Part shown: positions 1-64,000 of the stretch, one piece after another
How positions within the stretch are numbered: the stretch's first letter is position 1
Layout of the letters: each line of letters opens with the position of its first letter
Virus record (IMG/VR): IMGVR_UViG_3300014613_000020
Span: 34,980-98,979 of that record
Reading direction: 5' to 3' (one strand)
Origin: a virus
Length of the DNA stretch: 64,000 nucleotides
Program-made: the position numbers and the translations under genes
The notes under the pieces: generated by a model
The model's database searches: none
What the model was told of the DNA's origin: nothing
The model's input: only the letters and a program-made list of their open reading frames with translations

Positions 1-1
1 T

Positions 2-1210
2 GAGAGTCGTTATCCAGATGGATTGACATTCAAATTGGAGACCAATTACCGATCCACACAGACAATAGTGTCGGCTATCAATAGCCTAATTACCAACAAT
101 TATAATGAGTCCAATGAGCACCTCCGTAAAACTCTTGTCACCCGTCCGGATGCCCCGGTGGGTGAGCCTATTTCTTATCAGTGGTTTGAGACTGCATATG
201 ATGAAGCTGAATCCATAATAAATAATGTGGCTGTTGAGTTGCAGAACGGTCGGGGGCCCGGTGATTATTTTATTGGTGCACGAACACGAGCGCAGTTAGC
301 GTGGTTGGAAGGACCATTAGTTCGTGCTAAGATTCCATTTGTAAATCTAGCGGGTGGTTCATTCTGGGCTAGTAAGCATGTTGCAGATGTAGTAGCATAT
401 GCTAAGTTGGTTCTTGATAAAGACGACAAGGATGCCTTCCAGAGAGCATATAATATAGCATCCATTTGGATGGAGCAGCCTTTTGATGTTACCAAAGACA
501 ACAAGGTGATTAAACACAAGGGAGAGTATTGTTCCCATAGATGGTTGGGCCGAGCGTTTATAGATCAGTGTGGTGGATATTATAAGGGCATGTTCAAAGT
601 TCTTAAAGCTAAGAATGGTTGGAGATTTAAGTCGGGGATAGAAGATTTGGAAGATTTGATGTATCATCTGGATGGGTTCCATGAGAAACCGGCGGATTTG
701 ATTCAGGAGATAATTAATGTGTGTTATCGTGATTACTTAATGGATCAGGAAGGTATAACTGGCGGTGATGAGGCGGAGAATGGAAAATTAGAGGATTTGT
801 TGACGGTTGTTACTGTGGCAAGTCAGTTTAATGATTTGAGCACTTTTCTAGATAGTGTTGATGAGATGGTGAAGGCGGCTGAGGCGGCTAAAGATAAGAA
901 GTTGGATGATTACTTAGTAATTTCTACTGCTCATAGATTAAAGGGGCAAGAGAGAAATATCACGATAGGTATTGGAATCAGTGAGCGATTGCTCCCCCAT
1001 AGGTTCTCAATGGAAATGCCCCCACAGTTTGGTATGCTGCCTACAGGGGATATGGCATCGATTTCGGATGAACGTGATGTGATGTTTGTTTTAGTATCTA
1101 GGGCGCGGGAAGAAGTGCATCTTAGCGGAGTAGCAAACTATCGAAAAGACCGGTTGATGCCCAGCCGATTCATCACTGAGTTGGGTATAGAATTAGAAAT
1201 GGAAGGGTGA
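2..1210 (+). CDS. UvrD/PcrA-like SF1 helicase, C-terminal part (5' truncated by window edge)
   Basis: Motifs LETNYRST, ISTAHRLKGQE and ERDVMFVLVSRAREE. The frame is open to the window start. Confidence 0.9.
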   Translation, partial: ESRYPDGLTFKLETNYRSTQTIVSAINSLITNNYNESNEHLRKTLVTRPDAPVGEPISYQWFETAYDEAESIINNVAVELQNGRGPGDYFIGARTRAQLAWLEGPLVRAKIPFVNLAGGSFWASKHVADVVAYAKLVLDKDDKDAFQRAYNIASIWMEQPFDVTKDNKVIKHKGEYCSHRWLGRAFIDQCGGYYKGMFKVLKAKNGWRFKSGIEDLEDLMYHLDGFHEKPADLIQEIINVCYRDYLMDQEGITGGDEAENGKLEDLLTVVTVASQFNDLSTFLDSVDEMVKAAEAAKDKKLDDYLVISTAHRLKGQERNITIGIGISERLLPHRFSMEMPPQFGMLPTGDMASISDERDVMFVLVSRAREEVHLSGVANYRKDRLMPSRFITELGIELEMEG

Positions 1211-1211
1211 G

Positions 1212-1433
1212 ATGTTTCACATAGGGGATAGAGTCAGAGTAAGGATGGTGAACTTTAGTAGTGTGTCATGTGAAGATACTTCTGAATATCTGAAGTGTCT
1301 TGGGGAAGAAGGTCGGATTTGTAGTGTGGATAGAGTGGGAGAGTTAATTTTCTATCGAGTTAAGTTCGATTGGTTTTTTGGATATGGCCTAGAGTTTGAA
1401 TCGAAGGAACTGCGATTAGTAGAGGAGAAGTGA
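1212..1433 (+). CDS. small hypothetical protein (KOW/SH3-like N-terminus FHIGDRVRV)
   Basis: ORF translationally coupled to its neighbours. Confidence 0.55.
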   Translation: MFHIGDRVRVRMVNFSSVSCEDTSEYLKCLGEEGRICSVDRVGELIFYRVKFDWFFGYGLEFESKELRLVEEK

Positions 1434-1732
1434 TGGAGCAAGAAGTGGGGATTGAAGTAACCTTGGAAAAGGATGCCATACGAGAGGGGCAAGTGAATTT
1501 TCTACTCACAAAGGTGTGGGGTAGTGTGGATTTTGGATATCGCAACTCGTTGGCACGGCAGGGGCTGACGATGGTTCCTGACGGCAAACTGAGAATCACT
1601 ATACCTGCTGAGGCGGATTGCTTGACTTTTGAGAAGTTAGGGAGTATAATTACATCTACTTTAGAGACATTTTCAAACTCGTATCAGGTTCTGGTACGAG
1701 CACACAAGATTGAGGAAGAGGGAGATTTCTAA
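1430..1732 (+). CDS. hypothetical protein with acidic C-terminal EEEGDF tail
   Basis: Coupled ORF within the replication operon. Confidence 0.6.
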   Translation: MMEQEVGIEVTLEKDAIREGQVNFLLTKVWGSVDFGYRNSLARQGLTMVPDGKLRITIPAEADCLTFEKLGSIITSTLETFSNSYQVLVRAHKIEEEGDF

Positions 1733-2880
1733 TGCCGATCAGACTGATTGACCCGGATTACGAACCGGAGGAGACTCAATTCGAGTCCTACGTTGATGGG
1801 AAGTATCCCGTCAGTGGACTAACATTTTTTACAAAGGATGATAGTGGCAATTCGATATTTGTGGCACAGTCAGGCAATAGGATGGTTGCCAGGTATCGGA
1901 CTGTGCTGGAGGATGGGGGTGACGGCCCGCCTGGGTCGGTTGACAGGGGTGAGGTTCCATTGCTGGTGAGAGCGTTTGGCGGGGATGTGTCAGAACTTCC
2001 ACCATACAATCAGCCAAATCGTAGGTTATCTGTAGCAGAGACACTGATAAATGATTCAGAGAAGGTCATTATCGTTAATGTATCCAATGGATGGATAAAT
2101 AGTGTTCCTGGGATGCAGGTGAAGCCAGACTATTACCGGTTCAAATATGGCCGCATTATGACCAACAATCAGCTCGGGGAACCAAGCTGGATCACAGGTC
2201 AATATGGGCCATTTGCTATTGTAGCCATGGATATTGTGGGGGATGCGCAGGGCAACCCTTCCTCATTTGACCAGGTAAGGGTACGCAGTTTCTTAAACTA
2301 TCCATTATCTGTAGTTGATGGGGAATTGACGTGGGATGTTACCAAGTCCGGTTCCTACACAGCATCCTCATGGCGATTCTCAGAGTTTGCACGTAAACTG
2401 TGTGGTCATGAGTTTTTCAGTGTCTCGTTTGAGGATGAGTCAAATGTGATGCCTGAATTACATGATCTTGCAGTTGCAAATGGTTCTGTATACATGGGTA
2501 TCATTGAAAAGGACAAGAAAGGCAGGTCTGTTCTGAATCTCGGTTCACTGCAACCAGTGGGGGGTTCCTTCGACTTGATGGGAACTGAAGTCGAGGAGGA
2601 AGAGGTTGAGATGGAGTCTGACGCAGTTCAAGAGCTATACAAGGTTATCGAGAAATTATGTCCTACTAAGGCTTTTGCACAAAATGGAAAATTGACATCA
2701 GAGGCAGTGGAGTGGTGGAAAACTCTACCTGGAGATGATCCATCAGATGGAGAGTTGATTGTAGGAATCAGTGCATTGTGCAAGAAACATGATATACCTC
2801 ACAAATTTGCAGATATGGATGCTACGCACGTGAGCATTATCATTCAGTGGATGGAGGGTAGCGGAAATGACGAATTCTGA
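1732..2880 (+). CDS. hypothetical replication protein, possibly SSB or annealing protein
   Basis: 382 aa, acidic linker and C-terminal NDEF, located in the replication module. Function is inferred. Confidence 0.5.
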   Translation: MPIRLIDPDYEPEETQFESYVDGKYPVSGLTFFTKDDSGNSIFVAQSGNRMVARYRTVLEDGGDGPPGSVDRGEVPLLVRAFGGDVSELPPYNQPNRRLSVAETLINDSEKVIIVNVSNGWINSVPGMQVKPDYYRFKYGRIMTNNQLGEPSWITGQYGPFAIVAMDIVGDAQGNPSSFDQVRVRSFLNYPLSVVDGELTWDVTKSGSYTASSWRFSEFARKLCGHEFFSVSFEDESNVMPELHDLAVANGSVYMGIIEKDKKGRSVLNLGSLQPVGGSFDLMGTEVEEEEVEMESDAVQELYKVIEKLCPTKAFAQNGKLTSEAVEWWKTLPGDDPSDGELIVGISALCKKHDIPHKFADMDATHVSIIIQWMEGSGNDEF

Positions 2881-3028
2881 CATTAACAAAGTTAACACTG
2901 AATTGGAGACAATATTTTTGACGGATAACGATCTGTTAGGGTTTGACAAGATGTTTGACGATTTCTGGCCTTACTTGGTAGAGGACTATCTGGCTGAGGA
3001 AGATGTCGATAACGACAACGATTTTTAA
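2867..3028 (+). CDS. 53-aa highly acidic protein ending DNDNDF (below the ORF-track cutoff)
   Basis: ATG at 2867, TAA at 3026-3028; fills the gap between neighbours with short overlaps. Confidence 0.5.
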   Translation: MTNSDINKVNTELETIFLTDNDLLGFDKMFDDFWPYLVEDYLAEEDVDNDNDF

Positions 3029-3380
3029 TCGTAATGTCGTTGACGGAGCCAAACTAGGTGAGACCCACGGACTAGGTAGTTTTTATCAATATGATGATGA
3101 CCCACTCTCTACGCATTATGTCTATCCTGAATGGTACAATACGGAAAAGAAAGTTACTTCTTGGTCACTCGCTAAATGGTTATTGGAGGTTCATCAGCGT
3201 AGGGGGTGGGTCCCCTATTTCTCGGATAGAATAAATATGCGGCACGCGTCACCTCTTCTCAGGCAGTATGATGTTGCTACATTGATACGAGCTATACACT
3301 TCGCATCACAAGTTGCCACTAGACCTTTCTCATTCAAGCTGGTGAAAAAATGCCTCTCAGAAAAGTTCCTCGGCGAGTAG
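3003..3380 (+). CDS. hypothetical protein
   Basis: ORF upstream of and overlapping the primase gene. Confidence 0.55.
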   Translation: MSITTTIFNRNVVDGAKLGETHGLGSFYQYDDDPLSTHYVYPEWYNTEKKVTSWSLAKWLLEVHQRRGWVPYFSDRINMRHASPLLRQYDVATLIRAIHFASQVATRPFSFKLVKKCLSEKFLGE

Positions 3381-4306
3381 ATGTAGCCAAGGTAAAACAA
3401 GAAACTAATATAGCAGATGTCATAGGGTCTGTGGTGTCACTGAGCAAGGCGGGTGGACTGCTAAAAGGACTTTGCCCATTCCATCAGGAAAAGAATGCGA
3501 GTTTCACAGTGTACACAGATAGTTTTTTCTGCTTCTCGTGCAGAGAATCTGGGGATTTACTCAGTTTTGTGCAAAAGTTTTATAAACTTGATTTTCCTCA
3601 GGCATTGGAATGGCTGGCACAGAGGCAGGGAACTTTTGAACCTGCTCCTGTCGTAAGGCACGAGCATTCAAATCCCGTGCCGGTCATTCCAGAACTTGTT
3701 ACCTATTACAATTCCATGTTAAGGGATGAACATCGTGAATACTTCCACAGTCGCCTATTCAAGGATGAAACTATTGACAGAGAAGGATGGGGGTGGTCGG
3801 GAACCAGATTCTCAATACCTGTATGGGCAGGTAGACCGCAGGAAAGTGAATGCCTTGGGATAAGGCTTAGAAAGAAGGACGGAGATGGCGGACCGAAGTA
3901 TATTGGGATTCGGGGCAGCAATGATACTGCTCTTTACAATTCTTGGTCTCTCTATGGGGAAAAAGGAGCTTTTGTCCACTTCGGGGAGTTCGACTCGCAA
4001 CTGTGCTGTCAGGATGGGTTACCATCTGTTAGTCCTGTCAATGGCTGCGGCAGTTGGGATACTTCTTGGAATGAGCATTTCGTAGACAAAGAAGGAATTA
4101 TTATCATCCCAGACGTAGGGGAAGAGAAGTTCGGGCACAGATTGGCTGACATACTGGGCACAACTAGATGTCGCGTGTTGAATCTATCCAATGGATGGCC
4201 TGGAAAAGACTATAACGAGGGGCGAATGAATGGAGCCAAGCCCAAAGATTTGTTGAATCTGTTAGTTGATCAATATTCTCAAGTGGCAGTTGAATTTGAC
4301 TTTTAG
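3350..4306 (+). CDS. dnaG: DNA primase (CHC2 zinc finger plus TOPRIM-like domain)
   Basis: GLCPFHQEK...FFCFSC zinc finger; GEFD and IIIPD acidic motifs. Confidence 0.88.
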   Translation: MPLRKVPRRVDVAKVKQETNIADVIGSVVSLSKAGGLLKGLCPFHQEKNASFTVYTDSFFCFSCRESGDLLSFVQKFYKLDFPQALEWLAQRQGTFEPAPVVRHEHSNPVPVIPELVTYYNSMLRDEHREYFHSRLFKDETIDREGWGWSGTRFSIPVWAGRPQESECLGIRLRKKDGDGGPKYIGIRGSNDTALYNSWSLYGEKGAFVHFGEFDSQLCCQDGLPSVSPVNGCGSWDTSWNEHFVDKEGIIIIPDVGEEKFGHRLADILGTTRCRVLNLSNGWPGKDYNEGRMNGAKPKDLLNLLVDQYSQVAVEFDF

Positions 4307-4317
4307 GAGAGGCTATA

Positions 4318-4659
4318 ATGAGGAAAGTAAGCAATTTTAAGTTAGATAAAATTCCAGTATGGAAGATTGTTTTTGTTGTAACAACTTCTCCCTATTATGA
4401 GATGCACCGAATTTTGTTAATTGAGGATTGGCCTAATAGGGATGAGTTTACTCTAGTTGAGGGGTATCACCAATCTTTGTGCGGTTTTGATGATACCAAA
4501 TGGGAAGCTATGGTTTATACTTGTAACGAATTAAAACGATTGGTTATTGGCTGGGGTCGTGGCCCTTTTGAAATTGAACAAAAGGCGAAACCATTGATTT
4601 TACAATATTTGGAAAATGATTATGATTTGGTAGCAGAACGTGAAATGCTGGATAGATGA
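4318..4659 (+). CDS. hypothetical protein
   Basis: AGGAG RBS; AT-richer ORF between primase and helicase. Confidence 0.6.
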   Translation: MRKVSNFKLDKIPVWKIVFVVTTSPYYEMHRILLIEDWPNRDEFTLVEGYHQSLCGFDDTKWEAMVYTCNELKRLVIGWGRGPFEIEQKAKPLILQYLENDYDLVAEREMLDR

Positions 4660-6116
4660 AACTAGTAGAGTACGAGCAGGCATTACTATCAGCAATTTTG
4701 CAGCATCCTCCGACAATAAAAATCCTTGCCCCTGAACTAACAGCGGATAAGTTTGGATGGTCTGTAGGCGGAGAGGAAGGGGGTGGGCATAGACTTATAT
4801 ACCAAGCGGCTGTCAGTTGTCATCTCAAAGGAATTCCACCGGATGCCATATCCGTAGAAAGGGAGCTTGCTGATAAGATAGAAATCGCCGGCGGTGTATC
4901 ATATCTACGTCAATTGGTCACCATCCTGCCGACTCTGGGAGTGCGGGTCGTAAACGAGAACAGCGTGCGGAACTGGGCACGGGTAGTGGACAATCTAGGC
5001 AGGTTACGTGAATTGAGCAGAGTGGTGACTTCCTATTCAGACATGCTGATGGACAAAGAACGAGCATTAAGGGAGATTGACGATGTAGACACATTCATAT
5101 CAGAACTGATAGCGGAACTGTGGAAGGCACAGGGGGTTGTAAACTCGGATTATCAACATATCAGTATTGGAATTGGGGATTTTAGGAGAAGGTTGGAACA
5201 GGAGTTGCGAGGAAGATCAATCAGCATACCGGAAATAGGTTGGCCTTCATTCAGGAGTGCAAGCTTGCCTTTTATGGGGGGACTCACAGTCATTGCAGGT
5301 CTTCCAGGAGCGGGGAAGACACAGCTTGCACTCCAGATCATGCTAGGGCAGATAATTCAGGCCAAACGACGAGGCGCTTCAGGGTGTGTGGCGATAAACA
5401 GCTATGAGATGACATCCTGGCGTATCGTTAGTCGTTTGGCCTGTTGCCTTGCGGGGGTGGATTCATCATTGCTGCGAACGGGTAAAATCAAGGAAAGTTC
5501 TGAAGACGCCAAACGTCTGTTTGAGTGGACTGAGTTTTTAGAAGACTTCCCAATCTACATAGACGACTCGAACCTTACCACATCGGCTAGAATCAATTGG
5601 CAGTCGTCGGCGTTGCACGCCATAAACGGGCCTTTGTTGCACTTGGTGGTAGACTACGCGGAGAAAGTGCCTATGAATGAGACAGGCGAACGAGACTCAA
5701 GGGAACGGCAAGTTGCATCCACTTTTATTAATGTGGCGAACATAGCTAAGGCGACGGGCGCATGTGGGACTGTGTTGTCACAGTTTAACAACTCTGTGTT
5801 ATTCAACAAAAGTAAAATCGCGGGTGCGGGTGCGCTACGCTATGGTGGTGCAGGATGGCAGGCGGCAGACGTGCAGATGGAGGTTTGGAATCCAATCAGT
5901 ATGAGGGCAAACCAAATTGACTTCATCACGCCTGACAACTTGTCGGATGATGCTGTGTGGGTGATGGTGGAGAAGTACAGGGACGGGCCTGCGGGCGAGG
6001 TGTTCCCATTGAATTGGCAAGCACAATTTACACGATTCTCAGACCCCAAACTGTCTCAGACATTCGGGGCCGATTTGTACGAGGGATTGTCCGATTTGCG
6101 GGGAAGAGACTTCTAA
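4656..6116 (+). CDS. dnaB: replicative DNA helicase (DnaB family)
   Basis: N-terminal EQALLSAIL, Walker A GLPGAGKT, SYEM, VVDY, LSQF, KYRDGPAG. Confidence 0.92.
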   Translation: MKLVEYEQALLSAILQHPPTIKILAPELTADKFGWSVGGEEGGGHRLIYQAAVSCHLKGIPPDAISVERELADKIEIAGGVSYLRQLVTILPTLGVRVVNENSVRNWARVVDNLGRLRELSRVVTSYSDMLMDKERALREIDDVDTFISELIAELWKAQGVVNSDYQHISIGIGDFRRRLEQELRGRSISIPEIGWPSFRSASLPFMGGLTVIAGLPGAGKTQLALQIMLGQIIQAKRRGASGCVAINSYEMTSWRIVSRLACCLAGVDSSLLRTGKIKESSEDAKRLFEWTEFLEDFPIYIDDSNLTTSARINWQSSALHAINGPLLHLVVDYAEKVPMNETGERDSRERQVASTFINVANIAKATGACGTVLSQFNNSVLFNKSKIAGAGALRYGGAGWQAADVQMEVWNPISMRANQIDFITPDNLSDDAVWVMVEKYRDGPAGEVFPLNWQAQFTRFSDPKLSQTFGADLYEGLSDLRGRDF

Positions 6117-6147
6117 CTTTTGCACAAAAGAAAGGAGATGTAGATAA

Positions 6148-7438
6148 ATGGCGAATAGGCTAGGGCCTTATGAAGTAAACAGCATTATAAATGGGCATGT
6201 CATGGATGTTTTAAGAGAATTGCCTGATGAATCAATCCACTGCTGTGTAACTTCTCCGCCATACTGACTGGGGCCTGAGAGATTATTCTATTCCTCCAGT
6301 AATATGGCCTGATGGTATAGTGTCTTCTCTGGGCCTTGAACCGACGCCCGATCTTTTCGTGGCGCACCTGGTCGAGGTGTTCAGGGAGGTGAGGAGGGTT
6401 TTGCGGGGGGATGGTACTGTGTTTCTTAACATTGGGGATTCGTATGCTGGACATCATGGCAATAGCAAGGTCCCGGATGATGATGCTCCTAGCAACAAGC
6501 CTGGCTATTGGGAGAATATGCGACCTACAAGTATCGGCAATGGCCTTAAGCCCAAAGACCTCGTGCTAATACCCGAACGCTTGGCAATTGCCCTTCAAGA
6601 GGACGGATGATGGATACGTAGTAGAATCATCTGGGCAAAAGGGGTTTCGTTCGGCACACACAATACCGAGTGTCCTCGCTGCGGCCACAAGCACAAGGCC
6701 ACCTATTCAGGATCGTGTATGCCAGGCTCACAACAGGACAGGCCGACGACATCCTACGAGCATGTGTGGATGCTTAGTAAGAGCGCGAGATACTACTATG
6801 ATGGGGATGCAGTGAGGGAGCCACACCGAGAAGCGAGCCTCAAACGATGGCATGGGGAGCTTAAGCCGTCCACACAATCTAGGAACAGGGAAGGCATATA
6901 TCCTCAAGACGGCATTAACACTCTACACAAGATAAAAGCCGGTGATATTCTCAACCCAGCAGGCCGCACCCTACGCTCCGTCTGGCTCATAAACCCCCAA
7001 CCTCTGAGGGAAGCACACTTCGCAACCTATCCGCCCGACCTGGTAGAGCCGATGATCAAGGCGGGGACAAGCGAACGTGGGTGCTGCACTGAGTGTGGAA
7101 ATCCCTGGAAGAGGGTGATAGAGAGAAAGGTTATCAATCGTGATGATTGGGGGCCATCAAATCCAAAACATGCTACCCCGCAAGGTATTCATGGGCCTTC
7201 TATGAGGAATGAGGGTAGATGTGGAGATTCATTGAGTGCCACCATTGGCTGGCAACCCACCTGTACCTGTGGCGGTGATACAGAACCAGCTATCGTCCTC
7301 GATCCATTCATGGGCGCTGGCACAACAGCACTCGTAGCTAAACGGCTTGGGCGTAACTTTTTGGGCATTGAACTCAACCCGGAGTATATTAAAATAGCGG
7401 AGAATCGCATTTGTGTTGTGCAACCTGTTCTGTTCTAA
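6148..7438 (+). pseudogene. N6A/N4C DNA methyltransferase interrupted by a TGA plus 4-nt frameshift at 6265-6268 and an in-frame TGA at 6608-6610
   Basis: ATG 6148 ...CCVTSPPY*; the shifted frame gives WGLRDY...ALQEDG*WIRSRIIWAK...HFATYP...LDPFMGAGTT. The pieces join into one classical MTase. Confidence 0.85.
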
Positions 7439-7458
7439 CTTTTGTGCAAAAGCAGTAT

Positions 7459-7487
7459 TTGACTTTTGGGCAAGTCTGTGATATAAT
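7459..7487 (+). promoter_or_regulatory. sigma70-type promoter for the polymerase (probably leaderless, ATG 7495)
   Basis: TTGACT-17 bp-TATAAT. Confidence 0.8.
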
Positions 7488-7494
7488 GGGGGGT

Positions 7495-9216
7495 ATGGTG
7501 ATACATCGGAATGAGTTTCCAACAGAAGTTCCGCATGTGGTAGGAATAGACATAGAGACTACGTCAAATATGGGCCAATTGTCGCGATTGCACCTTGACG
7601 ACATAGCATTGGTGCAGATTGCCTGTGGTGATGATGTCTACGTGATTGACGACATTCGTCCTTTTGCACAAAAGTTAGAGTCGCTTTTAGCGGACGTTGA
7701 AACAGTGAAAGTATTCCACAACGCTGTGTTTGACCTGGGGTTCTTGAGCATAGCGTTGGGGAGTCCGATTATCAATAACGTGTTCGACACCATGCTTGCT
7801 GAGCGGGTGCTGACCAATGGGACGGGGTTGGAATGCTCACTGAAGGCTGTTGCTGATAGGTATTTGCAGGTTCACTTGGACAAAGGTTTGCAAACGTCGT
7901 TTGGCAGTTATTCCTTTACGGATGATCAGATAGAGTACGCTGCCAAGGACGCGCAAGTCCTGCCTGCTATCAGAGATATGCAGATGGCTAAACTCAGAGA
8001 GAACGGTTTGATGAAGGTGATGCAACTAGAGAATGACCTAGCGCCTATCGTAGCAGGCATGGAAGTTGCGGGGATGGGATTTGACGGCGACAGATGGAAA
8101 ATTCTATCGGATAGTTTGCTAAGGGAGAGTCAGGAAGTGAACAACAGGATTCAGTCAAACCTTGGGTTGGAACACACGATGACTGACTTCTTCGGTAATA
8201 TATCGGGAATCAACCTTAACTCGCGTGATCAGGTATTGTCACAATTAAAAAAGATTGGGATAGACCTTCCTGATTACAGAGATCAAACACTAAAGTCATA
8301 CGCGGCAAAGCATCCGGAATGCACAGTTCTTCAGGACATTATAGACTACAGGCACGCGACGAAGGCGCTATCATTCGCATACCACGACTACGTCAATCCG
8401 GTGACAGGCAGGATACACGCGAAGTTTACACAGCTGGGTTCACGCGCTGGTCGGTTCTCGTCGTCGGACCCAAACCTGCAACAAGTTCCGGCGCAAAAGC
8501 GATTTAGAGACTGTTTTGTTGCCAATGATGGCAAGTTACTGGTAACGGCTGATTACAGCCAACAGGAGATGCGTCTCATGGCGCAGGCATCTGGCGATGA
8601 GAACCTTATAAACGTGTGCACGGCGAGTGACATACATGCAGAAAACGCACGAGTGATGTACAAGGATGATTCAATCGACAAGAACGACAAAAGGCGTATG
8701 ATTGCCAAAAACGCTGGATTTGCGTGGCTGTATGGTAGCGGGCCTGAGACAATGGCGGTGACAGCGGGAATATCGGTAAGTGACGCGAGAGACGTGTTGG
8801 CAAAGCTGTCGGCATCCTATCCGATGGTTGACAAGTGGGCCAAACGGCAGTTAAAACAATTATATGAGAAAGGTTACATAGAAACCCTTCTAGGGCGCAG
8901 GAGATGGCTTGTGGGCGCGAAAGGAAGCGATGAGATAGTAAAGTATGCACGTATTGCTAAGAACACTCCCATCCAAGGCAGTGGCGCTGACATCATCAAA
9001 TATGCCCTTGTCGAGATAGGAACCATGCTGCGTGGCTATGCACAGATAATCTCAACAATCCACGATGAGATAATAGTAGAAGTGGATGAAGACGATGCCG
9101 AATCTGTGAAGGATTGCATAATACAATGCATGGAATATGCCGGTGAGAAGTTGATAGACCGAGTACCTGTGGTAGTAGAAGCAGGAATGGCAAAAGAATG
9201 GTCGAAAGGAGAGTAG
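7495..9216 (+). CDS. polA: DNA polymerase family A with 3'-5' exonuclease
   Basis: GIDIET, FHNAVFDL, YAAKDA, GRFSSSDPNLQQVP, ADYSQQEMR, AKNAGFAWLYG, NTPIQGSGAD, TIHDE. Confidence 0.95.
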   Translation: MVIHRNEFPTEVPHVVGIDIETTSNMGQLSRLHLDDIALVQIACGDDVYVIDDIRPFAQKLESLLADVETVKVFHNAVFDLGFLSIALGSPIINNVFDTMLAERVLTNGTGLECSLKAVADRYLQVHLDKGLQTSFGSYSFTDDQIEYAAKDAQVLPAIRDMQMAKLRENGLMKVMQLENDLAPIVAGMEVAGMGFDGDRWKILSDSLLRESQEVNNRIQSNLGLEHTMTDFFGNISGINLNSRDQVLSQLKKIGIDLPDYRDQTLKSYAAKHPECTVLQDIIDYRHATKALSFAYHDYVNPVTGRIHAKFTQLGSRAGRFSSSDPNLQQVPAQKRFRDCFVANDGKLLVTADYSQQEMRLMAQASGDENLINVCTASDIHAENARVMYKDDSIDKNDKRRMIAKNAGFAWLYGSGPETMAVTAGISVSDARDVLAKLSASYPMVDKWAKRQLKQLYEKGYIETLLGRRRWLVGAKGSDEIVKYARIAKNTPIQGSGADIIKYALVEIGTMLRGYAQIISTIHDEIIVEVDEDDAESVKDCIIQCMEYAGEKLIDRVPVVVEAGMAKEWSKGE

Positions 9217-9219
9217 AAA

Positions 9220-9723
9220 GTGGTAGGCACAGTAAAAATATCTTACCCCAAGAAGGCACTGATCAAACGAGTAGTAGGAGAAGATTCATATTACATTGAT
9301 GAGAAATCTCGGCTGATCACCACTGCGTTGTGGATAGGGCCACATGCACAAATAGCCCGGGAGACAGGGCATTATGCAGGCTGGGATCACCCGATGGAGC
9401 AGAACTACAGCAGCATACCGGATTGCGACGCGTTACTCTTTGATGGGGGTATTGCGGTGTACCCGACTGATATATTGCATCAATCCGAAGGTAATATCAT
9501 CTGGCGATTGTTTGTTGGTGATGGCTGGCGGGTGTTTGTCAACGAGCTATACCGTCACCTGTTCATCACACTGTACGGGGAACACCTGCGATACCGGCAA
9601 CTGAAAGCGGACGGACCAATCATCATCGAATGGGTGACGGGTATCGTCGGTCAGCTCATGCCAGGGAACTTCAGAGAGGACCCGCTGGCAGTGTTGGGCT
9701 TGCTGGAGGAGGTGGGTGCATGA
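9220..9723 (+). CDS. hypothetical protein
   Basis: ORF directly after polA. Confidence 0.6.
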   Translation: MVGTVKISYPKKALIKRVVGEDSYYIDEKSRLITTALWIGPHAQIARETGHYAGWDHPMEQNYSSIPDCDALLFDGGIAVYPTDILHQSEGNIIWRLFVGDGWRVFVNELYRHLFITLYGEHLRYRQLKADGPIIIEWVTGIVGQLMPGNFREDPLAVLGLLEEVGA

Positions 9724-9796
9724 CGATATTGATAATCTTCCTGGTGGTAGTGCTGTTCGTGATCATTGCCAATTTCGTGGTGATGGGGGACAGTCG

Positions 9797-9892
9797 GTGA
9801 TCTCTGACTGGCGGATCGAAGAGATGGACGTGATAGAGTGGGCGGCTACGTATGAGGGGCCACAGTTTCATGCCATGATCACGTCATACTGA
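9797..9892 (+). pseudogene. orphaned 5' fragment of the DNA methyltransferase at 10739
   Basis: (V)ISDWRIEEMDVIEWAATYEGPQFHAMITSY* aligns with MAKWEIVEADVMEWAKAYTGQKFHAAIMDPPY and breaks off just before DPPY. Confidence 0.85.
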
Positions 9893-10700
9893 TTTCTTTC
9901 ATAATCTTGATAACCATACTGGGAGCGTTATGAATGTCGTGTTCCCAGACACAAGTATAGTTGAATCCCCTATCAAGAGCTGTTTGTTTCTTGTTGACAT
10001 CATTGGCTACATTTTTCTGCTGTATAGAGCCGAGAGAGGCGTGGTCATAGAATCGAGGATCAGCATGCCAGAAGGTACCATGGATTTCAATGAGGGTGTT
10101 AGTGTCAGGGAGGAAAAAGTCGAATACATAACGGTTGAGTCTATATTGCCAAACGAAGCAAATTGCCATCTTGTCAAGAATGGCCGCGAACTTTGTTTCG
10201 AGTTTGTTAAAGGCTTTCCCAGTGCGCCCATCGGCTATTTGTTGAGTCGTAATCCTTGCTTGTCGGAGCCTAGCCCCAGGAACTTCAAACTGTTGTCGGT
10301 TGGCCTCCCGAATCTTTGCTTTAGCTTCTGGTGTATGTGTTTTCCCAAACATTCCATTGGCAGATCCAAAGTTAGCCTTGCTTCTAGTTTTGATATTACA
10401 TCGGCTTAGTCTGTAGCAAATACCAGTTTGTGATAAACCCACATAAGATGCAACTTGTGATTGAGAAAGCTCTTGGTTGGTATATAGATCATCTAAGAGT
10501 TCACATGTGATATTCTCTGTGCCATTACTAAGTAATTGCGCTTCACTGTTTGTACGACGTGGAATACCCAATTTCTTAAGCCACGTCCCAATAGCTGGCC
10601 TTGACACATTGAATAGAGCAGCAATCTCTTGTAGAGTTCTTTTCTCAACAAGATAGAGAAACTCCAGTTGTGACTTCTGAGTTTTTGTCAATTTGTTCAT
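9879..10700 (-). CDS. free-standing homing endonuclease (two HTH repeats, NUMOD3-like motif, Vsr/DUF559-type nuclease)
   Basis: NGMFGKTHTPEAKAKI; YVFDFFL..LIEIHGTFWHAD...VWEHDI. Likely start is ATG 10700, just after its own promoter. Confidence 0.85.
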   Translation of the reverse strand: MNKLTKTQKSQLEFLYLVEKRTLQEIAALFNVSRPAIGTWLKKLGIPRRTNSEAQLLSNGTENITCELLDDLYTNQELSQSQVASYVGLSQTGICYRLSRCNIKTRSKANFGSANGMFGKTHTPEAKAKIREANRQQFEVPGARLRQARITTQQIADGRTGKAFNKLETKFAAILDKMAICFVWQYRLNRYVFDFFLPDTNTLIEIHGTFWHADPRFYDHASLGSIQQKNVANDVNKKQTALDRGFNYTCVWEHDIHNAPSMVIKIMKEISMT

Positions 10701-10707
10701 ATCAGAT

Positions 10708-10736
10708 AGTATAGCACGAAACTTGAAAGAAGGCAA
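10708..10736 (-). promoter_or_regulatory. promoter for the homing endonuclease (leaderless), overlapping the translation-initiation region of the opposite-strand MTase
   Basis: Minus strand reads TTGCCT-17 bp-TATACT, then 7 nt to ATG. Confidence 0.65.
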
Positions 10737-10738
10737 AT

Positions 10739-12460
10739 ATGGCAAAATGGGAAATCGTAGAAGCTGACGTTATGGAGTGGGCAAAGGCATACACAGGCCA
10801 AAAATTTCATGCTGCCATTATGGACCCACCCTATCATCTAGGGCCAAAAGGGTTCATGAACAGGGGCTGGGATGCTGGTGAGTATGGGATTTCTTTTCGA
10901 CCTGAGACCTGGGCTGCTCTAGCCGAGCACCTCCTCCCCGGTGCATGGATATTTGCCTTTGCAAGCTCGCGCGGGTGGCACAGGATGGCAGTAGCGATGG
11001 AGGACGCAGGGTTGATATTGCAACCGAGTATCTTCGTCAATGGGGAAGTGCTGGAGCTGCCACTGGCTTTTCTGCATGTGGAGGGGCAATCTTTCCCAAA
11101 AGCGACGAGGATTGACATAAAACTGGATCAAAATGCTGGCGTAACAGGCAACAGAAGTCGCAAAGTCTATGGTGATGGTAACCAATACTATCCAACACCT
11201 GACAGAACAAATCCTAATCCAATGGATTGGGAAACTAAAGCACAAGATCGCTTTACTGAATACAATGCCGTGACTGATTTGGCTCAAGCTTGGCAAGGCC
11301 ACCGTTACGGGGGGCAGGTTCTCAAAAATGCAGCCACTACGGTGGTTCTGGCCTACAAGCCTCTCCCAGGACAAGTTAGACCCATCATCTGCGCACAGAA
11401 GCTCTGGACGACGCCACGACTCGATTGCATCGTGGAGACTGGGGCGGGGGCGCTCTGGGTGGATGGGGGAAGGATTGGGACAGAGTTTGTCGCAACAACT
11501 GGCCGATCCGATGAAAAGCATGCCAAGAGTCAAAGCCTTGGCGATTCGTGGAGTGGCGTCGTAGATGAAACGCCACATCAAGGCCGCTGGCCAGCCAACT
11601 TTTGCCTTCTACATTCGCCTGGGTGTATCAGGGTAGGGACGAAACGGGTGAAGGGAAGTGGTCGTCTTAGTGACAATCCTAGCCCTGGGGGGTATGATGT
11701 TGGATTTGGTGGCAGTAGAGATAACAATAAGTACGCTGACGCCGATGGGCTAGAAGAGGTCGAGGAGTGGAGGTGTGTCGAGGGATGCGCGGTAAAGGCG
11801 CTAGGGGAGCAGAGTGGACAGCGATTGTCAGGCTATCGAGTAAACCCAAGTACAAATAAAACAACGTGGTTTGGTGCAAATGATGGTAGCTATATTGAGG
11901 GGGAACGTGGTTATTCAGATTCAGGCTCCTGCACCCGCTTCTACCACAACGCTGACTGGTCCTACGAGATCGCCGAACGTCTGGCGATGGTGAATCCGGT
12001 ACTTTACATGGCAAAGGCGGGACGGGGGGAGAGGGACGCGGGGCTTGAAGAGTTTGATCTAAAAGCAGTCAACCCAAATTATGGTAAGGGAGGGTTCAAA
12101 CGACCTACAGATGAACCAAAGCGAGAGATTGCACCATTCCGCAATCCCCATCCCACGGTCAAACCTATTGCCTTAATCCGCTGGCTTGCCACTTTGCTCC
12201 TTCCACCCAAATCCTATGCACCTTGTTGTGTCCTAGTCCCCTTTGCTGGTGTAGCGTCCGAAGGCATTGGTTGCATGTTAGCTGGATGGGAAGAAATAAT
12301 AATGATAGAACAGGAAAGTGAATATGTAGAGATTGGTAAAGCAAGAATGAGCTGGTGGCAAGAAAGATATGACAGAGGATTACATGATGTCAAAGAGATA
12401 TTAAAGTCAAATAAAAAGAAGAAAGACATTCCGAATCAAATCAGATTGAAAGGACTATAA
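10739..12460 (+). CDS. DNA methyltransferase (N6A/N4C, DPPY), long phage type
   Basis: MDPPY, GRWPAN, NPHPTVKPIALIRWL, VPFAGVAS. Confidence 0.9.
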   Translation: MAKWEIVEADVMEWAKAYTGQKFHAAIMDPPYHLGPKGFMNRGWDAGEYGISFRPETWAALAEHLLPGAWIFAFASSRGWHRMAVAMEDAGLILQPSIFVNGEVLELPLAFLHVEGQSFPKATRIDIKLDQNAGVTGNRSRKVYGDGNQYYPTPDRTNPNPMDWETKAQDRFTEYNAVTDLAQAWQGHRYGGQVLKNAATTVVLAYKPLPGQVRPIICAQKLWTTPRLDCIVETGAGALWVDGGRIGTEFVATTGRSDEKHAKSQSLGDSWSGVVDETPHQGRWPANFCLLHSPGCIRVGTKRVKGSGRLSDNPSPGGYDVGFGGSRDNNKYADADGLEEVEEWRCVEGCAVKALGEQSGQRLSGYRVNPSTNKTTWFGANDGSYIEGERGYSDSGSCTRFYHNADWSYEIAERLAMVNPVLYMAKAGRGERDAGLEEFDLKAVNPNYGKGGFKRPTDEPKREIAPFRNPHPTVKPIALIRWLATLLLPPKSYAPCCVLVPFAGVASEGIGCMLAGWEEIIMIEQESEYVEIGKARMSWWQERYDRGLHDVKEILKSNKKKKDIPNQIRLKGL

Positions 12461-12461
12461 A

Positions 12462-13544
12462 ATGAAAGCAATAGTAAATCAAGGAATGTTAGCTCACGGA
12501 TTATCAATCGTTGGCAGGGCGGTGGCAGGAAGGTCAACTTTGCCAATTCTAGGCAATGTGATGGTGTCCACCGGTAGCGAAGGACTGACATTGTCAGCTA
12601 CGAACTTGGAATTGATGATAAGTTGCAGAGTAACCGCGGAAGTGCGAGAAGAAGGTGCAACCACGATACCGGCAAGGACTCTGACAGACCTTGTCCGAGC
12701 TCTTCCCGACTCACCAATATCACTGTCGGTGAGTGAGAATGAGAACACCACGTTGACGTGTGACGGGTCGAGATCACGAATAAAAGGGATACCTGCTGTT
12801 GAGTTCCCAAACATCTATCCGTTCCCCGAAGACAACTCCTTGACATTGTTGGGAATCGGTGGTATAATTAAACAAGTCGCAATGGCAGCGGCAACGGACA
12901 CGTCAAGGCCGGTGTTGGAAGGTGTGTTGGTAGAACTGTCCGACAACAAACTCATCATGGCAGCGGCAGATGGATTCAGACTAGCGGTATGCAATGTGGA
13001 TACAGGCGTTAACGGCAGCATATCTGTTATCATCCCCGCTAAAGCATTATCAGAAGTGGCGAAGATGGATGGTGAAGTTGAACTGTCACTGAGTGAGAAC
13101 AGGGCATTCTTTAGAAGTGGGGGTGTGCTGTTGGTCACACAACTGATAGAAGGCAAGTTCCCCGACTATAACCAGATAATACCCAAGGATTGGACTACAA
13201 GGACCGAACTCAGGACTCAGGACTTGTTGCACGCCGTCAGGATGGCGAGTGTGTTTGCGAGAGATTCGTCAGACATCATTAAATTGGCAGTTGATGAGAA
13301 CAGTTGCGTCGTGTCGGCTCAGAGCGCTGAGACGGGTGACCATTCAGGCAAGATAGACGTGGATTCGGAAGGGAGTGACTTGCTGATAGGGGTGAATGGC
13401 AAGTATCTGATGGATTCACTGAGTGTGATGGGAACCGACAAAGTGACGATAGACATGCAGGGACCGTCAAATCCAATGGTGATTCGTCCTGTGGATGGTG
13501 GTGACCTGACGCACGTTGTGATGCCAGTACATATATCAGAATGA
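12462..13544 (+). CDS. dnaN: DNA polymerase III beta sliding clamp
   Basis: RSTLPILGNV, ATNLE, SRPVLEGV, AADGFRLA, GKFPDYNQIIP, VVMPV; full length at 360 aa. Confidence 0.96.
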   Translation: MKAIVNQGMLAHGLSIVGRAVAGRSTLPILGNVMVSTGSEGLTLSATNLELMISCRVTAEVREEGATTIPARTLTDLVRALPDSPISLSVSENENTTLTCDGSRSRIKGIPAVEFPNIYPFPEDNSLTLLGIGGIIKQVAMAAATDTSRPVLEGVLVELSDNKLIMAAADGFRLAVCNVDTGVNGSISVIIPAKALSEVAKMDGEVELSLSENRAFFRSGGVLLVTQLIEGKFPDYNQIIPKDWTTRTELRTQDLLHAVRMASVFARDSSDIIKLAVDENSCVVSAQSAETGDHSGKIDVDSEGSDLLIGVNGKYLMDSLSVMGTDKVTIDMQGPSNPMVIRPVDGGDLTHVVMPVHISE

Positions 13545-14284
13545 CAGACATGTTAGGACCATACCAATTGAATACCATCGTCACAGGTGACGCGAGAGAG
13601 TTGTCAAAGGCAATTCCTGATGAGTCTGTCGATTTGATATTCACCGATCCACCATGGGGGGTGGAGTATAAATATCCTAGTGAGTTTGTAGATTCATGGG
13701 AAGGATATAAGGATTTTGTGGAATGGCTTGTAGGAGAATGCCAACGAATTCTGAGACCCGGTGCGTTTGCTTTTGTCTATCAAGGAACAAAGCGTTTGCA
13801 AGATACGTATTCAATATTCCCAAGTGGGAGTCGTTTATTTGCCGATTGCAAAACTTTTATCCAACTCAAGGGACTTCCGGTTGAATTCGCTGTAGACTAT
13901 ATTGTGTTTTGGCAAAAATTGGGCCTGTTTGCGCTTACTGGTATGTGTAGGGATTGGCATAGAGCGAATACGTCTAGGACAATCCACAAGAGTCGTGATA
14001 CAAAATTGTGGTTGACAAATGGGGCAAAGATACCACCACCACGACCTCTAGAGAGCTGTGTTTATATTATAAATCAAATGTGCTTACAAGGTGCTATAGT
14101 TATGGATTTTTTTGTTGGGAGTGGTACAACTGCTGTAGCATGTAAGGTATTAGGTCGTAACTATCTGGCCTTTGAGATAGATCCTGAAACTGCTGAGATT
14201 GCCCGTCAACGAGTAGTACAGACACAACCACCTCTTTTTGTACAAAAACAGGAACAATTATCATTGAATATTGGAGATGAATGA
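13541..14284 (+). CDS. DNA methyltransferase (DPPW)
   Basis: DLIFTDPPW and MDFFVGSGTT. Confidence 0.9.
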   Translation: MTDMLGPYQLNTIVTGDARELSKAIPDESVDLIFTDPPWGVEYKYPSEFVDSWEGYKDFVEWLVGECQRILRPGAFAFVYQGTKRLQDTYSIFPSGSRLFADCKTFIQLKGLPVEFAVDYIVFWQKLGLFALTGMCRDWHRANTSRTIHKSRDTKLWLTNGAKIPPPRPLESCVYIINQMCLQGAIVMDFFVGSGTTAVACKVLGRNYLAFEIDPETAEIARQRVVQTQPPLFVQKQEQLSLNIGDE

Positions 14285-15024
14285 CAGAAAACAAACTAGA
14301 CATTCAGAGCATTGAATTCACCCCGAATCTTGTCACGTCACTTCACAGTGTGTTGAACAGTGATGATAGCGGGTCGATTGAGCAGACATTCACATTTCTT
14401 GACAGCGTCACATCCCTTGCCACCGAGCAGTTAGAGAAGGCAAGGAAGATACAAGCGCTGTCCCTGTGGCTCATATCAGAACTGTGGGGCAGACTGCCTT
14501 ACAAAATAACATTGCTATGGCATGATTACATGGATTGGGCGCGGATGCGAACGGGCTATGACGATAGCACAGTTTACAATTACATTCGCGCTGCTAGAGT
14601 GTGGTACACTCCTGACCTTATACTACCAAAGGTCGTTCTGTGTGATGAAGAAGGGCATGAGCTGATAAACGGAACTATAGGTTCTATCGTATCAGTCACA
14701 CCTGACACATTATCAGTTCCCATATCCAAGTTGATACTGACTGCCACATCATTTGAGAACGGTGAGCTTACAGACATACAGTTGGGGCAGCTGTTCAACG
14801 ACAGAGTGACATTTGGGCAGATGCACAACAGCCTACGTGAGCAACGCCTTCTTGGGTCGGGCAAGCCAATGACACGATTCTACCTTGATGGGGTGCATCT
14901 GATGATAGTGGAGAACAGCATGAGTGAAGCGTTTGGCGAGTTGTACTTGTATGATATAGACAAACCATTGGTGCGTAAAGGCATCGACCATATTTTGATA
15001 GCATCGGGAATAGTGAGGCCCTAA
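14281..15024 (+). CDS. hypothetical protein
   Basis: Coupled 247-aa ORF. Confidence 0.65.
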   Translation: MTENKLDIQSIEFTPNLVTSLHSVLNSDDSGSIEQTFTFLDSVTSLATEQLEKARKIQALSLWLISELWGRLPYKITLLWHDYMDWARMRTGYDDSTVYNYIRAARVWYTPDLILPKVVLCDEEGHELINGTIGSIVSVTPDTLSVPISKLILTATSFENGELTDIQLGQLFNDRVTFGQMHNSLREQRLLGSGKPMTRFYLDGVHLMIVENSMSEAFGELYLYDIDKPLVRKGIDHILIASGIVRP

Positions 15025-15557
15025 TGATTAGAGTGAAGGTATTGGGTGAGGCGGGATACGAACACGCACTGCTAGGACTGAGTCTAAGCTATAATGTAGA
15101 TGTAGATAAAATGCCAAAGGTGGCTGAGCGATTATCAATTAGGGATAACGGGGAGAACAAGTTTCTTGAGAGTATGGTGATTTGGTTGGAGATAAGAGCA
15201 CCAAGATACTGGTTTCAGCAATTTTCGACTTATCGCGTTGGTGTTACTACACAGTCTGAATCTACCATGCACACCATAATGCGTCGGCATTTGACGGGTG
15301 CCGATTTTAGTGGGTCTGTAAGACTAGACCACATTTCTTGGCTTAATAGTCTAATAAATAGGGGTGATTTTCAACGGGTAAAAGCGAACTTGCCTGAAGG
15401 ATTTATGCAGAGAAGGGTTGTGTGCATGAATTACAAATCGCTCCGGCATATGTTCTCACAGAGATACAATCACAGGTTGCATGAATGGCATGATTTCCTA
15501 AATGGTGTATTGGAGCAGATAGGGCATCCTGAGTTTATTGGGAATAAGGAGAACTAA
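15024..15557 (+). CDS. ThyX-like flavin-dependent thymidylate synthase family protein (divergent phage type)
   Basis: KFLE..APRYWFQQFSTYRVG..SESTMH..NLPEGF..NYKSLR..QRYNHRLHEW. Confidence 0.7.
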   Translation: MIRVKVLGEAGYEHALLGLSLSYNVDVDKMPKVAERLSIRDNGENKFLESMVIWLEIRAPRYWFQQFSTYRVGVTTQSESTMHTIMRRHLTGADFSGSVRLDHISWLNSLINRGDFQRVKANLPEGFMQRRVVCMNYKSLRHMFSQRYNHRLHEWHDFLNGVLEQIGHPEFIGNKEN

Positions 15558-17113
15558 TGGGAATAAAAATTTATGGGCCGCACATACAGGATATAACTGA
15601 ATATGATTACATGGTGGGGTGGGTGAAGGACAATCGACCAAAGATCGTTAAGGACATGGAAGACAATTCCGAGTTTATCAAAGCGTGTCAGGAGTATGTG
15701 GGCTTTTGGTTGTACCGGGCATTCACGGAAGATCAGTCTGTGGAGAATCCAGCAAAGGCTGCACAGAGACATTACGACAGATTGATGAATAAGGCGGCTG
15801 TTCAATACATGCGCGATTCTGGCATTTACTTTGCCTGCGAGGGGTTTAATGAGATAAACACAGGTCATGGTCAAGACTTTAACAAACTTTGCGCAATGGA
15901 TGTTGAGCTTGCACGATTGCTAAAAAGAGAAGGAATATTGTACTGTGCCGGCAGTGTAGGGGTAGGGCATCCAGCACTACACTATAAGGATTACTGGCCT
16001 ATTGACATAAATGATCCTAGTCTCTCACCAGAAGATAGGGCAAGAGCGGTTCCATTGCATAAATATGAGCCGTTTCTGGAAGTCCTGTCGGTAGTTTTTG
16101 CCTATGGAATTCATGAATACTTCGCACCGCGGATGGACGATGTGCGGAACCTTGACCTAGGTGAACCCGGAACGGGATGGTGGCTGCAACGCTACAGAAA
16201 GTGGTATCCCAAATTGGCTGCTCAATATAAGGTTCACCTTATTATATCCGAGACGTGCATAGACTCGGGTGCACCACACTTCTGGCCTGGTGCTCAGGGT
16301 GGGTGGCAGTCGTTTGGTTCTGAGAACATGGATCTAAAAATACAGGATACGATAGCACAGTTAGAAGTATATGGTGCTGAGTTAATATCAGATGGTGTGT
16401 TCGGCGCTACTCCTTTTTTGTGGGGGACAAAGGATAAGCACAACTGGGGGTCGTTTGACTGGTTGGAACCAAGGGGAGCGAGTGAAGCGTTTGGTGTGTT
16501 GGTAAAGGATGGCATACTCGTGGAAGAACCTGAATTTGATTGGATTGACATTCGTGATACCATTCAAGTGCATGAGAACTATCCTTATGGCAAAGAAAAG
16601 ACAGATGAGTTTTTGTACAAAAGCAGAAAACTAACAGATATAGATACAGTTATTTTTCATCATACAGGTTGGAAACCGGTTGGTCCTGATCCTATAGCGC
16701 GTTATCATGTTGAAGATTTAGGATGGCCTGGACCTGGATATACTTTTCTAATAACACCTGATGGTAAGAAATATTACATGAATGACCTTACTATTGCTAC
16801 GTTTCATGCTAAGCAATACAATATGAAATCTATAGCAATAGCAATAGAAGGCAATTTTATGAATGGAAATAGGCCAACAGATGCACAGATGGTATCAGCT
16901 ACTAAGCTATTAAAGGACTTGCGTACACATTTTCAGTATAGTCGAGTTGTAGGCCATAAGGAACTATTGCCTACTGATTGCCCTGGTGACGGTTGGTCTG
17001 TGTTAGAACTACTGTCTGACGAAGAGGATTGGAAAAAACGAGCATTGATGGCAGAGGCAATGAACACAGAGTATGAGGAATTGATCGCAGACGTACATCA
17101 AATGACGGGATGA
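15557..17113 (+). CDS. endolysin: glycoside-hydrolase-like N-terminal domain plus Amidase_2 N-acetylmuramoyl-L-alanine amidase
   Basis: IFHHT, GWPGPGYTF, FHAK..N..SIAI, VVGHKEL..TDCPG; N-terminal FNE / HEY / ISE pattern. Confidence 0.85.
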   Translation: MGIKIYGPHIQDITEYDYMVGWVKDNRPKIVKDMEDNSEFIKACQEYVGFWLYRAFTEDQSVENPAKAAQRHYDRLMNKAAVQYMRDSGIYFACEGFNEINTGHGQDFNKLCAMDVELARLLKREGILYCAGSVGVGHPALHYKDYWPIDINDPSLSPEDRARAVPLHKYEPFLEVLSVVFAYGIHEYFAPRMDDVRNLDLGEPGTGWWLQRYRKWYPKLAAQYKVHLIISETCIDSGAPHFWPGAQGGWQSFGSENMDLKIQDTIAQLEVYGAELISDGVFGATPFLWGTKDKHNWGSFDWLEPRGASEAFGVLVKDGILVEEPEFDWIDIRDTIQVHENYPYGKEKTDEFLYKSRKLTDIDTVIFHHTGWKPVGPDPIARYHVEDLGWPGPGYTFLITPDGKKYYMNDLTIATFHAKQYNMKSIAIAIEGNFMNGNRPTDAQMVSATKLLKDLRTHFQYSRVVGHKELLPTDCPGDGWSVLELLSDEEDWKKRALMAEAMNTEYEELIADVHQMTG

Positions 17114-17117
17114 TACT

Positions 17118-17486
17118 ATGTTTGACCCTGTTGAGATGAATGTACAGATGATGAAAAAGGATCAAGAATGGGTTTGGTGTGAGAGATTACGCTACCATCT
17201 GCTGATGACCAGGCGATATTGCGATAGATGTGGGAAAATTCTCATCGGTGCTGAGGTGCATGAGGGGATTGTGACACGACAGGATGTGAGAGGATGGAAA
17301 TATCCTGACAAGGGAAGGATATTTAGCGAATACAATTCTATGCTCCTGTGCCCCGACTGCCACCGTCCCAGTCCACCTAGTAGGACAGAATGTTGGACAG
17401 TTTTATGCAAAAGATATGGAGAGGAGGTGGTAAAGAAGTGGTATTTTGATTTGCCTTGGAGAATTGGACCACCTAGATACTTTTAA
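17118..17486 (+). CDS. Zn-binding HNH/NinG-like protein
   Basis: CDRC...H...N..LLCPDCH. Confidence 0.55.
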   Translation: MFDPVEMNVQMMKKDQEWVWCERLRYHLLMTRRYCDRCGKILIGAEVHEGIVTRQDVRGWKYPDKGRIFSEYNSMLLCPDCHRPSPPSRTECWTVLCKRYGEEVVKKWYFDLPWRIGPPRYF

Positions 17487-17492
17487 TTATGA

Positions 17493-17840
17493 GTGAGAGG
17501 AAGAGAAAGAATGTTCAAACGAAGAGTTCCAGAACAGAAAATGTACAGACAAGGTGATTTGCTAATAAAATCGATTTTGAAGATTCCAAATGGTTCTAAG
17601 GAACTTGATGGACAGGTGATAGCATATGGGGAGCACACAGGACACACCCATCAATTGGATAGTGATGCTGCTAGGGTATACACAAAAACGGGTGAGGACT
17701 TGTACTTCACTGTCGCCATTCCCACGACGCTGACACACGATGAGCATGGGCCAATCGAGTTGGACACCGGTGCCTATCAGGTTGTTCACCAAAGAGAGTT
17801 CATAGAACCAAAGAGACCCCCACAGCGCAATTGGGACTAG
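17493..17840 (+). CDS. conserved His-rich phage protein (RQGD..GEHTGHTH..HDEH)
   Basis: Recognisable motif family that usually lies next to DUF6745-like genes. Confidence 0.7.
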   Translation: MRGRERMFKRRVPEQKMYRQGDLLIKSILKIPNGSKELDGQVIAYGEHTGHTHQLDSDAARVYTKTGEDLYFTVAIPTTLTHDEHGPIELDTGAYQVVHQREFIEPKRPPQRNWD

Positions 17841-17901
17841 GATTGATAGAAGGTGGTGGAGGTTAACAGTCTCCACCATCTAGATTGTATGGTGATGAGT
17901 T

Positions 17902-18462
17902 ATGGATAATGAATTATGGTGTTTAGTACCTCCCCTCTCAATATTTCTTATTCTGGTGGTTTTGAACATAAGATCGGAAATCGTTCTTAATAGACGAGGA
18001 GAGAGAACACTAAACACATGTAGTGAATGTGGACATTTTGATTTTCATGTAGGGAATTATGGAAGACGTGTTTGGGCATGTAGAATTCCAGAATTCACTC
18101 TGACCCCCGATGGATTAACCAAAGGCTTGATAATAGGTGAGAATCCAGCTTGTGCTGAGTTTTCCGGCAGATTTGGCAGAGAAACGGTTTTGCGTCACCA
18201 AAGAGATCCAAGGGTAGCTCCTCGTAATGATTCCCTTGGCAGAGAATGGGAGGTACGTGATTTTCGACTTTCCGGTGAAGATGGTGACTTATTTCTTTTG
18301 GCCATTAGAAGAGAGCGGTATCTTGTCATGAAAGATCCGCATGAAGGTGGTGAATATTCTTGTCTGCGTGTTCCTAACGAAATGAATGATGCTATTGAGG
18401 CACATGCTTGGACATTTTCTTTGTCGAAGAAGGAGTATCTAAATTTGAGGAAACAAACTTAG
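17902..18462 (+). CDS. membrane-anchored protein with DUF6745-like C-terminus, paralog 1
   Basis: N-terminal TM segment; C-terminal LRVPNEMNDAIEAHAWTFSLSKKEYLNLRKQT. Confidence 0.7.
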   Translation: MDNELWCLVPPLSIFLILVVLNIRSEIVLNRRGERTLNTCSECGHFDFHVGNYGRRVWACRIPEFTLTPDGLTKGLIIGENPACAEFSGRFGRETVLRHQRDPRVAPRNDSLGREWEVRDFRLSGEDGDLFLLAIRRERYLVMKDPHEGGEYSCLRVPNEMNDAIEAHAWTFSLSKKEYLNLRKQT

Positions 18463-18523
18463 ATTGAAAAATGGTAGTGGGGATTAATAATTTCTACTAC
18501 CATTTCATCAATAAGGAACTGTA

Positions 18524-18943
18524 ATGGATAGCAATATTATTCAGGGGGTGCTTCTAATTTTAGTTAGGGTGGTGTTAATGCTTATGGCATTATCACTCCT
18601 TACGATGGTAAGTTTGCCAATGTTCCGAAGTACACACCGAGAATCTCCCCAGTTTGTAATCCACCCTCATAGTTCTACTATGCGTGATCCCAGACTTAGA
18701 CAATCAAATAATGCATCTCATCAAAATTGGGAAATAGTTGACAGTAATGTTGACAGTGAATCTGGGGATTTGGTTCTTTTTGCTGTAGGTAGGCAAAGAT
18801 TCTTAATCATGAAAGACCCACATGGTAAAGGTGAATACTATAATTTGAGAGTGCCGGATAGTATGAATGACGCGAGAGAAGCACACGCTTGGACATTCTC
18901 ATTGACCAAAGAAGAGTATCTTAATCTAAGGAAACAAACATGA
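18524..18943 (+). CDS. membrane-anchored protein with DUF6745-like C-terminus, paralog 2
   Basis: N-terminal TM segment; C-terminal LRVPDSMNDAREAHAWTFSLTKEEYLNLRKQT. Confidence 0.7.
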   Translation: MDSNIIQGVLLILVRVVLMLMALSLLTMVSLPMFRSTHRESPQFVIHPHSSTMRDPRLRQSNNASHQNWEIVDSNVDSESGDLVLFAVGRQRFLIMKDPHGKGEYYNLRVPDSMNDAREAHAWTFSLTKEEYLNLRKQT

Positions 18944-19143
18944 AAGAGCCAATAGCGATTGGAATGATTCTGTTAATAGCAGGTGTGTCATTGTGGCATT
19001 CTATGTGTTCTATTGGTGAGTTAAAACGGTCCGCTATGCATAGGACGGAGATGGAACGCAGATTGACGTGGTTTCATTTTAAGCGGATTATCATTATATC
19101 AGTTGGGTTAGTAGTAGGTGGTATGGTATGGTTAAATATGTAG
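18940..19143 (+). CDS. small two-TM membrane protein
   Basis: Two hydrophobic segments. Confidence 0.55.
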   Translation: MKEPIAIGMILLIAGVSLWHSMCSIGELKRSAMHRTEMERRLTWFHFKRIIIISVGLVVGGMVWLNM

Positions 19144-19169
19144 TTTTGTACAAAAGTTAGGAGGCGAAC

Positions 19170-19703
19170 ATGGAGGAGAAGAGACAACCTTGGGATAGGT
19201 TGCCAAACGAACCATCAATGTGGTTCAATCGGTTTGAGTATTACAGACTGTTGGGACCAGACAGAACGTTTCAGGGCACTTTCGAGATATGGAACGAGAG
19301 GGACAACAAACGGAAAAATAAACCAAATGTAGCAGGCCATCCACACCCACAGTGGTATGAGCGGGCGGAACAGTGGCAGTGGAAAGAGCGGGCAGCAGAG
19401 TGGGACAATTGGGTGTGGAAGGAGCGGGTAAGTCAGGAACAAGATGCCATCAGGGAAATGACAAAACGCCACATAGAATTAGGAATGGAAATGCAGGATG
19501 TGGGGGGAAAGGCTTTAGGGGATGAGAAGAATGTGGTTGGTATGGGGGATGCAAGACTGCTTATCAAGGACGGTGCGGACTTAGAACGTAGGGCTAGGGG
19601 TCTGCCCGACTATCTATTGGAAATCAGTGGTATGACAGACGAGGAGTTATTGGAGGAATATGAGCGGGTTGTCGCGGAAGAGACAGTTAGAACTACTAAT
19701 TGA
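19170..19703 (+). CDS. terminase small subunit (putative)
   Basis: PWDRLPNE...WKERAAEWD pattern; lies immediately before the large subunit. Confidence 0.7.
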   Translation: MEEKRQPWDRLPNEPSMWFNRFEYYRLLGPDRTFQGTFEIWNERDNKRKNKPNVAGHPHPQWYERAEQWQWKERAAEWDNWVWKERVSQEQDAIREMTKRHIELGMEMQDVGGKALGDEKNVVGMGDARLLIKDGADLERRARGLPDYLLEISGMTDEELLEEYERVVAEETVRTTN

Positions 19704-21231
19704 GCATCGTGGTCTACAAGGTCAAGTGGAACAAGGCAGTTCCAAATTTACTGACTTCCAAGAAAAGTACAGATATGACCCTCTGGGGTTTGTTCGTGAT
19801 TGTATAGTATTTGATAAGGGTGGTTCTGCTACACCTTATCAAGAAGAGATTCTTGGGCGGTTGCCAACAGAGAAACGTATTGCGGTTAGGGGGCCTCATG
19901 GGTTAGGAAAAACGAGCCTTTCAGCATGGATAGTTCTGTGGGCAATTTTGACGGCTGATGATGTGAAAGTACCCACAACAGCATCAGCTTGGAGACAATT
20001 ATCAAAGTTCCTTTGGCCTGAAGTGCATAAGTGGGCTGTAAGATTGAGATGGGATAAGATTGGCAGAGAGCCATTCAAGGACAAGGTTGAGTTATTGGCA
20101 TTATCGTTGAAACGCAGTCCCATCTGTGAGTCATTTGCTGTCGCATCAAATAACGCTGCGTTGATTGAAGGTGCGCATGCCAAACGGATTGTTTATATAT
20201 ATGATGAGGCAAAAATTATTCCTCCAGAAACATGGGATGCTGCCGAAGGGGCATTCTCATCTGCTGGGGAAGATACCGACTTTGAGGCATTTGCTCTGGC
20301 GGTCAGCACACCTGGTGAGCCAATAGGGCGATTCTACGACATCCATAGACGTGCTCCTGGGTATGAGGATTGGTGGGTAAGGCATGTCACAAAGAAGGAG
20401 GCTCTCAGTGCCGGCAGAATGTCCACTGAATGGGCTGAGGATCGCAAACGGCAATGGGGTGAGGAGTCTACTGTCTATCAGAATCGCGTATTAGGTGAAT
20501 TTGCTACCGGTGGTGAGTATGCCATCATACCATTGGCATGGGTAGAGGAATCTAACTCTAGATGGCAGGAATGGAATGACGCCGGGCGGCCATACCTTGG
20601 CAGTGCCCACGCATTTGGGTTGGATGTGGCACGATATGGGGAGGACAAGAGTGCCTTAGTTGAGCGTTCTGACAGGGCTGTGACATCTATAGAGAAATGG
20701 GGGATGCTCGACACCATGCAGACAGCAGGCAAGGTTAAAAACAAGATAGGTGATAGAAAAACGAATGTCGATGTTATTGGGATTGGTTCAGGTGTATTTG
20801 ACAGATTGAGGGAGCAGGGATGTAATGTCGAGGCGGTAAACTTTGCTGAGGGCACGAGACGGAAGGACAAAAGTGGGGAAGTGGAGATGCTGAATGTTCG
20901 TGCTGCTGCGTGGTGGGGACTGAGGGAGAGATTGGACCCCGCAGACGAGGGCGCTATTTTATTGCCACCCGACGATGACCTGACTGGCGACCTGACAGCT
21001 CCACACTATGAGTACACATCTAGTGGGGCGTTGAAGGTAGAGGCAAAAGAGGAAATTAGGAAACGATTGGAACGAAGTCCTGACGTGGGAGATGCGGTTG
21101 TGTTGGCGTTTTGGGAACCACATCCCAACAGACAATCAGCGCGAGACCAACCAGGTGGGGAAAGTAGGTGGGGGGCTGCTGATAAACGTTCTGACAGAAG
21201 GCCATCAGGCCAAAGTCGGTGGAAAATGTAA
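19660..21231 (+). CDS. terL: terminase large subunit
   Basis: Walker A VRGPHGLGKT, Walker B IYDEAK, STP, GLDVARYGEDKS, VDVIGIG, RSPDVGDA. Confidence 0.95.
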   Translation: MSGLSRKRQLELLIEHRGLQGQVEQGSSKFTDFQEKYRYDPLGFVRDCIVFDKGGSATPYQEEILGRLPTEKRIAVRGPHGLGKTSLSAWIVLWAILTADDVKVPTTASAWRQLSKFLWPEVHKWAVRLRWDKIGREPFKDKVELLALSLKRSPICESFAVASNNAALIEGAHAKRIVYIYDEAKIIPPETWDAAEGAFSSAGEDTDFEAFALAVSTPGEPIGRFYDIHRRAPGYEDWWVRHVTKKEALSAGRMSTEWAEDRKRQWGEESTVYQNRVLGEFATGGEYAIIPLAWVEESNSRWQEWNDAGRPYLGSAHAFGLDVARYGEDKSALVERSDRAVTSIEKWGMLDTMQTAGKVKNKIGDRKTNVDVIGIGSGVFDRLREQGCNVEAVNFAEGTRRKDKSGEVEMLNVRAAAWWGLRERLDPADEGAILLPPDDDLTGDLTAPHYEYTSSGALKVEAKEEIRKRLERSPDVGDAVVLAFWEPHPNRQSARDQPGGESRWGAADKRSDRRPSGQSRWKM

Positions 21232-21239
21232 CGATTCAC

Positions 21240-21268
21240 TTGACTTTTTGATGGAAGTAGTGTATACT
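21240..21268 (+). promoter_or_regulatory. sigma70-type promoter
   Basis: TTGACT-17 bp-TATACT with extended TG. Confidence 0.7.
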
Positions 21269-21308
21269 GTAGTCAGAGGCTTAAAACTTACATATAAGGA
21301 GAGAATGA

Positions 21309-22049
21309 ATGGATAGACGCGAGTTTCTTAAGGATGCGGTATTAGCAGCAGCAGGAGTTTTTATTGGACCGAAGTTTGGTGGCATAGATGGCGATATAAA
21401 ATCTCTAAAGCTTAGGGGCAAGGATGTTACTGAGATTATCTGTGTTATTGACAGAAGCGGCTCAATGGGGAATATAAGAGATTCTGCAATTGAGTCACTC
21501 AACAAGTTTTTGGAAGAGCAGCAGAAGCTCCCCGGCAGAGCAAATTTGACCCTTGTATTTTTCAGCAATACTTGTGAATTAGTACTCGAAGGTGTTGATA
21601 TTCAGGCTGTTGAGAAGTTTACCAAGGAGACGTACATCCCTAATGGGAGTACTGCTTTGCTGGATGCAGTGGGCACATCAATTGATTCAACCTATGAAAG
21701 GCTAATGAATACCCCAGAACGTGAGAGAACGGGCAAAATCATTTGTCTTATCCTGACCGATGGTGAGGAAAATGCCAGTTGTGAATACACGTTTAATCAG
21801 ATCAAATCTAAGATAACACAAATTCAAGATGAGGAGAATTGGAAGTTTGTTTTTCTCGGGGCTAACCAAGATGCTTTCACTACAGGACAAGGGATGGGTA
21901 TTCCTGTGGCTTCCACTTCAAGTTTTGCTGCCACAAGGGGCGGTGTTATAATGGCAGGTAATCTTGCTTCCAATACTATAACGTCATTTAGGAGAGCTCC
22001 TGACAGCTTTACTGGAATAGTTGACAGTGACAATGACAAGGAGAAATGA
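21309..22049 (+). CDS. von Willebrand factor A domain protein with twin-arginine-like signal peptide
   Basis: MDRREFLK plus hydrophobic stretch; MIDAS DRSGSM, TALLDA, LTDGEEN, FLGANQDA. Confidence 0.88.
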   Translation: MDRREFLKDAVLAAAGVFIGPKFGGIDGDIKSLKLRGKDVTEIICVIDRSGSMGNIRDSAIESLNKFLEEQQKLPGRANLTLVFFSNTCELVLEGVDIQAVEKFTKETYIPNGSTALLDAVGTSIDSTYERLMNTPERERTGKIICLILTDGEENASCEYTFNQIKSKITQIQDEENWKFVFLGANQDAFTTGQGMGIPVASTSSFAATRGGVIMAGNLASNTITSFRRAPDSFTGIVDSDNDKEK

Positions 22050-22058
22050 GAGAATGGT

Positions 22059-22129
22059 GTGGGGATAGGTTAGTGGCAAACTACCTGGATGTGGCCCAGG
22101 CGACCTGAGTTCGAGTCTCAGTCCTCACT
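22059..22129 (+). tRNA. tRNA-His (GTG), atypical; no encoded CCA
   Basis: Acceptor GTGGGGA/TCCTCAC, anticodon arm CCTGG-ATGTGGC-CCAGG, T arm CTGAG-TTCGAGT-CTCAG. Confidence 0.85.
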
Positions 22130-22156
22130 TGGGTTTTGTACAAAAGGAAGGAAGGA

Positions 22157-23236
22157 ATGATAACGACACATAGGAATGTACAGAAGGTGACGTTCGGTGA
22201 AAGAAGCAGATATAAGTTGCCATTATTGACACAGACAAGAGGATGGACTTTAGTCTTAGTTGATGACTATTTTCGCACTAATCCTGTCTTACTAGGAGGT
22301 ATTATCTGTGGTAATAATATGCTTCTTCACTACATCGATACATCTGTTGAACCATCTGTTGATAGGATTGATGAACTGATAGAGCTCTATTTAGATCGTC
22401 CAGAAGGCCACGATAGAATTTTGCCAGGATGTATTGTAGGTATAGGTGGGGGTTCAACTCTAGATACCGCTAAGGCTGTCAGCATTCTACTTACTAACCC
22501 AGGCAAGGCGGAAGATTATCAAGGATGGGATTTGGTAAAGAATCCGTCTATTTACAAGATCGGCATTCCCACGCTATCAGGCACAGGCAGCGAATCCTCA
22601 AGAACCTGTGTTCTAACCAACAAAGAGAAAAATCTAAAACTGGGAATAAACAGCGATTACAGCATGTTTGACGAGATTATACTGGACCCTGACTTGACTA
22701 GAACTGTGCCAAGAGACCAGTTTGTGTACACGATGATGGACACGTATTATCATTGTACTGAATATATGAGTGGTATGGAACGGAACATGATCACTGATTC
22801 TCTGGCATATGAGGCAAGTCTTCTTTTATTTGACGTTATTTGGGGTAAAAAAGATATACTCGAATTCCGTGTAAGGGAAAAAGTTATGGTCGCTTCTTAT
22901 TTAGGAGGCACGGCGGCTGGTTGTACTGGGATTGTACATCCATTTTCGGCGGGACTGAGCATGGTATTGGGTATCAGACATGGACTAGCGAATTGTATTG
23001 CTGCCTGTTCTAACGATGATCTTTTTAGGGTATATAGGAGAGCAACACAGTTTTTTATGGGGAAGTTAGACGTAGAGTTGCCTGTAGGGGTATGTAATGG
23101 TCTCACAGACGAACAGCATAATCAACTCTATGAAGCTACAGTAGTGCATGAGAAGCCGCTTGCCAATGCCCTTGGGCCTGATTGGAAGGACATTTTAACG
23201 GGAGAACGAGTGCGAAGCATATTTGAGGGAATGTGA
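22157..23236 (+). CDS. iron-containing alcohol dehydrogenase family, KdnB-like ulosonate oxidase
   Basis: GIGGGSTLDTAKAVS, YQGWDLVK, IPTLSGTGSE, KLGINSDY, metal-binding His residues. Confidence 0.8.
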   Translation: MITTHRNVQKVTFGERSRYKLPLLTQTRGWTLVLVDDYFRTNPVLLGGIICGNNMLLHYIDTSVEPSVDRIDELIELYLDRPEGHDRILPGCIVGIGGGSTLDTAKAVSILLTNPGKAEDYQGWDLVKNPSIYKIGIPTLSGTGSESSRTCVLTNKEKNLKLGINSDYSMFDEIILDPDLTRTVPRDQFVYTMMDTYYHCTEYMSGMERNMITDSLAYEASLLLFDVIWGKKDILEFRVREKVMVASYLGGTAAGCTGIVHPFSAGLSMVLGIRHGLANCIAACSNDDLFRVYRRATQFFMGKLDVELPVGVCNGLTDEQHNQLYEATVVHEKPLANALGPDWKDILTGERVRSIFEGM

Positions 23237-23238
23237 TT

Positions 23239-23409
23239 ATGTGTAGTAAGACATCATCTTCAACATATGAATTTAGGATTATTCTTTGGGGTGATAAGAA
23301 TCATGTGGACTTTGAGCGCCAATTGAATAAATGGGGAAAGTTGGGATTTCGTTTTGTTTGTAGAGATGGGTCTTATTACGTACTAGAACGTGACTGCTCT
23401 CCCCGCTAA
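23239..23409 (+). CDS. 56-aa DUF4177-like protein whose last codons come from an IS end
   Basis: YEFRII...LNKWGKLGFRFV...YVLER|DCSPR*. Confidence 0.55.
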   Translation: MCSKTSSSTYEFRIILWGDKNHVDFERQLNKWGKLGFRFVCRDGSYYVLERDCSPR

Positions 23410-23425
23410 AGCAGGGAGCTTTCTG
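23390..23425 (-). mobile_element. isolated IS200/IS605-type right-end remnant
   Basis: Minus strand GAAAGCTCCCTGCTTTAGCGGGGAGAGCAGTCAC: subterminal hairpin followed by a TCAC end. Confidence 0.7.
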
Positions 23426-23469
23426 GCGCAATTTCTTGTAAAATGAGATATATCTTAAAAGGAGATTGA

Positions 23470-24666
23470 ATGAACTGGAAAATACCATTTAGCGGGCGCA
23501 GCCACAAATACACAAACTCAGAAATTGATACTGTTGTCGATACTATGCGGTTGGCAGACCCACTCACGCAAGGAAGATATAGGAATGAGTTTGAGAGGAA
23601 GTTCTCAAACTACCTAGAGACAGGCAGTAGAAGCTATGCTGTATGCAATGCTACTGCGGCTTTGGAATTGGCTGCTCAGTTGTGTCAGTTTGACGATGGT
23701 GATGAGGTTATCATTCCTGCTCACACATTCACGTCAACGGCATACCCGTTTGTCAAATATGGTGCTAAAATCGTATGGGCGGACATAGATTCTGATACGC
23801 ACGTTGTCACTGCGGATACTATACATAAATGCATTACTGATAGGACGAAGGCTGTAGTGGTGGTGCATCTGTATGGGTACATGGCTGACATGCGGAATAT
23901 CATTGAAAGTGTGCGAGATATTCCTTTTGTGATAGAGGACGCTGCTCAGGCATTGGGGACCAAGCAGGTGATGTCGTCCGGACGTAGAGAGATTACTACG
24001 AATTGGTATCAGACGGCTGGCACTTTTGGTGATTTTGGGGCATTCTCATTGCACTCACACAAGAATATCACAACATTGGGTGAAGGTGGTATTCTTTTAG
24101 ACAATAAGGGATATGATGAAGTCATACCGATGCTACGCCATAATGGGCATTGTGGCTATCCGGAACGAGAAGATTACTGGATTCCTGCTATGGGGAATGT
24201 AGACCTGCCAATGCTGCAAGGCAAATATCTCATGCCCCACAACTTCTGTCTGGGTGAGGTAGAGTGTGCCCTTGGCACTCAATTGCTAAAACGAATAGAC
24301 ATTATCAATTATCAAAAACGAACAAGAGCTATAGAATTTATTGATGCCCTTGCTGACTATCCGCAACTAAAATTCCACAGAGAACCGACAGAGAGACACA
24401 ATTATCATCTGTTGGTCGCTGAGATGGTAGATGGGGACAGAGACGAGTTCATGCGTAAAATGGCATATGAGCATGGTATACAGTGTGTAGTACAGTATAT
24501 GCCGCTATATAGATATCCACTTTATCAAAAATTGGGATTGGGGGATGCTGACTGCCCGGTGACAGACAAGTTCTATGACAATATGGTGTCGTTTCCATTC
24601 CAACACTCGCTGAATGATGGTGAGATAGACTACATGCTTGGATGTGTGAAGGAGAGCCTAGAATGA
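23470..24666 (+). CDS. DegT/DnrJ/EryC1/StrS PLP-dependent sugar aminotransferase
   Basis: NATAALE, PAHTF, VVVVHLYG, IEDAAQA, FSLHSHKNITTLGEGG. Confidence 0.92.
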   Translation: MNWKIPFSGRSHKYTNSEIDTVVDTMRLADPLTQGRYRNEFERKFSNYLETGSRSYAVCNATAALELAAQLCQFDDGDEVIIPAHTFTSTAYPFVKYGAKIVWADIDSDTHVVTADTIHKCITDRTKAVVVVHLYGYMADMRNIIESVRDIPFVIEDAAQALGTKQVMSSGRREITTNWYQTAGTFGDFGAFSLHSHKNITTLGEGGILLDNKGYDEVIPMLRHNGHCGYPEREDYWIPAMGNVDLPMLQGKYLMPHNFCLGEVECALGTQLLKRIDIINYQKRTRAIEFIDALADYPQLKFHREPTERHNYHLLVAEMVDGDRDEFMRKMAYEHGIQCVVQYMPLYRYPLYQKLGLGDADCPVTDKFYDNMVSFPFQHSLNDGEIDYMLGCVKESLE

Positions 24667-25010
24667 CAAAATGGGAGTATATATGGATGTGGTTTATTCA
24701 TGGAATTGAAGCAGATTCTATACAAATTACAGAAATGCTAAATCGAAAAGGTCGGCAGGGATGGGAGGTTTTGTTCATTGGGATATATGAAGACAAGACA
24801 GGCTGCCTGATGAAACGTCCTATGGAGGATTGTTGTAAACAAAAAGAAGATGATGCGCTTAAACCATGTCCTCATTGTGGAGGAGCTGCTACGATTGAGG
24901 AGACTGATGGGGGTGAAAGAATTGTGATCAAATGTAAAATGTGTGGTTGCTGTACTGATTTTTGTTTTTCTTATGGTTGTGCAATGAGTTTGTGGAATAG
25001 GCGAATCTGA
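24663..25010 (+). CDS. DUF4177-like plus Lar (restriction alleviation)-like zinc-ribbon fusion
   Basis: KWEY..LNRKGRQGWEV; LKPCPHCGG...CKMCG...WNRR. Confidence 0.65.
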   Translation: MTKWEYIWMWFIHGIEADSIQITEMLNRKGRQGWEVLFIGIYEDKTGCLMKRPMEDCCKQKEDDALKPCPHCGGAATIEETDGGERIVIKCKMCGCCTDFCFSYGCAMSLWNRRI

Positions 25011-25040
25011 CATCCTTTTCCTATTAAAATAGGAAAGTTC

Positions 25041-26285
25041 CTACAAGGAACTAGAAAGGTTAGGGTCTAATCGTGATGCTCTACGATCATGTACCCCATC
25101 AGGCCAGAACCCAACGGTTCTAGTCTTATCGGAATTATCCGACAGGGCGTTGTCAGAAAGCCCTTGGTGATGAAGACGTGCCCCACCACCAGCGATGTTA
25201 GCCGAAGCTATGGAGTCACAATTATCCTGGAATCCACACTTGACACATCGGAATTGAGATTGAGATGGACGATTGGAACGAGTTGCATGACCACATCTTG
25301 GACAGGTACGGGATGTTTGTCGAGGGTCAATAAACAAAACAGGGATATCATGCCGTTTGGCTTTGTACTCAACAAAATCTGTCAATTGTCTGAAGGCCCA
25401 ACTGTTCAACATGCGGTTGAATCGCTTACTGGCATATATTCTGTCTCTAATGCCGTCCAATCGCTCAAAAACTATGATAGGATTTTTGTATTGCAAGGCA
25501 ATTTCGACGATATGTTTGCTGATAACATGGTTCATATTGGACATCCATCGACTTTCTTTGCCATGCATGAACTTGATTTTATCCAACCTGTTTGCTTTTT
25601 GATACCGCCGTCTGATGTCTGCAAAATGCTCTCGTCTATGCCTAATTGCTTTACCATCGAAGATAATCACCCCATCGGGAGTAGATATGGTAGCGATACG
25701 CACTATGCCCAAGTCAACACCTATGAACGCAGGTTCACCGTCACAGACGGTAGGTATGTGGGAGATTCTTAGTGGAAGCACCACGAACCACTTTTTATTA
25801 CGACGAAACATCTTAGCATCACCATAGACATACTGCATTTTATCTTGGAATTTGGCAGGAACAGAAAGAGGAAGCCAGATATAATGACCACGTTTGCCAG
25901 TAGAAACGCGGAGAACAAAATTATTGTCTCTTTTAATAATGGCATAGGCATTGACGCCAAGTCCGATGTTATTTGTCTTGTTCACGGTGGGGAACGATGT
26001 ATGCTTCTGGTGCTTGGACTTTTGAAGGCCATAATAGCTACGAACCAGAGCTACAACCTGAGCAATTGCCACACGAGCATAATCAGAAGGCAACTTAGTT
26101 TCAGCACGTATTGCATAATAGCTGGCATGGTGAATACGATTGCGGTCACTGGTATGCATCTTTTGTGCCATATTAAGACCTATCTGCACAGCATCAGAGA
26201 ATCCATGTGCCATTGTATTAAGGAAGTCAGCTTTGCAAACCGTTGGTTTCTTGATAGCAATGATAACAGTTTCTTGTCTCTGCAT
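25041..26285 (-). CDS. tnpB: RNA-guided endonuclease TnpB
   Basis: RuvC-I GVDLG, RuvC-II VFERL, zinc finger TSRTCPRCG..FRCVKCG, RuvC-III NCDSIASANI; catalytic D/E/D all intact. Confidence 0.95.
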   Translation of the reverse strand: MQRQETVIIAIKKPTVCKADFLNTMAHGFSDAVQIGLNMAQKMHTSDRNRIHHASYYAIRAETKLPSDYARVAIAQVVALVRSYYGLQKSKHQKHTSFPTVNKTNNIGLGVNAYAIIKRDNNFVLRVSTGKRGHYIWLPLSVPAKFQDKMQYVYGDAKMFRRNKKWFVVLPLRISHIPTVCDGEPAFIGVDLGIVRIATISTPDGVIIFDGKAIRHRREHFADIRRRYQKANRLDKIKFMHGKESRWMSNMNHVISKHIVEIALQYKNPIIVFERLDGIRDRIYASKRFNRMLNSWAFRQLTDFVEYKAKRHDIPVLFIDPRQTSRTCPRCGHATRSNRPSQSQFRCVKCGFQDNCDSIASANIAGGGARLHHQGLSDNALSDNSDKTRTVGFWPDGVHDRRASRLDPNLSSSL

Positions 26286-26291
26286 AACTTA

Positions 26292-26320
26292 ATTATAGCA
26301 CAAATGTGTAGTTTTGTCAA
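26292..26320 (-). promoter_or_regulatory. perfect-consensus promoter for leaderless tnpB
   Basis: Minus strand TTGACA-17 bp-TATAAT-6 nt-ATG. Confidence 0.85.
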
Positions 26321-26345
26321 ATTCAAATTTAATGGGGGATGAAGT

Positions 26346-27335
26346 ATGAACATAGTCTTTCGAGTAATAGCCAACAACCAAGTAGGCACAGGGCATGTGC
26401 ACAGAGCCCTAACATTAGCAAACGTTTTTGCACAAAACAACAAGGTGTCGTTTGCTTGTCTTGAAGATGATATTCAGTTGGTTCAAGAGATTGTAGGATC
26501 ACGATTCCATATCTTGACTGTACCGCCACAAATTGATGTTGGGTATGCTAGAACCATAGGTGCTGATCTGTTAATCAATGACATGCTTGACACAGACGCA
26601 GAAACCTTAAAGAGAGTCAAAGGTTCTGGTATAAAAGTGGTCAACTTCGAGGATTTGGGCAGTGGCGCTATAGAGAGTGATTTGACTATCAACGCACTTT
26701 ATCAATCTCCACAATTTGAAGGAGGAAACGTGTTGTGGGGGATTGACTACTATTTACTGAGAGATGAGTTTTTGGCTGTGCAACCAAGGCGATTCTCACA
26801 GGTAGTCGAGACTGTGCTGATTACATTTGGCGGTACAGACCCGACAAACTTGACACAAAAGACGCTAGAAGTAGTGGGACCCTTGTGCAGGGATGCGGGA
26901 CTTAATCTATATGTCGTGGTAGGGCCTGGGTATAGCCACCACGAACAGCTAGAAACGTGGATTCGCGGATTCAATTATGGTAAACTCATGCACTTCAGGC
27001 AGACCGGTTACATGGCGAGTTTAATGAGCAACGCCGACTTCGCGTTTACTTCTAATGGTCGGACGGTGTATGAGTTATTGCACATGAATGTACCATCTGT
27101 GGTGATAGCACATCACGAGCGGGAGAACACTCATGATTTTGCTCATGTGCAAACAGGGTTTATGAATTTGGGGGTTTATAAACATGGTTACACTGAGGAA
27201 TGGATAGGCGCGGAGTTTGATGCGTTATTATCAAGAACTGACCATCGCTATATGCTATTCAGGAACATGATGGATTACGATTTGACCCCTAACAGACAGA
27301 GAGTAGTACAGAAGATTATGGAGGCGACAGAGTGA
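26346..27335 (+). CDS. SpsG/PseG-like GT-B fold protein (nucleotide-sugar hydrolase or transferase)
   Basis: VGTGHVHRALTLA, LRDEF, LITFGGTDP, GRTVYE. Confidence 0.85.
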   Translation: MNIVFRVIANNQVGTGHVHRALTLANVFAQNNKVSFACLEDDIQLVQEIVGSRFHILTVPPQIDVGYARTIGADLLINDMLDTDAETLKRVKGSGIKVVNFEDLGSGAIESDLTINALYQSPQFEGGNVLWGIDYYLLRDEFLAVQPRRFSQVVETVLITFGGTDPTNLTQKTLEVVGPLCRDAGLNLYVVVGPGYSHHEQLETWIRGFNYGKLMHFRQTGYMASLMSNADFAFTSNGRTVYELLHMNVPSVVIAHHERENTHDFAHVQTGFMNLGVYKHGYTEEWIGAEFDALLSRTDHRYMLFRNMMDYDLTPNRQRVVQKIMEATE

Positions 27336-27556
27336 GAAGGAGACTTGTAAAGTTACCATCTATGCTACTTGGCTTAATTACGCTTATTCCAATTACAGTG
27401 TTGTTTTATACATTTGTTTGGATAGCAGATATTATAGAGGACATGATTACAATAAGCGTGGTGGTCTCTTCCTCTATCAAATTTATCTTTCTTAGTTCTA
27501 TGCTCTTGTTTGTGATTTGGATGGTTGGGGAGGCTGTAAAGGAGGATTTGGAATGA
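27332..27556 (+). CDS. small membrane protein
   Basis: Two hydrophobic segments; coupled ORF. Confidence 0.55.
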   Translation: MRRRLVKLPSMLLGLITLIPITVLFYTFVWIADIIEDMITISVVVSSSIKFIFLSSMLLFVIWMVGEAVKEDLE

Positions 27557-28266
27557 ACAAAGTTGTTGCAGTCATACAGGCACGAATGGGTAGCAAACGG
27601 CTACCTAACAAGATGATGTTACACCTGAATGGCTATCCAATCGTAGAATGGGCTTGGAGACGAATCAGTAAGTGTAGAGAGGTTAATGAGGTAGTGGTAG
27701 CAATTCCCCTCTCCACAAATAATCTACCATTGTACTCACATTTAATACATATAGGCGCTAATGTTATATATGGCTCTGAGGAGGATGTACTGGGCAGAGT
27801 ATACAAAGCTGCATGGTCATATGAAGCTGATTATGTAGTTCGTGTCTGTGCCGATAATCCATTTGTGTCATGGACTGTGGTGGATGATCTTGTCAGAGAA
27901 TACAAGGAAAGTAATTTAGACTATGCTTATAATCATATACCCATAGGAAATACTTATCCCAATGGATTGGGCGCAGAGATTGTTTGTATTGATCTATTGC
28001 GTGATCTCAATCATCCAGGATTTGATACACTATCAAAGGAGCAGCATGAACACATATTCAACTATGTATGGGACAATTGGCAGAATTTCAGAATGGGAGT
28101 ATTAGGAATATCAGGAATACTATCAATGTGTAGGCGGATATACCCCTGGATGCGGTTGGATATAGACACAATGGGCGATTATCAAAAGGCCATAGAAAGC
28201 GGAGTGACAATTGACATGGATGCATTGGAGGTGGTAAAAGCATATGCGAATATTAGACGTATTTAG
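27553..28266 (+). CDS. SpsF-like CMP-ulosonate cytidylyltransferase
   Basis: IQARMGSKRLPNK, GSEEDVLGR, VRVCADNP, RLDIDT. Confidence 0.9.
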   Translation: MNKVVAVIQARMGSKRLPNKMMLHLNGYPIVEWAWRRISKCREVNEVVVAIPLSTNNLPLYSHLIHIGANVIYGSEEDVLGRVYKAAWSYEADYVVRVCADNPFVSWTVVDDLVREYKESNLDYAYNHIPIGNTYPNGLGAEIVCIDLLRDLNHPGFDTLSKEQHEHIFNYVWDNWQNFRMGVLGISGILSMCRRIYPWMRLDIDTMGDYQKAIESGVTIDMDALEVVKAYANIRRI

Positions 28267-29299
28267 AGGCTATGAGCCGGGAAAGCTGATCCTGCGGGAT
28301 ATTTGCGTTATCGCTGAGGCGGGAGTAAATCATGAAGGGGATTTGGATTTAGCCTATAGACTCGTGGATGAAGCAGCGGATGGTGGGGCTGATGCCATAA
28401 AATTCCAAGCATACACGGCTGGCAAACTGGCATCGGTAAACTCACCTGCATATTGGGACACGACAGAAGAAACGACATTAAGCCAATATGATCTATTCAG
28501 GAAATATGATAGTTTCGGTCCGAACGACTATGAGAACATTAAACTGCGATGTGACGCCAATGGGATTGACTTTCTTTGCACGGCATTTGACACGGAATCT
28601 ATTGAGTTTATCAATGATCTGGTAGATGTTCATAAGATTGCGTCCGCTGACATAACGTGTAGGCCACTGATAGAACACGTATCAACTCTTGGGAAACCGG
28701 TTCTAATGTCGACAGGGGCGGCATCATTGTTGGAAATACAGATAGCTATTGATTGGCTAGGCTACTTTCCGGCATTGCTTCATTGTGTATTGAATTACCC
28801 CACGTCAAACGAGAATGCTAATCTGGAGCGAATTCAATCACTCCATCGTGAATTCCCAATCTGTCCGATAGGCTATTCAGACCATACTGTTCCTGATGGA
28901 ATGATGAACATTCTAGCCGCCGTCTTGTTGGGAGCTATAATAGTCGAGAAGCATTTTACTTTTGACAAGACGCTACCAGGCAATGACCATTATCATTCAA
29001 TGGACAAGGACGATCTTATCCTGTTTAGGGAGAAATGGAAAGCGATGTGCGACACGCTTGGGACAGGTGAGATAGATCCAACGAAGAATCAAGAATTAGC
29101 ACGTCATCACGCCAGGCGCAGTCTAGTCACTACTAAGACATTGCCGATGGGCCATATCATAGGGAATGGTGACTTGACTTGGAAACGGCCAGCGCATGGT
29201 TTGATGCCATACCATTTAGCCTGGGCAAGAGGTCGGAAGACGACTAGAGAACTGCCAGAGGACACTATCGTGGTGAGGGATGATCTGAATGGGTATTGA
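28244..29299 (+). CDS. N-acetylneuraminate synthase family (NeuB/SpsE/PseI/LegI-like) with SAF domain
   Basis: IAEAGVNHEG, AIKFQ, KIASAD, STGA, LHCVLNYP, GYSDHT, EKHFT, KRPAHG. Confidence 0.95.
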   Translation: MRILDVFRGYEPGKLILRDICVIAEAGVNHEGDLDLAYRLVDEAADGGADAIKFQAYTAGKLASVNSPAYWDTTEETTLSQYDLFRKYDSFGPNDYENIKLRCDANGIDFLCTAFDTESIEFINDLVDVHKIASADITCRPLIEHVSTLGKPVLMSTGAASLLEIQIAIDWLGYFPALLHCVLNYPTSNENANLERIQSLHREFPICPIGYSDHTVPDGMMNILAAVLLGAIIVEKHFTFDKTLPGNDHYHSMDKDDLILFREKWKAMCDTLGTGEIDPTKNQELARHHARRSLVTTKTLPMGHIIGNGDLTWKRPAHGLMPYHLAWARGRKTTRELPEDTIVVRDDLNGY

Positions 29300-30578
29300 T
29301 CGTGTGGAGCAAATAGAATCTTACATGAATCGACTGTTCCCCATATGTCGCAGCATCACAGGAGATGGCAATCGAAAGACGCTACATATCCTACAGGAAT
29401 TGATACCTGAGCTAAGGCTGATAGAATACCCGTCAGGAACTAAGGTTTATGATTGGACGATTCCTGATGAGTGGAATATTAAGGGCGCACACATAGTAGA
29501 AAATAAAAGCTTTGGCAGGATTGTTGATTTTGCCAAGAATAATCTACATGTGATGAGCTATAGTGAGCCTGTTGGTAAGATAGTTGGACTTGATGAACTT
29601 GCTCCGCATTTACATTATAGCGGAACAAGGCCATTTGACATTCCATACAAAATGTCCTATTATCAAAGGAATTGGGGATTTTGCATAAGCCAAATGCAAT
29701 ACATGCATGATTTTGATGATTTCCGTAATGGTCTTTGGGCGGTCTACATCGACTCCACATTGAAACCGGGAAGTCTGACAGTAGGTGAGTTGCTGATACC
29801 TGGCAGGTCATCACAGGAGTATCTAATCTCAACTTACATCTGCCATCCATCAATGGCAAATGACAATCTCAGTGGCGTGGTGATGACTGCCTTTCTTGCC
29901 AGGGAATTATCAAAGATGGATTTGAACTACAGCTATCGCATCCTGTTCGTTCCTGAGACTATAGGTCCAATAGCGTACATGGCACACAACGAAGAGGCGA
30001 TGAAGAAGATAGATTGCGGATTGGTGGTGTCGTGTGTGGGTGGGCCTGGGCTTAACATAGACTATAAAGAATCGTGGGACGATGAACATTGGATAAATGA
30101 TGTTGCCGGTTCGGCGTTACTAGATTTATGGTATAGAGGACTTCTACGTAGAGGCTATCCTCATGACTGTCATGGGAGTGATGAGCGGCAATACTCTTCT
30201 CCAGATTTTAGGATTAACATGGTGACATTGTCATCTGAGATGTACTATGATTATCCCGAGTATCATACCTCTGCTGACAATCTTGAATTTGTGTCAATGC
30301 CGAGGATAAATGAGATGCTAAATCGGTATCTCAGAGTGATAGACAATATGGACAAGAACGTGCCTGTCAGTGGGTTGGTTGCTTCGGGGGAACCGTTTTT
30401 ATCAAACATGGGCATCACAGACACGTCTGACTTGTGCAATACCGAATTGAATGCTATACTGTGGGCGCATCATCTTGGCGAATGCACGACATTCGATGTG
30501 GCTAAGAAGTTGGGGATATCAGTGAGTGAAGTATATGATATTCTAAAAGAGAGAGGGCTGTTGAATGTTATTACCTGA
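29289..30578 (+). CDS. DUF4910 aminopeptidase-like protein of polysaccharide loci, with C-terminal HTH
   Basis: LFPICRSITGDG, DWTIPDEW, STYICHPSMANDNLSG, PETIG, GSDERQY, YPEYHTSAD. Confidence 0.9.
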   Translation: MGIDRVEQIESYMNRLFPICRSITGDGNRKTLHILQELIPELRLIEYPSGTKVYDWTIPDEWNIKGAHIVENKSFGRIVDFAKNNLHVMSYSEPVGKIVGLDELAPHLHYSGTRPFDIPYKMSYYQRNWGFCISQMQYMHDFDDFRNGLWAVYIDSTLKPGSLTVGELLIPGRSSQEYLISTYICHPSMANDNLSGVVMTAFLARELSKMDLNYSYRILFVPETIGPIAYMAHNEEAMKKIDCGLVVSCVGGPGLNIDYKESWDDEHWINDVAGSALLDLWYRGLLRRGYPHDCHGSDERQYSSPDFRINMVTLSSEMYYDYPEYHTSADNLEFVSMPRINEMLNRYLRVIDNMDKNVPVSGLVASGEPFLSNMGITDTSDLCNTELNAILWAHHLGECTTFDVAKKLGISVSEVYDILKERGLLNVIT

Positions 30579-31644
30579 TAGACTAGCACAGATGCACCAA
30601 CGAGAATATGCCGTATTGACAACCAGCGGAACTACGGCATTGGTATTGAGTATGTGGGCATTGGGCCTCGCAAACAAACGAATAGCCATTCCTAACAACG
30701 TGTGTTACAGTGTTCCTTTGGCTGTGTATTTATCAGGCAACGAGCCGGTGTGGGTGGATATAGACAAGAAGAACATGAGGATGAACCTGAAGGACTTGTG
30801 GTTGGAGTGTCATGCTGGTGAATGCGATGCTGTGATAGCGGTTCACAGTTATGGCATTCCATGTGACATTATCAATATAGCTGCCTTTTGTGCAAAAGAG
30901 AACATCCCACTGATAGAAGACTGTGCTGTGGCATTGGGTGCTGGGGATGTTGGTCACTACGGGGATGTGTCAATACTGAGTTTCGGTGAAGGGAAGATTA
31001 TCAACAATGGCGGTGATGGGGCTATCCTAACTGATGACTATGATTTGGCTAAAAGTGTAGGAGTTTTGCAATATGCTCTGCCCATGAGTGACAGGAGTCT
31101 TCATCAGAATACCCAGCGTTTGAGCAACGTCCATACACATCTCTACAACAGCTATTACTGGGATGATTGGTGCAAGATATTTGTATTTGGTGCTGCGGCC
31201 TTGAGATGCCCTTACGATTTTTTGAGTGTGCAAGACCACTTTGGGTTGGATTATTTAAGCCTCGAGAAGAAGCTAGACAACTTGGACAGGAATGTAGAGT
31301 CGAGATGGAACAAGTGGAAGGAGTTGGATGGCCTGCTAGGTGGCTACACCACTCAAATATCTGATAATATTGGTGTCGATTGGAGATACAACTTCCTGGT
31401 AGAACCCGAGCATCAGCAACTACTTCTAAAACGACTACACAAGAAGGGATTCAAGGCAAGCAGTTGGCATCCGCCCAGTGACATATTCTGGCAGGAACGA
31501 TCTAGGGATGATTCAACGCCCACGCCAAATGCTGACTGGGTGGGTGACAGGATTATCAACCTATGGGTGGATGATAGTGTGGATGATGAGTATATTATAG
31601 GTGTGAGTGATGAAGTGAGGAGGTTCTTAGATGAGCAAGTATAG
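30565..31644 (+). CDS. second DegT-family sugar aminotransferase
   Basis: SGTTAL, AVHSYG, LIEDCA, LSFGEGKII. Confidence 0.88.
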   Translation: MLLPDRLAQMHQREYAVLTTSGTTALVLSMWALGLANKRIAIPNNVCYSVPLAVYLSGNEPVWVDIDKKNMRMNLKDLWLECHAGECDAVIAVHSYGIPCDIINIAAFCAKENIPLIEDCAVALGAGDVGHYGDVSILSFGEGKIINNGGDGAILTDDYDLAKSVGVLQYALPMSDRSLHQNTQRLSNVHTHLYNSYYWDDWCKIFVFGAAALRCPYDFLSVQDHFGLDYLSLEKKLDNLDRNVESRWNKWKELDGLLGGYTTQISDNIGVDWRYNFLVEPEHQQLLLKRLHKKGFKASSWHPPSDIFWQERSRDDSTPTPNADWVGDRIINLWVDDSVDDEYIIGVSDEVRRFLDEQV

Positions 31645-31906
31645 AAAGAAGCCAATGGTTATAGAGGCATGGCAGTGGTGGCCGCCGGAAGAGTTCGATC
31701 CTGACATCGAATTCCAGCCTGGTTCTTCTCCTGGGCACCCTGAATGGTATGGAAGACATGATGGATGGTTAATAGAGACGCTAGAAGGATATCATAAGTG
31801 CACGCCTGGGGACTGGATTATCACAGGAATAAAAGGGGAACACTACCCTGTCAAAGGTGACATCTTTGAGCTTACATATGAGAAGGTGGATGATGAGCAA
31901 GTATAG
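31630..31906 (+). repeat. 15-bp direct repeat GATGAGCAAGTATAG at 31630-31644 and 31892-31906
   Basis: Exact match; each copy contains an overlapping start and stop codon. Confidence 0.9.
31631..31906 (+). CDS. conserved phage protein (KYRKKP..IETLEG...PGDWII family)
   Basis: Recognisable motif; bounded by 15-bp direct repeats. Confidence 0.75.
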   Translation: MSKYRKKPMVIEAWQWWPPEEFDPDIEFQPGSSPGHPEWYGRHDGWLIETLEGYHKCTPGDWIITGIKGEHYPVKGDIFELTYEKVDDEQV

Positions 31907-32822
31907 TATAGAACGAGCAGAGTTAGGTGAAGAGTGGGACACTTTTGTGCAAAAGTCATCCAATGGAACTGTGTTCTCATATTCAGATTATCTTCATGCT
32001 GTCAACAGGCTAACGGATGTATGGTACGTGATGAAGGGGGAAGAGAAGAAGGCTGCAGTGTCATTGATGCTAACCAGTGATCTCAAAAACACAATGTTGA
32101 ATGACTTTGTGGTATACAATGGTCTAATGTTCACTGGGTCTGAGTCTAACAAGAACACGGCGCAGGCAAACGCGGAGAGATTCTCAATCACTGAGTTTGT
32201 GGCAGAGTGGCTACCAAGGGAATATAGGACGATTGAGATGCAACTCCATCCAAGCGTCATAGACATCAGGCCGTTTCTGTGGGTGAACTACCATGACAAA
32301 TGGGAAGATGGATACTATGCCGATATTAGGTACACTTCTATTCTGACAAATCCTACTTTGGAAGGAATGGGGAACTCAAGGCGCCAGGAGATAATGTATG
32401 GACTAAGAGATGCGATTGAGGTAGTTGAAGCAGAAGAGTCTGATCCCTATTACTTTGTTGATATGTATTGTAGAATGATGGGCTACAATGCTCGTTCAGA
32501 AACTGCTGATTATATGGTAAATGTTCTTCTATGCTTATTAGGATGTGATTTGGGTAGAATGTTCAAAGCGTATTTACTGACTGGGGAGATAGCAAGTATG
32601 TCAATGTTTGTCAAGGATAACAAACGTTCTTACTATCTATTCGGAGCCAATGAATCTGAGTTCAAAGACAGACACGCAGGTTCGCTATGTGTGTGGGAAG
32701 GAATACAAAGAATGGGTATGGAAGAGTGCGACATGGAAGGAATAAATAGTCCTAATAGAGGACACTTCAAAACGAGTTTTGGTGGCATCGTAGTCCCATA
32801 TTATCATCTTGTTTATAATTAG
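31893..32822 (+). CDS. GNAT/FemAB-like acyltransferase
   Basis: WDTFVQKS..GTVF, YYLFGAN, DMEGINSPNRGHFKTSFGG. Confidence 0.8.
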   Translation: MSKYSIERAELGEEWDTFVQKSSNGTVFSYSDYLHAVNRLTDVWYVMKGEEKKAAVSLMLTSDLKNTMLNDFVVYNGLMFTGSESNKNTAQANAERFSITEFVAEWLPREYRTIEMQLHPSVIDIRPFLWVNYHDKWEDGYYADIRYTSILTNPTLEGMGNSRRQEIMYGLRDAIEVVEAEESDPYYFVDMYCRMMGYNARSETADYMVNVLLCLLGCDLGRMFKAYLLTGEIASMSMFVKDNKRSYYLFGANESEFKDRHAGSLCVWEGIQRMGMEECDMEGINSPNRGHFKTSFGGIVVPYYHLVYN

Positions 32823-33039
32823 GAGAATGAGAGATGAAGACGAAGTGGGTTTTTCATGTAAGATGTAATGCTCCGGAGCAGGTGTTTACAGAATTATATC
32901 ATGAAGACTTGCCTGACGAGATTAAAATGCAAATTGAAGATATGGGTGGATTATTACCATGTGCTGGTGCGTCACCTGGATATTGGTGTCAAAGATGTGT
33001 ATGGTCACAATCTGATACTTATCAGGTGTTTGTGTAAAT

Positions 33040-33891
33040 ATGGATAAAAAACTACCTGTTACAGTAATAGTGTGCACGCTAAACGAAGAGAAGTACATTG
33101 ACAGATGTCTGACGGCGATTGAGAATAACAGTCCATCTGAGATAATAGTGGTGGACGGCGGTTCCACTGACAGGACGGTGGAGATAGCGCGCAAACATAA
33201 CGCTATTGTCTTTTGCACAAAACCTGGGTTGGCGTCGCAGAGACAATTGGGGTTGGACAACGCCACTCAGTTTTATGTAATGTTTGTGGATGCTTTCCAT
33301 CTTCTTGCTCCCCTGATTCTAAACGCTCAGAACTTCTGTATAGAGACACTACTCTATGAGCTAAGCGCTGGTGGATATGATGCTTTACAGGCCAGAGAGT
33401 TTGACGGGTTACAGTGGAATGGTAGCTATTGGTCAAGGGGAAGAGCGTCGGCAAACAGAGCTATAACAATTCATGATTTTCCAAAAGAGACCAATATGGT
33501 AGGTCGCCCTGCGGTGTACAAGACATCAGCACTCAGAGTTCATGGGTTCGATTCCTACTTTGATGGGGTGGGTGATGAAGACACGGACTTGTCAATCAGA
33601 TTGTCTGCTGCTGGATGCAGGCAGGGCATCGGAACTGGTGTAGCGTGGCGGATGGATGATTTGACTTTTAGGCAACTTTGTGGTAAACTGAATAAGTACG
33701 GGCGCGGCGATGCCAGGATTATCAAAAAGTATCCTTGGAAGAAGTGGGAAATAATCTATCATCAGCTAGTCAGGTATCCAATAGTGCGTGGATTAAAGGC
33801 GGTTAGACGGGGTGATGGGAAGTATCTGCCTTACTACGTTTTGTGTGGATGGGTAAGGTTTATTGCCACATTGGGGGAGCTGTGGAGATAG
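33040..33891 (+). CDS. family 2 glycosyltransferase
   Basis: VIVCTLNEE, VVDGGSTDRT, FVDA, EDTDLSIR. Confidence 0.92.
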   Translation: MDKKLPVTVIVCTLNEEKYIDRCLTAIENNSPSEIIVVDGGSTDRTVEIARKHNAIVFCTKPGLASQRQLGLDNATQFYVMFVDAFHLLAPLILNAQNFCIETLLYELSAGGYDALQAREFDGLQWNGSYWSRGRASANRAITIHDFPKETNMVGRPAVYKTSALRVHGFDSYFDGVGDEDTDLSIRLSAAGCRQGIGTGVAWRMDDLTFRQLCGKLNKYGRGDARIIKKYPWKKWEIIYHQLVRYPIVRGLKAVRRGDGKYLPYYVLCGWVRFIATLGELWR

Positions 33892-34114
33892 CATTCTACG
33901 GAACGACCTTTAGGTCCATCAAGGTGATTTCTGAAGTGTACAGGAATCGTGATAACAAACTGTTTGTGGAGATAGGGTATGACGGCAATCCTGATGTGAA
34001 GATGCGTATCGGATTGATTGAACTTAGAGAGGTTATGAAGAACGTAGAACGAAGTGTAGACAACTTGGGGGGAAAAGATGTGGTATAACGAACTAATAGG
34101 GGAGGTGTGGTAGA

Positions 34115-34360
34115 ATGCCGAGTGGGATACAATATAAATGTGATGAGTGTGAATTGGAAGAGGTGTTTGATAACCAAGAATCCCTTCCTGCTGGATGGAA
34201 ACAATTACGATGGAAAACAGAAAGTGGCTGGAGTGGGACATTTAGTAATGTTCGTTTCTTCTGTTCTATGAGATGTCTGAGCAAATGGTCTAAAGAACGA
34301 TATGATAAGCATGTTGGAGACGACAGGGAAGTATGGTATGATGGTAAGACACCATATTAG
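34115..34360 (+). CDS. small zinc-finger protein
   Basis: CDEC...FCSMRC. Confidence 0.55.
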   Translation: MPSGIQYKCDECELEEVFDNQESLPAGWKQLRWKTESGWSGTFSNVRFFCSMRCLSKWSKERYDKHVGDDREVWYDGKTPY

Positions 34361-34373
34361 GAAAGGAACAGAA

Positions 34374-35399
34374 ATGTGGTATGGTGAATTGAGAGAGACA
34401 ATACCTATCTGGCTAGAGACATTGAAAGACGAAGAGACTGGTCTATACAGACTATCGCATTCCGCATTTGACAAATACTCTGTGGACGCAACGAGTCTGG
34501 CAATGGATGTTAAGTGGATGCTAGACTTGCCTATCTGTCAATGTGAGTGGGATTACTTGGCTAGATGTCAGCATTGTGATGGATTGATAGAAGAAGAAAG
34601 AGAACCGGATTCTAGTGAACCAAGGGCAAGGGAGATGTCAGCCACATACCTTGGATTTCAGGTGGCCGGACTAGCACTTGCTACAGGGGTGAAGTCACTT
34701 TATCCATTCTCGTTTTATGACAAGTTTTTAGGAGATAAGTTAATAGAAGACTATCTTGAATCCATGCCATGGGACACCAAACCGATGGGCGCTGGTAACA
34801 TGATAGACCATGGGGTGATGATGATGAGATACAATGTATTGTTAGGACAACAAGAATATAGACCTATTATCAGTAATATGTGGCGATGGTTAAGAAATCA
34901 AACGCATTTTGCCATGGGGCTATGGGGCAATCCAGATGCTCAGGGACTAAATGGATTAGTGCAAGCAGGCTATCACATCATAAGAGTAGGATTCCCATTA
35001 AGGTACCTAAATTCAAAAGAGGTTATTGATACAATCTTACAGAGTTGGTCTGAGTCCTTTCTAACTGATGCTTGTTTTGATTTAGACCATGCCTGTCTAT
35101 TAGAAAGAGTAGAAAGTCTTAATCCAAACTATCGCAAATTTGATATATGGAAGATGGCACATGATATGTTAGAGTCTATTAAAGATTGCAACTTACGAGA
35201 TGATGGTGCATTTTCATTCAACAACTTTCAGGCAATTAAAAATCACAACAGGTATGAGGTAACACCGGGAAACACAGAAAGTGATTTGGTGGGGACTGTA
35301 TTGTACATGGAAGCTATCTATCGTTTATGTTTACTATTGAGACAAGCACCGCCTTGGAGGAGTTCAGCGACACATGGTATTAAGGAGGATGGCGGATGA
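34374..35399 (+). CDS. hypothetical enzyme, possibly alpha/alpha-barrel
   Basis: Repeated GxW/GxF motifs (GLYR, GLWG, DGAFSF); lies within the sugar cluster. Confidence 0.55.
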   Translation: MWYGELRETIPIWLETLKDEETGLYRLSHSAFDKYSVDATSLAMDVKWMLDLPICQCEWDYLARCQHCDGLIEEEREPDSSEPRAREMSATYLGFQVAGLALATGVKSLYPFSFYDKFLGDKLIEDYLESMPWDTKPMGAGNMIDHGVMMMRYNVLLGQQEYRPIISNMWRWLRNQTHFAMGLWGNPDAQGLNGLVQAGYHIIRVGFPLRYLNSKEVIDTILQSWSESFLTDACFDLDHACLLERVESLNPNYRKFDIWKMAHDMLESIKDCNLRDDGAFSFNNFQAIKNHNRYEVTPGNTESDLVGTVLYMEAIYRLCLLLRQAPPWRSSATHGIKEDGG

Positions 35400-35776
35400 A
35401 TGATGACTTAGAGCGAATCAGAAAGAAAGTACAGCGGGGGTTTGAGGTGGTGGAGGTGGTAAAAATAAAGCCTGACATGATAGTAAAAATTGAATATGAG
35501 GGAATTATCGGATGGGGGGTTGCAAGGCGGCAACTCGAAGATGAGTGGAGTGATGAGAGGGGGGTGATAGTGGCAGGAGCCAAGGCAATAGATGATATAA
35601 CAAAAAGCTTAGTATTAAAGGGTTGGTGGTTTGACATGGTAGAAGAATCGCATAAGCTTCTAGAAGAGGTAACTTCAAGATTAACTACGGTAAAAATGCC
35701 TGATGTTACAAAGGTTCAGACGCCGGCTGTGGCTATATATGATGAAGAAGAAAGAGTAATTGGAAGGGCAAACTAA
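35396..35776 (+). CDS. hypothetical protein
   Basis: Coupled ORF with RBS. Confidence 0.6.
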   Translation: MNDDLERIRKKVQRGFEVVEVVKIKPDMIVKIEYEGIIGWGVARRQLEDEWSDERGVIVAGAKAIDDITKSLVLKGWWFDMVEESHKLLEEVTSRLTTVKMPDVTKVQTPAVAIYDEEERVIGRAN

Positions 35777-36180
35777 ACAAAAGGAGATAAGTACAATGAT
35801 AGGAAAACTGTTTCTGGTAGTAGTCACAGAACGACCAACAAAAGAAGAGCAGGAGACTGGCAAGGTCTCAAGGCTGCTTCTCAACGGGCCACAATGGGTT
35901 GTGGCAAGGGACAAAGCACACGCGCAGACATTGGTGCTGAGGAAGAGCGCTATTCCTGACCTGGTAGCTGATGAGAGGTTGGAAGTGGAAGCATTCCCTT
36001 TTGGGTAGAAGGGGAGTATTCTAAAATACCACATACAGATCCATTGGACTTCCTTAAGCCCTTTGGTTCTTGGCAGGACGCACCAATATATATAGATGAT
36101 GTCGGTGCTGCAGCTAAAGCTAATAATAGGATAGTTGTAAATGGGACAAACGGTATTACATACGACGCTAGGGCTTCATC

Positions 36181-36552
36181 GTGGAGTCTGACATAGTAAT
36201 TCTCTTGGCGTCGGTCATGCTAGGAGAAGCCGGAGTACTAGGGGAAGAAGCAATGCTTGCAGTAGGTCACGTGATAATGAATCGTGTGTCTAGCGACTTC
36301 TTCCCCAACACAGTCACGGAAGTGGTAGAACAGCCAAACCAATGGAATGGACGCACTATCCCACACGGATACGAAGAAGCACTGGCAAGGCAAGTTCTCA
36401 GACGTAACCACGACCCAACAAAAGGGATGCTGTACTCCTTAAGCGAGAACGACAGGCGGAAGCTAAAGTTCCCAATCGGCGATAAGATATATGAATGGAA
36501 AGTATTCAAGATTCACCTGTACAAGGAATGGCCTACTTTTGCACAAAAGTGA
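36181..36552 (+). CDS. SleB/Hydrolase_2 cell-wall hydrolase
   Basis: GEA...AVGHVIMNRV...FPNTVTEVV.QP.QW. Confidence 0.85.
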   Translation: MESDIVILLASVMLGEAGVLGEEAMLAVGHVIMNRVSSDFFPNTVTEVVEQPNQWNGRTIPHGYEEALARQVLRRNHDPTKGMLYSLSENDRRKLKFPIGDKIYEWKVFKIHLYKEWPTFAQK

Positions 36553-36694
36553 ATTTGACATAATTTTACCAAAATGCCACAATGTAAAAATGGAGAAAAA
36601 TTTGAATGGGGAAAAACGAATTATTATCGAACCAACTATGTCGGCGGATGGAGTAACTGCGCGGAGGAAAATAGAACATGGAGAGTAATTTGAC

Positions 36695-37333
36695 ATGGTA
36701 ACGTGGGAGCAGTGTTACAGACGAGGGGATGGGGCGATGGTATATCCGGATGAAGTGATAGTGCAGACATTACATCATCTCAAACTGCATCAGGGTGAGG
36801 CGTTGGACGTGGGATGCGGCAGTGGTCGCCACCTCAAGATGTTGTGGGATAGGGGATTTATAGCACGGGGTGTGGACGGTTCAATAACAGCAAGAGACAT
36901 AGCTGTGGCACTGGGATTGCCAAGGGGGTCGATAACGGTTGACACGTTTCCACCTTTGAGATTCACATCGGGCTTCTTCGATTTGATATTAGCAGTTAAC
37001 GTCTTAGAGCACAATATCAAATTGGACAGAGAAGAGCTGCTGAGGGAAATACACAGAGTGATGAAGCCTGGTGGGTGCTTCATATCGAGGCATGTGCTGT
37101 GGGAGAGTTACATACCAAAAGGTGCTGGTGAAATGATTGAGGATAGGACATTTGAACGTGAGAATGACACCATACTTCATTGTTTCCGCAAAGGGGAAAT
37201 ATTGGAGATGTGGGAGGGTGTGGGATTCAAGAACTTGCAGGTTGGCAAACTGAGCGGATGGTATCCGTGGCTGCCTTGGGAGGAAGACAGTCAGATGTAC
37301 GTGGTGGCGTACAAGTCAACGAATAGGATATGA
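36695..37333 (+). CDS. class I SAM-dependent methyltransferase
   Basis: YPDE, LDVGCGSGRH, FDLI, EIHRVMKPGG. Confidence 0.9.
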   Translation: MVTWEQCYRRGDGAMVYPDEVIVQTLHHLKLHQGEALDVGCGSGRHLKMLWDRGFIARGVDGSITARDIAVALGLPRGSITVDTFPPLRFTSGFFDLILAVNVLEHNIKLDREELLREIHRVMKPGGCFISRHVLWESYIPKGAGEMIEDRTFERENDTILHCFRKGEILEMWEGVGFKNLQVGKLSGWYPWLPWEEDSQMYVVAYKSTNRI

Positions 37334-37767
37334 CAAAGATGATACACATAAAACGAATGTTAATCGGTTTGGCAATAGCCGTGGGGTTGACGTTGCTTTC
37401 TCTGGTGGTTGTCTGCGTTCTAAAATGGACTGGAAGTTTCGTTGGTGATATTTCTGATGAGTTCATAATAGGCATTATAGTTACTTGGGAACTTTTTATA
37501 GCATATTGCATTGGGTATGCTTTTGTAAAGAAAAGATAAAAAGGAGACACGACATTGGCCTACCTGAAGGCAATCAAGTTGATTTGCAATGCCCTTGGCT
37601 GTGAAGCAAGGGCTTCGGTAGATGTATTTGGCGAAGCACAAAATCATTACAGCTCCTACTGCAAACGCCATGCCAAGGTTGTCTTGGCAAGAGTCAACCA
37701 GCAAGAGGAGGAAAATCGGAGTCGGTTAAACTTATTGTCAGAAGTGAATAAGGATGAGAGAGGATAA

Positions 37768-38184
37768 ATGAACAAGAAAGAGATGTATACTAATAGACGA
37801 TGCCATGACTGCCTAGTCTCTGAGGGTGAAACACATCTATATGGATGCGATATGGAGAAATGCCCGTTTTGTGGCAGGCCTCTCATTACCTGTGGTTGTT
37901 GTTACAAACATTTGGGTATAGATTGCTCGAAGGGCACATGGTGTTACAGTAATGGGTTAACAGAAAAACAGACTGACAGGTGGCTCAGTATTTTGAACAA
38001 TAGAGGTAGGGCACCATACATCATTACACCAGTACACTGTGCAAGATGCCTCGAGCCATATCCAGATTTCTTCTTCTTGGAAGATAAAGAGTGGGAGCAA
38101 ATTGTTCCTGTGTATCTGCTAGAAGAAGTTCTGTGCAGCGAATGCTATCAGCTTATCAAGAAGGGATATGATGTGATACCATGA
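37768..38184 (+). CDS. Cys-rich phage protein
   Basis: CHDC..H..GCDMEKCPFC..CGC. Confidence 0.65.
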   Translation: MNKKEMYTNRRCHDCLVSEGETHLYGCDMEKCPFCGRPLITCGCCYKHLGIDCSKGTWCYSNGLTEKQTDRWLSILNNRGRAPYIITPVHCARCLEPYPDFFFLEDKEWEQIVPVYLLEEVLCSECYQLIKKGYDVIP

Positions 38185-38534
38185 TTAAATGCGGAGAATG
38201 CAAATATTGGGATGAAGATCATGAAGTTGCAAAGAACGAACACTATATCTTTCCACTTCCCCCAAAATTTGGAAAGTGTGTAAAGATAGAAAATGCTTAT
38301 AAGAATGTTAGGTATGCTTGGCTGGTGGACGCGCAGGCATGTTCTGAGGTCTACTTGCTCTGTGAACCCACATTTGGTTGTGAACTGGGGGAAGAGGGGA
38401 AAATAGAAGAAGGGCAATATAGTGCCTATGAAGAATATTGTAAAGTCTCTTGGGAGGAAAGAACTAAGTTAAGGGTGGAGAAGGTATGGGAAGCTAAGAA
38501 ACATAGGCCTTATATTACAGCTGGTTCTCATTAG
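38181..38534 (+). CDS. Cys-containing hypothetical protein
   Basis: CGECKYW...PTFGC; shares motifs with 55375-55869. Confidence 0.6.
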   Translation: MIKCGECKYWDEDHEVAKNEHYIFPLPPKFGKCVKIENAYKNVRYAWLVDAQACSEVYLLCEPTFGCELGEEGKIEEGQYSAYEEYCKVSWEERTKLRVEKVWEAKKHRPYITAGSH

Positions 38535-38553
38535 GAGAGAGGAAAGAGGAAAG

Positions 38554-38952
38554 ATGAACAGACGTGATTTTCTAAAACGATTGTTGCCAAGTGTGATTGG
38601 TGTTACAATAAGACTAACCACGCAAGAGAAGGAAATGACATCGGAGGAGTTTGCGGACTTGGTGGCCGATAGAGTGCTGAACAAGCCATCTCCACCGGTA
38701 ACTTACAGTAATGATGAACTAATAAAAGTAAAAATAATAAACAGTCCAAACTATGATGATTCAAGGTGGTGGATTACATCACCAAGTGCATATAGCTCCC
38801 AATATCCGCAGTATGATTCTGCCAAGGATAACAAATATAGTGGACTACCGGGCACGTTTGCATTACACTACACACCGGAACAGATGTCTAAGGCGCTAAC
38901 ACCTAAAGAATGGGCAGAATTGAATGAGGAGGAGACGGATGGCGAAGTTTAG
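38554..38952 (+). CDS. hypothetical protein with twin-arginine-like N-terminus
   Basis: MNRRDFLK. Confidence 0.6.
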   Translation: MNRRDFLKRLLPSVIGVTIRLTTQEKEMTSEEFADLVADRVLNKPSPPVTYSNDELIKVKIINSPNYDDSRWWITSPSAYSSQYPQYDSAKDNKYSGLPGTFALHYTPEQMSKALTPKEWAELNEEETDGEV

Positions 38953-40848
38953 GAAGAGACCTATTATAATAGAGGCTTATCTGCGATTGCACCTCTCGGC
39001 ACAGTTGTTACTTATGGCCGCACAGATTTGGTTTGCGCCCCGCGACGGCCAGTCAAGAAGGGATATGATGTGACACCATGATTAAATGTGGGGAATGTAG
39101 AGCGTGGAGGGAGATATGGCAGATCGTAATGTAACCAGTTTAGTGGATTTTGAGCTTAACGATGATGAGTGTTTACCAATAACAAAATGCATGTGTGGGG
39201 CAGAGTTTGGTCATTGGAAGTTCATGATTAGCGTTTATAGGGATCATGCTTATAGATGTCCTAAGTGTGGCAGGGGGCTTTACTTTGAACTTCAAATCAC
39301 AGTATACGAAGTGACAGATAATACAGAATTGGAAGGATGAGGATGGTGGAAGCAGCAAGTTGTAAGTACTGGTCGAAGAAGGGATATTGTTCAACCTATT
39401 CCTTAGAGCGTCCGAGTGTCCTTCATGTGTGTCCTATATGTAAGGGGAGAGGAGCTGTTCCTGCAGGGTTTTACGATGGGGATACATGGAGAGCAACTAC
39501 GGTGCCGGAGAGGTGTCGTAGTTGTCGGGGAAGGGGGTACATACTGGCATGACTATAAGGAGGGGATATGGTAACTACTTGTATGACGGTTTGTGATGTA
39601 TGTGGTAAGGTGTGGGCGGTGGATATGTGGGTGTTATCCATTGGGGATGGCAATTGGATGGATGTGGAATTGTGTTCGTTTGGCTGTTTAGTAAAATGGG
39701 TGGAGAGGTATGGGGAATGCGTCAACGCATAGGGGGTGGAGACCTGCTTATCCAAGAAAGGATGGGACTGATGGCATGGAACCTATATGTATGGGAGGGT
39801 GTACTTTGTGATTACACTTGTGGCATGATTGTAGCTGTTGCTAGGAGTGCAGAGGAGGCTAGAGAGATTGCCGAGAAGGAAAATTCATTGAAATCGACCG
39901 TATCCCGTCGAACGAGGGGAGATATTGTCTATGATATGGGATCAGGCTATTCATCATATTTAATTGGCGACTGGGAACTAGGTCTCCCCAAAGCTTGGGT
40001 TGTTTGGGGTGGGGGATAGAGGGGAGGACAAGATGAAATGTACAGATCATAAACCGGTGCTGTGGATAGCAGGTGGTGGTCCTGGAGTGCCAACATTATA
40101 TGGCTATGGGTACTGGACTGGTCCACACGACGATCTACTTTGTGTACTTCCCAATATCAAGTCTAGATGGCGGGCGGAGCAGTTGTTGTCCCCGTTTTCG
40201 AGAATAAAATGGTTGGCACTTACCAAGTTTAAGATTAAGCACTGGGCAGAGTCTGACTGGTGTGAATAGTCATATTTTGTTATAGAAGGAGGATGATTAA
40301 TGGAAACGGCGTGGATTTTTGAGGTGATAGCGTGGACAGGGGTGGTCTTGTCTGTGTGTTCTATGTGTCGTGTGCAGAAGAGGATATACTGTCGTGAGGA
40401 GGATGCCCATGTCTTGCCTGGCGACTTTGCGGCGCTGTTATGGGTTAGCGTGCTAATGTCGTTATCTGGGCATATCTTAGGGTGGTGGTAGTTATGCGTC
40501 AACACATTGGAGGGTAAATGACTACAAGACTGCTGGTTCATGATTTGATTATTCCTGCGGGTACACCATTCGAGTGTGTGGATGGGGTAAAGAGAGTGTT
40601 TGTCAGGGGCAACTACGAGGCATTGATTGCTATGGGGCCGGACTACACTGTCTCGGTGGTGATGGATGAAGAATTATTGGAGGAGGAAGAAGAATGATAG
40701 TAGTAGCGTGGATAGGAATAGTATAGTCTATATCGTTTATACTGGCATTGATATTCACTGACCAGAAAAAGGATTCAGGGAATGTTATTGTGGGATTGGT
40801 ACAGATGGACCTAGTGGTATTGATGGCCGGTAGAATTCTGGGGTGGTG

Positions 40849-40986
40849 GTGAACCACCGGGAGAGGTTCAATGCCGTTCTCCACTTCGAGCCCGCAGACA
40901 GATTCCCGTTGTGGGAGATGGGGTTCTGGGATGAAACATTGGTTCGTTGGTACGTGGAAGATGGGTTTGAGGTGGGGAAAGCTTAA
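40849..40986 (+). pseudogene. orphaned 5' fragment of the UROD-family gene at 41869
   Basis: (M)NHRERFNAVLHFEPADRFPLWEMGFWDETLVRWYVEDGFE versus MNSRQRFNAVMHFKPADRFPLWEMGFWDETLVRWYVEDGFE. Confidence 0.92.
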
Positions 40987-40987
40987 A

Positions 40988-41872
40988 ATGTCTAAACAGG
41001 AATTACACAGAATAAAACAATTGGAAAAACAGGTATGTTTACAAAGGGGCGAGATTGATTCGTTAATTGACGTATTAAAGAAATCTGGAATTGTAAGAGA
41101 GTGGAAGAGCAGGACAAGATGGGCCGATGGCGATAATAAATTGCATATAGTAAGTAGAATAGTCTTTCCTATTGTGTCTGAGTGTTTAGAAGAGGTGGTT
41201 AGGTATCTAAATCTAACTTTTGTTCGACTTCCGGAATACCCACATCGAATTATAGTAGTTGATAGAGACTTATTAAATTTAGGAGCCGAAAAGGACTTTA
41301 CTATAGCGGAATATCGTTATTATCAGCATGAATTAGAACTACAAGCTCCTGCGTTTGTTGAGACAATACTAGGTATAGAAAATATAACAAGTGTGGTAGA
41401 ACTAGGTTGTGGTTTAGGTATCATTCTTCGTGAATTTGCCAAGCAAGGCGTTAAAGTAATTGGATATGAAAAGTCAATTGACGCCATTAAAAATACAGAA
41501 GCACCAGAGAGAAGTATCTTCTATAGGGATTTGCGTAATCCTTGGATTGTCACTGATAAATATGACTTATGTATTTGTACTGAGGTGGTAGAACATTTAG
41601 AGTCGGAGTACGCTTTTGGTGTTATTCGATGTATAACGAATTTAAGTGATTTAGTGTATTTTACGGCTGCCTCACCGGAGCAAAAAGGAAAGAACCATGT
41701 GAACCTACAATCATTTAGTTATTGGGAAAAGATATTTAATCATTATGGTTTCTACTATGATGACTTGACAACAAGGGTAATTAAGGTGGGAATGAAACAA
41801 CGTGCCCCAGATATTAATAAGGGACATAGATTGTGGTATAATGGATCTGTGTATAGAAAGAGCACTAAATGA
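40988..41872 (+). CDS. class I SAM-dependent methyltransferase with N-terminal extension
   Basis: VELGCGLG, YDLCICTEVVEHL, FTAASPEQKGKNHVN. ATG 40988 is the likely start. Confidence 0.85.
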   Translation: MSKQELHRIKQLEKQVCLQRGEIDSLIDVLKKSGIVREWKSRTRWADGDNKLHIVSRIVFPIVSECLEEVVRYLNLTFVRLPEYPHRIIVVDRDLLNLGAEKDFTIAEYRYYQHELELQAPAFVETILGIENITSVVELGCGLGIILREFAKQGVKVIGYEKSIDAIKNTEAPERSIFYRDLRNPWIVTDKYDLCICTEVVEHLESEYAFGVIRCITNLSDLVYFTAASPEQKGKNHVNLQSFSYWEKIFNHYGFYYDDLTTRVIKVGMKQRAPDINKGHRLWYNGSVYRKSTK

Positions 41873-42963
41873 ATAGCAGACAACGCTTCAACGCTGTCAT
41901 GCACTTCAAGCCTGCGGACAGGTTCCCACTATGGGAGATGGGGTTCTGGGACGAGACTCTGGTTCGTTGGTATGTGGAAGATGGATTTGAGATAGATAAA
42001 GAGTATCCATTCCGGAGCATTGGCCTTGATTGGCCCTATCCGATATGGAATATAGCAAGTAGCGCATTTGGACTGTTTGACAGCAGGGTACTGGAGACAG
42101 AGGGAAACAGGGAACGGTTTCTCGACGAGTACGGGCGGATAGGTGTTCGACTGACGACGGGGACTAGCGTTCCTGGGTGGGAAGAGTTCCCCGTGACGGA
42201 TAGGGAGTCCTGGAAGTTTATTCGCAGCAGATATGAGCAACGGGGGGTGTTCAATCCGCAGCTAGAGAACTTTCAGCATGTCATCACATCAATGCCTGAG
42301 ACGCGAACCCACCCCTATGGAGTGATGGCGGGTTCGTTCTTTGGTGAACTGCGTTCTCTGATGGGGTTGGAGGGCATATCTTATATGCTATATGATGATC
42401 CTACACTGGTACACGAGATACTGGAGTTCTTGTCAGAGTTCACAAAAGCCAATCTCTCACTCTTATTGCAACATATAAACTTTGACTTTGTCAAGTTCTG
42501 GGAGGATATGGCATACATTAATGGTTCGTTCGTATCACCAAGAGTGTGGAAGGAGTTCTTTGCGGAGCCTTACAGGAACGTGTTGGAAGTGGTATACAAC
42601 TCAGGGACTGACATAGTAATGGTGGACTGTGATGGGGACATAAGTGAGTTGATTCCATTGTGGCTGGACGTAGGCATAAACTGCCCGTACCCAATGGAGG
42701 CTAGATGCAATAATCTATTAGAATACAGGAAGGTGTATGGCAAGAACCTAAAAATGCTAGGTGGTGTGGACAAGGAACGGGTGGCAAAGGGAAGGTATTC
42801 CATGGACAGTCTGATACTAAGAGACATACGCAAGCTGGTTCGAGCAGGTGGATACATCCCCCACATCGACCATGCCATTCCGCCATCAATATCATTTGGT
42901 GATTACAAATATTATAGGAATCTGTTGATGCTAATTAGCGATGAGGTGTGTGCTGATGTTTAA
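41869..42963 (+). CDS. uroporphyrinogen decarboxylase / MtaA-CmuA family TIM-barrel protein
   Basis: LMGLE..YDDP, WEDMAY, VDCDG, GGVDK, GGYIPHIDH. Confidence 0.85.
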   Translation: MNSRQRFNAVMHFKPADRFPLWEMGFWDETLVRWYVEDGFEIDKEYPFRSIGLDWPYPIWNIASSAFGLFDSRVLETEGNRERFLDEYGRIGVRLTTGTSVPGWEEFPVTDRESWKFIRSRYEQRGVFNPQLENFQHVITSMPETRTHPYGVMAGSFFGELRSLMGLEGISYMLYDDPTLVHEILEFLSEFTKANLSLLLQHINFDFVKFWEDMAYINGSFVSPRVWKEFFAEPYRNVLEVVYNSGTDIVMVDCDGDISELIPLWLDVGINCPYPMEARCNNLLEYRKVYGKNLKMLGGVDKERVAKGRYSMDSLILRDIRKLVRAGGYIPHIDHAIPPSISFGDYKYYRNLLMLISDEVCADV

Positions 42964-43390
42964 GTTAGAGTTAAAATGTTATAGAAGAGATGGTGCTCCT
43001 TTGGATGAGGCAAGTACTGGTGGTAGTTTGATTAGATATGTCATTTTTGACAAAAATGGTGTCATGGACTGCTATAATTGTAATTTACACACGATAGAAT
43101 GTGACCATCTTCCTGATTGGTGTGGATGGCCCAATAAGGAAAATAATGTCTAAAATAAAATGCCCAAAGTGTGGTTCGTTCGCATTGACACAAGGAATGA
43201 GTTCTGCAACATTGAAGTACTGTCCACGGTTCTCCGACGAAGATGGCTTCTGGCATATACATGATTCAAATGCGGTAACAAATAGGTTTCAGTGTCGCAA
43301 ATGTCATTATACCTTTGCCAAGAAAGAGAAACTAAAACCGTGTTGGTGCGGGTGGTCTAACAGCGGGCCTTTGGTAGAAATGGGAAATGA

Positions 43391-44413
43391 ATGACTGAGA
43401 AAGTAATAGTTGTAATAAGGGCTAGAACTAGAAGCCACCGTCTACATGCTAAGGTGTTGCAACCTATAAACGATGTTCCTGCTATAATCAGGGTAGCGGA
43501 ACGAGTCAACCTCGTCAAAAATCTCGTTGACCAAGTGGTGTTTTGCATTCCTGGTGGGTCGTATGATGATGAACTGGCAGATACACTGGATGACCATTTT
43601 GGTCTGAATCCGTTCTATGTCGTCCACCGCGGTTCTGAGAATAACGTGGCGACTCGCGTGTGGGATGCCATACAGGAGAATGATGGTGACATTATCATCG
43701 AAGGGCTGAGCGGTGACGCCCCACTGTGCTACATGGAATTTCTAGAGCCTGCGTTGGAATATCTGAGAACAGACAGAACTCTGGACTGCGTTGTCCACTA
43801 CAATCCTGATGGGCGATTTACCATAGAACACACAGCTTGCTATGCATGGCCTGTCAGGCGTTCGTGGTGGGAAAAGACGGTTGCGTACATACCAAAGAGT
43901 GATTCGCAAGATGCGTTTGAACAGCATCCAACACTGAGATTCCAATGGTACCCCGAAGAATACAATATTGGATTCCTCGAGGATAAACTGTTTTTTGAGT
44001 TGTGCAAGGACAACCTCGGAAGGCCGCGGGACACACATTGGTGTCTGGATGAAGCAGAGGATTTGGTCTTCCTCAATATCATATTTGATGCGTTGAATGG
44101 TGAGAGACCTATTAGATTAAGGGAAGCTGTGGCACATCTTAACGCGAATCCACACATTCGGTCCGCCAACGCAGCGGTAACGGAATCCGTGCTGACGTAT
44201 CCAACGGAACTGTACAGGCGGAAGTGGGCCAGGATTTATGGCGAATGGTCTATGCCACAGGGAGTGCAGGCGGCATATTGTGACAAGAAACTATGCTATC
44301 TCGGATATGTTCTTCCTGACAGTTCTGCGCTTCACAGGCCAAATGGAGACATAATCAGAGACGCCACAGTCGTAACGTGTATCTGTGGAGCCAACAGACG
44401 ATGGCATAGATGA
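43391..44413 (+). CDS. second SpsF-like cytidylyltransferase with C-terminal Cys-rich extension
   Basis: IRARTRSHRLHAKVL, RGSENNVATR, GDAP, LDEAEDL. Confidence 0.8.
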   Translation: MTEKVIVVIRARTRSHRLHAKVLQPINDVPAIIRVAERVNLVKNLVDQVVFCIPGGSYDDELADTLDDHFGLNPFYVVHRGSENNVATRVWDAIQENDGDIIIEGLSGDAPLCYMEFLEPALEYLRTDRTLDCVVHYNPDGRFTIEHTACYAWPVRRSWWEKTVAYIPKSDSQDAFEQHPTLRFQWYPEEYNIGFLEDKLFFELCKDNLGRPRDTHWCLDEAEDLVFLNIIFDALNGERPIRLREAVAHLNANPHIRSANAAVTESVLTYPTELYRRKWARIYGEWSMPQGVQAAYCDKKLCYLGYVLPDSSALHRPNGDIIRDATVVTCICGANRRWHR

Positions 44414-44654
44414 TAGAGAACCTTAGCTGGCGTGCCATCCGCAAAGATGGAAGGATAATATCGTTCTGTGCTGACGTGTACCTGTGTGGGTTATGTAAAG
44501 ATGAATTCATAGCGAACCTGAGGGACGATTATGGCAACGCTGGTTACGCATTTGGGTGGGGGAAGGATAGTGTCTTATGCTCTGTCTGTGATGTGACTGT
44601 AAAGAGAAATGACTCTCATGTTTTTCTATTGGTTCAGGCAGGTTATTAGCGGCC

Positions 44655-44718
44655 TTTACGCAGAATTTACGAACAGTTTTCTAAAATGCTTGACTTTTGA
44701 GTGAAGGTAGTGTATACT
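44655..44718 (+). promoter_or_regulatory. repeated phage promoter, class A (TTTACG-N5-TTTACG upstream of the -35)
   Basis: TTTACGcagaaTTTACG...TTGACT-17-TATACT. Confidence 0.85.
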
Positions 44719-44753
44719 TGTAGGTAGTTAAGAATGGGTGGAGGGGGAGAAAG

Positions 44754-45263
44754 ATGGAGCGAATAGAGTATAGTACAGAAACAGCCATGGAGCTTGAAGG
44801 GCTGGCGTGGCTGGGTAAAGTCGAAGTCTCCTTCAGCCCTGTGGTAGGCTGGATCGTGGAGATGGAGACCTATGTCAACGACTGGAAGGTTCGAGCCTTC
44901 TTTGAGGGCAATCGAGCCTACGTGGGCCTTCAGTTGCGGTATGACACCGCTACGGATGCTCTAACAGCAGTCTTGGAAGGCATAGCTAATTATGTGCCGG
45001 AAAAGACTGAGGAAGTTGTTGACAAGGCGGGCTGCCCCGAGTGTGGTGGCAAACTCCATTCTTTCTCGCGGGGGCGACGGGGTAGCATCATGCATCGCCA
45101 GTGCAAGAAGTGCGATGCCTGCGGGTACGTCGAAGACCCCGATCTCTATGTCATTGAGAAGGGGGAGAGAGACGAGGCCTATCGACGTGCCAGAACGCGG
45201 GCTGGAGACACTGAGAGCAAAACCCATGATGAGTGGGATAGTGGATTCGGCGTAGGTGGTTAA
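44754..45263 (+). CDS. hypothetical protein with zinc ribbon
   Basis: CPECGG...CDACG; follows a class A promoter. Confidence 0.65.
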   Translation: MERIEYSTETAMELEGLAWLGKVEVSFSPVVGWIVEMETYVNDWKVRAFFEGNRAYVGLQLRYDTATDALTAVLEGIANYVPEKTEEVVDKAGCPECGGKLHSFSRGRRGSIMHRQCKKCDACGYVEDPDLYVIEKGERDEAYRRARTRAGDTESKTHDEWDSGFGVGG

Positions 45264-45284
45264 CTAGAAAGAGGGAGAGAAAGA

Positions 45285-45653
45285 ATGATGAATCATATAG
45301 AGGGATATGATGTGTTTAGGACAGCTAATATCGATGTTGAGGATGCTGTCTATTCACAAGAGATAGTTGACCCTCTATGGCATGAGAATTCAGGCCTGTA
45401 TTCAGTTGTAGATGTGATGATGATTGGTGGAAAGTACAAGCCTGAGCACCACCATCCTACTTTTTCTGTCACAGCAGTTCGGTGTGGGGACTGCCACGAG
45501 ATAATAATTGCATGGCACTCACACAGAACACGCTGGTCTGGGAGACCTGGCCATAGCCAGCCTCGACGATTGCAGGCGGGCCTCTCGGTTTGCCCTCTGT
45601 GCGATGCAATCTTATATGATCCTTATTTAAGAAAGGTAGGAAGGGAACGATGA
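45285..45653 (+). CDS. hypothetical zinc-binding protein
   Basis: CGDC...CPLC. Confidence 0.6.
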   Translation: MMNHIEGYDVFRTANIDVEDAVYSQEIVDPLWHENSGLYSVVDVMMIGGKYKPEHHHPTFSVTAVRCGDCHEIIIAWHSHRTRWSGRPGHSQPRRLQAGLSVCPLCDAILYDPYLRKVGRER

Positions 45654-46021
45654 AAGCGATTAATGGAATTGTGTTTTTCAATGCAACACCACATCCCATT
45701 ACATTCTGGGATGAGGGGTGGGATAACTCAGTAGTAGTAGAGCCGGATGTGAAGATCAACGCAGGAGTGCAAGAAGTTCCTGTCCCTTGTTCAATCCCTG
45801 GAGTAGAATTTGTCACAACAGAGTTCATTGCAACAGATGAGGGGATGGAAATAGTGGGGCAGGCGAGGGCAGATGGTGCTGACATCATCATCGGTAGCAT
45901 CATAGCGGCTCAGGCGTTTCCTGGTCAGGTAGTAGCGATGGTTCCCTGCAAGGGATTCGAGAGAGTCCCACCCGCTGAGAAGCGGATGCAGCCTGACAAG
46001 TTTACAATCTTTACAAGTTAA
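45650..46021 (+). CDS. conserved phage hypothetical protein (N.TPH.I motif)
   Basis: FFNATPHPITF...IIIGSIIAAQAFPG. Confidence 0.65.
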   Translation: MKAINGIVFFNATPHPITFWDEGWDNSVVVEPDVKINAGVQEVPVPCSIPGVEFVTTEFIATDEGMEIVGQARADGADIIIGSIIAAQAFPGQVVAMVPCKGFERVPPAEKRMQPDKFTIFTS

Positions 46022-46062
46022 TAAATTGGGGCTGACTGTAATAGCTGGCGACTGTCAACCAA

Positions 46063-46184
46063 TGGCTATAAGCAGAGGCTTGATATGTACTAGTCATATC
46101 CGAATATAGGATGACTCCTATATTTGCTTTAGCCTGGAGCCAAGACACTTGGAGTGGTTCGATACCACCGCCTCTTTATAGTTA
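46063..46184 (+). ncRNA. tRNA-like structured RNA (non-canonical)
   Basis: T arm GTGG-TTCGATA-CCAC, three further hairpins and a long closing stem. Confidence 0.5.
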
Positions 46185-46248
46185 TTTACGCAAAATTTAC
46201 GAACAGTTTCCTAAAATGCTTGACTTTTGTGCAAAAGTGTAGTATACT
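46185..46248 (+). promoter_or_regulatory. repeated phage promoter, class A, with TTTTGTGCAAAA in the spacer
   Basis: TTTACGcaaaaTTTACG...TTGACT-17-TATACT. Confidence 0.85.
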
Positions 46249-46560
46249 TAGTGGTGTAAGGGAATTAGCCACTAATGAAGGGGGAGAACAATGACAACAG
46301 CTTCAGTTTGCAAGGGATGTGGGAAGGATATGATTAAGGTGGGATGCTGGACCGGGGATTGCGTCGGTGACCCGTGCATGTACTACTCCTTGGTAGGGGG
46401 ATGGGGATGTTTCCGCCCCCGTACTCAATATTGTCGGGACGGACACAGTCCCATTTATGTTCCGGCAGACACGGTTAACAGTTATAGATTCAACAATATC
46501 AAGGGGGTGAGGAAGCGGGGACGTTTATCCCCACTATAGAGAGTTTGTATCTACGAAAGG

Positions 46561-47046
46561 ATGAGCCAAATGCCAGCAATGCCAAGAATAGATTTAGTTA
46601 AACTATCCACACTTCTTTCAGCGGAGGATATGGTTCTCGTCAAGGGAATCATAGCCACCCGGGGGGACAACAAAGGATGCCTTCGGGCATCCAAGCCCAG
46701 AGTGACCCGCACAGAAGTAACAGACTTGTCGAGTCCATATGGGTCTCGAATCGAGAAGGACGAGATTGAGGGCAAGACAGCATACGTTTGGCGGATGGTT
46801 GCCTTCATGATTTCACCAAAGGCTGCTCATCATTGTATGCCCTGCACGGTTGACTTTGACCTTCCATTGAAGAGCATCACCGGCCCGGAAGCAAAGGCCA
46901 TGCGGTCCGACTTGGATAGGATAGTTGACGTGGTAGTTGACTCAGTCCCAATGTCATCTTGGCATGGCATCCGCCGGTGGGGGAATGTCTATGGAGTGAT
47001 AGGGACTCCCTGCTACAATTCAGAAGGTGCAGTAATCTATCGGTAA
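46561..47046 (+). CDS. hypothetical protein
   Basis: 161-aa ORF (LRASKP, AYVWRMVAF, HHCMPC). Confidence 0.65.
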   Translation: MSQMPAMPRIDLVKLSTLLSAEDMVLVKGIIATRGDNKGCLRASKPRVTRTEVTDLSSPYGSRIEKDEIEGKTAYVWRMVAFMISPKAAHHCMPCTVDFDLPLKSITGPEAKAMRSDLDRIVDVVVDSVPMSSWHGIRRWGNVYGVIGTPCYNSEGAVIYR

Positions 47047-47240
47047 AGGAGAAGAAAGAATGAGTGGATTAACTAGTTTTGCTGAATATCTGACTGGGTC
47101 TTCTCATGCACAAGGTGGAGGTGTAGTCAAGTGGGATGAACTACAATACGCATGGATATTTGTGGCTGATCCACCAGAAGGATATAGCATCGGGGATTTT
47201 ATGCCAGAAGATTGGGGAATAGCAGGATAGGAGAAGCTAT

Positions 47241-47269
47241 TTGACAAAATCATCATTTTAGTGTATAAT
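47241..47269 (+). promoter_or_regulatory. promoter, class B, upstream of portal
   Basis: TTGACA-17-TATAAT; context nearly identical to 57043-57071. Confidence 0.85.
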
Positions 47270-47423
47270 TAAGGTAGAGTGGCAGACTGTAGTTTGATAA
47301 CTACAAGCTAGGAAGGAGCGATTCCAACCAGGCAGAGACGTATTACATAGTCGATTATTAGGGAATTGGGCAATCTCTGGCAAGATCAGGAGATTGCCCT
47401 ATTTGATTGTAGGGATATAATAT

Positions 47424-48920
47424 ATGGCAGATATTGAACAGCAGAAAAGGGACCAAGAGAATCCACGGGGGAACAAACTGTGGCGTGAGTACGGCTCCAC
47501 AGGGCTCAACAGGTATGGCGGGGCTGTGTCTGAGGAGTTCATCCAAGACCTTCAGAGGGCGGATTCACGCCATAAAATCTACTCGGAGATGCGCCTCAAC
47601 AGTCCTGTCATTGGAGCTATTCTCTTCATTATTGAACAGGCGCTCCGCAAAATTGACTGGCCGATTGAGCCGGGGGAAGAGGAGAGTGAGATACACGAGG
47701 AGCGCGCCGAGTTCTTCCGCCAGTGCAAGGATGACATGTCTTCAACGTGGGATGATTTCATTTCTGAGTGCCTGACATTCCTATCTCAGGGCTGGGCCTA
47801 TTTTGAGATAAACTACAAGAAGAGACTTGGGGACAATCCACCAAAATACACTAAAGACCCCGCCAAGAGCAAGTTTGATGATGGTAAGATCGGTTGGAGA
47901 AAATTCGCTATCCGTGCCCAGGACACACTGCTAAGATGGGAATTTGATGAGAACGGAGGCATCCAAGGGATGTACCAGAATCCTCCCCCAGATTATTCAG
48001 AGCGATTTATCTCCATAGACAAAGCATTACTGTTCAGGACACGGGTGGAAAAAAACAACCCAGAGGGGCGCAGTGTGCTCAGAACTTCCTACCGTCCATG
48101 GTATTTCCACTCAAACTTTGAGGTTATCATGGGTGTGGGTGTTGAGCGGAACCTGTCTGGTATTCCCGTCATCTACCTGCCACAGTCATCCACGGATGCG
48201 GACTATAACGTTGCCCGCGGCATTGTAGAGAAGGCCCGTGTGGATGCCCACGACGGGTTTGTCCTTCCTGGCCCAAAAGGGACAACCTCAGACGCTGTCG
48301 CTGATGGTGGATGGCTGTTTGAGTTGGTATCCGGCACTGGGCGGATGACGTTCCAGCTGGTCGAAATACTGGAGTACTACGACCAGCGCATGGCGATGAC
48401 CCTCTTGGCACAATTCCTTCTGTTGGGCACGGGTGGCGTCGGCTCCTATGCGTTGTCACAGGATCAGAGTGATTTGTTCTTGATGGCACTGGAGGGATGG
48501 GCTACCATGATAGCGGAAGTCATTAACAGACATGCCATCCCCAAGTTGATGAGGCTCAACAACTGGCCGCAGCAGGAGTCACCCAAGGTAGTTCCAACAT
48601 CATTGTCCAAGGCGAACTTGGAGGAACTGTCGAAGTGGCTCATGACCATGGGGACACTTGGATTCAAACTAAATGACTTGGAGAACCCACTTAGAGCTAT
48701 GGCAAACCTGCCAATGCGGGAGGAGGGGGATGTGGAAGAAGAAGAAGAGCCTGAGAAAGAACCGGAAATTGAGGAAGAGGAGATGGAGAAGGCCGAAGAA
48801 GAAGTCTGGCGACTCAAAGGAAAGGTCCCGTCAACGAGAGAAGTCAAGTCTGATTGGAAGATAACGACAGAGGACATAGAGAATGTGGCGACCGAGTTTG
48901 CGCGTTTGATAGGAGAGTAG
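47424..48920 (+). CDS. portal protein (DUF935/Mu gp29-like)
   Basis: NNPEGRSVLR, GVERNLSGIP, LAQFLLLG..GSYALS, INRHAIPKL. Confidence 0.9.
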   Translation: MADIEQQKRDQENPRGNKLWREYGSTGLNRYGGAVSEEFIQDLQRADSRHKIYSEMRLNSPVIGAILFIIEQALRKIDWPIEPGEEESEIHEERAEFFRQCKDDMSSTWDDFISECLTFLSQGWAYFEINYKKRLGDNPPKYTKDPAKSKFDDGKIGWRKFAIRAQDTLLRWEFDENGGIQGMYQNPPPDYSERFISIDKALLFRTRVEKNNPEGRSVLRTSYRPWYFHSNFEVIMGVGVERNLSGIPVIYLPQSSTDADYNVARGIVEKARVDAHDGFVLPGPKGTTSDAVADGGWLFELVSGTGRMTFQLVEILEYYDQRMAMTLLAQFLLLGTGGVGSYALSQDQSDLFLMALEGWATMIAEVINRHAIPKLMRLNNWPQQESPKVVPTSLSKANLEELSKWLMTMGTLGFKLNDLENPLRAMANLPMREEGDVEEEEEPEKEPEIEEEEMEKAEEEVWRLKGKVPSTREVKSDWKITTEDIENVATEFARLIGE

Positions 48921-49167
48921 AATGGGCACATTTAGAACAAAGGACAAGGAACGTACGCTTAAATATTTGGATACGATTAGAAATACAATAGCACAGGGTA
49001 CTATAGAAATTAGTAACTTCGATATGCTGTTAGAGTCAGATGCTGATATGGTAGGACGAAGTAACTACGTAGAACGAAAATTGACAGGGCGACATCACGT
49101 ATGGATAAATTTGGACTATGATGTTGTAGAATAGAGAGAGAGAATATTTAGATAGGAGAGTAGAATG
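48908..49167 (+). repeat. 17-bp direct repeat GATAGGAGAGTAGAATG at 48908-48924 and 49151-49167, flanking a 70-aa gene
   Basis: Exact match containing RBS and ATG. Confidence 0.9.
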
Positions 49168-49459
49168 ACCAAGATAAACTACATCGGAGGCTCAGCATTT
49201 GACGCTAAGGGTGAATGGGGTGGAGTAGGTGTAAAATGTCCTGTGTGTGATAGAGAGCTGTATCACTTACTTAAATCAACAGAGTTTAGGGATGCCTCCA
49301 CAGAGCCTGGACTGTGTTTTAGATGCCATTACAGAGGGTTTAAGCATGGTGGATTTACAGATGCAGTCAATGAGTGGATAGCAGCTGCTTTTCGAGAAGG
49401 TAGTATTGATATTCTAGAGTAAATAAAAACATGGCCGTGGTTATATTAGTGGGTGACTT

Positions 49460-50053
49460 GTGAGTAACGTGTATACAGACATTATCAAACAGATAGCACG
49501 CCTACGCACGCCAGAGGACAGGCGTGCTATGCTACTGTTGCGGCAGGAGGTGTATAACGAACGAATAGAAGAATTGACGGATGACTTGAGGGACAGCATA
49601 ATAACGTTACTGATTTGGCTGAAGGGAATGAAGAGCGAGATAAAACAGATGCACCTGATGGCCGCCGCCATTGGGAAGGGCGACTGGCAAGAGCTAACGT
49701 CAGCTGACTTCGGGTTGATCGGACGCAACCTGCGCGATCAATACGACTATTTGGATGGATTCGTAAAGGATGTTGCGGCGAATGATGGAGAACCGTGGTC
49801 TAAGAAGTTCCTCAATCGAGCATTGATGTATGGTGCTGCTGGGGGTGTAGAGTTCTTCCTTATGGATGCACTGAGGGACGAAAATGAAGAGGCGACTGAG
49901 TATCGCTGGTCTAGATCGCCTGTGGATTCATGTCAAACGTGTTTAGATAATGAAGCTATGGGATGGGTTCCTGTCGGATCGTTTGGGATGGTCCCGAGGG
50001 ACGGGCAAACAATCTGCAAAGTTCGATGTCTCTGCGATCTAATCTATAGGTAA
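49460..50053 (+). CDS. minor head / MuF-like protein
   Basis: Downstream of portal; C-terminal W...SCQTC...P.DGQTICKVRCLC. Confidence 0.65.
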   Translation: MSNVYTDIIKQIARLRTPEDRRAMLLLRQEVYNERIEELTDDLRDSIITLLIWLKGMKSEIKQMHLMAAAIGKGDWQELTSADFGLIGRNLRDQYDYLDGFVKDVAANDGEPWSKKFLNRALMYGAAGGVEFFLMDALRDENEEATEYRWSRSPVDSCQTCLDNEAMGWVPVGSFGMVPRDGQTICKVRCLCDLIYR

Positions 50054-50355
50054 TTTTATAAATGTTTAAGATGCGTCAATTAAATGAATGAAGACCACCG
50101 TCAACAGGAATTCTATTTTACTTTGGACGAGTTCACCAATGACCAAGAAGTTGGCCTTGCGGCGTCAGTCATCTTGATGGCACTGCGTGACGTTCGCCAT
50201 CCGACGAACGATGCCAGGCAATTTGCCAAGTCTCTCATGTTCCGCAATCCAAAGGAAGAGGTTGAGGAGTTCTGGACAACCGAGTGGGGGATGTTGCTGA
50301 GAGACAACTTTGGATTGGAGGACGTGGGCTTTGCAGAGTTTGTTCGAGGATGACA

Positions 50356-50410
50356 TTTACGCAATCTTTACGTTAGAATCCTTGACTTTTGGATAAGTGT
50401 GGTGTATAAT
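50356..50410 (+). promoter_or_regulatory. repeated phage promoter, class A (shorter upstream spacing)
   Basis: TTTACGcaatcTTTACG...TTGACT-17-TATAAT. Confidence 0.8.
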
Positions 50411-50735
50411 CAGAGGTGCTATATATGTTATTGGAATTGCTAAAACGTTCTACAAACTACTACGACGACTTCTTGACACGCATCAGACCATACGTATCAG
50501 ACTATGCGTGGAACGACGCCCACAAAGGCGCTAGAGGGCACGCGGGAGGCATGGCGTCGCCAAAGAGACCTGTCCCCGTGTCCACACAGGAGAGGGTTAT
50601 TCTTAAATTGTGCTCTTCGGACGGGTCGTTCTTGGAGGAGTTGGACGATGGGGACATTGTCAAGCTGCACGACGCCTGCCATAGGCCTTTTGTGCAAAAG
50701 TCATTGCTAGAACTGCTAAATAAGGACTAAACCAC

Positions 50736-51179
50736 ATGTTCAAACTATTCTCAAAGGCGGAACCATCCATGTCGGACCTGCACGTTGAACAGCCAATGGA
50801 CTGGATAGACAAGGCTCACGAAAACATCCTGAAGGAGATGCTGCGGCGAGGGATGGGCCATGTGGAGAAGGGTGGACCTGGCAGTGGGTGGCATGGACCC
50901 CCTGGTGGTACTCATGTCGGCACATCACTCAGCAAAGTTCCCCAGCACGTGTGGGAGCGCGCGAGTGAGAGAACGGGCTACAAGGCTGTAAGGAAGACCA
51001 TCAAGGCGTTGAAGTCGCAACCAGTCCTTCCCACCAGCAAGACACAGCAGTGGCACTTGTCTCTTGATAGGAGTGGCAGGCATGTTGGATGGTTAGTGGG
51101 TGACGATGCAGTGGCAAAGACAGTCCTTAGCAAAGACATGACTCCAAAAAGAGATTCTGTAGAGATATTCCTAGACTGA
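50736..51179 (+). CDS. putative head-associated protein with KGGPGSG motif and small RNase-like C-terminus
   Basis: EKGGPGSGWHGPPGG; HVWERASER...GWLVG...AKTVL. Confidence 0.55.
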   Translation: MFKLFSKAEPSMSDLHVEQPMDWIDKAHENILKEMLRRGMGHVEKGGPGSGWHGPPGGTHVGTSLSKVPQHVWERASERTGYKAVRKTIKALKSQPVLPTSKTQQWHLSLDRSGRHVGWLVGDDAVAKTVLSKDMTPKRDSVEIFLD

Positions 51180-51181
51180 TA

Positions 51182-51246
51182 TTTACGTAGAATTTACGAC
51201 CAATCTTCTTAAACTCCTTTACTTTTGTGCAAAAGTAGTGTATAAT
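51182..51246 (+). promoter_or_regulatory. repeated phage promoter, class A, with TTTTGTGCAAAA in the spacer
   Basis: TTTACGtagaaTTTACG...TTTACT-17-TATAAT. Confidence 0.8.
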
Positions 51247-51279
51247 CCTAAGTGTAAGAGTTGATTCAAGGAGATTAGA

Positions 51280-51639
51280 ATGAAGGCAGTCTGGTCAATA
51301 AGTAGAAAGTCGCCGAGGGAACTGTCAGAGTGGCGTACGTCAAAGGCCACAGAGTTAGAAGAGAAGACAGGTGTGCCATGGTCAAACTGGGAAGCACACG
51401 GCAAGATAGTCTTCATGCCTTACCTGCACAAGGACGTGGTGGCTGATGCAGGGAATGCTGATTCCTTGCTTGAGGCGCTCGGCAAGGATTACAAGAACTT
51501 CCTCGTGTTGTCAGAGGAGTCCGGATTGAAGCTCACTGAGGTGATGGTGGCGGCATCGTATCTCATTAAAAGTGGTTTAGTAATTCCGACAGTTTGTCGG
51601 ATGGGTAAAGTAATAGCCATCAAGAGAATACAGAGGTAA
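51280..51639 (+). CDS. hypothetical protein
   Basis: AGGAG RBS after a class A promoter. Confidence 0.6.
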   Translation: MKAVWSISRKSPRELSEWRTSKATELEEKTGVPWSNWEAHGKIVFMPYLHKDVVADAGNADSLLEALGKDYKNFLVLSEESGLKLTEVMVAASYLIKSGLVIPTVCRMGKVIAIKRIQR

Positions 51640-51641
51640 AA

Positions 51642-52556
51642 TTGGAAACAAAAGAACTACAGGTAGAAGAGTCATTCAACTCCATTCTGTCATCCATGAC
51701 TGATGAGCACAAGGCAAGATTCACAGAGTTGAATGAGGTGGACATGTCAGACCTCGAGGCATCGGAAGAGTCGCTGTCCTTGCTGCTAGAATCCATGCTA
51801 GAACTGAGTGACGAGGCATTGGAAGAATTTGAGGATGAATTAGAAATCGAAGAGGAAGAAATCAGTAAACCATTCACCGCGTCCACTGTGCCTGAAGGTG
51901 TAAAAGGATTGCCTAAACACGCCAGGGAGATATGGGCATCTGCATTCAACGCAAGCATGGACAAGGGGGAGGAGTCTGCTAGTAGAATAGCGTGGTCTGC
52001 CGTCAAGAACAAGTACGCCAAGGGTGACGATGGCAAGTGGCATTTGAAGAAGTCGGAGGATGGTGAGCACCAAGTCTCCATCGTAAAATACGACGACGAC
52101 GGTGAGTTTCAGGGCCTTTTGTATGGGGTCGTACTAAGTCCATATGACGAAGTACCAACAGAGGATGACGTAGATTCTCAGGCTGATGTTGTTTCAAAAC
52201 TTGAAGTTGAGATTGCAGCTCATGGATTTATGGAACGTGGACACCGATTGGACCTCCAGCATGGACGTCTTGTGGAAGACTCTGAGGCCTGTGTGGTGGA
52301 AAGTTATCTCAGTCCTGTCACCTATGAAACTGAATACAATGGGGAAAAGCACATTGTCAAACAAGGGGACTGGGTGATGGTGACACAGTTAAAGAGTGAA
52401 GAACTGAGAGAGTTAGCTAAAAGTGGTGATATAAATTTCTACAGTATTAAGGGATCAGGGTATCGGGAGGAAGTGACATTAGGAAAACAAGATGATGGAT
52501 TGATTGATTTGCTGAATAGAAAGCCAAGACCATTGGGATTGTTCAAGAATAGTTGA
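51642..52556 (+). CDS. ChaB domain plus XkdF-like prohead serine protease
   Basis: LPKHAREIWASAFN..IAWSAVKNKY..GKW; YGVVLSP, DSQAD, AAHGFM, DLQH, VVESY, FYSIKG. Confidence 0.85.
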   Translation: METKELQVEESFNSILSSMTDEHKARFTELNEVDMSDLEASEESLSLLLESMLELSDEALEEFEDELEIEEEEISKPFTASTVPEGVKGLPKHAREIWASAFNASMDKGEESASRIAWSAVKNKYAKGDDGKWHLKKSEDGEHQVSIVKYDDDGEFQGLLYGVVLSPYDEVPTEDDVDSQADVVSKLEVEIAAHGFMERGHRLDLQHGRLVEDSEACVVESYLSPVTYETEYNGEKHIVKQGDWVMVTQLKSEELRELAKSGDINFYSIKGSGYREEVTLGKQDDGLIDLLNRKPRPLGLFKNS

Positions 52557-52959
52557 CTTTTGCGCAAAAGTAATGTTGATGAGTTCGACATGTCACTAGA
52601 AAGGGTCGATAGAATGCCAAAGATTATACACTTTGATGAGTTTAGAATGCAGCGTGGTGTACCCAAAATCCCATTTGGTGAGGACCTTCACAGACTGCCT
52701 GGCCACACACGGGCAACGAAACGACGTGTCGACAGAGAAATGCTAAGACGATGTGAGGAGCACCGAATTCAAGTAGAAGAGCTTCACGCAGAGTATGATA
52801 GATTGATAGCCATTGGAGAGATTAAATCACCTACCCACAAAGAGAGAATACAGCACAATGCTGGAGGACTGCCTGAGAATGAATCAACTAAAGCTGCAAA
52901 GCGTGTTTTAGAAAGACGAAAATCGACTGTTGGAGAGTGATTAGAAAGGAATTACATCA

Positions 52960-53367
52960 ATGACTTTTTATCTTGACTTGAAGTACTCCCATCAGATTGA
53001 GCATGCCATAGCAGGTGCTGTCAAATCCTGTATAGATAATCACGGACCTATAGATGTGAATCTTGTTGGTTCTGCTACTAAACGTGTGTATGGTGCTATT
53101 AGGTCTTTGGCACGAAGTCTTAGGAATCGAGTGGAAAATCCTGGGTCTGATACAGACCTTGAATGGTTTGGAGCGAATCTATTAGACTTACGTAGTAAGT
53201 ATGGTGACGAGTGGGTGGCTATCGACAGTCAAAGAGTGATAGCACATGCTACGACTATGTTAGAATTAGAAACTATTTTGGATGAAAGAACATCACCGCT
53301 AGTAGTATTCATATCTGCTGTAGAACCTGAATGGTTGCTTAATAGGACTTATCCACACGTCTTTTGA
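52960..53367 (+). CDS. hypothetical protein (C-terminal DUF5678-like KYGDEWVAI)
   Basis: Motif resemblance only. Confidence 0.5.
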   Translation: MTFYLDLKYSHQIEHAIAGAVKSCIDNHGPIDVNLVGSATKRVYGAIRSLARSLRNRVENPGSDTDLEWFGANLLDLRSKYGDEWVAIDSQRVIAHATTMLELETILDERTSPLVVFISAVEPEWLLNRTYPHVF

Positions 53368-53378
53368 AAGGAACTCGA

Positions 53379-54740
53379 ATGAATGAGAAGAGGAAAGTAC
53401 TACTCATACAGCCCAACCACTATCAGAGTTTTGAAAGCAAGTGGATTCCAACAAATTTGGTATACCTAGCGTCGACTCTGATATGGAGGGGATATGAGCC
53501 GATTTTGATAGATGACAGGTTTGATCGAAGTGAAACATTGTCCAGGATAGATTCCAATATTGATGACACGCTGCTAGTCGGAATATCCACAGTCACTGGG
53601 TCTCAATTGCGAAATGCGGTGGCTTTAGCAAAGCATATCAAACTGTGGTACAGCCTTGAAATTCCTATCGTATTTGGTGGGGCATTCCCATCGGCTAAAC
53701 CTGAATTGTGTACACAGTATTGTGATTATGTCATCCAAGGACAGGGAGAATATTCGCTTACTTATCTTTGTGACTTGATACGATTAGGGACACCACCTAA
53801 GACGCCAATTCTATCCCCAAAGCCGGTCAACATCTCTAATCTCCAACCACTGCCATATTTTAATGGGTTTATCAATGTGGCGGACTATCTGAATCCTGAG
53901 ACACTTGCCATCAACTATGCCACTGCAACAGGTTGTGTTGGAAGTTGCGGATTCTGCTATTGGCATGATTCATACAAGTACTCACGACTGCCTGTGGACA
54001 CAGTCCTGTTCGACCTTGGAATGATGAAAGCCATCTATGGCATTAGGAACATCAACTTTGACGATGGCACGTTCTTTGTCGGACGTGATAGAGTGATGGC
54101 GATAGCGGACGGCCTTAGCAAGCTGGACGTGCAATGGCGTGCTAATGCCAGAATAGACGCACTGAAGTCTTTTGCACAAAAGGACTGGAACAAGATAAGC
54201 GAGTCCGGATGCCATTTGATGCACATAGGCCTTGAACACGGGTCAAAGCGGATACTGGACATGATGAACAAGCGGATAGTCGCTGAAGATTGTTTTGACA
54301 TCATCGACAGAGCACGTCTAAGCGGTATCCAACTAAGGTTCCATATCCTATTAGGCAATCCGACAGAGACCGTCGCAGACCTGGAGAGAACCGGGCAGCT
54401 GTTAGCGCGGATGCTTGACAAGGATTCTGGGTTAGACTATACTGTAAACTTTTTTACTCCTTATCCTGGATGTACCATGACAGAGATAGCCAAGCAGCAC
54501 GGATACAAAGAACCTACGACGTTGGAAGGATTCATGGACTTGGAATTGGTCAATTATGTAAACCTGCCAACAAATGACAGGGAGATCATCAAAGAGACAT
54601 CTCCTTGGCGGGCCGATTACATAGTCCCTTGGTTCACAGACGAAGAGAACGAACGGTACATGGAAGTGTTCAGGCAAATAATACCTGAAGTCATAGACAT
54701 GCAAACCACGGATGGCAACATAGAGACTGTGTATTCCTGA
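53379..54740 (+). CDS. cobalamin-binding radical SAM enzyme
   Basis: N-terminal B12 domain (LVGIS, VFGGAFPS, GQGE), CVGSCGFC, FDDGTF, IGLEHGS, LGNPTET, TPYPG. Confidence 0.92.
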   Translation: MNEKRKVLLIQPNHYQSFESKWIPTNLVYLASTLIWRGYEPILIDDRFDRSETLSRIDSNIDDTLLVGISTVTGSQLRNAVALAKHIKLWYSLEIPIVFGGAFPSAKPELCTQYCDYVIQGQGEYSLTYLCDLIRLGTPPKTPILSPKPVNISNLQPLPYFNGFINVADYLNPETLAINYATATGCVGSCGFCYWHDSYKYSRLPVDTVLFDLGMMKAIYGIRNINFDDGTFFVGRDRVMAIADGLSKLDVQWRANARIDALKSFAQKDWNKISESGCHLMHIGLEHGSKRILDMMNKRIVAEDCFDIIDRARLSGIQLRFHILLGNPTETVADLERTGQLLARMLDKDSGLDYTVNFFTPYPGCTMTEIAKQHGYKEPTTLEGFMDLELVNYVNLPTNDREIIKETSPWRADYIVPWFTDEENERYMEVFRQIIPEVIDMQTTDGNIETVYS

Positions 54741-54742
54741 CA

Positions 54743-54806
54743 TTTACGTAGAATTTACGAACAGTTTTCTAAAATGCTTGACTTTTGCATAAAAGCAGTG
54801 TATAAT
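54743..54806 (+). promoter_or_regulatory. repeated phage promoter, class A
   Basis: TTTACGtagaaTTTACG...TTGACT-17-TATAAT. Confidence 0.85.
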
Positions 54807-55374
54807 TGTAGGTAGAGTTAATTACACGAAAGGAGAGAAAGATGGCAGTAGTCTACGGACTACGCACATGCCAATATTGCAAAGGGATTTGCCATGAGTC
54901 TTCTTGGCGTGATTCCTATCGGAAACGACATCAATACTGGTGTTGCAAGGAACATCTCATCCATCAAATAGAGTGGTTCCATGAGTGGCTTTTTGAACCT
55001 GTGCGGGTTGTCACACCGTAAACCACTAATGAAGGAAAGAGAGGGAAAGATGCTTGAGGAACTTTATAGGGCAATTGAAACAGATCCTGTTTCTTTTGTG
55101 ATTGGTGTGGCGATGAACGTGCTCATCTATTACATTGGCTATTTCTTTGGGAGAAGGGGCCGGGCCGATAAATGAAAGACTGTAAAGCATGTAATGGTAC
55201 AGGAATAGATAGTGACTTTGATCAGATGTGCGGCCAATGTGGTGGCACCGGATTAAAATCCCAGTCAGCATCAGAATGGTTTGATTATCCAGAATCTGAA
55301 CCTATAGACGCTCAGATATTGGATTTTGAGGAGTGGAGAGAATTGTATGGATGTGCAAGATAAAAGGAGAATGA

Positions 55375-55869
55375 ATGATGAGATACTGTAAGACATGTAA
55401 ATGGTGGAAAGAACGCTATTGTAAGTCGGAAGATCGAAGGAAAGCAGTTTTAATAAGTGATTGTCCTCCGACATTTGGTTGCATCTTCCACGAAGAAAAA
55501 CCAGTAGAACCAACATGTGGAAGTTGCAAATCATGGAGTCATGAAAGTGCTAATTGGGTACATGACACACGAGAATGTAAGGGGTACAATGAAGGAAGAA
55601 CATACACAACATCTACTAGAGAAGGATGCCAGCACCATAGTCCAGTAAAAGAACAAGAAGATGATGGATGGATTAGTGTAGAAGATAGACTGCCACTGAC
55701 ACAAGAGATAAAGTGGGTGGTTTTTGAGAAGTCTACACACAAAATTCCGTATTTAGCATGGTATAAAAAGACTGGATGGATGTGGCCAAATACGAAAGAC
55801 AGTATGTGTGACAAAATAACTCACTGGCGATCATTGGATATGCCAGAACCACCAAAGGACTGTAGATGA
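55375..55869 (+). CDS. Cys-rich protein with C-terminal DUF551-like domain
   Basis: WISVEDRLP...ITHW..PEPP. Confidence 0.7.
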   Translation: MMRYCKTCKWWKERYCKSEDRRKAVLISDCPPTFGCIFHEEKPVEPTCGSCKSWSHESANWVHDTRECKGYNEGRTYTTSTREGCQHHSPVKEQEDDGWISVEDRLPLTQEIKWVVFEKSTHKIPYLAWYKKTGWMWPNTKDSMCDKITHWRSLDMPEPPKDCR

Positions 55870-56978
55870 ATAACATTCTCATGATTGTGGTTGACTGCCT
55901 GCGCTACGATCACTACCTGTTTTTGGAGCGTACACTGTCCATTTTGCCCAACAAAGTCACATTCCACAACGCGTGGAACGTAGCTCCTATGTCGGATCCC
56001 AATTTTGCGTCCATCCTGACGGGGACGCATCCTGACACACATGGGGTGCTGACCCAGTGCATGGATACCATGCTGCCGACATTGCCTGTTATTCTGCAAA
56101 AGGCGGGGTGGGAAACGTTTGGGTCGAGTGTTGGTTATTCAGGGGCGATTAAGACAAACAATGGATTGGCATCGTTCTACACCCGTGGGTTTGGCAGGTG
56201 GGATTGGTTGGATTTCCATGGAGTGTTCCCTGGTGATAGAATATGGAATGCCAACTTACAGGATATGAAGGAACCGTGGTTCACCATGTTGAGGCCGATG
56301 GATTTACATGGGCACTTCCGGCCTAACGGCTACATGAAGGCTTTAGAGCTACTAGATGTGGAATTGCACAAACTACTAAAACGCACATTTGATCGCTTTC
56401 CTGACACTGTAGTAATTCTAATGGCTGACCATGGACAGGGGTTGGGTGAGCGTGGAATTAGCGGTCATAGAGAGAGCCTTTACCAATTTTTGACCCATGT
56501 GCCTGTGATATGGTCTGGCCCTAATTTTATCAGGTCCAACCACCACGGGTTCTTTCAACACACAGACATTTCTAATACTCTGGCAGTAATGACAAACAAT
56601 GACTTTGGGCCTTTGGATGGGCTAGATTGGACACCCACTTTGATTGGTGGTGGCCCACAGGAATATCGTGATCATGTCATAATGTTCTCATTTGGTTCTG
56701 AGAGCCGCACTGAGTTCAACCTATCAGAACTATGGGCCTATCGAGCCATTAGAAACAGTGTATGGGTATGTTACTGTAAAAAGAGATATGACGAGTGGGA
56801 GACGGAGTTGTATAGCGTAGTAGACGACCCCTATGAAGAACATGAAGTGTCTAAGTGCTCTCCAAGAACTACTAGATTACTTGTAAAAGATATGGAGTGG
56901 CCTAAATTAGACGCATTGCAAGAATATGATGAGAAGGTGGTATTGGAACGTCTGAGAGCCATTGGATATGCTGATTGA
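55866..56978 (+). CDS. sulfatase / alkaline-phosphatase superfamily protein
   Basis: NILMIVVDCLRYD, SDPNFASILTG.HP..HG, MADHG, HVPVI, ERLRAIGY. Confidence 0.88.
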   Translation: MNNILMIVVDCLRYDHYLFLERTLSILPNKVTFHNAWNVAPMSDPNFASILTGTHPDTHGVLTQCMDTMLPTLPVILQKAGWETFGSSVGYSGAIKTNNGLASFYTRGFGRWDWLDFHGVFPGDRIWNANLQDMKEPWFTMLRPMDLHGHFRPNGYMKALELLDVELHKLLKRTFDRFPDTVVILMADHGQGLGERGISGHRESLYQFLTHVPVIWSGPNFIRSNHHGFFQHTDISNTLAVMTNNDFGPLDGLDWTPTLIGGGPQEYRDHVIMFSFGSESRTEFNLSELWAYRAIRNSVWVCYCKKRYDEWETELYSVVDDPYEEHEVSKCSPRTTRLLVKDMEWPKLDALQEYDEKVVLERLRAIGYAD

Positions 56979-56984
56979 CACGAT

Positions 56985-57071
56985 TTGACAAAACGTGGAA
57001 TATGTGCTATAATTAAGGATGGCAAGCCTAGAAGACTACTATTTGACAGAATCAACATTTTAGTGTATAAT
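56985..57071 (+). promoter_or_regulatory. two tandem consensus promoters upstream of the head operon (the second is class B)
   Basis: TTGACA-17-TATAAT at 56985-57013 and at 57043-57071. Confidence 0.85.
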
Positions 57072-57119
57072 GTAGGTAGGTTATTTTTCTCATAACTTAA
57101 TAGCCGATTTTGGGTAACT

Positions 57120-57154
57120 GGGCAGACCTTGGAACATCAAGGTCTGCCTTTTTT
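57120..57154 (+). terminator. intrinsic terminator-like hairpin in the head-operon leader
   Basis: GGCAGACCTT-loop-AAGGTCTGCC followed by a T-run. Confidence 0.7.
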
Positions 57155-57176
57155 GTTTTGCACAAAAGGAGGTGGT

Positions 57177-57893
57177 ATGGTAACAGAGTTAACTGATTTA
57201 GAAATTGATTCCGTTGGGCTAGTTCGTAAGGGGGCGAATAAACGCCCGTTCTTTTTAATGAAAGGTGATAACATGGATCTAAATCAAGAGGACGTGTTGG
57301 ATACTCTTGAGGAACTTTCCACTCTACCAGAAGACGGCCTTGATCGTAACGCGTGGAATCGCGCTATGGACGTGATCAAGGGAATTGTCAACAACATGGT
57401 TACACCTCCGGCAGTCAAGGAGGAAGAGGTTGAAGAGCAGGATGATATGGCAGACATCAAGGAGTTGAGGTCTGAGTTGGCATCCGTTGCAAAGGCAGCC
57501 ACCAACCAAGTAGAGGCAGTGGAGAAGGCATATCAGACGGAATTGGCAAAGCGGGACAATCGCATTGAGGAGCTTGAAAAAGCCGCTGAGATGGTTGAAA
57601 TCAATCCCATTGCCAAGTCTGCTAATTTGGATGCTGATATGCTGTACGGACTCAAGAAATCTAACAGGGATGCGTTTGACGCACTAACCGGAGCACTGGA
57701 CGCAAAGGACAAGCAGTTAGAAGAAGCGGGTCTCTGGAAGGAAGTTGGAAGTGCTTTGGAAACCGGCACAACTGACTATGTCAAGAAAACCTTGGCTAAA
57801 GCAGAGGCCACGGGCAAAAATCTGGACGAGGTCATTGCTGAAAGTCCGGACGAGTACGCCCGCTATCGTAGAGAAATAATGGGGAGGTCCTAA
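57177..57893 (+). CDS. capsid scaffolding protein (putative)
   Basis: LTDLEIDSVGLVRKGAN..FFLMK N-terminus, coiled coil, position before the decoration and capsid genes. Confidence 0.7.
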   Translation: MVTELTDLEIDSVGLVRKGANKRPFFLMKGDNMDLNQEDVLDTLEELSTLPEDGLDRNAWNRAMDVIKGIVNNMVTPPAVKEEEVEEQDDMADIKELRSELASVAKAATNQVEAVEKAYQTELAKRDNRIEELEKAAEMVEINPIAKSANLDADMLYGLKKSNRDAFDALTGALDAKDKQLEEAGLWKEVGSALETGTTDYVKKTLAKAEATGKNLDEVIAESPDEYARYRREIMGRS

Positions 57894-58309
57894 TGGGTGG
57901 AGCATTCGAACGGCACACTGACTATTTCCCGAATGTGACAGCCGCGGCTGACTATTCAGCCAAGCAATTCTATGTCGTGTACATGAGTTCCGACACTGCT
58001 GTTACACTGTGCGACGCCACACCCGCTCTTACCCCCATTGGCGTTCTGAACAACGAGCCGGCGTCCGGTGAGACGGCACAGGTCGTGTACGTGCCTGGGG
58101 ATATCACAAAGGCTCTGTGTTCAGTTAGTACATGCACCATCTCGCGCTGGAACCCACTGTGGGTTGACTCTAGCGCGCGCGTAATCAGACAGGTCACAAC
58201 GGGCTGCCCTTACTTTGCGCGCTCATTGGTGACTACAACGGCTTCTGGCGTGATTCCGGTTATGATAACGGGTCCGATGATTATGACAACTGGGAGCCAC
58301 AACGTCTAA
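57893..58309 (+). CDS. head decoration / cement protein (DUF2190-like)
   Basis: AAADYSAKQFY..PIGVLNNEPASGETAQV. Confidence 0.75.
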   Translation: MGGAFERHTDYFPNVTAAADYSAKQFYVVYMSSDTAVTLCDATPALTPIGVLNNEPASGETAQVVYVPGDITKALCSVSTCTISRWNPLWVDSSARVIRQVTTGCPYFARSLVTTTASGVIPVMITGPMIMTTGSHNV

Positions 58310-58599
58310 TGAATTTTACCTATCCTGATAGAGGAGAAAATAATGAGTGAGATTAGAATTGGATGGTGTTGGGAAACGGGGAGGCGAACGGAAGAGTTAG
58401 TGGGTGAGCGGGTTGGCTACAAATTCTGCAATGCTAGAGGTGAGGAGCTTGGGCCACAGGACAACGAACCAACCTTGGTTCGCGTATGGGCGGACAACCA
58501 AACCATCATCGTTCCATACGCGTACCTGACTGACATTTTGATGATGTGAGCCTCCAGAAGTATTGACACGGATAGGCCATGCCATAAGGAGATAATAAA

Positions 58600-60808
58600 A
58601 TGGCAGAACCTACTCTCAACGATCAAATGTAGGTCGTTGTAAAATCTCTCCTGAATAACGGGAACGCCTGAGATGGCTACCCGAGGCAAGCAAGCGCAAG
58701 CTGTGCAGCCGCAGAGAAGCAAGCGGAGAGACACCCAAAAGGGTGATGCGGTGCTCCGAACCTATGACGAAATCAAGCATAGGAACTAGGCAGAAATGAC
58801 CTAGTCACATCAGAAATGATGGGGTAACAGCAAGCTACACGTAAATGCACCACTAACAAATATCTCTATTGCTTATCGCAACCCAGTTTATGTAGCTGAT
58901 ACAGTTTTTCCTCTGGTGCGAGTAAACAAGCAAAGTGATATCTATATCAAGTACGACAAATCGGATTAAAGAATCAGTCCCCCTATAGAGTGATCTATAG
59001 GTGCAAAGCTCTCAAATTCGGCGAACGCTGAGAAGAGATTATCATAGAATAATCCGCCAACGCCGAGCCAACCTTAATTGTACTTTGACAGCCAAAAAGA
59101 CATCGCAGCAGATGGATTGGGGCAATTGTTTAGAGCAGTTATAACACGATGACATGAGGAACAGAGAGTGATAAGATTATCAAGTTTGTTACTCCGGCCA
59201 ATTAGATGATGAACAGCAAGACTTGATCTTTTACCATCTGAATGGTCACGAAAGCATATTTGACAAAGGTAATGATCACGCTCAAGAACTTTGTTATAAT
59301 TTCCTCTCATTTTGTTCAGATTTCGTTGGTATTTTATCTTTTCAAGGCATTGATCACAATATCTATCTGAATGAGATGAAAGTGGATCTCCACAACTATA
59401 ACAGAATCCAGATTCCATACGTTTTTGTCTATACAACTTCATTTCGGAACGTTCTATCCTGAGGTGCTTTTCACAATAGACAGTAGAGACAGAAGAAAGA
59501 ATGCCACTACAACGTACACAAACGCCATCAGATTTTCGTTTTTTATATCTTTGAGATTTACCACGTTTAGCACGCTCTAAACAAGTACGACAGGATGTAT
59601 AACCTGGTTCTGGGGTACGACTACATCGGCAAAGTCCTCGTGCAACGTAGACGGTTGCTGCTATTGTACCATTAGCAACACCTAATGCTTTAGCAGCTCT
59701 ACCAAAGGAACCAAAAAATGCATAAGCCTCAATTCTCTGAGCTAAGATTTGAGTGGGTACACTTTTCTTTCTGCCCATATTTAATCTCCTATATCACTAA
59801 ACCAATTGTCTCTAAACCATTATACCACAAATTGGGGATTAAGTCAAATCTGTTAATTGGTACAATTTAAGAAGTGTGTAGAGATCAGACGGGAGCATAC
59901 TCAAATGAGTATATGGCATGATCCGATCTGCAACAAAAATGAAGTTGCAGAGGTTCACAGAAATGATGAACCCGCCTACAAAAGTAGGTCAACTAAGTAA
60001 CAGATTGTGGTTTCGAGATGAGGCGGCCCGTCGCGCTCCTGGCGAGGAAGCGAAGCGGTCCGGGTGGAACATTGATAAGACCAATACTTTCTACTGTGAT
60101 AACTTCGCGCTTGGGAAGGATATTCCTGACGAAGTTAGGGCGGGGGCGGACAGCCTCTACACCCTTGATCGTGAGGCAACCATCTTTGTCACAGACCGTC
60201 TACAGCTACAGCGAGATGTAAAATTTGCAGCCACTGCTTTTATAACAGGTGTCTGGGGAACTACAGTCACGGGTAACTCCAGCTTTACCTATTGGGACAC
60301 GTACGCGAGTTCAGACCCAATCAGTGATGTCCACGATGGGGTTGAGACCATCCTGCAGAATACGGGCAAGGTTGCTAATACACTGCTAATGGGGTTTCAG
60401 GTTTTCAACGAGTTGCAGGACCATCCAGACTTCCTAGACAGAATCAAGTACACTAATGTCGGCATAGTCACCGAGGACTTGATGGCGCGTGTATTTGGTG
60501 TCGAACGTGTCATAGTAGCACGACCTATCTACACGACTGATCTTCAACTCAACACTATCGCAGCGTACAGTTTTATCTTCGGGAAGAATGCACTTCTTGC
60601 CTACGTCGCACCGCGTCCTAGTCTCATGGAACCGTCTGCTGGGTACACCTTCTGGTGGGATGGTGGATTTGGCGGGAACGGCCCTCAGATAATCAGCAAC
60701 AGGCGTGATGGTGCGCGCCACACTGATGTGGTAGAAGGATTCTCCTGGTACGATCAGGTTTTGACTTCAACGGACTGTGGGTACTTTTTCCTAACAGCTG
60801 TTAGCTAA
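58600..60808 (+). CDS. major capsid protein, join(58600..58623, 58835..58966, 60008..60808), about 318 aa
   Basis: The spliced product MAEPTLND|LHVNAPLTNISIAYRN...YDKSD|WFRDEAARRAPG...PSAGYTF..GYFFLTAVS is in frame and looks like a phage capsid protein. Confidence 0.9.
58624..58834 (+). ncRNA. group I intron 1 in the capsid gene (211 nt, no ORF)
   Basis: P1 CAACGAU|C paired with GGUCGUUG, U.G at the splice site; P10 UGUAG/CUACA; terminal G; P7-like GAGAAGCA/UGCUCC. Confidence 0.88.
59074..59778 (-). CDS. HNH homing endonuclease with Cys-rich repeats, intron-encoded, antisense
   Basis: VLERDHYLCQIC...LAVHH..NKLDNLITLCSSCH; AGGAG RBS. Confidence 0.9.
   Translation of the reverse strand: MGRKKSVPTQILAQRIEAYAFFGSFGRAAKALGVANGTIAATVYVARGLCRCSRTPEPGYTSCRTCLERAKRGKSQRYKKRKSDGVCVRCSGILSSVSTVYCEKHLRIERSEMKLYRQKRMESGFCYSCGDPLSSHSDRYCDQCLEKIKYQRNLNKMRGNYNKVLERDHYLCQICFRDHSDGKRSSLAVHHLIGRSNKLDNLITLCSSCHRVITALNNCPNPSAAMSFWLSKYN
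59819..59847 (-). promoter_or_regulatory. promoter for the antisense HNH gene
   Basis: Minus strand TTGACT-17-TATAAT. Confidence 0.8.
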
Positions 60809-60902
60809 TAGATTATCAACAACCGAATGAGAAGCGGTTTGTTTCTTCTCCTATCGGACCGGGCCTTGGCGGTCTGTTTCCAAGGCAATAGGAGTATAAA
60901 AT

Positions 60903-62837
60903 ATGGGTATGAATAAGTTTAGGCGGTCTACTCAGCAAAACGGTCCATTCACAGTGGGGTGGAGTGGATCGGGCTATGATGTGACCATGTACACAGCTAC
61001 GGCTGGCTGCAATCTGCTACTTGACGAGTCCACAGATGAGTTAGACTTATCACTTACCACGGAGATTCAGGCGGCCCACAAGTTACAGTTCCGCGATTCG
61101 TCTATCTATCTAAATTCGTCTATTGACGGACGATTGGATGCGGTTGCGGACAACACCATAGTTCTAACGGCAACGTCCATCAACGCTGTTGGTCAGCTTA
61201 ACATCAGTGGGTGCATAGCGATAGCGGATGATCTTGGCATTGCGGGGAGTCTTACCGTTGGGACAAGCGCTAATCTGGGTTCATTAAACGTCTCGGGCTC
61301 GACGCTTCTCACCGGCCCCGTGGCCGCATTGAATGACCTTGCGGTGACGGGTTCACTCACTGTAAGCACAAGCGCTAACATTGCTGGAGAACTAAATGTC
61401 GCAGGATCAGTGAAAATAGTAGATACCGCTCAGGCTATAGATGCTTGGGCCAAGGAAATAAAACTTGGTGGGGATACAACCGATTATCAAAATAGGACCG
61501 ATGCCACGCAAAAAGCAGGTATTTACTCAGTCCCACACTATACAAATGCAGAAGAGTCAGTATTGGGGGTAAGAGTATTAGCTCAAGTAACTAATAACGT
61601 ACTAGAGCTTGGTGGGGGAACTACTGACTATAACGCAGCAACTAACGTAAAAATCTATACTGCGGCAAATAACATAACTGTAGGTGGCACACAACGAGCA
61701 CTCTTCGACGAAATCGGTAGTTTCCTCATCGGTGACACTACAAACGCCAATATGACCCAGGGCCTTACGATCAACCAGGCCGCCACCGACGATGAGATAC
61801 TAGCGCTGAAGTCGAGCGATGTAGTGCATACGCTAACCACACTCGTCGAAGCTGATACCTATGCTGCCATGCAGAAACTATCAGCAACCGGTGGTGGGCT
61901 GCTGCTTGGTGCCTACTCGGACACGGACGCGACTGCGCTCGTCTTGCGGGGTGTCATCGGGGCGACTGACCCGACGGACACTGTGCCTGCCGTCCAAATT
62001 CGCGGTGGTAAGCAGACTGGCACGACTGGTGTCGCACTCGGTGCTGCCGAGACGGTATTCCAGATCTCAGATTGGGATGACTCAGCTCAGCTCGTGACAG
62101 TGCTGGGTAACGGCAATGTCGGCATCGGGACGCCGACACCGGTGGCGGCGTTAGATATCACTGGTTCACTAAATGTAACGGGTTCACTGGCTATCTCTGG
62201 ATGTACGACTGCCGGATTGTTAGGTGTTACTGGTTCAACGTCTTTGGCGGTCACACAAGTAGGCGATGGCACGAACTATACTGCATTCGCAGCTGATGGA
62301 TTAATGACAATGGCTGCAACAGCGCGGGTCATCAAGGAACTGTGGTTCCCCGCCAAGAATATCTCATGCAACACAGGCAAGAACTGGACAGCGGGCTCAC
62401 ACAACTCTGCTAGCACATACGCGTGGCAATACACAAACTCAGCCACTGAAGGAAGTGCGTTTATAGACTTTGGCGTGCCGTCAGACATGGACATAACTGC
62501 TACAGGCAGTATAGATGTTCTATGGTCTTCTGGGTGTGTTGCTGCCGCAAATGCAAGTATGCTTATCGGATATAACTACTTTGGAATAGGTGATGGTGGT
62601 ACTCCTGGTGGGACGGGTGCTCTGGCTGGGGTGGAAGCATCTGGTGCGGGCGCCGCATCTGCATTCGAGTATGCAAATGTGACAGCTGCACTTGTAGCCC
62701 CTGCAGCGAGTACAAAGCTCATGACCGTCAAACTGGTTTACATCCCGAACACAGCTCAGACGAGTGCGGGGTCAACCTTCCAACTCAATGGCATAGTTGT
62801 GAAGTATATAGCTAATAAGCTAGGGACGGCAACGTAA
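60903..62837 (+). CDS. virion fibre / decoration-like protein, Thr/Ser/Gly-rich
   Basis: GNVGIGTPTP motif, repeated [VI][TSA]G[SC] beta repeats; follows the capsid gene. Confidence 0.75.
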   Translation: MGMNKFRRSTQQNGPFTVGWSGSGYDVTMYTATAGCNLLLDESTDELDLSLTTEIQAAHKLQFRDSSIYLNSSIDGRLDAVADNTIVLTATSINAVGQLNISGCIAIADDLGIAGSLTVGTSANLGSLNVSGSTLLTGPVAALNDLAVTGSLTVSTSANIAGELNVAGSVKIVDTAQAIDAWAKEIKLGGDTTDYQNRTDATQKAGIYSVPHYTNAEESVLGVRVLAQVTNNVLELGGGTTDYNAATNVKIYTAANNITVGGTQRALFDEIGSFLIGDTTNANMTQGLTINQAATDDEILALKSSDVVHTLTTLVEADTYAAMQKLSATGGGLLLGAYSDTDATALVLRGVIGATDPTDTVPAVQIRGGKQTGTTGVALGAAETVFQISDWDDSAQLVTVLGNGNVGIGTPTPVAALDITGSLNVTGSLAISGCTTAGLLGVTGSTSLAVTQVGDGTNYTAFAADGLMTMAATARVIKELWFPAKNISCNTGKNWTAGSHNSASTYAWQYTNSATEGSAFIDFGVPSDMDITATGSIDVLWSSGCVAAANASMLIGYNYFGIGDGGTPGGTGALAGVEASGAGAASAFEYANVTAALVAPAASTKLMTVKLVYIPNTAQTSAGSTFQLNGIVVKYIANKLGTAT

Positions 62838-63544
62838 TGGAGAAAGACACTAGAGATCGTTATATCCAAGGGGCGCTGATAGTCGGGGCGTCCGGCATTG
62901 GGGCTGGTCAGGACTTCACAGCACACGGCACCACCACAGGCAGCAAGCTCTGGTGGGATCAGTCTAGTGACGAAGTGAATGTTCGGGGCAAACTAAACAT
63001 CACGGGCTCCACAACGCTCACAAACGCCGGGCGAGTGTATAAGGAAATCAACTTCAAGGCCAAAGACTTTGACGTGACGGATGGTAATGCAGCGGTGGGT
63101 CAGTACAACTCCCTCTATCCTGCCATCCTTATGACAGGAACAGAGAGTGGTAGTGCTGACGTGGTCGTCTACGTATGGGAGAGAACGCCAATCGACCTTG
63201 ACACGTCCGCCTGCCTGACAGCATATGCCATATGGAGTGCGGACACTGCGGCAGCGTCACAGGCGGCGGAACTCGACCTGAAGTGGAAACACTATGGGGA
63301 TGGTGAGGCGACTGCAGGTACGACAGGTTCTATAGCGGCCACAAAGTTCTTGGCAACGGCATCGGATGCTAATGCAATAGAGGTATCTACGTTGACGGCG
63401 TCCGTTGACCCACCGGCGGTGGGAGACATGATGGGGTTCACTTTTACCTATCAATCCGCGGGATCGAGCACGACGGGGAGCGACTTCCAATTACATGGAC
63501 TTACATTACGTTACATCGCCAACAAACTCGGGGCGGCTACATAG
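62837..63544 (+). CDS. virion protein paralogous to the termini of 60903-62837
   Basis: Shared N-terminal pattern and C-terminal FQL.G...YIANKLG.AT. Confidence 0.75.
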   Translation: MEKDTRDRYIQGALIVGASGIGAGQDFTAHGTTTGSKLWWDQSSDEVNVRGKLNITGSTTLTNAGRVYKEINFKAKDFDVTDGNAAVGQYNSLYPAILMTGTESGSADVVVYVWERTPIDLDTSACLTAYAIWSADTAAASQAAELDLKWKHYGDGEATAGTTGSIAATKFLATASDANAIEVSTLTASVDPPAVGDMMGFTFTYQSAGSSTTGSDFQLHGLTLRYIANKLGAAT

Positions 63545-64000
63545 GGAGTTCCTTGACGGCACGACTGAAGGGGTTGCTGAAGATCAGATAATACATGGTG
63601 ACTTTCAAGAGATTATCAATATCCTAGAACCACATTGGGCTGATCTGATAGTCTCGGGTCCGAGTGTACACGGTAATGGTGATGAGCGATGGGGGAGGGA
63701 ACTCTCTTGGGTAGAATCGTGGAAGGTAGCGTTAAAAGAGTGTGGCATACTTGCTATTGTAGGGCCAATGCACTTCATGTGGACTATAGGACGGGCTATG
63801 CAGCAAGTGAAGTGTGCTATCCATTATGTCACTCGTGTCACGGTAAAAAATAGTTTAGCGAACTTCTCATCACAAGCTGTCATAATTGCTACATCAGATA
63901 ACCGTGCGGATGCTGTTGGTCCGGTGAACCTTGAGTTTGAGATTCTTACAAAGCCCAACCATTCTAATGGATTCCATCTGGAGTTGGGTCAGAGACTGGT
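63495..64000 (+). CDS. partial ORF resembling a degenerate DNA methyltransferase N-terminus (start uncertain, runs off the window)
   Basis: DQIIHGDFQEIINILEPHWADLIVSGPS...LKECG; SGPS stands where (D/S)PPY is expected. Confidence 0.4.
   Translation, partial: MDLHYVTSPTNSGRLHREFLDGTTEGVAEDQIIHGDFQEIINILEPHWADLIVSGPSVHGNGDERWGRELSWVESWKVALKECGILAIVGPMHFMWTIGRAMQQVKCAIHYVTRVTVKNSLANFSSQAVIIATSDNRADAVGPVNLEFEILTKPNHSNGFHLELGQRL

Follow-up and report, generated by a model that had tools for sequence, protein, structure and literature searches.

The phage genome analysed here carries 28 copies of a dyad, aCTTTTGYRCAAAAGt, which we read, with a probability of about 0.55 and from sequence features, as putative high-affinity docking sites of one dimeric DNA-binding protein that would control phage transcription. 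The genome is a 98,979-bp, 100%-complete IMG/VR record of an uncultured groundwater phage, and the window, the whole 64,000-nt stretch whose numbering is used below, corresponds to its bases 34980-98979. In the window, TTTTGYRCAAAA was found 20 times against an expectation of 0.06 (mean of 100 dinucleotide-preserving shuffles, maximum 1), and over the whole record it was found 28 times, with zero matches to the reversed control pattern. All 20 positions listed in a first-pass annotation of this DNA, which had put the chance expectation well below 0.1 copy per 64 kb, were exact matches. Order-3 and order-5 Markov simulations of the genome predicted 0.07-0.17 perfect copies (28 observed), 1.1-2 one-mismatch copies (three observed) and 18-20 two-mismatch copies (16 observed), the last class being at background. 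The one-mismatch variants were those already reported at 17401 and 54783 and a third at genome position 29401, outside the window.

The symmetry of the word continued into its flanks: C preceded it at -1 in 19 of 28 copies and G followed at +1 in 23, while the outer positions were A at -2 in 14 and T at +2 in 11, giving a consensus dyad of 14-16 bp. The central step was pyrimidine-purine in all 28 TTTTG-NN-CAAAA words (CA/TG in 22, TA in five, CG in one), and the asymmetric centres showed no orientation bias (14 CA : 8 TG, p=0.29). This absence of strand preference indicates recognition of duplex DNA and not of the transcript. The hairpin that the palindrome could form was marginal (-1.2 kcal/mol as RNA and -2.3 as DNA). 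The mismatch spectrum, with 28 perfect copies, three near-perfect ones and then background, was sharper than is typical of a transcription-factor regulon and would fit an enzyme target as well. Under that explanation, which we regard as quite improbable, the word would be the target of a nicking or cleaving endonuclease, a recombinase or a phage DNA methyltransferase, and would serve as a signal for replication, recombination or self-marking. An all-or-none spectrum with a degenerate YR centre does resemble restriction-type recognition, and among the phage genes are at least three for DNA methyltransferases, one for an HNH endonuclease and one for a RusA-like resolvase. However, 12-16 specified base pairs far exceed the known sites of methyltransferases and restriction enzymes, no pile-up of molecule ends was seen in contig-level reads (which are blind to nicks), and the placement of copies in promoter spacers and between stop codons and Shine-Dalgarno sites (see below) would be left unexplained. 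If nothing binds the sites, a motif as sharp as this would instead suggest an enzyme target.

The copies inside genes allowed selection on the DNA to be separated from selection on the protein. About half of the copies had been assigned to coding sequence in different frames, which agrees with our counts of 12 of 20 in the window and 14 of 28 genome-wide, in three frames. The enrichment persisted over a codon-aware background: the word was used at 19 of the 22 peptide positions able to encode it, where codon usage predicts 1.2, and it encoded all 12 F-[AV]-Q-[KN] and all five F-C-[TA]-K positions. Several copies lie well within genes, namely 2673-2684 in a 382-aa ORF (1732-2880; read A-F-A-Q-N), 3565-3576 in a primase gene assigned by primase PHROGs (3350-4306; S-F-V-Q-K), 7662-7673 in the family A DNA polymerase gene (P-F-A-Q-K), 16611-16622 in an amidase-domain gene (15557-17113; frame F-L-Y-K), 30886-30897 in ORF 30565-31644 (frame F-C-A-K), 33211-33222 in ORF 33040-33891 (frame F-C-T-K) and 54170-54181 in a B12-binding radical SAM gene (S-F-A-Q-K). 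The copies 26426-26437 (V-F-A-Q-N; ORF 26346-27335, about 140 nt past the TnpB gene) and 31943-31954 (T-F-V-Q-K; ORF 31857-32822) occupy the 5' parts of their genes. Others are found at gene ends: 14236-14247 in the final codons of a methyltransferase gene (the next start is 33 nt downstream), 36537-36548 in the last codons of ORF 36181-36552, and 50688-50699 at the 3' end of ORF 50416-50730, 36 nt 5' of the next start.

Orthologues of these genes aligned across the in-gene copies without gaps and with differing residues. The 2673 copy faces AFTPN and AFTPS in the orthologues from L130 and L131, and in G001, the nearest sizeable relative (portal 56% identical), the orthologues read SFREG at 54170, EFVQS at 31943 and FCADH at 30886, among others; the ORF around the 26426 copy also aligns there with its G001 orthologue. 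The in-gene sites thus arose by substitution, not by insertion, and at the cost of amino-acid changes. Judged from these sequence comparisons, selection acts on the DNA itself and is strong at both the synonymous and the amino-acid level. That the in-gene copies are not insertions also argues against an enzyme target and gives no support to the recombination hotspot suggested earlier or to a role as cassette boundary. Copies were not additionally enriched at the boundaries between gene blocks shared with and absent from G001 (8 of 17 junction-proximal copies vs a 37% baseline). The observation that no copy falls in TnpB, homing-endonuclease or intron DNA was right but uninformative, as the density of copies predicts only about 1.4 for that DNA.

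Fourteen of the 28 copies were in non-coding DNA or at junctions, though the non-coding fraction is small, and 17 of 28 had a gene junction no more than 100 nt away (P=0.002). In five sigma-A-type promoters of one cassette family the site fills the spacer, which has the optimal length of 17 nt, with the dyad centre near -24.5. The window contains, on the + strand, TTGACT/TATACT at 46220-46248 (copy 46225-46236), TTTACT/TATAAT at 51218-51246 (copy 51223-51234, centre about -24.5) and TTGACT/TATAAT at 54778-54806 (one-mismatch variant 54783-54794), each with a 17-nt spacer and each with its site in the spacer as the first-pass annotation had placed it. Sister promoters of the same family carry the left half of the site only. 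The left half-site ACTTTTG was invariant in 10 of 10 promoters of the family, including those without the right half, so that the promoter-borne signal may be partly promoter sequence and not operator. Another copy, 7440-7451, lies just past a methyltransferase stop codon (7438) and 8 nt 5' of the -35 element of the promoter at 7459-7487, whose spacer contains a degenerate palindrome copy.

At the gene junctions, in five cases a copy is lodged precisely in the gap from a stop codon to the next Shine-Dalgarno site, and five copies and one variant adjoin a Shine-Dalgarno site, their distance from the start codon being 7-18 nt. The four copies said to abut a ribosome-binding site all do so: 6118-6129, after the stop codon of DnaB (6116) and ahead of the Shine-Dalgarno site that serves the next ORF (ATG 6148); 19144-19155, which separates a stop codon (19143) from the Shine-Dalgarno site of ORF 19170-19703; 22134-22145, 5 nt past tRNA-His (22059-22129) and next to the Shine-Dalgarno site of ORF 22157-23236; and 57156-57167, between an intrinsic terminator and the Shine-Dalgarno site of a scaffold-like ORF (ATG 57177). 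This terminator (57120-57155, + strand; 13-bp stem, -20 kcal/mol) is the sole strong one on the + strand, lies downstream of two promoters matching 12/12 of the consensus (56985 and 57043), and its T-run runs into the palindrome copy. The variant TTTTaTGCAAAA at 17401-17412 also adjoins a Shine-Dalgarno site, and the copy with a GCGC centre at 52558-52569 directly follows the prohead-protease stop codon (52556), with TTGAC before it, 5' of ORF 52614-52940. The copies next to ribosome-binding sites could suggest that the word acts in mRNA as a translation or processing signal, either as the site of an RNA-binding repressor or as a masking hairpin, and in two contexts U-rich sequence further upstream paired with the Shine-Dalgarno site in the local fold (-5.5 and -7.6 kcal/mol). 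However, we consider this very improbable. Symmetric flanks and interchangeable CA and TG centres are expected of duplex DNA and not of an RNA site, the hairpin alone is worth very little, 14 copies are located far inside coding sequences or at their ends, and the promoter-spacer copies are upstream of the transcription start and therefore absent from the mRNA of that promoter.

The location in promoter spacers together with the enrichment at junctions favours transcription control. Half of the copies, however, were far from any recognisable promoter, indicating that repression of initiation cannot be the whole function. In the mechanism that we propose, one subunit of the dimer would read each half-site ACTTTTG, the half-site centres being about one helical turn apart, and the pyrimidine-purine step at the dyad centre would be read indirectly as a flexible step. 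Protein bound in the 17-nt spacer would block RNA polymerase, and the promoter-spacer copies may, from their position, be classical repressing operators. The copies between stop codons and ribosome-binding sites and those in genes may be road-blocks or loading points that tune read-through between gene modules. Such stoperator-like control of read-through would operate in a genome with nearly all genes on one strand and one strong terminator detectable.

The first-pass annotation had already proposed a genome-wide site for a dimeric protein, and this is the part of its interpretation that is best supported, by the flank symmetry, the lack of orientation bias, the weak hairpin and the strong synonymous and amino-acid selection; of the four functions that it offered without choosing among them, the organising and recombination roles were not borne out. 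According to the former, the sites would be loading or anchoring points of a protein that organises the whole phage chromosome (compaction, positioning, protection, or coupling of replication and packaging, as with KorB/ParB clamps, Noc/NBS, SlmA/SBS and MatP/matS), with secondary effects on transcription. A palindrome of 14-16 bp is in the size class of parS, NBS and SBS sites, and the copies are scattered genome-wide with half of them inside genes. Nevertheless, a parS/matS-like role is unlikely: a six-frame search for ParB_N (PF02195) gave no match at E<=1 while control genomes matched, the copy spacing was random-like and no more regular than chance (CV 0.875 vs 0.95), and the enrichment in promoter spacers and at junctions is not expected of a pure organiser, though KorB operators do overlap promoters.

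The protein that would bind the sites is probably phage-encoded. Our candidate is a 119-aa protein encoded on the + strand at 51280-51639, the first gene after the promoter at 51218. Its AlphaFold model (pLDDT 96) has an N-terminal beta-alpha-beta-beta domain and a C-terminal winged helix, and its language-model neighbours are HTH_5/IclR/MarR winged-helix clusters (score 0.92). Residues 56-119 gave Z 8-9.4 against MarR, ArsR, IclR, Fur and Z-alpha domains, the best alignment having Z 9.4 over 63 residues (rmsd 2.7), with weak Foldseek E-values of 3.6e-3 or above. At the sequence level, there was no Pfam family at E<=0.1, only stray matches among 60 family members, no significant match in a PDB profile search (best E 0.49) and no significant match to any DNA-binding family, including PF01047, PF01022 or related ones. 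The family comprises about 70 sequence clusters in metagenomes and has no Pfam model. Winged helices are found also in proteins that do not bind DNA. We tentatively put this protein forward as the binder of the palindrome, with ACTTTTGYRCAAAAGT-containing DNA as its predicted target, although this assignment is doubtful. It could autoregulate, since it is transcribed from a palindrome-bearing promoter.

A host protein might bind the sites instead, the phage having taken over the operator sequence of a global regulator of the host (one of stress, stationary phase or sporulation in a Bacillota-type host, for instance), so that promoters and operon junctions would respond to the physiological state of the host; phage phi29 makes comparable use of host Spo0A boxes. 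Features of the genome that suggest a Bacillota-like host are its promoters, TRTG -16 motifs and strong Shine-Dalgarno sites, together with a SleB-type hydrolase; such a host would be rich in dimeric regulators. Six-frame searches of the 100%-complete record gave no match to HTH_3 or Sigma70_r2 and, as above, none to ParB_N, and no DNA-binding family appeared among 25 of the 50 Pfam families matched by 132 small ORFs, which also fits a regulator of host origin. Phage_integrase and Resolvase gave no match in such searches either. G001 contained neither a motif copy nor another dyad array, and the absence of the motif from a relative whose G+C content (56.8%) differs so much would be consistent with a change of host. 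However, a plausible winged-helix candidate is encoded by the phage itself, and 14 costly copies in coding sequence are not readily explained by a borrowed operator, so a host regulator seems rather unlikely to us. The consensus matches no Bacillota regulator known to us and differs from those of CodY, Fur, Rex, LexA and parS. G001 also had no homologue of the 51280-51639 protein, but this joint absence of gene and motif is weak evidence because about 90 further predicted ORFs of the phage are likewise missing there. With the motif absent from this distant relative, the array appears to be lineage-specific and not family-wide. Three other relatives (P0122, P0123 and P0002) are closer than G001, with homologues 77-83% identical.

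To our knowledge, no dispersed invariant palindrome of a lytic phage has an experimentally established function. The present array is readable through its promoter-spacer subset, its subset between stop codons and ribosome-binding sites, the copy adjoining the terminator and a single concrete candidate protein. Knowing the binder and its effect on read-through would make clear how phages of this kind can control the timing of their genes with no dedicated sigma factor or polymerase, and identifying the binder would also yield a compact operator/repressor pair. The most far-reaching version of transcription control, which is speculative and which we think improbable as a whole, is that in a virulent-type, one-strand, almost terminator-free phage a small winged-helix family without earlier description serves as a genome-wide switchboard, the same 16-bp dyad shutting promoters from their spacers and gating read-through at module junctions and in genes. 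If true, it would give a first mechanistic handle on dyad arrays of the type known from Cluster O mycobacteriophages.

Several known systems share features with this array. KorB with its OB operators in the IncP plasmid RK2, and Noc with NBS, combine a scattered short palindrome with one dimeric protein that represses globally, and some OB copies are beside promoters while others are far from promoters or inside genes. A dispersed palindromic site of 13-16 bp in several copies is likewise found here; however, those systems require a ParB-family protein, none of which was detectable in this phage, where the candidate is a MarR/ArsR-like winged helix. Phage P1, a temperate plasmid prophage, has asymmetric 17-bp C1 operators dispersed over its genome of about 94 kb and overlapping the sigma-70 promoters of separate operons. 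What is alike is the dispersal of many operators, all for one repressor, over a genome of similar size, but no lysogeny or partition functions were found here, unlike in P1.

Stoperators of Cluster A mycobacteriophages (L5 gp71 and relatives) are asymmetric sites of 13-14 bp that follow the direction of transcription and are recognised by an immunity repressor, a monomer with two domains (PMC9283540). Tens of near-identical repressor sites are dispersed at promoters, in short intergenic gaps and within genes, a likeness to the present array, and are proposed to silence by blocking both initiation and elongation (PMC9283540, PMC6550527). In contrast, the sites here are palindromic with symmetric flanks and orientation-free, and while stoperator phages are temperate and have an immunity repressor and an integrase or partition system, no integrase, ParB_N protein or Cro/CI-type repressor was detectable in this phage.

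The closest parallel, on anatomical comparison, is the 17-bp dyad repeat 5'-TGTTCGG-NNN-CCGAACA of Corndog and its relatives in Cluster O (Cresawn et al., 2015; PMC4351075), the anatomy being almost the same. Corndog has 34 invariant and three one-mismatch copies in 70 kb (PMC4351075), and this phage has 28 and three in 99 kb. Both arrays are dyad-symmetric around a free centre, neither has an orientation bias, and about one third to one half of the copies of each are intergenic, with some close to the 5' ends of genes and the others in mid-gene. Neither phage has an integrase or signs of lysogeny, and in both a dimeric protein is predicted to bind the sites. The Cluster O authors likewise concluded that repression of initiation cannot be the whole function of the repeat (PMC4351075). 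However, the sequences are unrelated and the host here, from its signals, is probably of another phylum (Bacillota-like vs Mycobacterium). The half-sites here are contiguous with a 2-bp YR centre, compared with 7+3+7 in Cluster O; a subset here lies in sigma-A-type spacers and at stop/Shine-Dalgarno junctions, whereas Cluster O sites were reported as mostly unlinked to promoters; and the Cluster O repeat is cluster-wide, whereas the present array is absent from G001. By analogy of arrangement, the array is a further case of this published type of dispersed phage dyad repeat, which is a phenomenological class and not a homology family.

The first-pass annotation had listed 20 copies of a 12-bp palindrome (TTTTG-YR-CAAAA) in the window, and all 20 coordinates proved to be exact matches, where 0.06 were expected. 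The full genome contained 28 copies, while a reversed control word was absent. The mismatch spectrum was close to all-or-none: 28 words with no mismatch were observed (0.07-0.17 expected from order-3/5 Markov models), 3 with one mismatch (1.1-2 expected) and 16 with two (18-20 expected), and the 10-mer core never occurred outside the full 12-mer. Every TTTTG-NN-CAAAA word in the genome had a pyrimidine-purine centre. The symmetry extended into the flanks of the 28 copies, with C at -1 in 19, G at +1 in 23, A at -2 in 14 and T at +2 in 11, giving the longer dyad aCTTTTGYRCAAAAGt. The hairpin that the word could form was worth just -1.2 kcal/mol (RNA) or -2.3 kcal/mol (DNA), ruling out a stable RNA or DNA hairpin or a terminator. 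Together with the symmetric flanks and the 14:8 ratio of CA to TG centres on the sense strand (p=0.29), this argues against roles as an RNA element, cruciform or terminator; the palindrome is a duplex-DNA signal. Regular spacing along the genome was not found, and the arrangement was indistinguishable from random.

Shuffles, Markov simulations and a synonymous-codon test excluded chance, codon bias and a repeated protein motif as sources of the array. In the codon-aware test, we enumerated all peptides of the ORF set with the capacity to encode the word in any frame. The word was realised at 19 of these 22 peptide positions, compared with 1.2 predicted from codon usage, and the enrichment proposed in the first-pass annotation thus held over a codon-aware background. 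All 12 F-[AV]-Q-[KN] positions and all 5 F-C-[TA]-K positions were realised, and two of the three unrealised positions were one-mismatch variants. Selection acts on the DNA rather than on the protein. In the nearest sizeable relative, G001 (IMGVR_UViG_3300017971_000228), and in more distant contigs, the orthologues aligned without gaps at the in-gene sites and had other residues there (SFREG, EFVQS, FCADH, HLIKR, AFTPN), indicating that the in-gene copies were made by point substitution at the cost of amino-acid changes. The gap-free alignment of every in-gene copy that has an orthologue rules out a short mobile element of 12 bp, or four codons.

Half of the copies (14 of 28) fell precisely at gene junctions or within the small part of the genome that is non-coding, and 17 of 28 were within 100 nt of a junction on a rough gene map, against 9 expected (P=0.002). 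At boundaries where a gene shared with G001 meets one that G001 lacks, copies were no more frequent than junction proximity alone predicts. Five copies (genome 26352; window 6118, 19144, 22134 and 57156) were situated between a stop codon and a Shine-Dalgarno sequence, one of them with tRNA-His in place of the stop, and at the junction copies the +1 G of the dyad was also the first G of GGAGG. The Shine-Dalgarno adjoining copy 26352 precedes a four-codon mini-ORF (M-R-M-K-stop; genome 26364-26385, or 9364-9385 of L002, a locus of the record outside the window) just upstream of a gene. Fourteen copies were in coding sequence, 4 of them within the last 40 nt of the gene.

The remaining placement was in promoters. 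Ten promoters formed one duplicated cassette family, found at window 1597-1710, 7434-7547, 44665-44778, 46195-46308, 50357-50470, 51193-51306 and 54753-54866, and at 7790-7903, 15217-15330 and 16828-16941 of L002. The cassettes combine TTTACG, located roughly 25 nt ahead of the -35, with an A/T-rich stretch, and the promoter itself pairs a -35 of TT[GT]ACT with a -10 of TATAAT or TATACT across a 17-nt spacer; the -35 and ACTTTTG were invariant across the family, and several members had a GTGTAAG box after the -10. In five of the ten (genome 32242 and 33853; window 46220, 51218 and, as a one-mismatch variant, 54778) the palindrome occupied the spacer, with the dyad centre at about -24.5, whereas the five sister promoters (genome 24815; window 1622, 7459, 44690 and 50382) had the left half-site only. 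The promoters at genome 32242 and 33853 also had a 5' untranslated leader in common.

A + strand scan of the whole genome revealed a single convincing intrinsic terminator (window 57120-57155, -20 kcal/mol), directly before copy 57156. It belongs to a layout at window 56985-57176 in which two perfect-consensus promoters and a leader some 75 nt long precede the terminator, with the scaffold and capsid genes directly downstream. The promoter-leader hairpin-terminator layout was kept in G001 (25280-25420, locus L125), where it lacks the palindrome. This arrangement resembles antitermination control of a late operon, of a lambda Q/6S-like or put-RNA-like kind.

The array itself was not shared. G001 (98,106 bp, 56.8% G+C) has a portal 56% identical to that of our phage, and its structural and glycan modules are syntenic, but it contained neither a palindrome copy nor any further inverted-repeat array, contiguous or spaced. 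Likewise, no copy was present in the more distant relatives retrieved by their DNA polymerases (L129-L132), and IMG/VR-wide scans with CTTTTGCACAAAAG and ACTTTTGTGCAAAAGT returned no other dense array, only single matches at chance level; the exception was one lake-phage family, in which the word was inside a 132-bp tandem coding repeat. These results indicate that the array is lineage-specific. The protein database contains closer relatives, with identities of 63-83% (portal 83%). Contigs from groundwater runs, too fragmentary to serve as evidence on strain variation, included a 588-bp piece that spans copies 7440 and 7662 and has 18 differences; among the differences listed, none fell at either copy. 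A literature search for the word gave primers and Gateway sites only. One of the distant contigs, L131 (Ga0180008_1000321, a metagenome contig of 44,786 bp, DNA polymerase 40% identical), carried 14 copies of a repeat of more than 20 nt (GTTTCAGTATCCTCAGTCGGATC...), which may be a CRISPR-like or guide-RNA array.

A second word, ATTATCA (often GATTATCAA/T), was also over-represented and was unrelated to the palindrome. It occurred 60 times on the + strand (for example at window 2836, 4100, 5149, 7768 and 12500) and was thinner across window 36000-60000; ATTATCAA occurred 38 times on the + strand versus 3 on the - strand, with about 2 expected. The ATTATCA-type word was evenly distributed over the reading frames (18/16/18). 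In G001 (loci L124-L128), ATTATCA was found 44 times on the + strand and never on the - strand, and GATTATCATTC was found 16 times. The even frames, the strand bias and the presence in a relative of 56.8% G+C identify it as a polar signal at the DNA or RNA level that is conserved in this phage group; it may be Chi-like, primase-related, or a pause or late-promoter element.

The window covers bases 34980-98979 of an IMG/VR phage record (98,979 bp) that received a CheckV completeness of 100%. It has 45.6% G+C, nearly all genes on the + strand and a strong G>C skew. Among its identifiable gene products are DnaB helicase, primase, family A DNA polymerase and sliding clamp, three or more DNA methyltransferases, the Mu-type portal and XkdF-type prohead protease, a B12-radical-SAM enzyme and TnpB; tRNA-His was the only Rfam family matched in the window. 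The strong GGAGG ribosome-binding sites, the promoter type (TTGACA-17-TATAAT, in several cases carrying the -16 motif TRTG), a SleB-type hydrolase and a portal about 45% identical to those of Tumebacillus and Alicyclobacillus prophages point to a Bacillota-like host. A host search of GTDB genomes via close TnpB relatives and the candidate protein described below gave no match, and GenBank held no close phage (best DNA polymerase match 28% identical). The phage DNA was present in groundwater metagenomes, and part of the phage was also found in one groundwater RNA run.

Profile searches of the phage revealed no classical regulator. Integrases, resolvases, ParB, Cro/CI-type HTH proteins and sigma factors were likewise not detected in six-frame searches. 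At window 10569-10691 on the minus strand, a weak MarR-like HTH match (E=0.002, below the cut-off) lay inside the antisense homing-endonuclease ORF that splits a methyltransferase gene, and is probably the endonuclease's own DNA-binding domain. A reasonable candidate for the palindrome binder is the predicted winged-helix protein encoded at window 51280-51639 (119 aa, pI 9.3), the first gene after the palindrome promoter 51218, an arrangement typical of autoregulation. It had no Pfam match; a protein-language-model search placed it among HTH_5/IclR/MarR winged-helix clusters (score 0.92). An AlphaFold2 model from a 60-sequence alignment (pLDDT 96) comprised an N-terminal beta-alpha-beta-beta domain and a winged helix (56-119) that compared with MarR, ArsR, IclR, Fur and Z-alpha DNA-binding domains at Z 8-9.4; Foldseek E-values were weak (>= 3.6e-3), as is usual for so small a fold. 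Its unannotated family comprises 69 clusters at 50% identity and has no Pfam model. Members are about 120-135 aa long; both the N-terminus (MKTxWS...KTGVxW...AHGKxxFxP) and the RMGK wing of the C-terminal winged helix are conserved, and residues 85-97, the recognition helix, vary among homologues. Protein-database relatives were 77-81% identical, and none was found in IMG/VR. G001 lacks the gene; this counts for little because about 90 other ORFs are also absent from it. Behind promoter 32242 is a gene with a predicted SWIM-zinc-finger-like fold, and small Cys-rich proteins follow three other palindrome promoters.

The palindrome is best regarded, with partial support, as the putative site of a dimeric protein whose role is most likely transcriptional. 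This retains the dimeric-protein site of the first-pass annotation; its readings as an organiser, a self-DNA mark or a recombination hotspot are not favoured. The analysis established the enrichment, the symmetry, selection at the DNA level, the placement, the lineage specificity and the fold of the candidate protein. We infer that a protein, of which the candidate may be the one, would bind the array and act by repression or road-blocking, and the junction and in-gene copies would act in a stoperator-like manner. Among published systems, the array most resembles the 17-bp dyad repeat of Cluster O mycobacteriophages, which has 34 invariant copies and 3 near-copies (14 between genes, 10 close to 5' ends and 10 in mid-gene positions) without orientation bias; these phages are without lysogeny functions, and the authors inferred a dimeric binding protein with a role other than initiation control (PMC4351075). 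Stoperators share the mode of action proposed here for junction and in-gene copies; however, they are asymmetric, oriented and from temperate phages (PMC9283540, PMC6550527), so the palindrome array is not of a stoperator system. The lack of a ParB in the six-frame searches excludes the KorB/ParB-type systems as a family. The layout of the present array is unusually legible.

Follow-up and report, generated by a model that had tools for sequence, protein, structure and literature searches.

A DNA methylase gene of this virus was probably invaded by a homing endonuclease, with the native gene start left behind as a stub and a donor start fused to the body of the gene. The window, i.e. the whole stretch of DNA that was analysed, comprises 64,000 nt of IMG/VR virus record IMGVR_UViG_3300014613_000020 (positions 34,980 to 98,979, one strand). 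Along the window, the stub (9797-9880) is followed by an antisense endonuclease gene (9879-10700), a 38-bp spacer and a full methylase gene (10739-12460); two methylase N-termini thus flank the endonuclease gene, and the insertion lies just ahead of the catalytic DPPY motif. If the proposed invasion is correct, a selfish endonuclease that relies on neither an intron nor an intein can occupy codons adjoining a catalytic motif in a phage gene, by means of a replacement gene start that brings its own expression signals.

Anatomy of the locus

The live methylase is an open frame of 573 aa with DPPY encoded at 10823-10834. Its first 28 codons (MAKWEIVEADVMEWAKAYTGQKFHAAIM; 10739-10822, plus strand) constitute the replacement 5' end, which was recognised by BLASTP and HMM and is in frame with the remainder of the gene (10823-12460, plus strand). 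This remainder encodes an N6/N4 (beta-class) DNA methyltransferase, as indicated by matches to phrog_67 (E 2e-15) and, weakly, to Pfam PF01555, and carries the further methylase motifs FASSRGWHR, NPHPTVKP and PFAGVASE. The search for methylase homologs returned 2580 sequences, and in about 100 of 120 homologs the N-terminus continues directly into DPPY without an endonuclease, a patchy pattern of the kind that homing elements are expected to show.

The dead methylase 5' end (9797-9892, plus strand) was identified by BLASTP against the live start and by the HMM of the family N-terminus. It consists of 27 family-typical codons (...DVIEWAATYEGPQFHAMI), from GTG at 9797 through ATC at 9878-9880, followed by ACG TCA TAC and the stop codon TGA. 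Homology ends two codons short of the D of DPPY, the motif itself is absent, and no indel or stop codon interrupts this non-functional N-terminus copy. Upstream of the stub, a small hydrophobic ORF of 26 codons (9720-9800, plus strand), read from the sequence and the ORF list, overlaps the stop codon of ORF167 with its ATG (ATGA) and the GTG of the stub with its TGA (GTGA). Because these overlaps link the stub, by way of the 26-codon ORF, to ORF167, the sequence supports the stub being a genuine displaced methylase start that is still in its native operon context.

Alignment of the stub with residues 1-27 of the live start was gapless, with 14 of 27 residues identical (52%; BLASTP E 2e-8). A profile built from 111 N-termini of this methylase family matched the stub at HMM positions 3-27 (E 8e-12) and the new start at 10739 at HMM positions 1-32 (E 7e-17). 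The sequence-only reading, which had described a dead N-terminus breaking before DPPY and a diverged second copy fused to the rest of the methylase, was borne out on both points. Since the two N-termini are only 52% identical and differ by no indel, they are judged from their sequences to belong to different lineages and not to have arisen by recent local duplication. The GC3 values of the stub (0.71), the new start (0.43; 28 codons each) and the endonuclease gene (0.40) are suggestive only, GC3 within the methylase body ranges from 0.23 to 0.70, and the edges of a transferred tract were not delimited by composition (GC, GC3). Comparison of both N-termini with those of 50 methylase homologs (best methylase match 46% identical) did not separate them and leaned slightly to the new start; therefore, the donor tract may cover much or all of the methylase gene.

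The antisense gene (9879-10700, minus strand, ATG at 10700) encodes a free-standing homing endonuclease of 273 aa, as assigned by Pfam, PHROG, profile and fold matches, and its stop codon (9879-9881) falls on the last homologous codon of the stub. Two HTH units occupy about residues 1-100, including a Pfam Sigma70_r4 match at residues 1-34, and are followed by NUMOD3 (residues 107-131, 10308-10382, minus strand; Pfam, above cutoff) and by a Vsr-like EDxHD nuclease domain recognised by profile and fold (about residues 159-258, 9927-10226, minus strand). A profile of 25 endonuclease homologs matched 3r3p (I-Bth0305I) with E 2.4e-5 and Vsr (1cw0/1vsr) with E 1e-4. The AF2 model (pLDDT 89.5) contains two three-helix units ahead of the nuclease domain, and its top Foldseek match was again 3r3p (TM 0.80-0.81, rmsd about 3 A), 1vsr being next. 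Residues E168, D194, H212 and D234, which form the composite catalytic motif, are invariant in the 25 homologs; D194 aligns to the Asp of the Vsr PDF, H212 lies within FWH and D234 within ND. Both the sequence matches and the predicted fold support the antisense gene encoding a genuine homing-type (EDxHD/Vsr-like) endonuclease, in agreement with the HTH-NUMOD3-Vsr architecture initially proposed.

The spacer between the two start codons (10701-10738) is exactly 38 bp long and was scanned for consensus signals as a putative divergent control region. On the minus strand, a putative endonuclease promoter, TTGCCT-17-TATACT, was located at 10736-10708 (-35 at 10736-10731, extended -10 at 10713-10708), its -10-like element ending 7 nt ahead of the ATG at 10700. 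TGnTAnnnT elements immediately 5' of the endonuclease starts in three related loci (L002, L004 and L038) resemble that of the window. On the plus strand, a putative methylase promoter, TTGTCA-16-TAGTAT, was located at 10685-10712 (-35 at 10685-10690, -10 at 10707-10712), and an SD-like GAAAGAAGG lies at about 10725-10733, ahead of the methylase start. The number of promoter-like matches in the consensus scan was not above that in shuffled controls. The earlier claim that the 38 bp hold the endonuclease promoter and the methylase initiation region was upheld in part: the length, the endonuclease promoter-like sites and the methylase -10 and SD-like elements agree with it, whereas the putative methylase -35 sits outside the spacer, within the endonuclease coding sequence. 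Taken together, the sequence supports a live methylase start that adjoins the endonuclease gene and has its own predicted expression signals, i.e. promoter-like sites and a ribosome-binding site.

As had been noted from the sequence, the locus has no intron or intein features. A search of 8500-13000 against Rfam at a permissive E-value detected no intron or other RNA family, and Rfam searches of ten related loci detected no intron family, returning only a tRNA (L041) and a sub-threshold sRNA match (L019). No intein domain was detected in the methylase by Pfam search, the residues at the junction are not nucleophiles, and the endonuclease is encoded on the strand opposite the methylase. A group I/II intron-borne endonuclease was thus rejected for lack of a ribozyme match at the locus, and a fractured gene with an intein or split intein was rejected on account of the opposite strand and the absence of a Hint domain and of junction nucleophiles.

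Endonuclease homologs at the same methylase site

The closest endonuclease homologs (P0122-P0145) are 47-56% identical and are mostly found on Logan contigs of 1-2 kb; a scan of genome contigs for endonuclease relatives yielded distant endonucleases only. Twenty-six of about 62 distinct homologous endonuclease loci are at or in this methylase family, in both orientations. By their positions in these sequences, endonuclease homologs are thus strongly linked to the segment of the methylase that spans DPPY..FMGK, and the association of endonuclease homologs with the methylase that was anticipated in the sequence-only reading is observed at the DPPY region, with the stub layout present again in L004.

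Only two of the 26 methylase-linked loci have a stub. In L004, an antisense endonuclease gene lies between a GTGA-coupled stub VSYSVVHADIIEWAA and a 47-bp spacer that leads to a full methylase start, and the gene 5' of the stub is unrelated to that in the window. The endonucleases of the window and L004 are about 49% identical and the methylases about 43% identical, yet both stubs are still intact, and for this reason the two invasions are regarded, from sequence comparison, as independent and recent. In L002, an intact endonuclease gene on the same strand follows a stub that is complete to the D of DPPY, and the methylase body is deleted.

The other arrangements are diverse. L038 has a 6-nt insert with a stop codon at DPP|Y of the methylase and a nuclease alongside, and L011 and L057 have a free-standing endonuclease 5' of an intact methylase without a stub. 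In L012, L042, L058 and others, the endonuclease gene lies in antisense orientation within a methylase ORF that stays open across it, and these nested forms retain DPPYGL before the insert. Insertions or splits exactly at DPPYG|..FMGK were found in other clades, and in some relatives a stop followed by a restart at the M of FMGK divides the methylase. The endonuclease genes of L007, L008, L035 and L037 are crossed by antisense ORFs, none of which extended into a recognisable host gene. Because most of the methylase-linked relatives, as judged from their sequences, use other arrangements (no stub, nested read-through or stop-restart split), a replacement 5' end is one outcome among several and not the rule of this endonuclease family. 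The original proposal of splicing-free homing with a replacement 5' end was accordingly narrowed: a homing-type endonuclease, a displaced stub and a live start beside the endonuclease were all found, and the generality of the replacement start was not. With its stub, nested, split and deleted variants, this site would provide a natural series on the trade-off between host damage and spread, which could also be useful for finding nucleases aimed at a conserved methylase motif.

Searches with methylase, PolA, ORF167 and back-translated stub peptide queries found no endonuclease-free or near-identical allele of the window phage in the collections searched, and the PolA-matched loci (L114-L117) had no methylase of this family. 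The insertion is therefore reconstructed from one genome and its distant relatives. The N-terminus of one homolog, P0153, weakly resembles a fused methylase start (E 0.026), which serves as a lead only.

Proposed invasion and alternative explanations

From this anatomy we infer the cleavage and the direction of transfer as follows. The endonuclease would bind DNA through its HTH and NUMOD3 modules and cut endonuclease-free methylase alleles in the ...FHAxx-DPPY...FMGK coding stretch. The patchy distribution and the recurrent insertion site lend indirect support to site-specific cleavage of such alleles and to super-Mendelian inheritance. During mixed infection, the break would be repaired from an endonuclease-carrying genome, using methylase-body homology on the right side, and the endonuclease gene would be copied in one tract together with the divergent promoter region and the 5' end of the donor methylase. 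On the left side, this tract would be joined to the recipient's own resected methylase start, which would yield a native stub, an antisense endonuclease gene and a donor start that continues into DPPY and the body. Splicing would not be needed to keep the methylase whole, because the incoming 5' end supplies its own promoter and ribosome-binding site. Immunity of the occupied allele to cutting is an assumption of this scheme, because that allele retains an intact DPPY-coding stretch. Such events would account for some of the short orphan ORFs and chimeric gene starts found in phages.

The left junction can be accounted for in two ways. It may well be the product of a one-off illegitimate join, made when an endonuclease whose usual place is 5' of the methylase moved into a genome in which another gene lies upstream. 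Alternatively, and with somewhat less confidence, the stub may have been carried in the donor as a left homology arm, the whole unit homing as a cassette. It is suggested, quite tentatively, that the endonuclease gene, the divergent promoter block and the portable methylase start form a self-contained homing cassette with the displaced native start as its left homology arm, and that this is one of at least three splicing-free solutions of one endonuclease superfamily at the same catalytic-motif codons. The other two solutions would be antisense nesting with read-through and the stop-restart split at the M of FMGK, and a self-contained cassette could enter any member of the widespread methylase family, whatever lies upstream.

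The polarity of the event may be the reverse, the 10739 start being native and the endonuclease having entered the upstream intergenic region and brought along, on its 3' flank, a piece of the methylase start of a prior host (the 9797 stub). The N-termini of the closest relatives of the methylase body resemble the 10739 copy marginally more than the stub, and the free-standing endonucleases of L011 and L057, 5' of intact methylases and lacking a stub, are consistent with such an entry. This explanation is nevertheless unlikely, given that the overlaps joining the stub, the small ORF and ORF167 form a native coupled chain, that the stub of L004 is likewise GTGA-coupled to an unrelated upstream gene, and that the 10739 start comes with promoter-like signals of its own and shares the lower GC3 of the endonuclease gene. 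A second departure from the proposed order of events, in which an ancestral endonuclease was nested antisense in a read-through methylase ORF, as in L012 and L058, and a later rearrangement broke the read-through and gave the new start, is quite improbable. Codons 99-273 of the endonuclease gene contain no TTA, CTA or TCA, leaving a codon-aligned plus-strand frame open at 9882-10409 in which about 4.4 stops would be expected (P about 0.006), and read-through nesting is common in a sister clade. However, this frame joins neither the stub nor the live methylase, being out of frame with both, and no read-through of the endonuclease by the window methylase was found. Furthermore, the N-terminal 98 codons of the endonuclease gene have 11 antisense stops, the stub lacks DPPY whereas the nested forms have DPPYGL before the insert, and a quick tree placed the nested forms in a different clade from the endonuclease of the window.

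An insert flanked by two copies of one gene segment could also result if the methylase start had been duplicated locally in tandem and a nuclease gene had then been inserted between the copies by an unrelated event, without site-specific homing. The copies differ by 48% in protein sequence and the non-functional one has neither an indel nor a stop, which does not fit decay from an identical duplicate, and the same nuclease family is repeatedly found at the same gene site in many unrelated phage genomes; this explanation was rejected as very improbable. The divergent gene pair with its short shared control region and the Vsr-like fold of the nuclease might instead suggest a non-mobile functional partner of the methylase, either in a divergent restriction-modification pair or as a Vsr-type repair enzyme. 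Intact nucleases are kept in L002, where the methylase body is deleted, and in L038, where the methylase has a stop at DPP|Y. Both situations would be lethal for a restriction partner, and a Type II restriction-modification pair was rejected on this ground. The NUMOD3 and tandem HTH modules, the best match to a proven homing enzyme, and the stub and the nested or split host genes, which are hallmarks of invasion, leave hardly any likelihood for a partner of either kind.

Relation to known mobile endonucleases

The T4-type free-standing endonucleases SegF, SegG and MobE are known for intron-less homing. As in the invasion proposed here for the window, these free-standing enzymes are encoded next to their target, cut the endonuclease-free allele and spread with flanking sequence by co-conversion. 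Unlike the window, T4-type elements lie between genes or split a gene into two working pieces, and they are not known to leave a duplicated, displaced start. The Aeh1 nrdA gene is reported to be split by mobE (PMC3045599).

A closer counterpart is provided by fungal mitochondrial mORFs that bring a foreign gene end, as in Allomyces macrogynus atp6 and Glomus atp6, atp9, cox2 and nad3 (PMC3630166). If the stub is indeed the native start, these mORFs and the window share three features: a homing endonuclease ORF lying in a protein gene with neither intron nor intein, a foreign terminal duplicate fused in frame to the core, and a diverged native end left unused beyond the endonuclease (PMC3630166). 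The hallmark layout, with the fused foreign copy and the displaced native copy flanking the endonuclease, is found in the window as a mirror image, affecting the 5' and not the 3' end. In the mORFs, the 3' end is replaced and the enzymes are LAGLIDADG or GIY-YIG, usually on the same strand and often in phase (PMC3630166), whereas in the window the 5' end of a phage gene is replaced, the enzyme is antisense and EDxHD/Vsr-like, and a promoter and a ribosome-binding site have to come with the incoming segment. The window layout would thus be the 5'-end, phage counterpart of fungal-mitochondrial gene-end replacement.

The EDxHD family of I-Bth0305I shares with the window endonuclease its nuclease fold, catalytic residues and modular NUMOD/HTH N-terminus (PMC3239194), and is known to include free-standing genes that interrupt their host genes and carry control elements with them (PMC3239194; fractured genes, PMC2677866). 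Known members reside in the group I intron of recA or, in replication genes, between the two halves of a split intein, and a methylase target, an antisense orientation and replacement of a gene start have so far not been described for them (PMC3239194, PMC2677866).

The window also has in common with the ShiLan domain, a hidden HNH endonuclease in actinophage DNA methylases, that a homing endonuclease of patchy distribution resides in a methylase gene without splicing (PMC9957025, PMC11855218). The window methylase matches cluster E/F mycobacteriophage methylases at 27-31% identity, and the window and ShiLan methylases probably belong to the same broad family. The ShiLan HNH endonuclease is on the same strand, out of frame, and the methylase reads through it, whereas the window methylase has no read-through and a new gene start instead; L012, L058 and other relatives read through like ShiLan, but with an antisense, Vsr-type enzyme. 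A Vsr-type endonuclease lineage and new layouts would join the mobile elements through which this methylase family has become a hot spot of recombination within genes.

Structure of the interrupted methylase locus

The window comprises the final 64 kb of the 98,979-bp IMG/VR virus record, and the locus lies in a plus-strand replication block, where a family A DNA polymerase gene (7411-9216) is followed by ORF167 (9220-9723), a hydrophobic 26-codon ORF (MTILIIFLVVVLFVIIANFVVMGDSR, 9720-9800), a displaced methylase 5' end, or stub, of 27 codons from GTG 9797 (...WRIEEMDVIEWAATYEGPQFHAMI, 9797-9880), the methylase gene itself (573 aa, from ATG 10739) and the gene encoding the DnaN clamp (12462-13544). 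The endonuclease gene (273 aa, 9879-10700) occupies the minus strand between stub and methylase, running from ATG 10700 to a stop codon at 9879-9881 that overlies the last homologous codon of the stub; the divergent start codons are separated by exactly 38 bp (10701-10738). The stub aligned without gaps to methylase residues 1-27 (14/27 identical, BLASTP E 2e-8) and breaks two codons before the D of the catalytic DPPY motif, after which ACG TCA TAC TGA follows. Since an N-terminus profile made from 111 homologous methylases matched both the stub (positions 3-27, E 8e-12) and the live start (positions 1-32, E 7e-17), the stub is, as judged by homology, a genuine copy of the family's N-terminus. 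The anatomy proposed in the sequence-only reading (stub, antisense ORF, second N-terminus and 38-bp spacer) was correct in every point according to the window sequence, BLASTP and the profile, and its statement that intron and intein features are absent was borne out at the locus, where Rfam detected no intron or other RNA family and Pfam no intein domain.

DPPY occupies residues 29-32 of the methylase, with the usual motifs downstream. The methylase family is very large and chiefly metagenomic (2580 matches, the best only 46% identical), and many mycobacteriophage "DNA methylases" match the window enzyme at 27-31% identity. In about 100 of the best 120 of the 2580 homologs, the N-terminal pattern M..W.I...DV..WA..Y.GP.FHA.L. 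continues directly into DPPY without an endonuclease. Endonuclease-free alleles, which the sequence-only reading had expected, were thus present at the family level, but no close allele of the window phage was found in the collections searched.

In Pfam, the endonuclease shows a helix-turn-helix at its N-terminus and a NUMOD3 motif that scores above the cutoff; in PHROGs, it matches "HNH/homing endonuclease" families. A profile of 25 homologs matched the I-Bth0305I catalytic domain (3r3p, E 2.4e-5) and then E. coli Vsr; the same order was obtained with the AlphaFold2 model (mean pLDDT 89.5), for which 3r3p was the top structure match (TM 0.80-0.81 on the target) and Vsr the second. All 25 homologs have the same residues at the positions that align to Asp51, His69 and Asp97 of the Vsr catalytic site, and all share a Glu upstream of these. 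The window endonuclease is a member of the EDxHD family (PMC3239194), whose first known members were free-standing genes that separate the halves of "fractured" genes (PMC2677866).

Arrangements of endonuclease relatives at the methylase

Protein homologs of the endonuclease numbered 50, the best being 55-56% identical. Viral, metagenome and genome contigs were scanned, and six-frame translations of all the resulting loci (about 125, designated by L-numbers) were compared with three profiles, built for the endonuclease, the methylase family and the N-terminus of that family. The methylase family was found at or around the endonuclease in 26 of about 62 distinct loci with a nuclease domain. At one further locus (L008/9; L008:3411-5438), a close endonuclease homolog is divergent, across a spacer of about 70 bp, from a different, 395-aa N6_N4 methylase missed by the family profile, and the link to methylases therefore reaches beyond one subfamily.

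The window layout recurs in L004/L006/L034 (116-kb and 70-kb contigs), in which an antisense endonuclease is separated by a 47-bp spacer from a complete methylase start and a stub (VSYSVVHADIIEWAA) lies past the endonuclease 3' end. The GTG that opens this stub is preceded by GGAGG and overlaps the TGA of the ORF before it, which is unrelated; the stub ends about 12 codons earlier than the window stub, and the endonuclease ORF extends into it. The duplicated methylase starts anticipated in the sequence-only reading were accordingly found beside these relatives, but most methylase-linked relatives have no stub. In the adjacent L004 methylase, a 5-nt insert (TGAAT, L004:2815-2830) between the HPT and VKP codons introduces a stop and a frame change, which would make the gene a pseudogene or else reflect a second split.

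In L011 and L057, the endonuclease is divergent from an intact methylase start and a stub is absent. Same-strand insertions were found in L002/3/5, where the stub is intact to the D of DPPY and is followed by the endonuclease and the last ~25 methylase codons, the body being gone; in the low-GC phage L002 (4881-5870), the nuclease is intact and only the methylase C-terminal tail (..KVAEARLKYWKEKK..) follows it. In L038, a same-strand endonuclease lies directly upstream of a methylase that carries a stop-bearing 6-nt insert (TGACTT, L038:2470-2560) between DPP and Y; the sequence TTTACAA...GTTTCAAGG around this insert reappears upstream of the L002 endonuclease start. One protein homolog, P0153, has a methylase-like N-terminus (residues 1-31, ..LIRTDVLDWL..KYHG) ahead of its endonuclease part, a weak match (E 0.026), and could be a further same-strand insertion, located a few codons ahead of DPPY.

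In a sister clade that has zinc-finger N-termini, the endonuclease is nested antisense directly past DPPYGL, within a methylase ORF that reads through it (L012, L015, L017, L018, L019, L021, L030, L040, L041, L042, L048, L052, L058 and L066). These methylase ORFs are 697-766 aa long; in L012, the methylase (2232-4532, minus strand) encloses the endonuclease (3582-4418, plus strand). The two frames are codon-aligned, and therefore only endonuclease TTA, CTA and TCA codons would stop the methylase. Such codons number zero in 16 endonucleases (those of the 14 nested loci, together with L051 and L062, both of the upstream, split layout); 15.4 were expected in L012 (GC 0.38, P ~3e-9), and their absence in L030, L021 and L019 had P values of 7e-4 to 4e-3. 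Endonucleases of similar GC outside methylases contain 6-14.

In a subclade of the nested type (support 99, quick tree), the endonuclease lies antisense just upstream of the methylase N-terminal piece, and the methylase is stopped exactly after DPPY(G/D/E); a 10-17-nt spacer (ATACC, often GGAG) then precedes an ATG that encodes the M of FMGK, a conserved motif soon after DPPY. All seven loci are on the minus strand (L014:4450-4550, L016:4475-4575, L022:4400-4500, L044:1210-1310, L050:2355-2455, L051:1140-1240 and L062:200-300). The methylase in this arrangement resembles a gene split by stop and restart at the endonuclease target, and the split is possibly a way of making the target site immune.

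In the window, the plus-strand frame codon-aligned to the endonuclease is stop-free at 9882-10409, across endonuclease codons 99-273 (~4.4 stops expected, P ~0.006), and contains a 159-aa ORF (9930-10409); the first 98 endonuclease codons give 11 stops in this frame. The stop-free stretch may be what remains of an earlier nesting of the nuclease domain.

Origin of the two starts and course of the insertion

The GTG of the stub overlaps the TGA of the 26-codon ORF, whose ATG in turn overlaps the ORF167 TGA, and such chained ATGA and GTGA overlaps are the usual form of coupling in phage operons. Any continuing translation of the operon would yield a stub peptide of 31 residues. A promoter-like TTGTCA-16-TAGTAT and an SD-like GAAAGAAGG precede the live start, and upstream of the endonuclease start is a TG-extended TTGCCT-17-TATACT whose end lies 7 nt short of the ATG; these promoter-like sites are consensus matches only, with a count not above that in shuffles. 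Extended -10 elements of similar form directly precede the endonuclease starts in L002, L004 and L038. The stub has a GC3 of 0.71, as against 0.43 for the new start and 0.40 for the endonuclease, a suggestive contrast that is not significant over 28 codons, and comparison of both N-termini with those of the nearest relatives of the methylase body gave no separation. With moderate confidence, the stub is considered to be the original start of the phage, and the 10739 start to have come with the endonuclease.

The 10-codon stretch FHAxx-DPPY-xx-FMGK is occupied repeatedly, in both orientations, by homologous endonucleases with different DNA-binding modules, and this recurrence strongly, if indirectly, indicates that they target the stretch. 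The window and L004 endonucleases are ~49% identical and the methylases ~43%, and both non-functional stubs are still intact; the two stub-forming events were therefore independent and recent. In the best model, intron-less homing would have co-converted the donor methylase 5' end with the endonuclease. It is plausible from the residues at the site that the imported start (FHAAIMDPPY; L011 has FHAALMDAPY, and FHALLCDPPY is usual in the family) resists cleavage. The sequence-only reading of splicing-free homing was supported in its main lines by the recurrent link to the DPPY region and by the L004 layout; the cleavage, the cleavage resistance of the new start and the cassette that it proposes are putative. 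Because most methylase-linked relatives lack a stub, the stub is somewhat more probably a scar, from illegitimate joining at the left junction during entry into a non-syntenic genome, than a working left homology arm.

The possibility that the endonuclease is a restriction partner of the methylase fails, as L002 and L038 retain an intact nuclease beside a destroyed methylase. Local duplication of the methylase start likewise fails, as the N-termini differ at 13/27 residues and the dead copy is undamaged.

Relation to known mobile elements

In the literature searched, no paper was found on an endonuclease that lies at DPPY and is accompanied by replacement of the gene start. The closest mechanism is that of the fungal mitochondrial mORF, in which an endonuclease ORF enters atp6, atp9, cox2 or nad3 and brings a foreign C-terminal segment, so that the native C-terminus stays behind downstream (PMC3630166, which cites Allomyces atp6). 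The window element differs in being a mirror image of this, at the 5' end and in a phage host, with an antisense EDxHD enzyme and imported, putative expression signals. The chief value of these loci for mobile-element researchers is that they present a full range of splicing-free solutions at a single methylase motif. Phage methylases of this kind are a known hot spot, playing host to an intein, to a LAGLIDADG domain in frame and to the "ShiLan" HNH, which is out of frame and is read through by the methylase (PMC9957025, PMC11855218); neither "antisense" nor "duplication" occurs in the text of these two papers. In comparison with ShiLan, the nested type identified here is an antisense, Vsr-type variant.

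Follow-up and report, generated by a model that had tools for sequence, protein, structure and literature searches.

Why would a tailed phage carry, between its DNA-packaging genes and its portal gene, enzymes apparently meant for an unusual sugar, and to what would that sugar be attached? The question is raised by an uncultured 99-kb phage, in which a cluster of about 14 enzymes spanning roughly 22 kb occupies this position within the window (the whole stretch of 64,000 nucleotides that was analysed; Table 1). A preliminary description had read the cluster as a phage pathway for a new aminated, acylated and methylated nonulosonate that decorates the virion or remodels the host surface. That interpretation is partly supported: the genes are phage-resident and old and include a KdnB-like oxidase, but it went unnoticed that a dehydratase and a known nonulosonate transferase are missing. 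The reading favoured here, to which we assign a probability of about 0.5, is that of a vertically inherited locus of ~98-kb tailed phages that would make a CMP-activated modified ulosonic sugar and most likely glycosylates virion proteins inside the cell.

Position and inheritance of the locus

The small and large terminase subunits and the portal protein all match PHROG families, which confirms the location between terminase and portal given previously; the large terminase is 52% identical to that of Streptomyces phage TurkishDelight. The promoter-like site behind the terminase gene is the likely start of a long transcription unit. Further members of the same repeat family, at 44689, 46219, 50381, 51217 and 54777, all lie ahead of head genes, the putative promoters of the cluster and of the head genes forming one family. 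The window contains 20 copies of the palindrome TTTTGYRCAAAA, where 0.06 would be expected. Its presence in the cluster was correctly described: 6 copies fall within 22134-36548, and the stretch from 36549 to 46224 is free of it.

Table 1. Features of the sugar-gene locus, its boundaries and the neighbouring head genes
Feature	Position	Strand	Evidence
Large terminase subunit, left boundary	19660..21231	+	phrog_2, E 2.6e-34
Promoter-like site TTGACT-17 nt-TATACT	21240..21268	+	repeat family D5
VWA-domain protein, first gene past promoter	21309..22049	+	PF00092 28.2 bits; phrog_7371
tRNA-His (GTG), directly upstream of sugar genes	22059..22129	+	ARAGORN
KdnB-like metal-dependent alcohol oxidase (Fe-ADH family)	22157..23236	+	PDB 5k8c KdnB
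DegT-family PLP aminotransferase 1 (DegT1), oxidase partner	23470..24666	+	PF01041 234 bits
Lar-like restriction-alleviation protein	24642..25010	+	PF14354 34.5 bits
TnpB (IS200/IS605 OrfB, Cas12f-like) element, interrupts cluster	25041..26285	-	PF07282 70 bits; PF01385
PseG-like nucleotide-sugar hydrolase (GT-B fold)	26346..27335	+	TIGR03590; PDB 3hbm
SpsF/KdsB-like cytidylyltransferase 1	27517..28266	+	PF02348 (CTP_transf_3) 75 bits
NeuB-family ulosonate synthase with SAF domain	28244..29299	+	PF03102 224 bits
DUF4910/DUF2172 peptidase-like protein (CA_C2195 family)	29289..30578	+	PF16254 268 bits
DegT-family PLP enzyme 2 (DegT2)	30565..31644	+	PF01041 116 bits over residues 6-170
GNAT acyltransferase, Acetyltransf_6/FemAB type	31857..32822	+	PF13480 26.6 bits (cut-off 22)
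Soluble GT2 (GT-A) glycosyltransferase	33040..33891	+	PF00535 67.8 bits
Uncharacterised (alpha/alpha)6-toroid protein, always beside GT2	34302..35399	+	predicted model
SleB-like cell-wall hydrolase	36181..36552	+	PF07486 48 bits
SAM methyltransferase 1	36695..37333	+	PF08241 57 bits; 48% identity to G001
SAM methyltransferase 2	40871..41872	+	PF13489 39.9 bits over residues 151-245
URO-D-family protein (decarboxylase / methylcobamide-methyltransferase fold)	41869..42963	+	PF01208 33.8 bits (cut-off 23.9)
SpsF-like cytidylyltransferase 2, Cys-rich tail	43391..44413	+	PF02348 39.8 bits
Portal protein, right boundary	47424..48920	+	phrog_113, E 8e-73; 56% identity to G001
B12-binding radical SAM enzyme	53364..54740	+	PF02310; PF04055
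Alkaline-phosphatase-superfamily (sulfatase-family) enzyme	55866..56978	+	PF00884 47 bits
Major head protein	59918-60808		phrog_1005
644-residue Ser/Thr/Gly-rich protein, adjoins major head protein	60903..62837	+	translation

A second complete phage, G001 (IMG/VR 3300017971_000228; 98.1 kb, 57% GC versus 46% GC here), has the cluster genes in identical order at 34-66% protein identity and is syntenic with the source phage genome-wide (76 ORF pairs). Genes and order are also kept in a third phage, a partial contig of 59% GC (L213), and in all three phages the sugar genes lie between terminase and portal, with helper enzymes among the head genes. Cluster identities between the phages equal those of the portal and capsid genes, and the GC content of the cluster is close to that of the genome (0.437 vs 0.462 in the source phage, 0.564 vs 0.568 in G001). 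Phylogeny, which had been proposed as a check, places NeuB, the toroid protein and the GT2 each in a phage-only clade (SH-aLRT 92, 95 and 98, respectively, from quick tree searches with SH-aLRT as the only support measure, and with P0001 and P0002 counted as phage in the NeuB clade). Shared gene order, matched GC and phage-only clades argue for an old, vertically inherited phage trait and not a fresh host island, as had been claimed.

Some genes of the region stand apart from this common set. Neither the VWA-domain gene nor the tRNA-His has a counterpart in G001, where the tRNA was sought at the corresponding place. The Lar-like gene, also without a G001 homologue, is an inserted passenger outside the sugar pathway, and the SleB-like hydrolase, equally without one, is probably outside it too. 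The TnpB gene, present once in the genome, has a perfect sigma-70-like promoter (12/12) at 26320-26292 and a terminator at 25052-25036; plus-strand ORFs across the same interval were rejected as genes.

Enzyme modules and their bacterial counterparts

Every enzyme of the preliminary gene list was recovered, at the coordinates given for it, in Pfam, NCBIfam or PDB searches, whereas the TnpB element, the tRNA-His and the toroid protein had been omitted from it. The KdnB-like assignment of the first enzyme is strong by sequence comparison: in the PDB search KdnB (5k8c) is matched over the full length at E 3.5e-63 and the next non-KdnB Fe-ADH at 6e-24, and the GGGS NAD motif and D/H/H/H ligands are visible. 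With its homologue in G001 the protein shares 54% identity. Its ORF opens at TTG 22136, but the ATG adopted earlier, at 22157, is the likelier start and is preceded by GGAAGGA. DegT1 carries an SLHSHK lysine motif and scores 189.5 bits with the PseC model (under the cut-off); its identity reaches 66% with G001 and 56-58% with two bacterial loci, L101 and L103. The PseG-like protein (46% identical to G001) reaches 141.9 bits with TIGR03590 against a cut-off of 153.6, and matches PseG (3hbm) at E 1.7e-9. Cytidylyltransferase 1 aligns with G001 at 46-50% identity and with L101 at 41%. For the synthase, NeuB_NnaB (283.5) scores above PseI (198), both under their cut-offs, and the best solved relative is SpsE of B. 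subtilis.

The second module opens with a protein of the CA_C2195/DUF4910 family, which has been linked to spsE/spsF sugar clusters (PMC4000134). DegT2 (43% identical to G001) combines a LegC/PseC-like N-terminal half, with an SFGEGK lysine motif in the protein, and a divergent C-terminal half, and the GNAT protein, whose FemAB match is weak, shares 34% identity with G001 and 42% with L213. The GT2 has conserved DxD and ED motifs, and its model (pLDDT 92.6) gives generic GT-A matches only, e.g. the wall-teichoic-acid transferase TarP, RmlT and GalNAc-T. The toroid protein has no match in Pfam, PHROG or NCBIfam, and its family comprises only 44 clusters among 5.8 billion. Its model (pLDDT 88) is closest to prenyltransferase beta subunits (Z 19.3), followed by sugar 2-epimerases (Z 14-16), and its protein-atlas neighbours are LanC-like.

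Further downstream, methyltransferase 2 has an N-terminal extension whose first ~38 codons duplicate the start of the next gene (a 115-nt repeat, 81% identical to 41887-42001), while the C-terminal 194 residues of the enzyme align at 40% identity with a G001 protein of 197 residues. The URO-D-family protein is 46% identical to G001 and has 286 representatives at E<=1e-30. Cytidylyltransferase 2 was met in the phage lineage only, with no more than 5 clusters among 5.8 billion, G001 included. As previously described, a B12 radical SAM enzyme and a sulfatase-family enzyme sit among the head genes. The former (56% identical to G001, 57% to L213) probably belongs to the sugar pathway; in locus L222 a 46% identical homologue lies directly 3' of the toroid gene, in the company of a C-methyltransferase, a radical SAM-SPASM enzyme and a LanC-like piece. 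In the latter, 50% identical in the G001 alignment, S-D-P-N-F replaces C/S-x-P-x-R, and sulfatases in the PDB are matched weakly.

Two modules make up the gene set, each found also in bacterial surface-polysaccharide loci, with homologues at 39-58% identity. In L101 and L103 the genes KdnB-DegT-PseG-CMP-NeuB are colinear inside Wza/Wzz/ABC-transporter polysaccharide loci, and the bacterial locus L214 contains both modules. This parallel had been passed over, as had the TnpB interruption and the link of the radical SAM enzyme to the second module in L222.

Proposed pathway and acceptor

The combination of an Fe-ADH, a DegT enzyme and a cytidylyltransferase fits an ulosonic acid that is oxidized at its terminal carbinol and then transaminated, and catalytic motifs are intact. 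The most likely product is a CMP-activated ulosonic acid, a nonulosonate or other, whose terminal carbinol would be kept and then aminated, with acylation and methylation to follow. Each step of the following scheme is inferred from family membership. The PseG-like hydrolase would cleave a host nucleotide sugar that retains its 6-hydroxyl, the phage having no 4,6-dehydratase or SDR dehydratase of the PseB, SpsM or LegB type in its whole genome. The free sugar would be condensed with phosphoenolpyruvate by NeuB, its terminal CH2OH oxidized to the aldehyde by the KdnB-like enzyme and the aldehyde converted to an amine by the adjacent DegT1, as KdnB and KdnA do for Kdo8N. After activation by a cytidylyltransferase, DUF4910, DegT2, the FemAB-type GNAT, the GT2 and the toroid protein may tailor and transfer the sugar, and the two methyltransferases, the URO-D-like protein and the B12 radical SAM enzyme may add methyl or related groups. 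With two aminotransferases to one oxidase, one keto or aldehyde donor step is left unexplained.

No flippase, polymerase, ligase or membrane-anchored enzyme was found in the three phages, and the cluster proteins, two tiny ORFs excepted, show no clear membrane span. Together with the placement of the genes within the packaging-head operon, this suggests that the acceptor is probably a phage protein in the cytoplasm, such as the Ser/Thr/Gly-rich protein beside the major head protein, a candidate that has no PHROG match.

Several observations run against the favoured reading. The DxD motif of the GT2 is typical of NDP-sugar rather than CMP-sugar enzymes; no recognisable nonulosonate transferase was found, Maf (PF01973) and Capsule_synth included; all equivalog models for the pathway proteins score under their cut-offs; the closest relative of DegT1 is not KdnA; the bacterial versions of both modules serve cell-surface polysaccharides; and the GT2 fold also resembles TarP.

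Alternative roles and known systems

The last two of these points suit a role at the host surface, which we consider unlikely. The modified sugar would then be placed on LPS, capsule, teichoic acid or flagellin, either by host transferases and export machinery or by the phage GT2, with a lipid or teichoic acid as its acceptor. In the infected cell the sugar would mask receptors or prevent superinfection. The loci of the bacterial counterparts also contain Wza, Wzz, Wzx and ABC-transporter genes, the GT2 model fits TarP/TarS as well as protein transferases, and the missing dehydratase implies dependence on host sugar metabolism. The three phages, however, lack the membrane enzymes listed above and keep the genes between terminase and portal with helpers among the head genes, and some 22 kb would seem costly for exclusion in a phage with no lysogeny genes detected in the window.

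A product in natural-product style, a glycosylated small molecule or cofactor that stays soluble or is secreted, is improbable. Such a product could account for the co-occurrence of B12 radical SAM, URO-D-like, methyltransferase, FemAB-type and LanC/prenyltransferase-like toroid proteins, and for the extra genes of L222, but NeuB, cytidylyltransferase and PseG form a classical core, and we know of no such set that feeds anything other than glycoconjugates. Moreover, carrier-protein, NRPS, PKS, precursor-peptide and exporter genes were not found.

Still less probable is attachment of an ulosonate to phage DNA as a base hypermodification against restriction. Certain DNA glycosyltransferases of phages attach Kdo-type sugars to 5-hydroxymethylcytosine, phage cytosine bearing ulosonic sugars has been reported (bioRxiv 10.1101/2023.12.21.572611), and the Lar-like gene indicates investment in anti-restriction. 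Yet the whole genome contains no TET/JBP dioxygenase, thymidylate-synthase-family hydroxymethylase or C5-cytosine methyltransferase, hence no known route to a hydroxymethyl acceptor, and the genes lie in the structural, not the replication, region.

Finally, a recent host-derived island or assembly chimera without a phage role, although the bacterial homologues, a TnpB and tRNA-His at the left edge as typical of mobile insertions, and the absence of the sugar genes from 80 TerL relatives would fit it, is already contradicted by one gene order across phages of 46%, 57% and 59% GC with portal-like and capsid-like identities, by ameliorated GC in both complete phages, by phage-only clades and the phage palindrome inside the cluster, and by an independent 29-kb contig on which a NeuB fragment recurs at 100% identity.

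Glycosylation of virion proteins stays the preferred reading, and the locus can be set beside several known systems. Like the Kdo8N pathway of Shewanella oneidensis (KdnB, KdnA; PDB 5k8c, 5k8b), it has a full-length KdnB match beside a DegT aminotransferase and a KdsB/SpsF-like cytidylyltransferase nearby; unlike it, the acid would be made by a NeuB-family synthase instead of KdsA, the aminotransferase is not KdnA's closest relative, and many tailoring genes are joined to the set. The PseG/SpsG-like hydrolase, NeuB/SpsE-like synthase, SpsF-like cytidylyltransferases and DegT aminotransferases recall two bacterial nonulosonate pathways, pseudaminic acid synthesis (PseB, C, H, G, I, F) and, in B. 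subtilis, the sps legionaminic pathway (SpsC, D, E, F, G, M; PMC7439481), but the dehydratase of these pathways is missing, no left-handed-helix or PseH-type acetyltransferase was found, and equivalog scores fall short. Neighbourhoods of the CA_C2195 type likewise combine a NeuB/SpsE synthase, an SpsF nucleotidyltransferase, glycosyltransferases, methyltransferases and acyltransferases (PMC4000134), whereas the phage version is fixed in a packaging-head operon, has no exporters and includes the KdnB-like pair and the toroid protein.

For mycobacteriophages, published work describes virions glycosylated by glycosyltransferases of the phage (Freeman et al. 2023, cited in PMC11256854). In Che8 and its relatives, glycosyltransferase genes are likewise tied to structural genes, and a glycan is expected on capsid or tail. 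The phage lineage described here differs in encoding a whole ~14-enzyme pathway for what would be a rare acidic sugar. Those mycobacteriophages reportedly have transferases only and use host sugar nucleotides, whereas the present phages would most likely make the CMP-activated sugar for their own virion proteins.

Gene order between the large terminase and the portal

The window forms the final 64 kb of a single 98,979-bp IMG/VR record, rated complete by CheckV, of a phage that is known from metagenomes only. Matches to PHROG profiles place the terminase and portal genes (table below) so that a gap of 26 kb separates TerL from the portal gene. The corresponding gap of the Streptomyces phage TurkishDelight measures 4.3 kb and is filled with small genes. 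Among 80 IMG/VR relatives of the TerL (identity of at most 60%), the portal gene lies directly after TerL wherever it is detectable, and none of the 80 carries the sugar genes.

The preliminary description had listed the enzymes encoded in this gap, and its list was correct: searches of Pfam, NCBIfam and PDB sequences returned a match for each of them. Read 5' to 3' on the plus strand, the genes encode a VWA protein, tRNA-His, a KdnB-like Fe-ADH oxidase, DegT aminotransferase 1 and a Lar-like protein. After a TnpB gene on the minus strand, the plus-strand series continues with a PseG-like hydrolase, cytidylyltransferase 1, NeuB with a SAF domain, a DUF4910/DUF2172 protein, DegT enzyme 2, an Acetyltransf_6/FemAB-type GNAT, a GT2, a family-less protein of 365 residues (hereafter the toroid protein), a SleB-like hydrolase, methyltransferase 1, about 3.5 kb of small ORFs, methyltransferase 2, a URO-D-family protein and cytidylyltransferase 2. 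The head-gene region also holds genes for a B12-binding radical SAM enzyme and a sulfatase-family protein, near those of the XkdF-type protease and the major head protein.

Coordinates of features of the phage genome and of compared loci
Feature	Coordinates	Strand	Remark
TerS	19170-19703		PHROG match
TerL	19660-21231		PHROG match; actinophage-related
Promoter ahead of sugar genes	21240		phage-type
tRNA-His (GTG)	22059-22129	plus	between VWA and KdnB-like genes
Palindrome copy	22134-22145		directly after tRNA-His
TnpB	25036-26320	minus	including promoter and terminator; between Lar-like and PseG-like genes
Toroid protein	34302-35399	plus	365 residues
G000-specific stretch	37.3-40.8 kb		no palindrome copy
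45-nt direct repeat	38156-38200; 39053-39097		93% identical
Duplicated gene start (methyltransferase-2 ORF, URO-D-like gene)	40867-40981; 41887-42001		81% identical
Promoters with conserved element	44649-44730; 46179-46260; 51176-51258; 54737-54818
Portal	47424-48920		PHROG match
Sulfatase-family protein	55866-56978		S-D-P-N-F motif
HNH endonuclease	59074-59778	minus	between scaffold-like and major head protein genes
Ser/Thr/Gly/Ala-rich protein	60903-62837		644 residues; after major head protein
TerL of sister phage G001	L208:4845-6299		T4-type
His_Phos_1 and RF-1-domain genes of G001	L204:12971-13885		absent in G000
PseG-like-cytidylyltransferase and DUF4910 fusions of L103 (in listing order)	L103:8306-9931; L103:11044-13377

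A single strong promoter of the phage type precedes the sugar genes and belongs to the same family as the head-gene promoters. Four further strong promoters carry the conserved element TTTACG.AGAATTTACGA.CA upstream of the -35 box. The one at 21240, preceding the sugar genes, has the core common to the family, but apparently not this element. The phage palindrome pointed out earlier, TTTTGYRCAAAA, is real, with 20 copies against 0.06 expected, six of them inside the cluster. The 45-nt direct repeat lies across small-ORF junctions, within the stretch specific to this genome (G000).

The TnpB gene stands alone. Its product belongs to the IS200/IS605 TnpB (OrfB) group, with OrfB_IS605 and Cas12f1-like TNB domains; PF07282 scored 70.2 bits (cut-off 26.3) and PF01385 24.8 bits, under its cut-off of 30.5. 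The gene has its own sigma-70-like promoter (12/12) and a terminator. It was preferred to two plus-strand ORFs, 25089-25772 and 25845-26342, which are not regarded as genes.

Conservation in sister phages and counterparts in bacteria

A profile scan with NeuB led to a second IMG/VR genome, 3300017971_000228 (G001), of 98,106 bp with a 123-bp terminal repeat and a GC content of 56.8% versus 45.6% in G000. It holds the KdnB-like oxidase, DegT1, the PseG-like protein, cytidylyltransferase 1, NeuB, DUF4910, DegT2, GNAT, GT2 and toroid protein, as well as the two methyltransferases (in swapped order), the URO-D-like protein and cytidylyltransferase 2, followed by the portal; its radical SAM and sulfatase-like genes likewise lie among the head genes. 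TnpB is absent from G001, as is any tRNA at the place equivalent to that of tRNA-His, and histidine-phosphatase and RF-1-domain genes lie between its URO-D-like and cytidylyltransferase 2 genes. A third, partial phage contig of 59% GC (L213) carries the right half of the cluster and, beyond it, the genes for the portal, the protease and the radical SAM and sulfatase-like proteins. In both complete phages, TerS/TerL and the portal flank the pathway as a whole, GT2 included, and in the partial contig it lies upstream of the portal; glycosyltransferase genes are fixed in the virion gene block across these related phages.

Cluster proteins of the two complete phages share 34-66% identity, a range that also covers the portal (56%), the major head protein (63%) and 76 ORF pairs in synteny across the genome, and in both phages the GC content of the cluster equals that of the genome. 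In quick maximum-likelihood trees, the phylogenetic check proposed with the preliminary description, the phage copies of NeuB, the toroid protein and GT2 each form one clade (SH-aLRT 92, 95 and 98, respectively); the GNAT tree gave no resolved grouping. The earlier view that the cluster is not a fresh host island is borne out by the shared genes, the identities, the matched GC and the phage clades, and both that origin and a chimeric assembly are effectively excluded.

The large terminases of the two complete phages are unrelated, that of G001 having Terminase_6N/6C domains, and the sugar genes are therefore more stable than the neighbouring packaging enzyme. The phages are otherwise syntenic, and this difference is a non-orthologous replacement beside a conserved sugar cluster. 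A pathway of 14-16 genes has been retained through a divergence that includes an 11-point change in genome GC, which argues for strong selection on the sugar.

The lineage is rare, because cytidylyltransferase 2 falls into only five sequence clusters among 5.8 billion. Megablast with the 22.5-kb region returned zero matches from 50,697 phage records, and tblastn with NeuB three weak ones only. Scanning viral contigs with a single NeuB sequence returned one distant locus, the sister phage being found by profile scans only; these scans located NeuB-family proteins on 41 IMG/VR contigs. The closest NeuB is P0001, counted as phage in the tree (83%), and the cytidylyltransferase match P0168 stands at 72%.

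Homologous genes fall into two modules in loci that look cellular; for contigs L210-L222, cellular origin was judged from the gene neighbours. Module A (KdnB-like, DegT1, PseG-like, cytidylyltransferase, NeuB) has the same gene order, with identities of 39-58%, in L101, a gammaproteobacterial single-cell genome, and L103, an Acidiferrobacteraceae MAG. In the former its neighbours are Wza-like, Wzz, GDP-mannose dehydratase, SIS-isomerase and ABC-transporter genes. In the latter the PseG-like protein is fused with a cytidylyltransferase domain, and DUF4910 with a C-terminal, weakly polysialyltransferase/KpsS-like domain that has no counterpart in the phages. These fusions hint that DUF4910 may act close to the transfer step. 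Module B (DUF4910, DegT2, GNAT, GT2, toroid protein) occurs in metagenome contigs spanning 25-75% GC, in agreement with the linkage of DUF4910 to spsE/spsF sugar clusters (PMC4000134). It is accompanied by a Wzx-type flippase in L220. In L222 two B12 radical SAM enzymes come after it, the first of which shares 46% identity with the phage enzyme; a contig of 75% GC (L214) carries both modules. These counterpart loci suggest that the same sugar is present on bacterial surfaces, and the cluster probably goes back to a single capture of a bacterial surface-sugar pathway by an ancestor of the phages that retained the soluble enzymes only.

Core enzymes and the proposed sugar

NeuB carries both expected domains, with PF03102 at 224.3 bits (cut-off 22.1) and PF08666 (SAF) at 30 bits (cut-off 21). 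Its scores against the substrate-specific equivalogs lie under the cut-offs (TIGR03569, 283.5 versus 399.65; TIGR03586, 198.1 versus 340.25), which assigns it to neither NeuB/NnaB nor PseI. The PseG-like protein reached 141.9 bits with TIGR03590 (cut-off 153.55) and matched PDB 3hbm in its N-terminal half only (E 1.7e-9). The PseC and PseF equivalogs scored 189.5 and 24.4, under cut-offs of 423.5 and 205.7, and none of the cluster proteins gave a PseH-type match. A PseB-type SDR enzyme (UDP-GlcNAc 4,6-dehydratase/5-epimerase; PF02719, PF01370) is absent from the whole 98,979-bp genome, the control genomes all being matched, and the G001 cluster has no match to either family; Pse/Leg-type dehydratases were rejected after these whole-genome searches. 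With the dehydratase absent and the equivalog scores below their cut-offs, the locus is not a member of the pseudaminic or legionaminic acid pathways.

The top PDB match of the KdnB-like oxidase is 5k8c, aligned over the full length with an E-value of 3.5e-63, 39 orders better than other Fe-ADH proteins. Its GGGS, D..H and H..H motifs (the NAD motif and four metal ligands) are present. The adjoining DegT protein ranks KdnA (5k8b) only 23rd among its matches (E 1.9e-21). The PLP lysines are intact in both DegT proteins, as are DxD and ED in the GT2. Oxidase and aminotransferase genes are side by side in the phages, L101 and L103, and close together in L214.

The terminal CH2OH of Kdo is the group oxidised by KdnB before amination by KdnA. 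As there is no SDR 4,6-dehydratase, the 6-hydroxyl should be retained on the hexose that enters NeuB, and a terminal CH2OH on the ulosonate. Together with the end-to-end alignment to KdnB and the adjacent aminotransferase, this leads to a proposal of terminal amination: the KdnB-like enzyme would oxidise the terminal CH2OH of the NeuB product and the DegT enzyme would aminate it. One of the two cytidylyltransferases would activate the aminated product, the FemAB-type GNAT would then N-acylate the activated sugar, and its methylation would fall to the SAM enzymes, the URO-D-like protein and the B12 radical SAM enzyme. By sequence, neither the GNAT nor the URO-D-like protein has solved relatives.

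The first ~38 codons of the methyltransferase-2 ORF copy the start of the URO-D-like gene; the G001 methyltransferase lacks this ~140-residue extension. A rearrangement in which the beginning of a gene was duplicated is the apparent cause. The sulfatase-family protein has its S-D-P-N-F in place of C/S-x-P-x-R, also in G001, and could, instead of a sulfatase, be a phosphatase or phosphotransferase within the alkaline-phosphatase superfamily.

Mechanistically, the locus resembles the Kdo8N pathway in some respects and SpsE/F/G sets in others. It differs from Maf-type nonulosonate glycosylation in having neither Maf (PF01973, zero hits genome-wide at E<=1) nor PseB; Maf and KpsC/S-type transferases were rejected after whole-genome family searches. 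Judged by gene content, the locus is a distinct variant, with no PseB or Maf, a KdnB-like pair, Module B with its toroid protein, and B12-linked tailoring.

Proposed attachment of the sugar and its significance

The toroid protein is predicted to be an (alpha/alpha)6 toroid (pLDDT 88). Its model most resembles protein prenyltransferase beta subunits (Z 19.3), with sugar 2-epimerases (Z 14-16) next, and its protein-atlas neighbours are LanC-like; fold searches gave the general alpha/alpha-barrel class only and no function. An invariant Cys-His-Asp-x-Asp-His patch may bind metal. The protein is a candidate epimerase or a candidate acceptor-activating partner of the GT2. For the GT2 itself, the fold search returned generic GT-A neighbours only and no function.

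Cluster proteins have no convincing membrane span, and flippase, polymerase and ligase are absent. With the location in the packaging and head region, the shared promoter family and a Ser/Thr-rich protein encoded after the major head protein, this speaks for phage proteins being glycosylated in the cytoplasm, an analogy being the glycosylation of mycobacteriophage virions (cited in PMC11256854). The Ser/Thr/Gly/Ala-rich protein has repeated LNVSGS/LNISGC-like motifs, and its G001 homologue has 351 residues only; it is a candidate head fibre or decoration protein and a candidate target of glycosylation. Counting against this reading, known nonulosonate transferases are absent and the GT2 resembles an NDP-sugar enzyme; remodelling of the host surface is a serious rival, against which the missing membrane and export genes weigh. 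Attachment of the ulosonate to phage DNA has a precedent in DNA glycosylation with ulosonic sugars (bioRxiv 10.1101/2023.12.21.572611), but is unlikely here: PF12851, PF00303 and PF00145 are all absent from the whole genome, leaving no route to hydroxymethyl bases, whether by C5 methyltransferase plus TET/JBP or by a thymidylate-synthase-like hydroxymethylase.

In its most novel form, phage-protein glycosylation would mean that a head-associated Ser/Thr/Cys-rich protein is coated with an undescribed nonulosonic acid, terminally aminated (9-amino type), N-acylated and methylated, and that a soluble GT2 together with a LanC/prenyltransferase-like alpha/alpha-toroid protein attaches it, as a system unrelated to Maf or known sialyltransferases; this is put at roughly one chance in five. 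If true, it would add a new natural sugar and a new mechanism of protein glycosylation.

Tailed phages generally count as unglycosylated. A literature search found published exceptions only among mycobacteriophages such as Che8, which probably use host sugar nucleotides and simple transferases. The search found no paper describing a phage-encoded nonulosonate pathway, and a large phylogeny of NulO synthases does not mention viruses. For enzymology, the locus holds several subjects that can be tested: the action of a KdnB-type oxidase and an aminotransferase on a NeuB product, the DUF4910 family, a rare family of alpha/alpha toroids that accompanies a GT2 in every case, and a B12 radical SAM enzyme linked to sugar tailoring. 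If virions are decorated, particle charge, stability, adsorption and recognition by hosts and immune systems would be affected, which would be relevant to phage ecology and to engineered phages.

Follow-up and report, generated by a model that had tools for sequence, protein, structure and literature searches.

How does a phage produce its major capsid protein when the gene for it is open only in three separate pieces? The question is raised by the genome of an uncultured phage that was assembled from a metagenome, has a length of 98,979 bp and is rated complete by CheckV (100%). The window analysed here is the last 64 kb of its IMG/VR record (64,000 nt), and coordinates are those of the window. 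An earlier note on this DNA had proposed that two group I introns interrupt the capsid gene. We consider it very probable, given the exon continuity and the modelled RNA structures described below, that both inserts are group I introns and that they would be spliced to give an mRNA for a capsid protein of 318 aa.

The capsid gene is continuous across three exons

The gene sits within a head-morphogenesis block and is arranged as follows:

57129-57893: protease- or scaffold-like ORF, upstream of the capsid gene
57893-58309: scaffold-like ORF, upstream of the capsid gene
58586..58591, plus strand: ribosome binding site AAGGAG, 8 nt 5′ of the capsid ATG, read from the sequence
58600..58623, plus strand: exon 1, 24 nt, 8 codons, MAEPTLND
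58624..58834, plus strand: intron 1, 211 nt
58835..58966, plus strand: exon 2, 132 nt, 44 codons
58967..60007, plus strand: intron 2, 1041 nt
60008..60808, plus strand: exon 3, 801 nt, 266 codons and the stop
Downstream of the capsid gene: ORF of 644 aa

Exons of 24, 132 and 801 nt had been predicted to join in frame, and at these coordinates they do, giving a single frame that stays open for 318 aa; both 5′ exons (exon 1 and exon 2) end in GAT, as had also been noted. Residues 2-43 of exon 2 match positions 11-52 of the PHROG 1005 profile (major head protein; E 9e-13) and residues 1-265 of exon 3 match positions 54-314 (E 1.1e-62), so that the profile is continuous over the second junction. 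As judged from sequence, the product is a lambda-gpE-like major capsid protein that belongs to this family (PHROG 1005/PF03864). A Pfam search with the separate exons gave no match, while PF03864 is present in many of the homologues, and exon 3 has more than 1000 homologues in the databases. The exons show no decay. When the whole genome was searched with PHROG 1005 only the exon pieces were found and no second capsid gene, in agreement with the proposal that capsid output would depend on splicing. Gene calling had been suspected of missing the true N-terminus, which is borne out by the public protein P0003 (289 aa): it begins at a spurious ATG within intron 2, lacks the first 52 capsid residues and carries a false N-terminus of 23 residues.

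Homologues without introns had been suggested as a check on the two junctions. The joined protein was aligned with MAFFT to the uninterrupted, annotated capsid proteins of phages ValentiniPuff, KPP23, RDJL6, Salgado and Ottawa, and a gap falls at neither junction. At the N-terminus of this alignment, MAEPTLND followed across the junction by LHVNAPLTNISIAY stands against MPQPTENSLHINAPLTNVSVAY, and the N-termini of relatives, MASPTLNN and MPSPTLND, agree with exon 1. The closest DNA relative retrieved, IMG/VR locus L006, is 68% identical and has the same gene order. Its capsid gene is a single open frame of 317 aa that begins MASPTLNNLHVNA, aligns gap-free over both junctions and reads ...KADWFRDEA... 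over the second insertion site. Relatives at 63-71% identity are intact capsid proteins of 316-322 aa with neither intron, and a database protein at 86% identity, P0004, begins at an ATG in intron 1 and continues through exons 2 and 3. As P0004 is unbroken at the second site and starts inside intron 1, that relative would have intron 1 and be without intron 2. Such a patchy distribution among relatives, as read from their sequences, is typical of mobile introns. A blastn search with the capsid region against 50,697 phage records gave no match.

Intron 1 has a compact group I core

Intron 1 is a compact group I intron of 211 nt without P2 and without an ORF. Its elements are given below, with helix positions counted from the first intron base:

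58628..58639, plus strand: guide, with the P10 strand at 58628-58632 and the P1 strand at 58633-58639, read directly
P1: exon positions -7 to -1 (CAACGAU) with intron 10-16 (GUCGUUG), 7 pairs, U.G at the splice site
P10: intron 5-9 (UGUAG) with bases 1-5 of exon 2 (CUACA), 5 pairs
P3: 22-28 with 102-108
P4: 36-39 with 57-60
P5: 43-45 with 52-54
P6: 62-63 with 86-87 and 67-72 with 77-83, ending in a GCAA loop
J6/7, GCA; J7/3, AGC; J8/7, AUGCGG
P7: 91-98 with 129-134
58714..58721, plus strand: P7 5′ strand, G(A)G(A)AGCA, pairing with UGCUCC at 58752-58757
P8: 109-113 with 118-122
3′ part: P9, P9.1, P9.2 and then the terminal G, base 211 (58834)

The last seven bases of exon 1 thus form the 5′ strand of P1. 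Minimum-energy folding alone recovers all of the nested helices (P3-P6, P8, P9, P9.1 and P9.2) at -71.1 kcal/mol, with a z-score of -4.7 against shuffled sequences. The guanosine-binding site, a G-C pair in P7 beside a bulged nucleotide, is present with one additional bulge: besides the canonical bulged A, the P7 5′ strand holds an additional A without a partner, as the earlier note had observed. This extra base is limited to the window copy, the six relatives described below all being canonical, of the G(A)GACUA/UAGUCC type. In the relatives P7 reads GACUA/UAGUC, GACUG/CAGUC or GAACA/UGUUC, as against GA(A)AGCA/UGCUC for the window copy, and the extra unpaired A, lying near the guanosine-binding pair, could lower activity.

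Relatives of intron 1 were found in IMG/VR and JGI metagenomes by searching for the P4 and P7/P3′ motifs. The hand-drawn structure, with P7 as a pseudoknot, was tested after the window copy and six distinct relatives had been aligned with plain MAFFT (A2). Of this alignment, 94.9% of the cells in the 48 pairs are paired, compared with 36-41% when the partners are slid, and 20 pairs change on both sides compared with 2-8 in the slid controls; none of 500 shuffles reached the observed values. P7 is 100% paired across the seven sequences, with three covarying pairs, and covariation supports a conserved core of P3-P9 with the P3/P7 pseudoknot for the whole family. In each family member the guide pairs with the upstream exon of its own locus, with U.G at the splice site.

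When a covariance model (R2) was trained on the six relatives alone, all of them from other contigs, it found the left-out window intron 1 with 145.7 bits (E 1.9e-38). Two of the relatives match the Rfam family Intron_gpI (RF00028) with 32.9 bits (E 3.9e-5) and 29.3 bits (E 4.6e-4), and these matches give the same helix assignment as the hand-drawn structure; they tie the intron 1 family to curated group I introns. Rfam returned no group I match for intron 1 itself, even in a 261-nt stretch around the intron. A plain IC3 intron was also considered for intron 1 and dropped, since the IC3 model described below (R1) gives no match there; we accordingly give intron 1 no IC3 assignment.

Intron 2 is an IC3-type intron with a large insertion in P6

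The second intron is split into two ribozyme halves by the insertion:

58967..59091, plus strand: 5′ ribozyme half, with the guide, P2, the P3 5′ strand, P4, P5 and the P6 5′ strand
58971-58976 and 58977-58980, plus strand: guide, P10 and P1 strands, respectively
P1: GGAU with GUCC, 4 pairs only, U.G at the splice site
P10: GAAUCA with UGGUUU, 6 pairs
P2: 8 pairs, GUGA loop
P3: GCUCUC with GGGAGC
P4: UUCGGCG with CGCCGAG
P6: 59073-59091 with 59850-59871, a long stem that closes a loop of about 760 nt
59850..60007, plus strand: 3′ ribozyme half, with the P6 3′ strand, J6/7, P7, the P3 3′ strand, P8, P9, P9.1, P9.2 and the tail
P7: G(A)GAUCA at 59881-59887 with UGAUCC at 59919-59924
P8: AUACUC with GAGUAU
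3′ end: three hairpins, the tail GUAACAGAUUG and the terminal G at 60007

Here P7, G(A)GAUCA/UGAUCC, provides the guanosine-binding site, and folding with the endonuclease loop replaced by a tetraloop recovers P2-P6, P8 and P9. P1 with U.G, P10 and a terminal G had been claimed for both introns, and the pairings read here, together with the G at 58834 and at 60007, agree with that claim.

We find that intron 2 is an IC3-type (Azoarcus-like) group I intron. An IC3 core model from 32 bacterial and viral introns (R1) matches it at 59004-59153 (35 bits, E 1.6e-7) and at 59804-59925 (21.1 bits), and these two intron halves are the only matches below E 0.5 in the 64-kb window. Both P4 motifs, AAAUUCGGCG and CGCCGAGCCAA, are identical to those of the IC3 introns in bacterial tRNA genes (Azoarcus/cyanobacterial), and the R and S elements GUAGAGAYYNGACGG and AAGGCA-P7′ are shared with them. 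The P4 motif pair was found at 14 viral and at least 120 bacterial loci; a canonical R element follows within 150 nt in 77 of 134 motif sites, and all 77 of these also have a P7 3′ strand that is complementary and precedes a C. Unlike the tRNA introns, intron 2 interrupts a late phage gene that codes for protein, carries an endonuclease cassette of about 760 nt in P6, and has a 3′ part (P9, P9.1 and tail) that resembles the intron 1 family. This resemblance is also seen with R2, which gives 40.4 bits (E 1e-9) for the 3′ half of intron 2 (59802-59972), so that the two introns are related over P7-P9.1 and differ in P3-P6. Common to both are the loop CAGAAAUGA and the tail GUAACAG.

Of the group I models, which had been named as a further check, R1 thus finds intron 2 and R2 finds intron 1, whereas the gathering score of RF00028 (50 bits) is reached by neither intron, and at that score Rfam calls only a tRNA in the whole window. 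Intron_gpI does align to the 5′ end of intron 2 with 22.9 bits (E 0.004), a low score that is due to the large insertion. The shortfall looks like low sensitivity of the Rfam model and not like counter-evidence to membership, because motif-bearing sites in viral loci are likewise uncalled at the gathering score. Neither blastn nor a search of the remaining 35 kb with R1 and R2 revealed other copies of intron 1 or 2 in the genome. The exact P7/P3′ element (R element) of either intron and the 3′ end of intron 1 had no match in IMG/VR, and the pattern of the intron 1 3′ end with exon 2 gave nothing in JGI metagenomes.

Proposed splicing and alternative readings

From these structures we infer splicing itself, and we suggest the following course. 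After late transcription, introns 1 and 2 would each adopt the group I core in its standard form. A free guanosine would attack the U.G site in P1, and the freed 5′ exon, held by the guide, would attack after the terminal G while P10 aligns the 3′ exon; two such reactions would give the mRNA for the 318-aa capsid protein. The frame of exon 1 reaches TAG at bases 7-9 of intron 1 and that of exon 2 reaches TAA at bases 1-3 of intron 2, so that only short peptides would come from unspliced RNA. As in other phage introns, such early stops prevent ribosomes from entering the ribozyme cores. For intron 1, the 5′ strand of P1 lies only 18-24 nt past the A of the start codon, and because of this closeness the initiating ribosome and P1 probably compete.

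It could be argued that the introns are group I by descent only, and that at least one of them no longer splices efficiently. Since the genome is a metagenome assembly, it could represent a defective variant, that is, either a crippled phage or one that relies on a helper protein or a co-infecting phage. The likeliest candidate would be intron 1, where the extra base in the P7 5′ strand is confined to the window copy and where Rfam finds no match; back-translation of P0004, the closest relative, furthermore fits a canonical P7, a weak sign as it is read from protein. On the other hand, all other helices and junctions of intron 1 are intact, as reflected in the 145.7 bits with R2, and the capsid gene is a single copy in a genome rated complete, with undecayed exons. 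A single bulge in P7 at some distance from the G-binding pair is also commonly tolerated, and we regard inefficient splicing as quite unlikely.

That the inserts are not RNA introns at all seems hardly credible to us. Free-standing endonuclease genes do split phage genes, and one could picture an endonuclease cassette with separately translated capsid pieces, but both inserts have a full group I core, guides that match the exons and a terminal G, and exons of 8 and 44 codons would be unable to fold or assemble alone. An intein is contradicted by stop codons in all frames, and translational bypassing by the lengths of 211 and 1041 nt, which far exceed known bypass gaps. A group II intron, like the intein and the bypass, was rejected on size, stop codons and structure. 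We favor the reading in which both inserts are group I introns that are spliced from the capsid mRNA.

An antisense HNH endonuclease gene within intron 2

Two features in the insertion of intron 2 were absent from the earlier note:

59074..59778, minus strand: HNH homing endonuclease gene, 234 aa, inside the P6 loop
59819..59847, minus strand: promoter-like site, TTGACT, a 17-nt spacer and TATAAT, with an upstream TG

The sequence AGGAG is found 7 nt 5′ of the endonuclease ATG. Residues 172-211 match the Pfam HNH domain PF01844 with 26.5 bits against a cut-off of 21.4 bits, and 11 PHROG families were matched, 10 of them HNH endonucleases and one annotated as terminase small subunit. The promoter-like site, a consensus match only, agrees with the consensus at 11 of 12 positions, and no better site was found in the scanned region. 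On this basis intron 2 would also be mobile, with an antisense HNH gene under its own putative promoter in the P6 loop. We infer that the gene is presumably expressed apart from late capsid transcription, and that the HNH protein would presumably cut intron-less capsid alleles in co-infecting relatives and thereby let intron 2 copy in; the one observation in support of homing is the patchy distribution of the introns among relatives.

Insertion sites of the intron 1 family

The family of intron 1 was found at eight independent insertion sites:

Window site: after codon 8 of the gpE-like capsid gene
L144/L145: a further capsid gene of PHROG 1005, at roughly codon 87; P6 of the intron carries a LAGLIDADG-type ORF
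L143/L147: 3′ end of a PHROG 1357 capsid gene
L168: PHROG 1357 capsid family, profile position 54, closely preceded by a second group I-like intron
L150: weakly capsid-like gene, after about codon 12
L153, L154, L156 and L165: tail-tube-like gene, after codon 13 or 14
L152: 19 nt into a gene of unknown function
L164: in queC

Four of the eight host genes encode major capsid proteins, from two unrelated families, and a fifth is a probable capsid gene; the remaining three are a tail-tube gene, queC and the gene of unknown function. Half of the sites (4/8) fall within the first 14 codons. It is possible, and we put this forward only tentatively, that intron 1 represents a compact, mostly ORF-less lineage missed by Rfam that prefers top-expressed virion genes and sites just past the start codon; the pattern was noticed post hoc in a small sample of eight sites obtained by exact searches for intron-core motifs. 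If true, it would imply retargeting of the guide, for example by reverse splicing, together with selection for, or tolerance of, introns beside the translation start, a position at which the pairing of P1 would compete with initiating ribosomes.

As a separate observation, the capsid gene of locus L011 has multiple introns and small exons.

Comparison with other phages

The earlier note had called two introns in a capsid gene unusual. This overstates their rarity, as publications already describe group I introns of late genes, the capsid gene among them, as well as single capsid genes with several introns. The mycobacteriophage LittleE, a large siphovirus, has a group I-type intron in its major capsid gene, for which splicing was demonstrated by RT-PCR and by N-terminal sequencing over the junction, and a related intron is found in a tail gene of its sister phages (Pope et al., 2013; PMC3706429). 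The same authors refer to a capsid intron of Tuc2009 (Pope et al., 2013; PMC3706429). As in our phage, the LittleE intron has a U before the 5′ splice site, a G at its end and an oppositely transcribed homing endonuclease gene. LittleE differs in having one intron where we find two and an endonuclease that is LAGLIDADG-like where ours is HNH; its capsid family and host are also different, and an 8-codon first exon was not described there.

[quoted passage not shown] These genomes are metagenome-assembled with intron-split capsid genes, as here, from a different capsid family and lineage. Whereas the crAss-like introns were recognised through the protein domains that they encode, in the present case it was the RNA cores that were modelled, and one of the two introns is free of ORFs. 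In jumbo gut phages the average is about 18 group I introns per genome. Orf142 of the Staphylococcus phage Twort, as Landthaler and Shub are said to have described in 1999 (cited in PMC6669764), has three group I introns, and so resembles our gene in holding several small group I introns; the Twort introns belong to another subgroup than those described here.

Split capsid genes, including cases with an antisense endonuclease and with multiple introns, are thus already documented in other phages. What is particular here is that two related introns lie in a gpE-like capsid gene, the first behind an exon of eight codons. The antisense HNH cassette in P6 with its promoter-like site, the extra bulge in P7 and the failure of Rfam to call either intron are also particular to this locus.

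For annotation, the consequence is that automatic calls give a truncated capsid protein with a false N-terminus and that Rfam alone flags neither intron; the models R1 and R2 and the list of family members could help to find such introns elsewhere. For the phage, our reading would mean that two ribozyme reactions are required to make a protein of which each virion needs hundreds of copies, and that the gene for this protein carries a selfish cassette. We suggest that the locus is one more case in a growing body of evidence for capsid genes as regular, and not exceptional, targets of introns.

Capsid genes with more than one intron

Other capsid loci also carry more than one group I intron, and the loci described in this section and below are as follows.

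L011, 2900-5403: multi-intron capsid region on an IMG/VR contig, identical in L013
L168, 600-1788: PHROG 1357 capsid gene with two introns close to its 5′ end
L164 (IMG/VR), ~5395-5800, minus strand: intron 1 family member in phage queC
Window, 58792-58800, 58812-58820 and 59958-59966: copies of the loop CAGAAAUGA; columns ~208-216 of A2, the alignment of intron 1 and six relatives
Window, 58343-58549: 68-aa ORF flanked by the scaffold-like gene and the capsid gene

In L011, three group I introns validated by Rfam (87.5, 80 and 73.9 bits) are accompanied by a fourth, recognized by its IC3 motif, and all four fall inside ~2 kb immediately before a capsid fragment of PHROG 1357. Because the Rfam matches at 4176-4471 and 4491-4755 are separated by only 19 nt, this arrangement suggests that a micro-exon lies between these two introns. 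In the L168 gene, the first of the two introns is of the classical R/S type and has the 3′ end GUAACAG at ~690; it is followed by an exon of ~100 nt, the second intron, which belongs to the intron 1 family, and an exon of 279 aa.

IC3-type introns are under-detected by Rfam: at the gathering score, RF00028 left several exact IC3 P4 motif sites uncalled in the IMG/VR loci L009, L010, L012, L015 and L018, those of L009 and L010 being situated inside phage tRNA gene arrays.

Introns also affect how the capsid gene is called. In the closest relative, reading from an ATG within intron 1 meets no stop codon, so gene callers give a 363-aa capsid protein (P0004, encoded on an ENA contig), of which the first 53 aa are intron-derived. 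The equivalent frame in the window copy of intron 1 contains three stops. The 68-aa ORF upstream of the window capsid gene has no family match; we point out that a 76-aa ORF (691-921) occupies the equivalent position in L006, where the capsid gene is uninterrupted.

A shared loop and the range of the intron 1 family

Both window introns have the loop CAGAAAUGA, intron 1 in P9.1 and P9.2 and intron 2 in P9.1. Among the relatives of intron 1 in A2 the P9.1 loop is near-constant while its supporting stem covaries, and we consider that the loop probably makes a tertiary contact.

The intron in L164 contains an ORF in its upstream part, and the 3′ exon of the interrupted queC gene matches PF06508 (E 1.6e-25). 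From this insertion in queC, it follows that the intron 1 family is not confined to virion genes.
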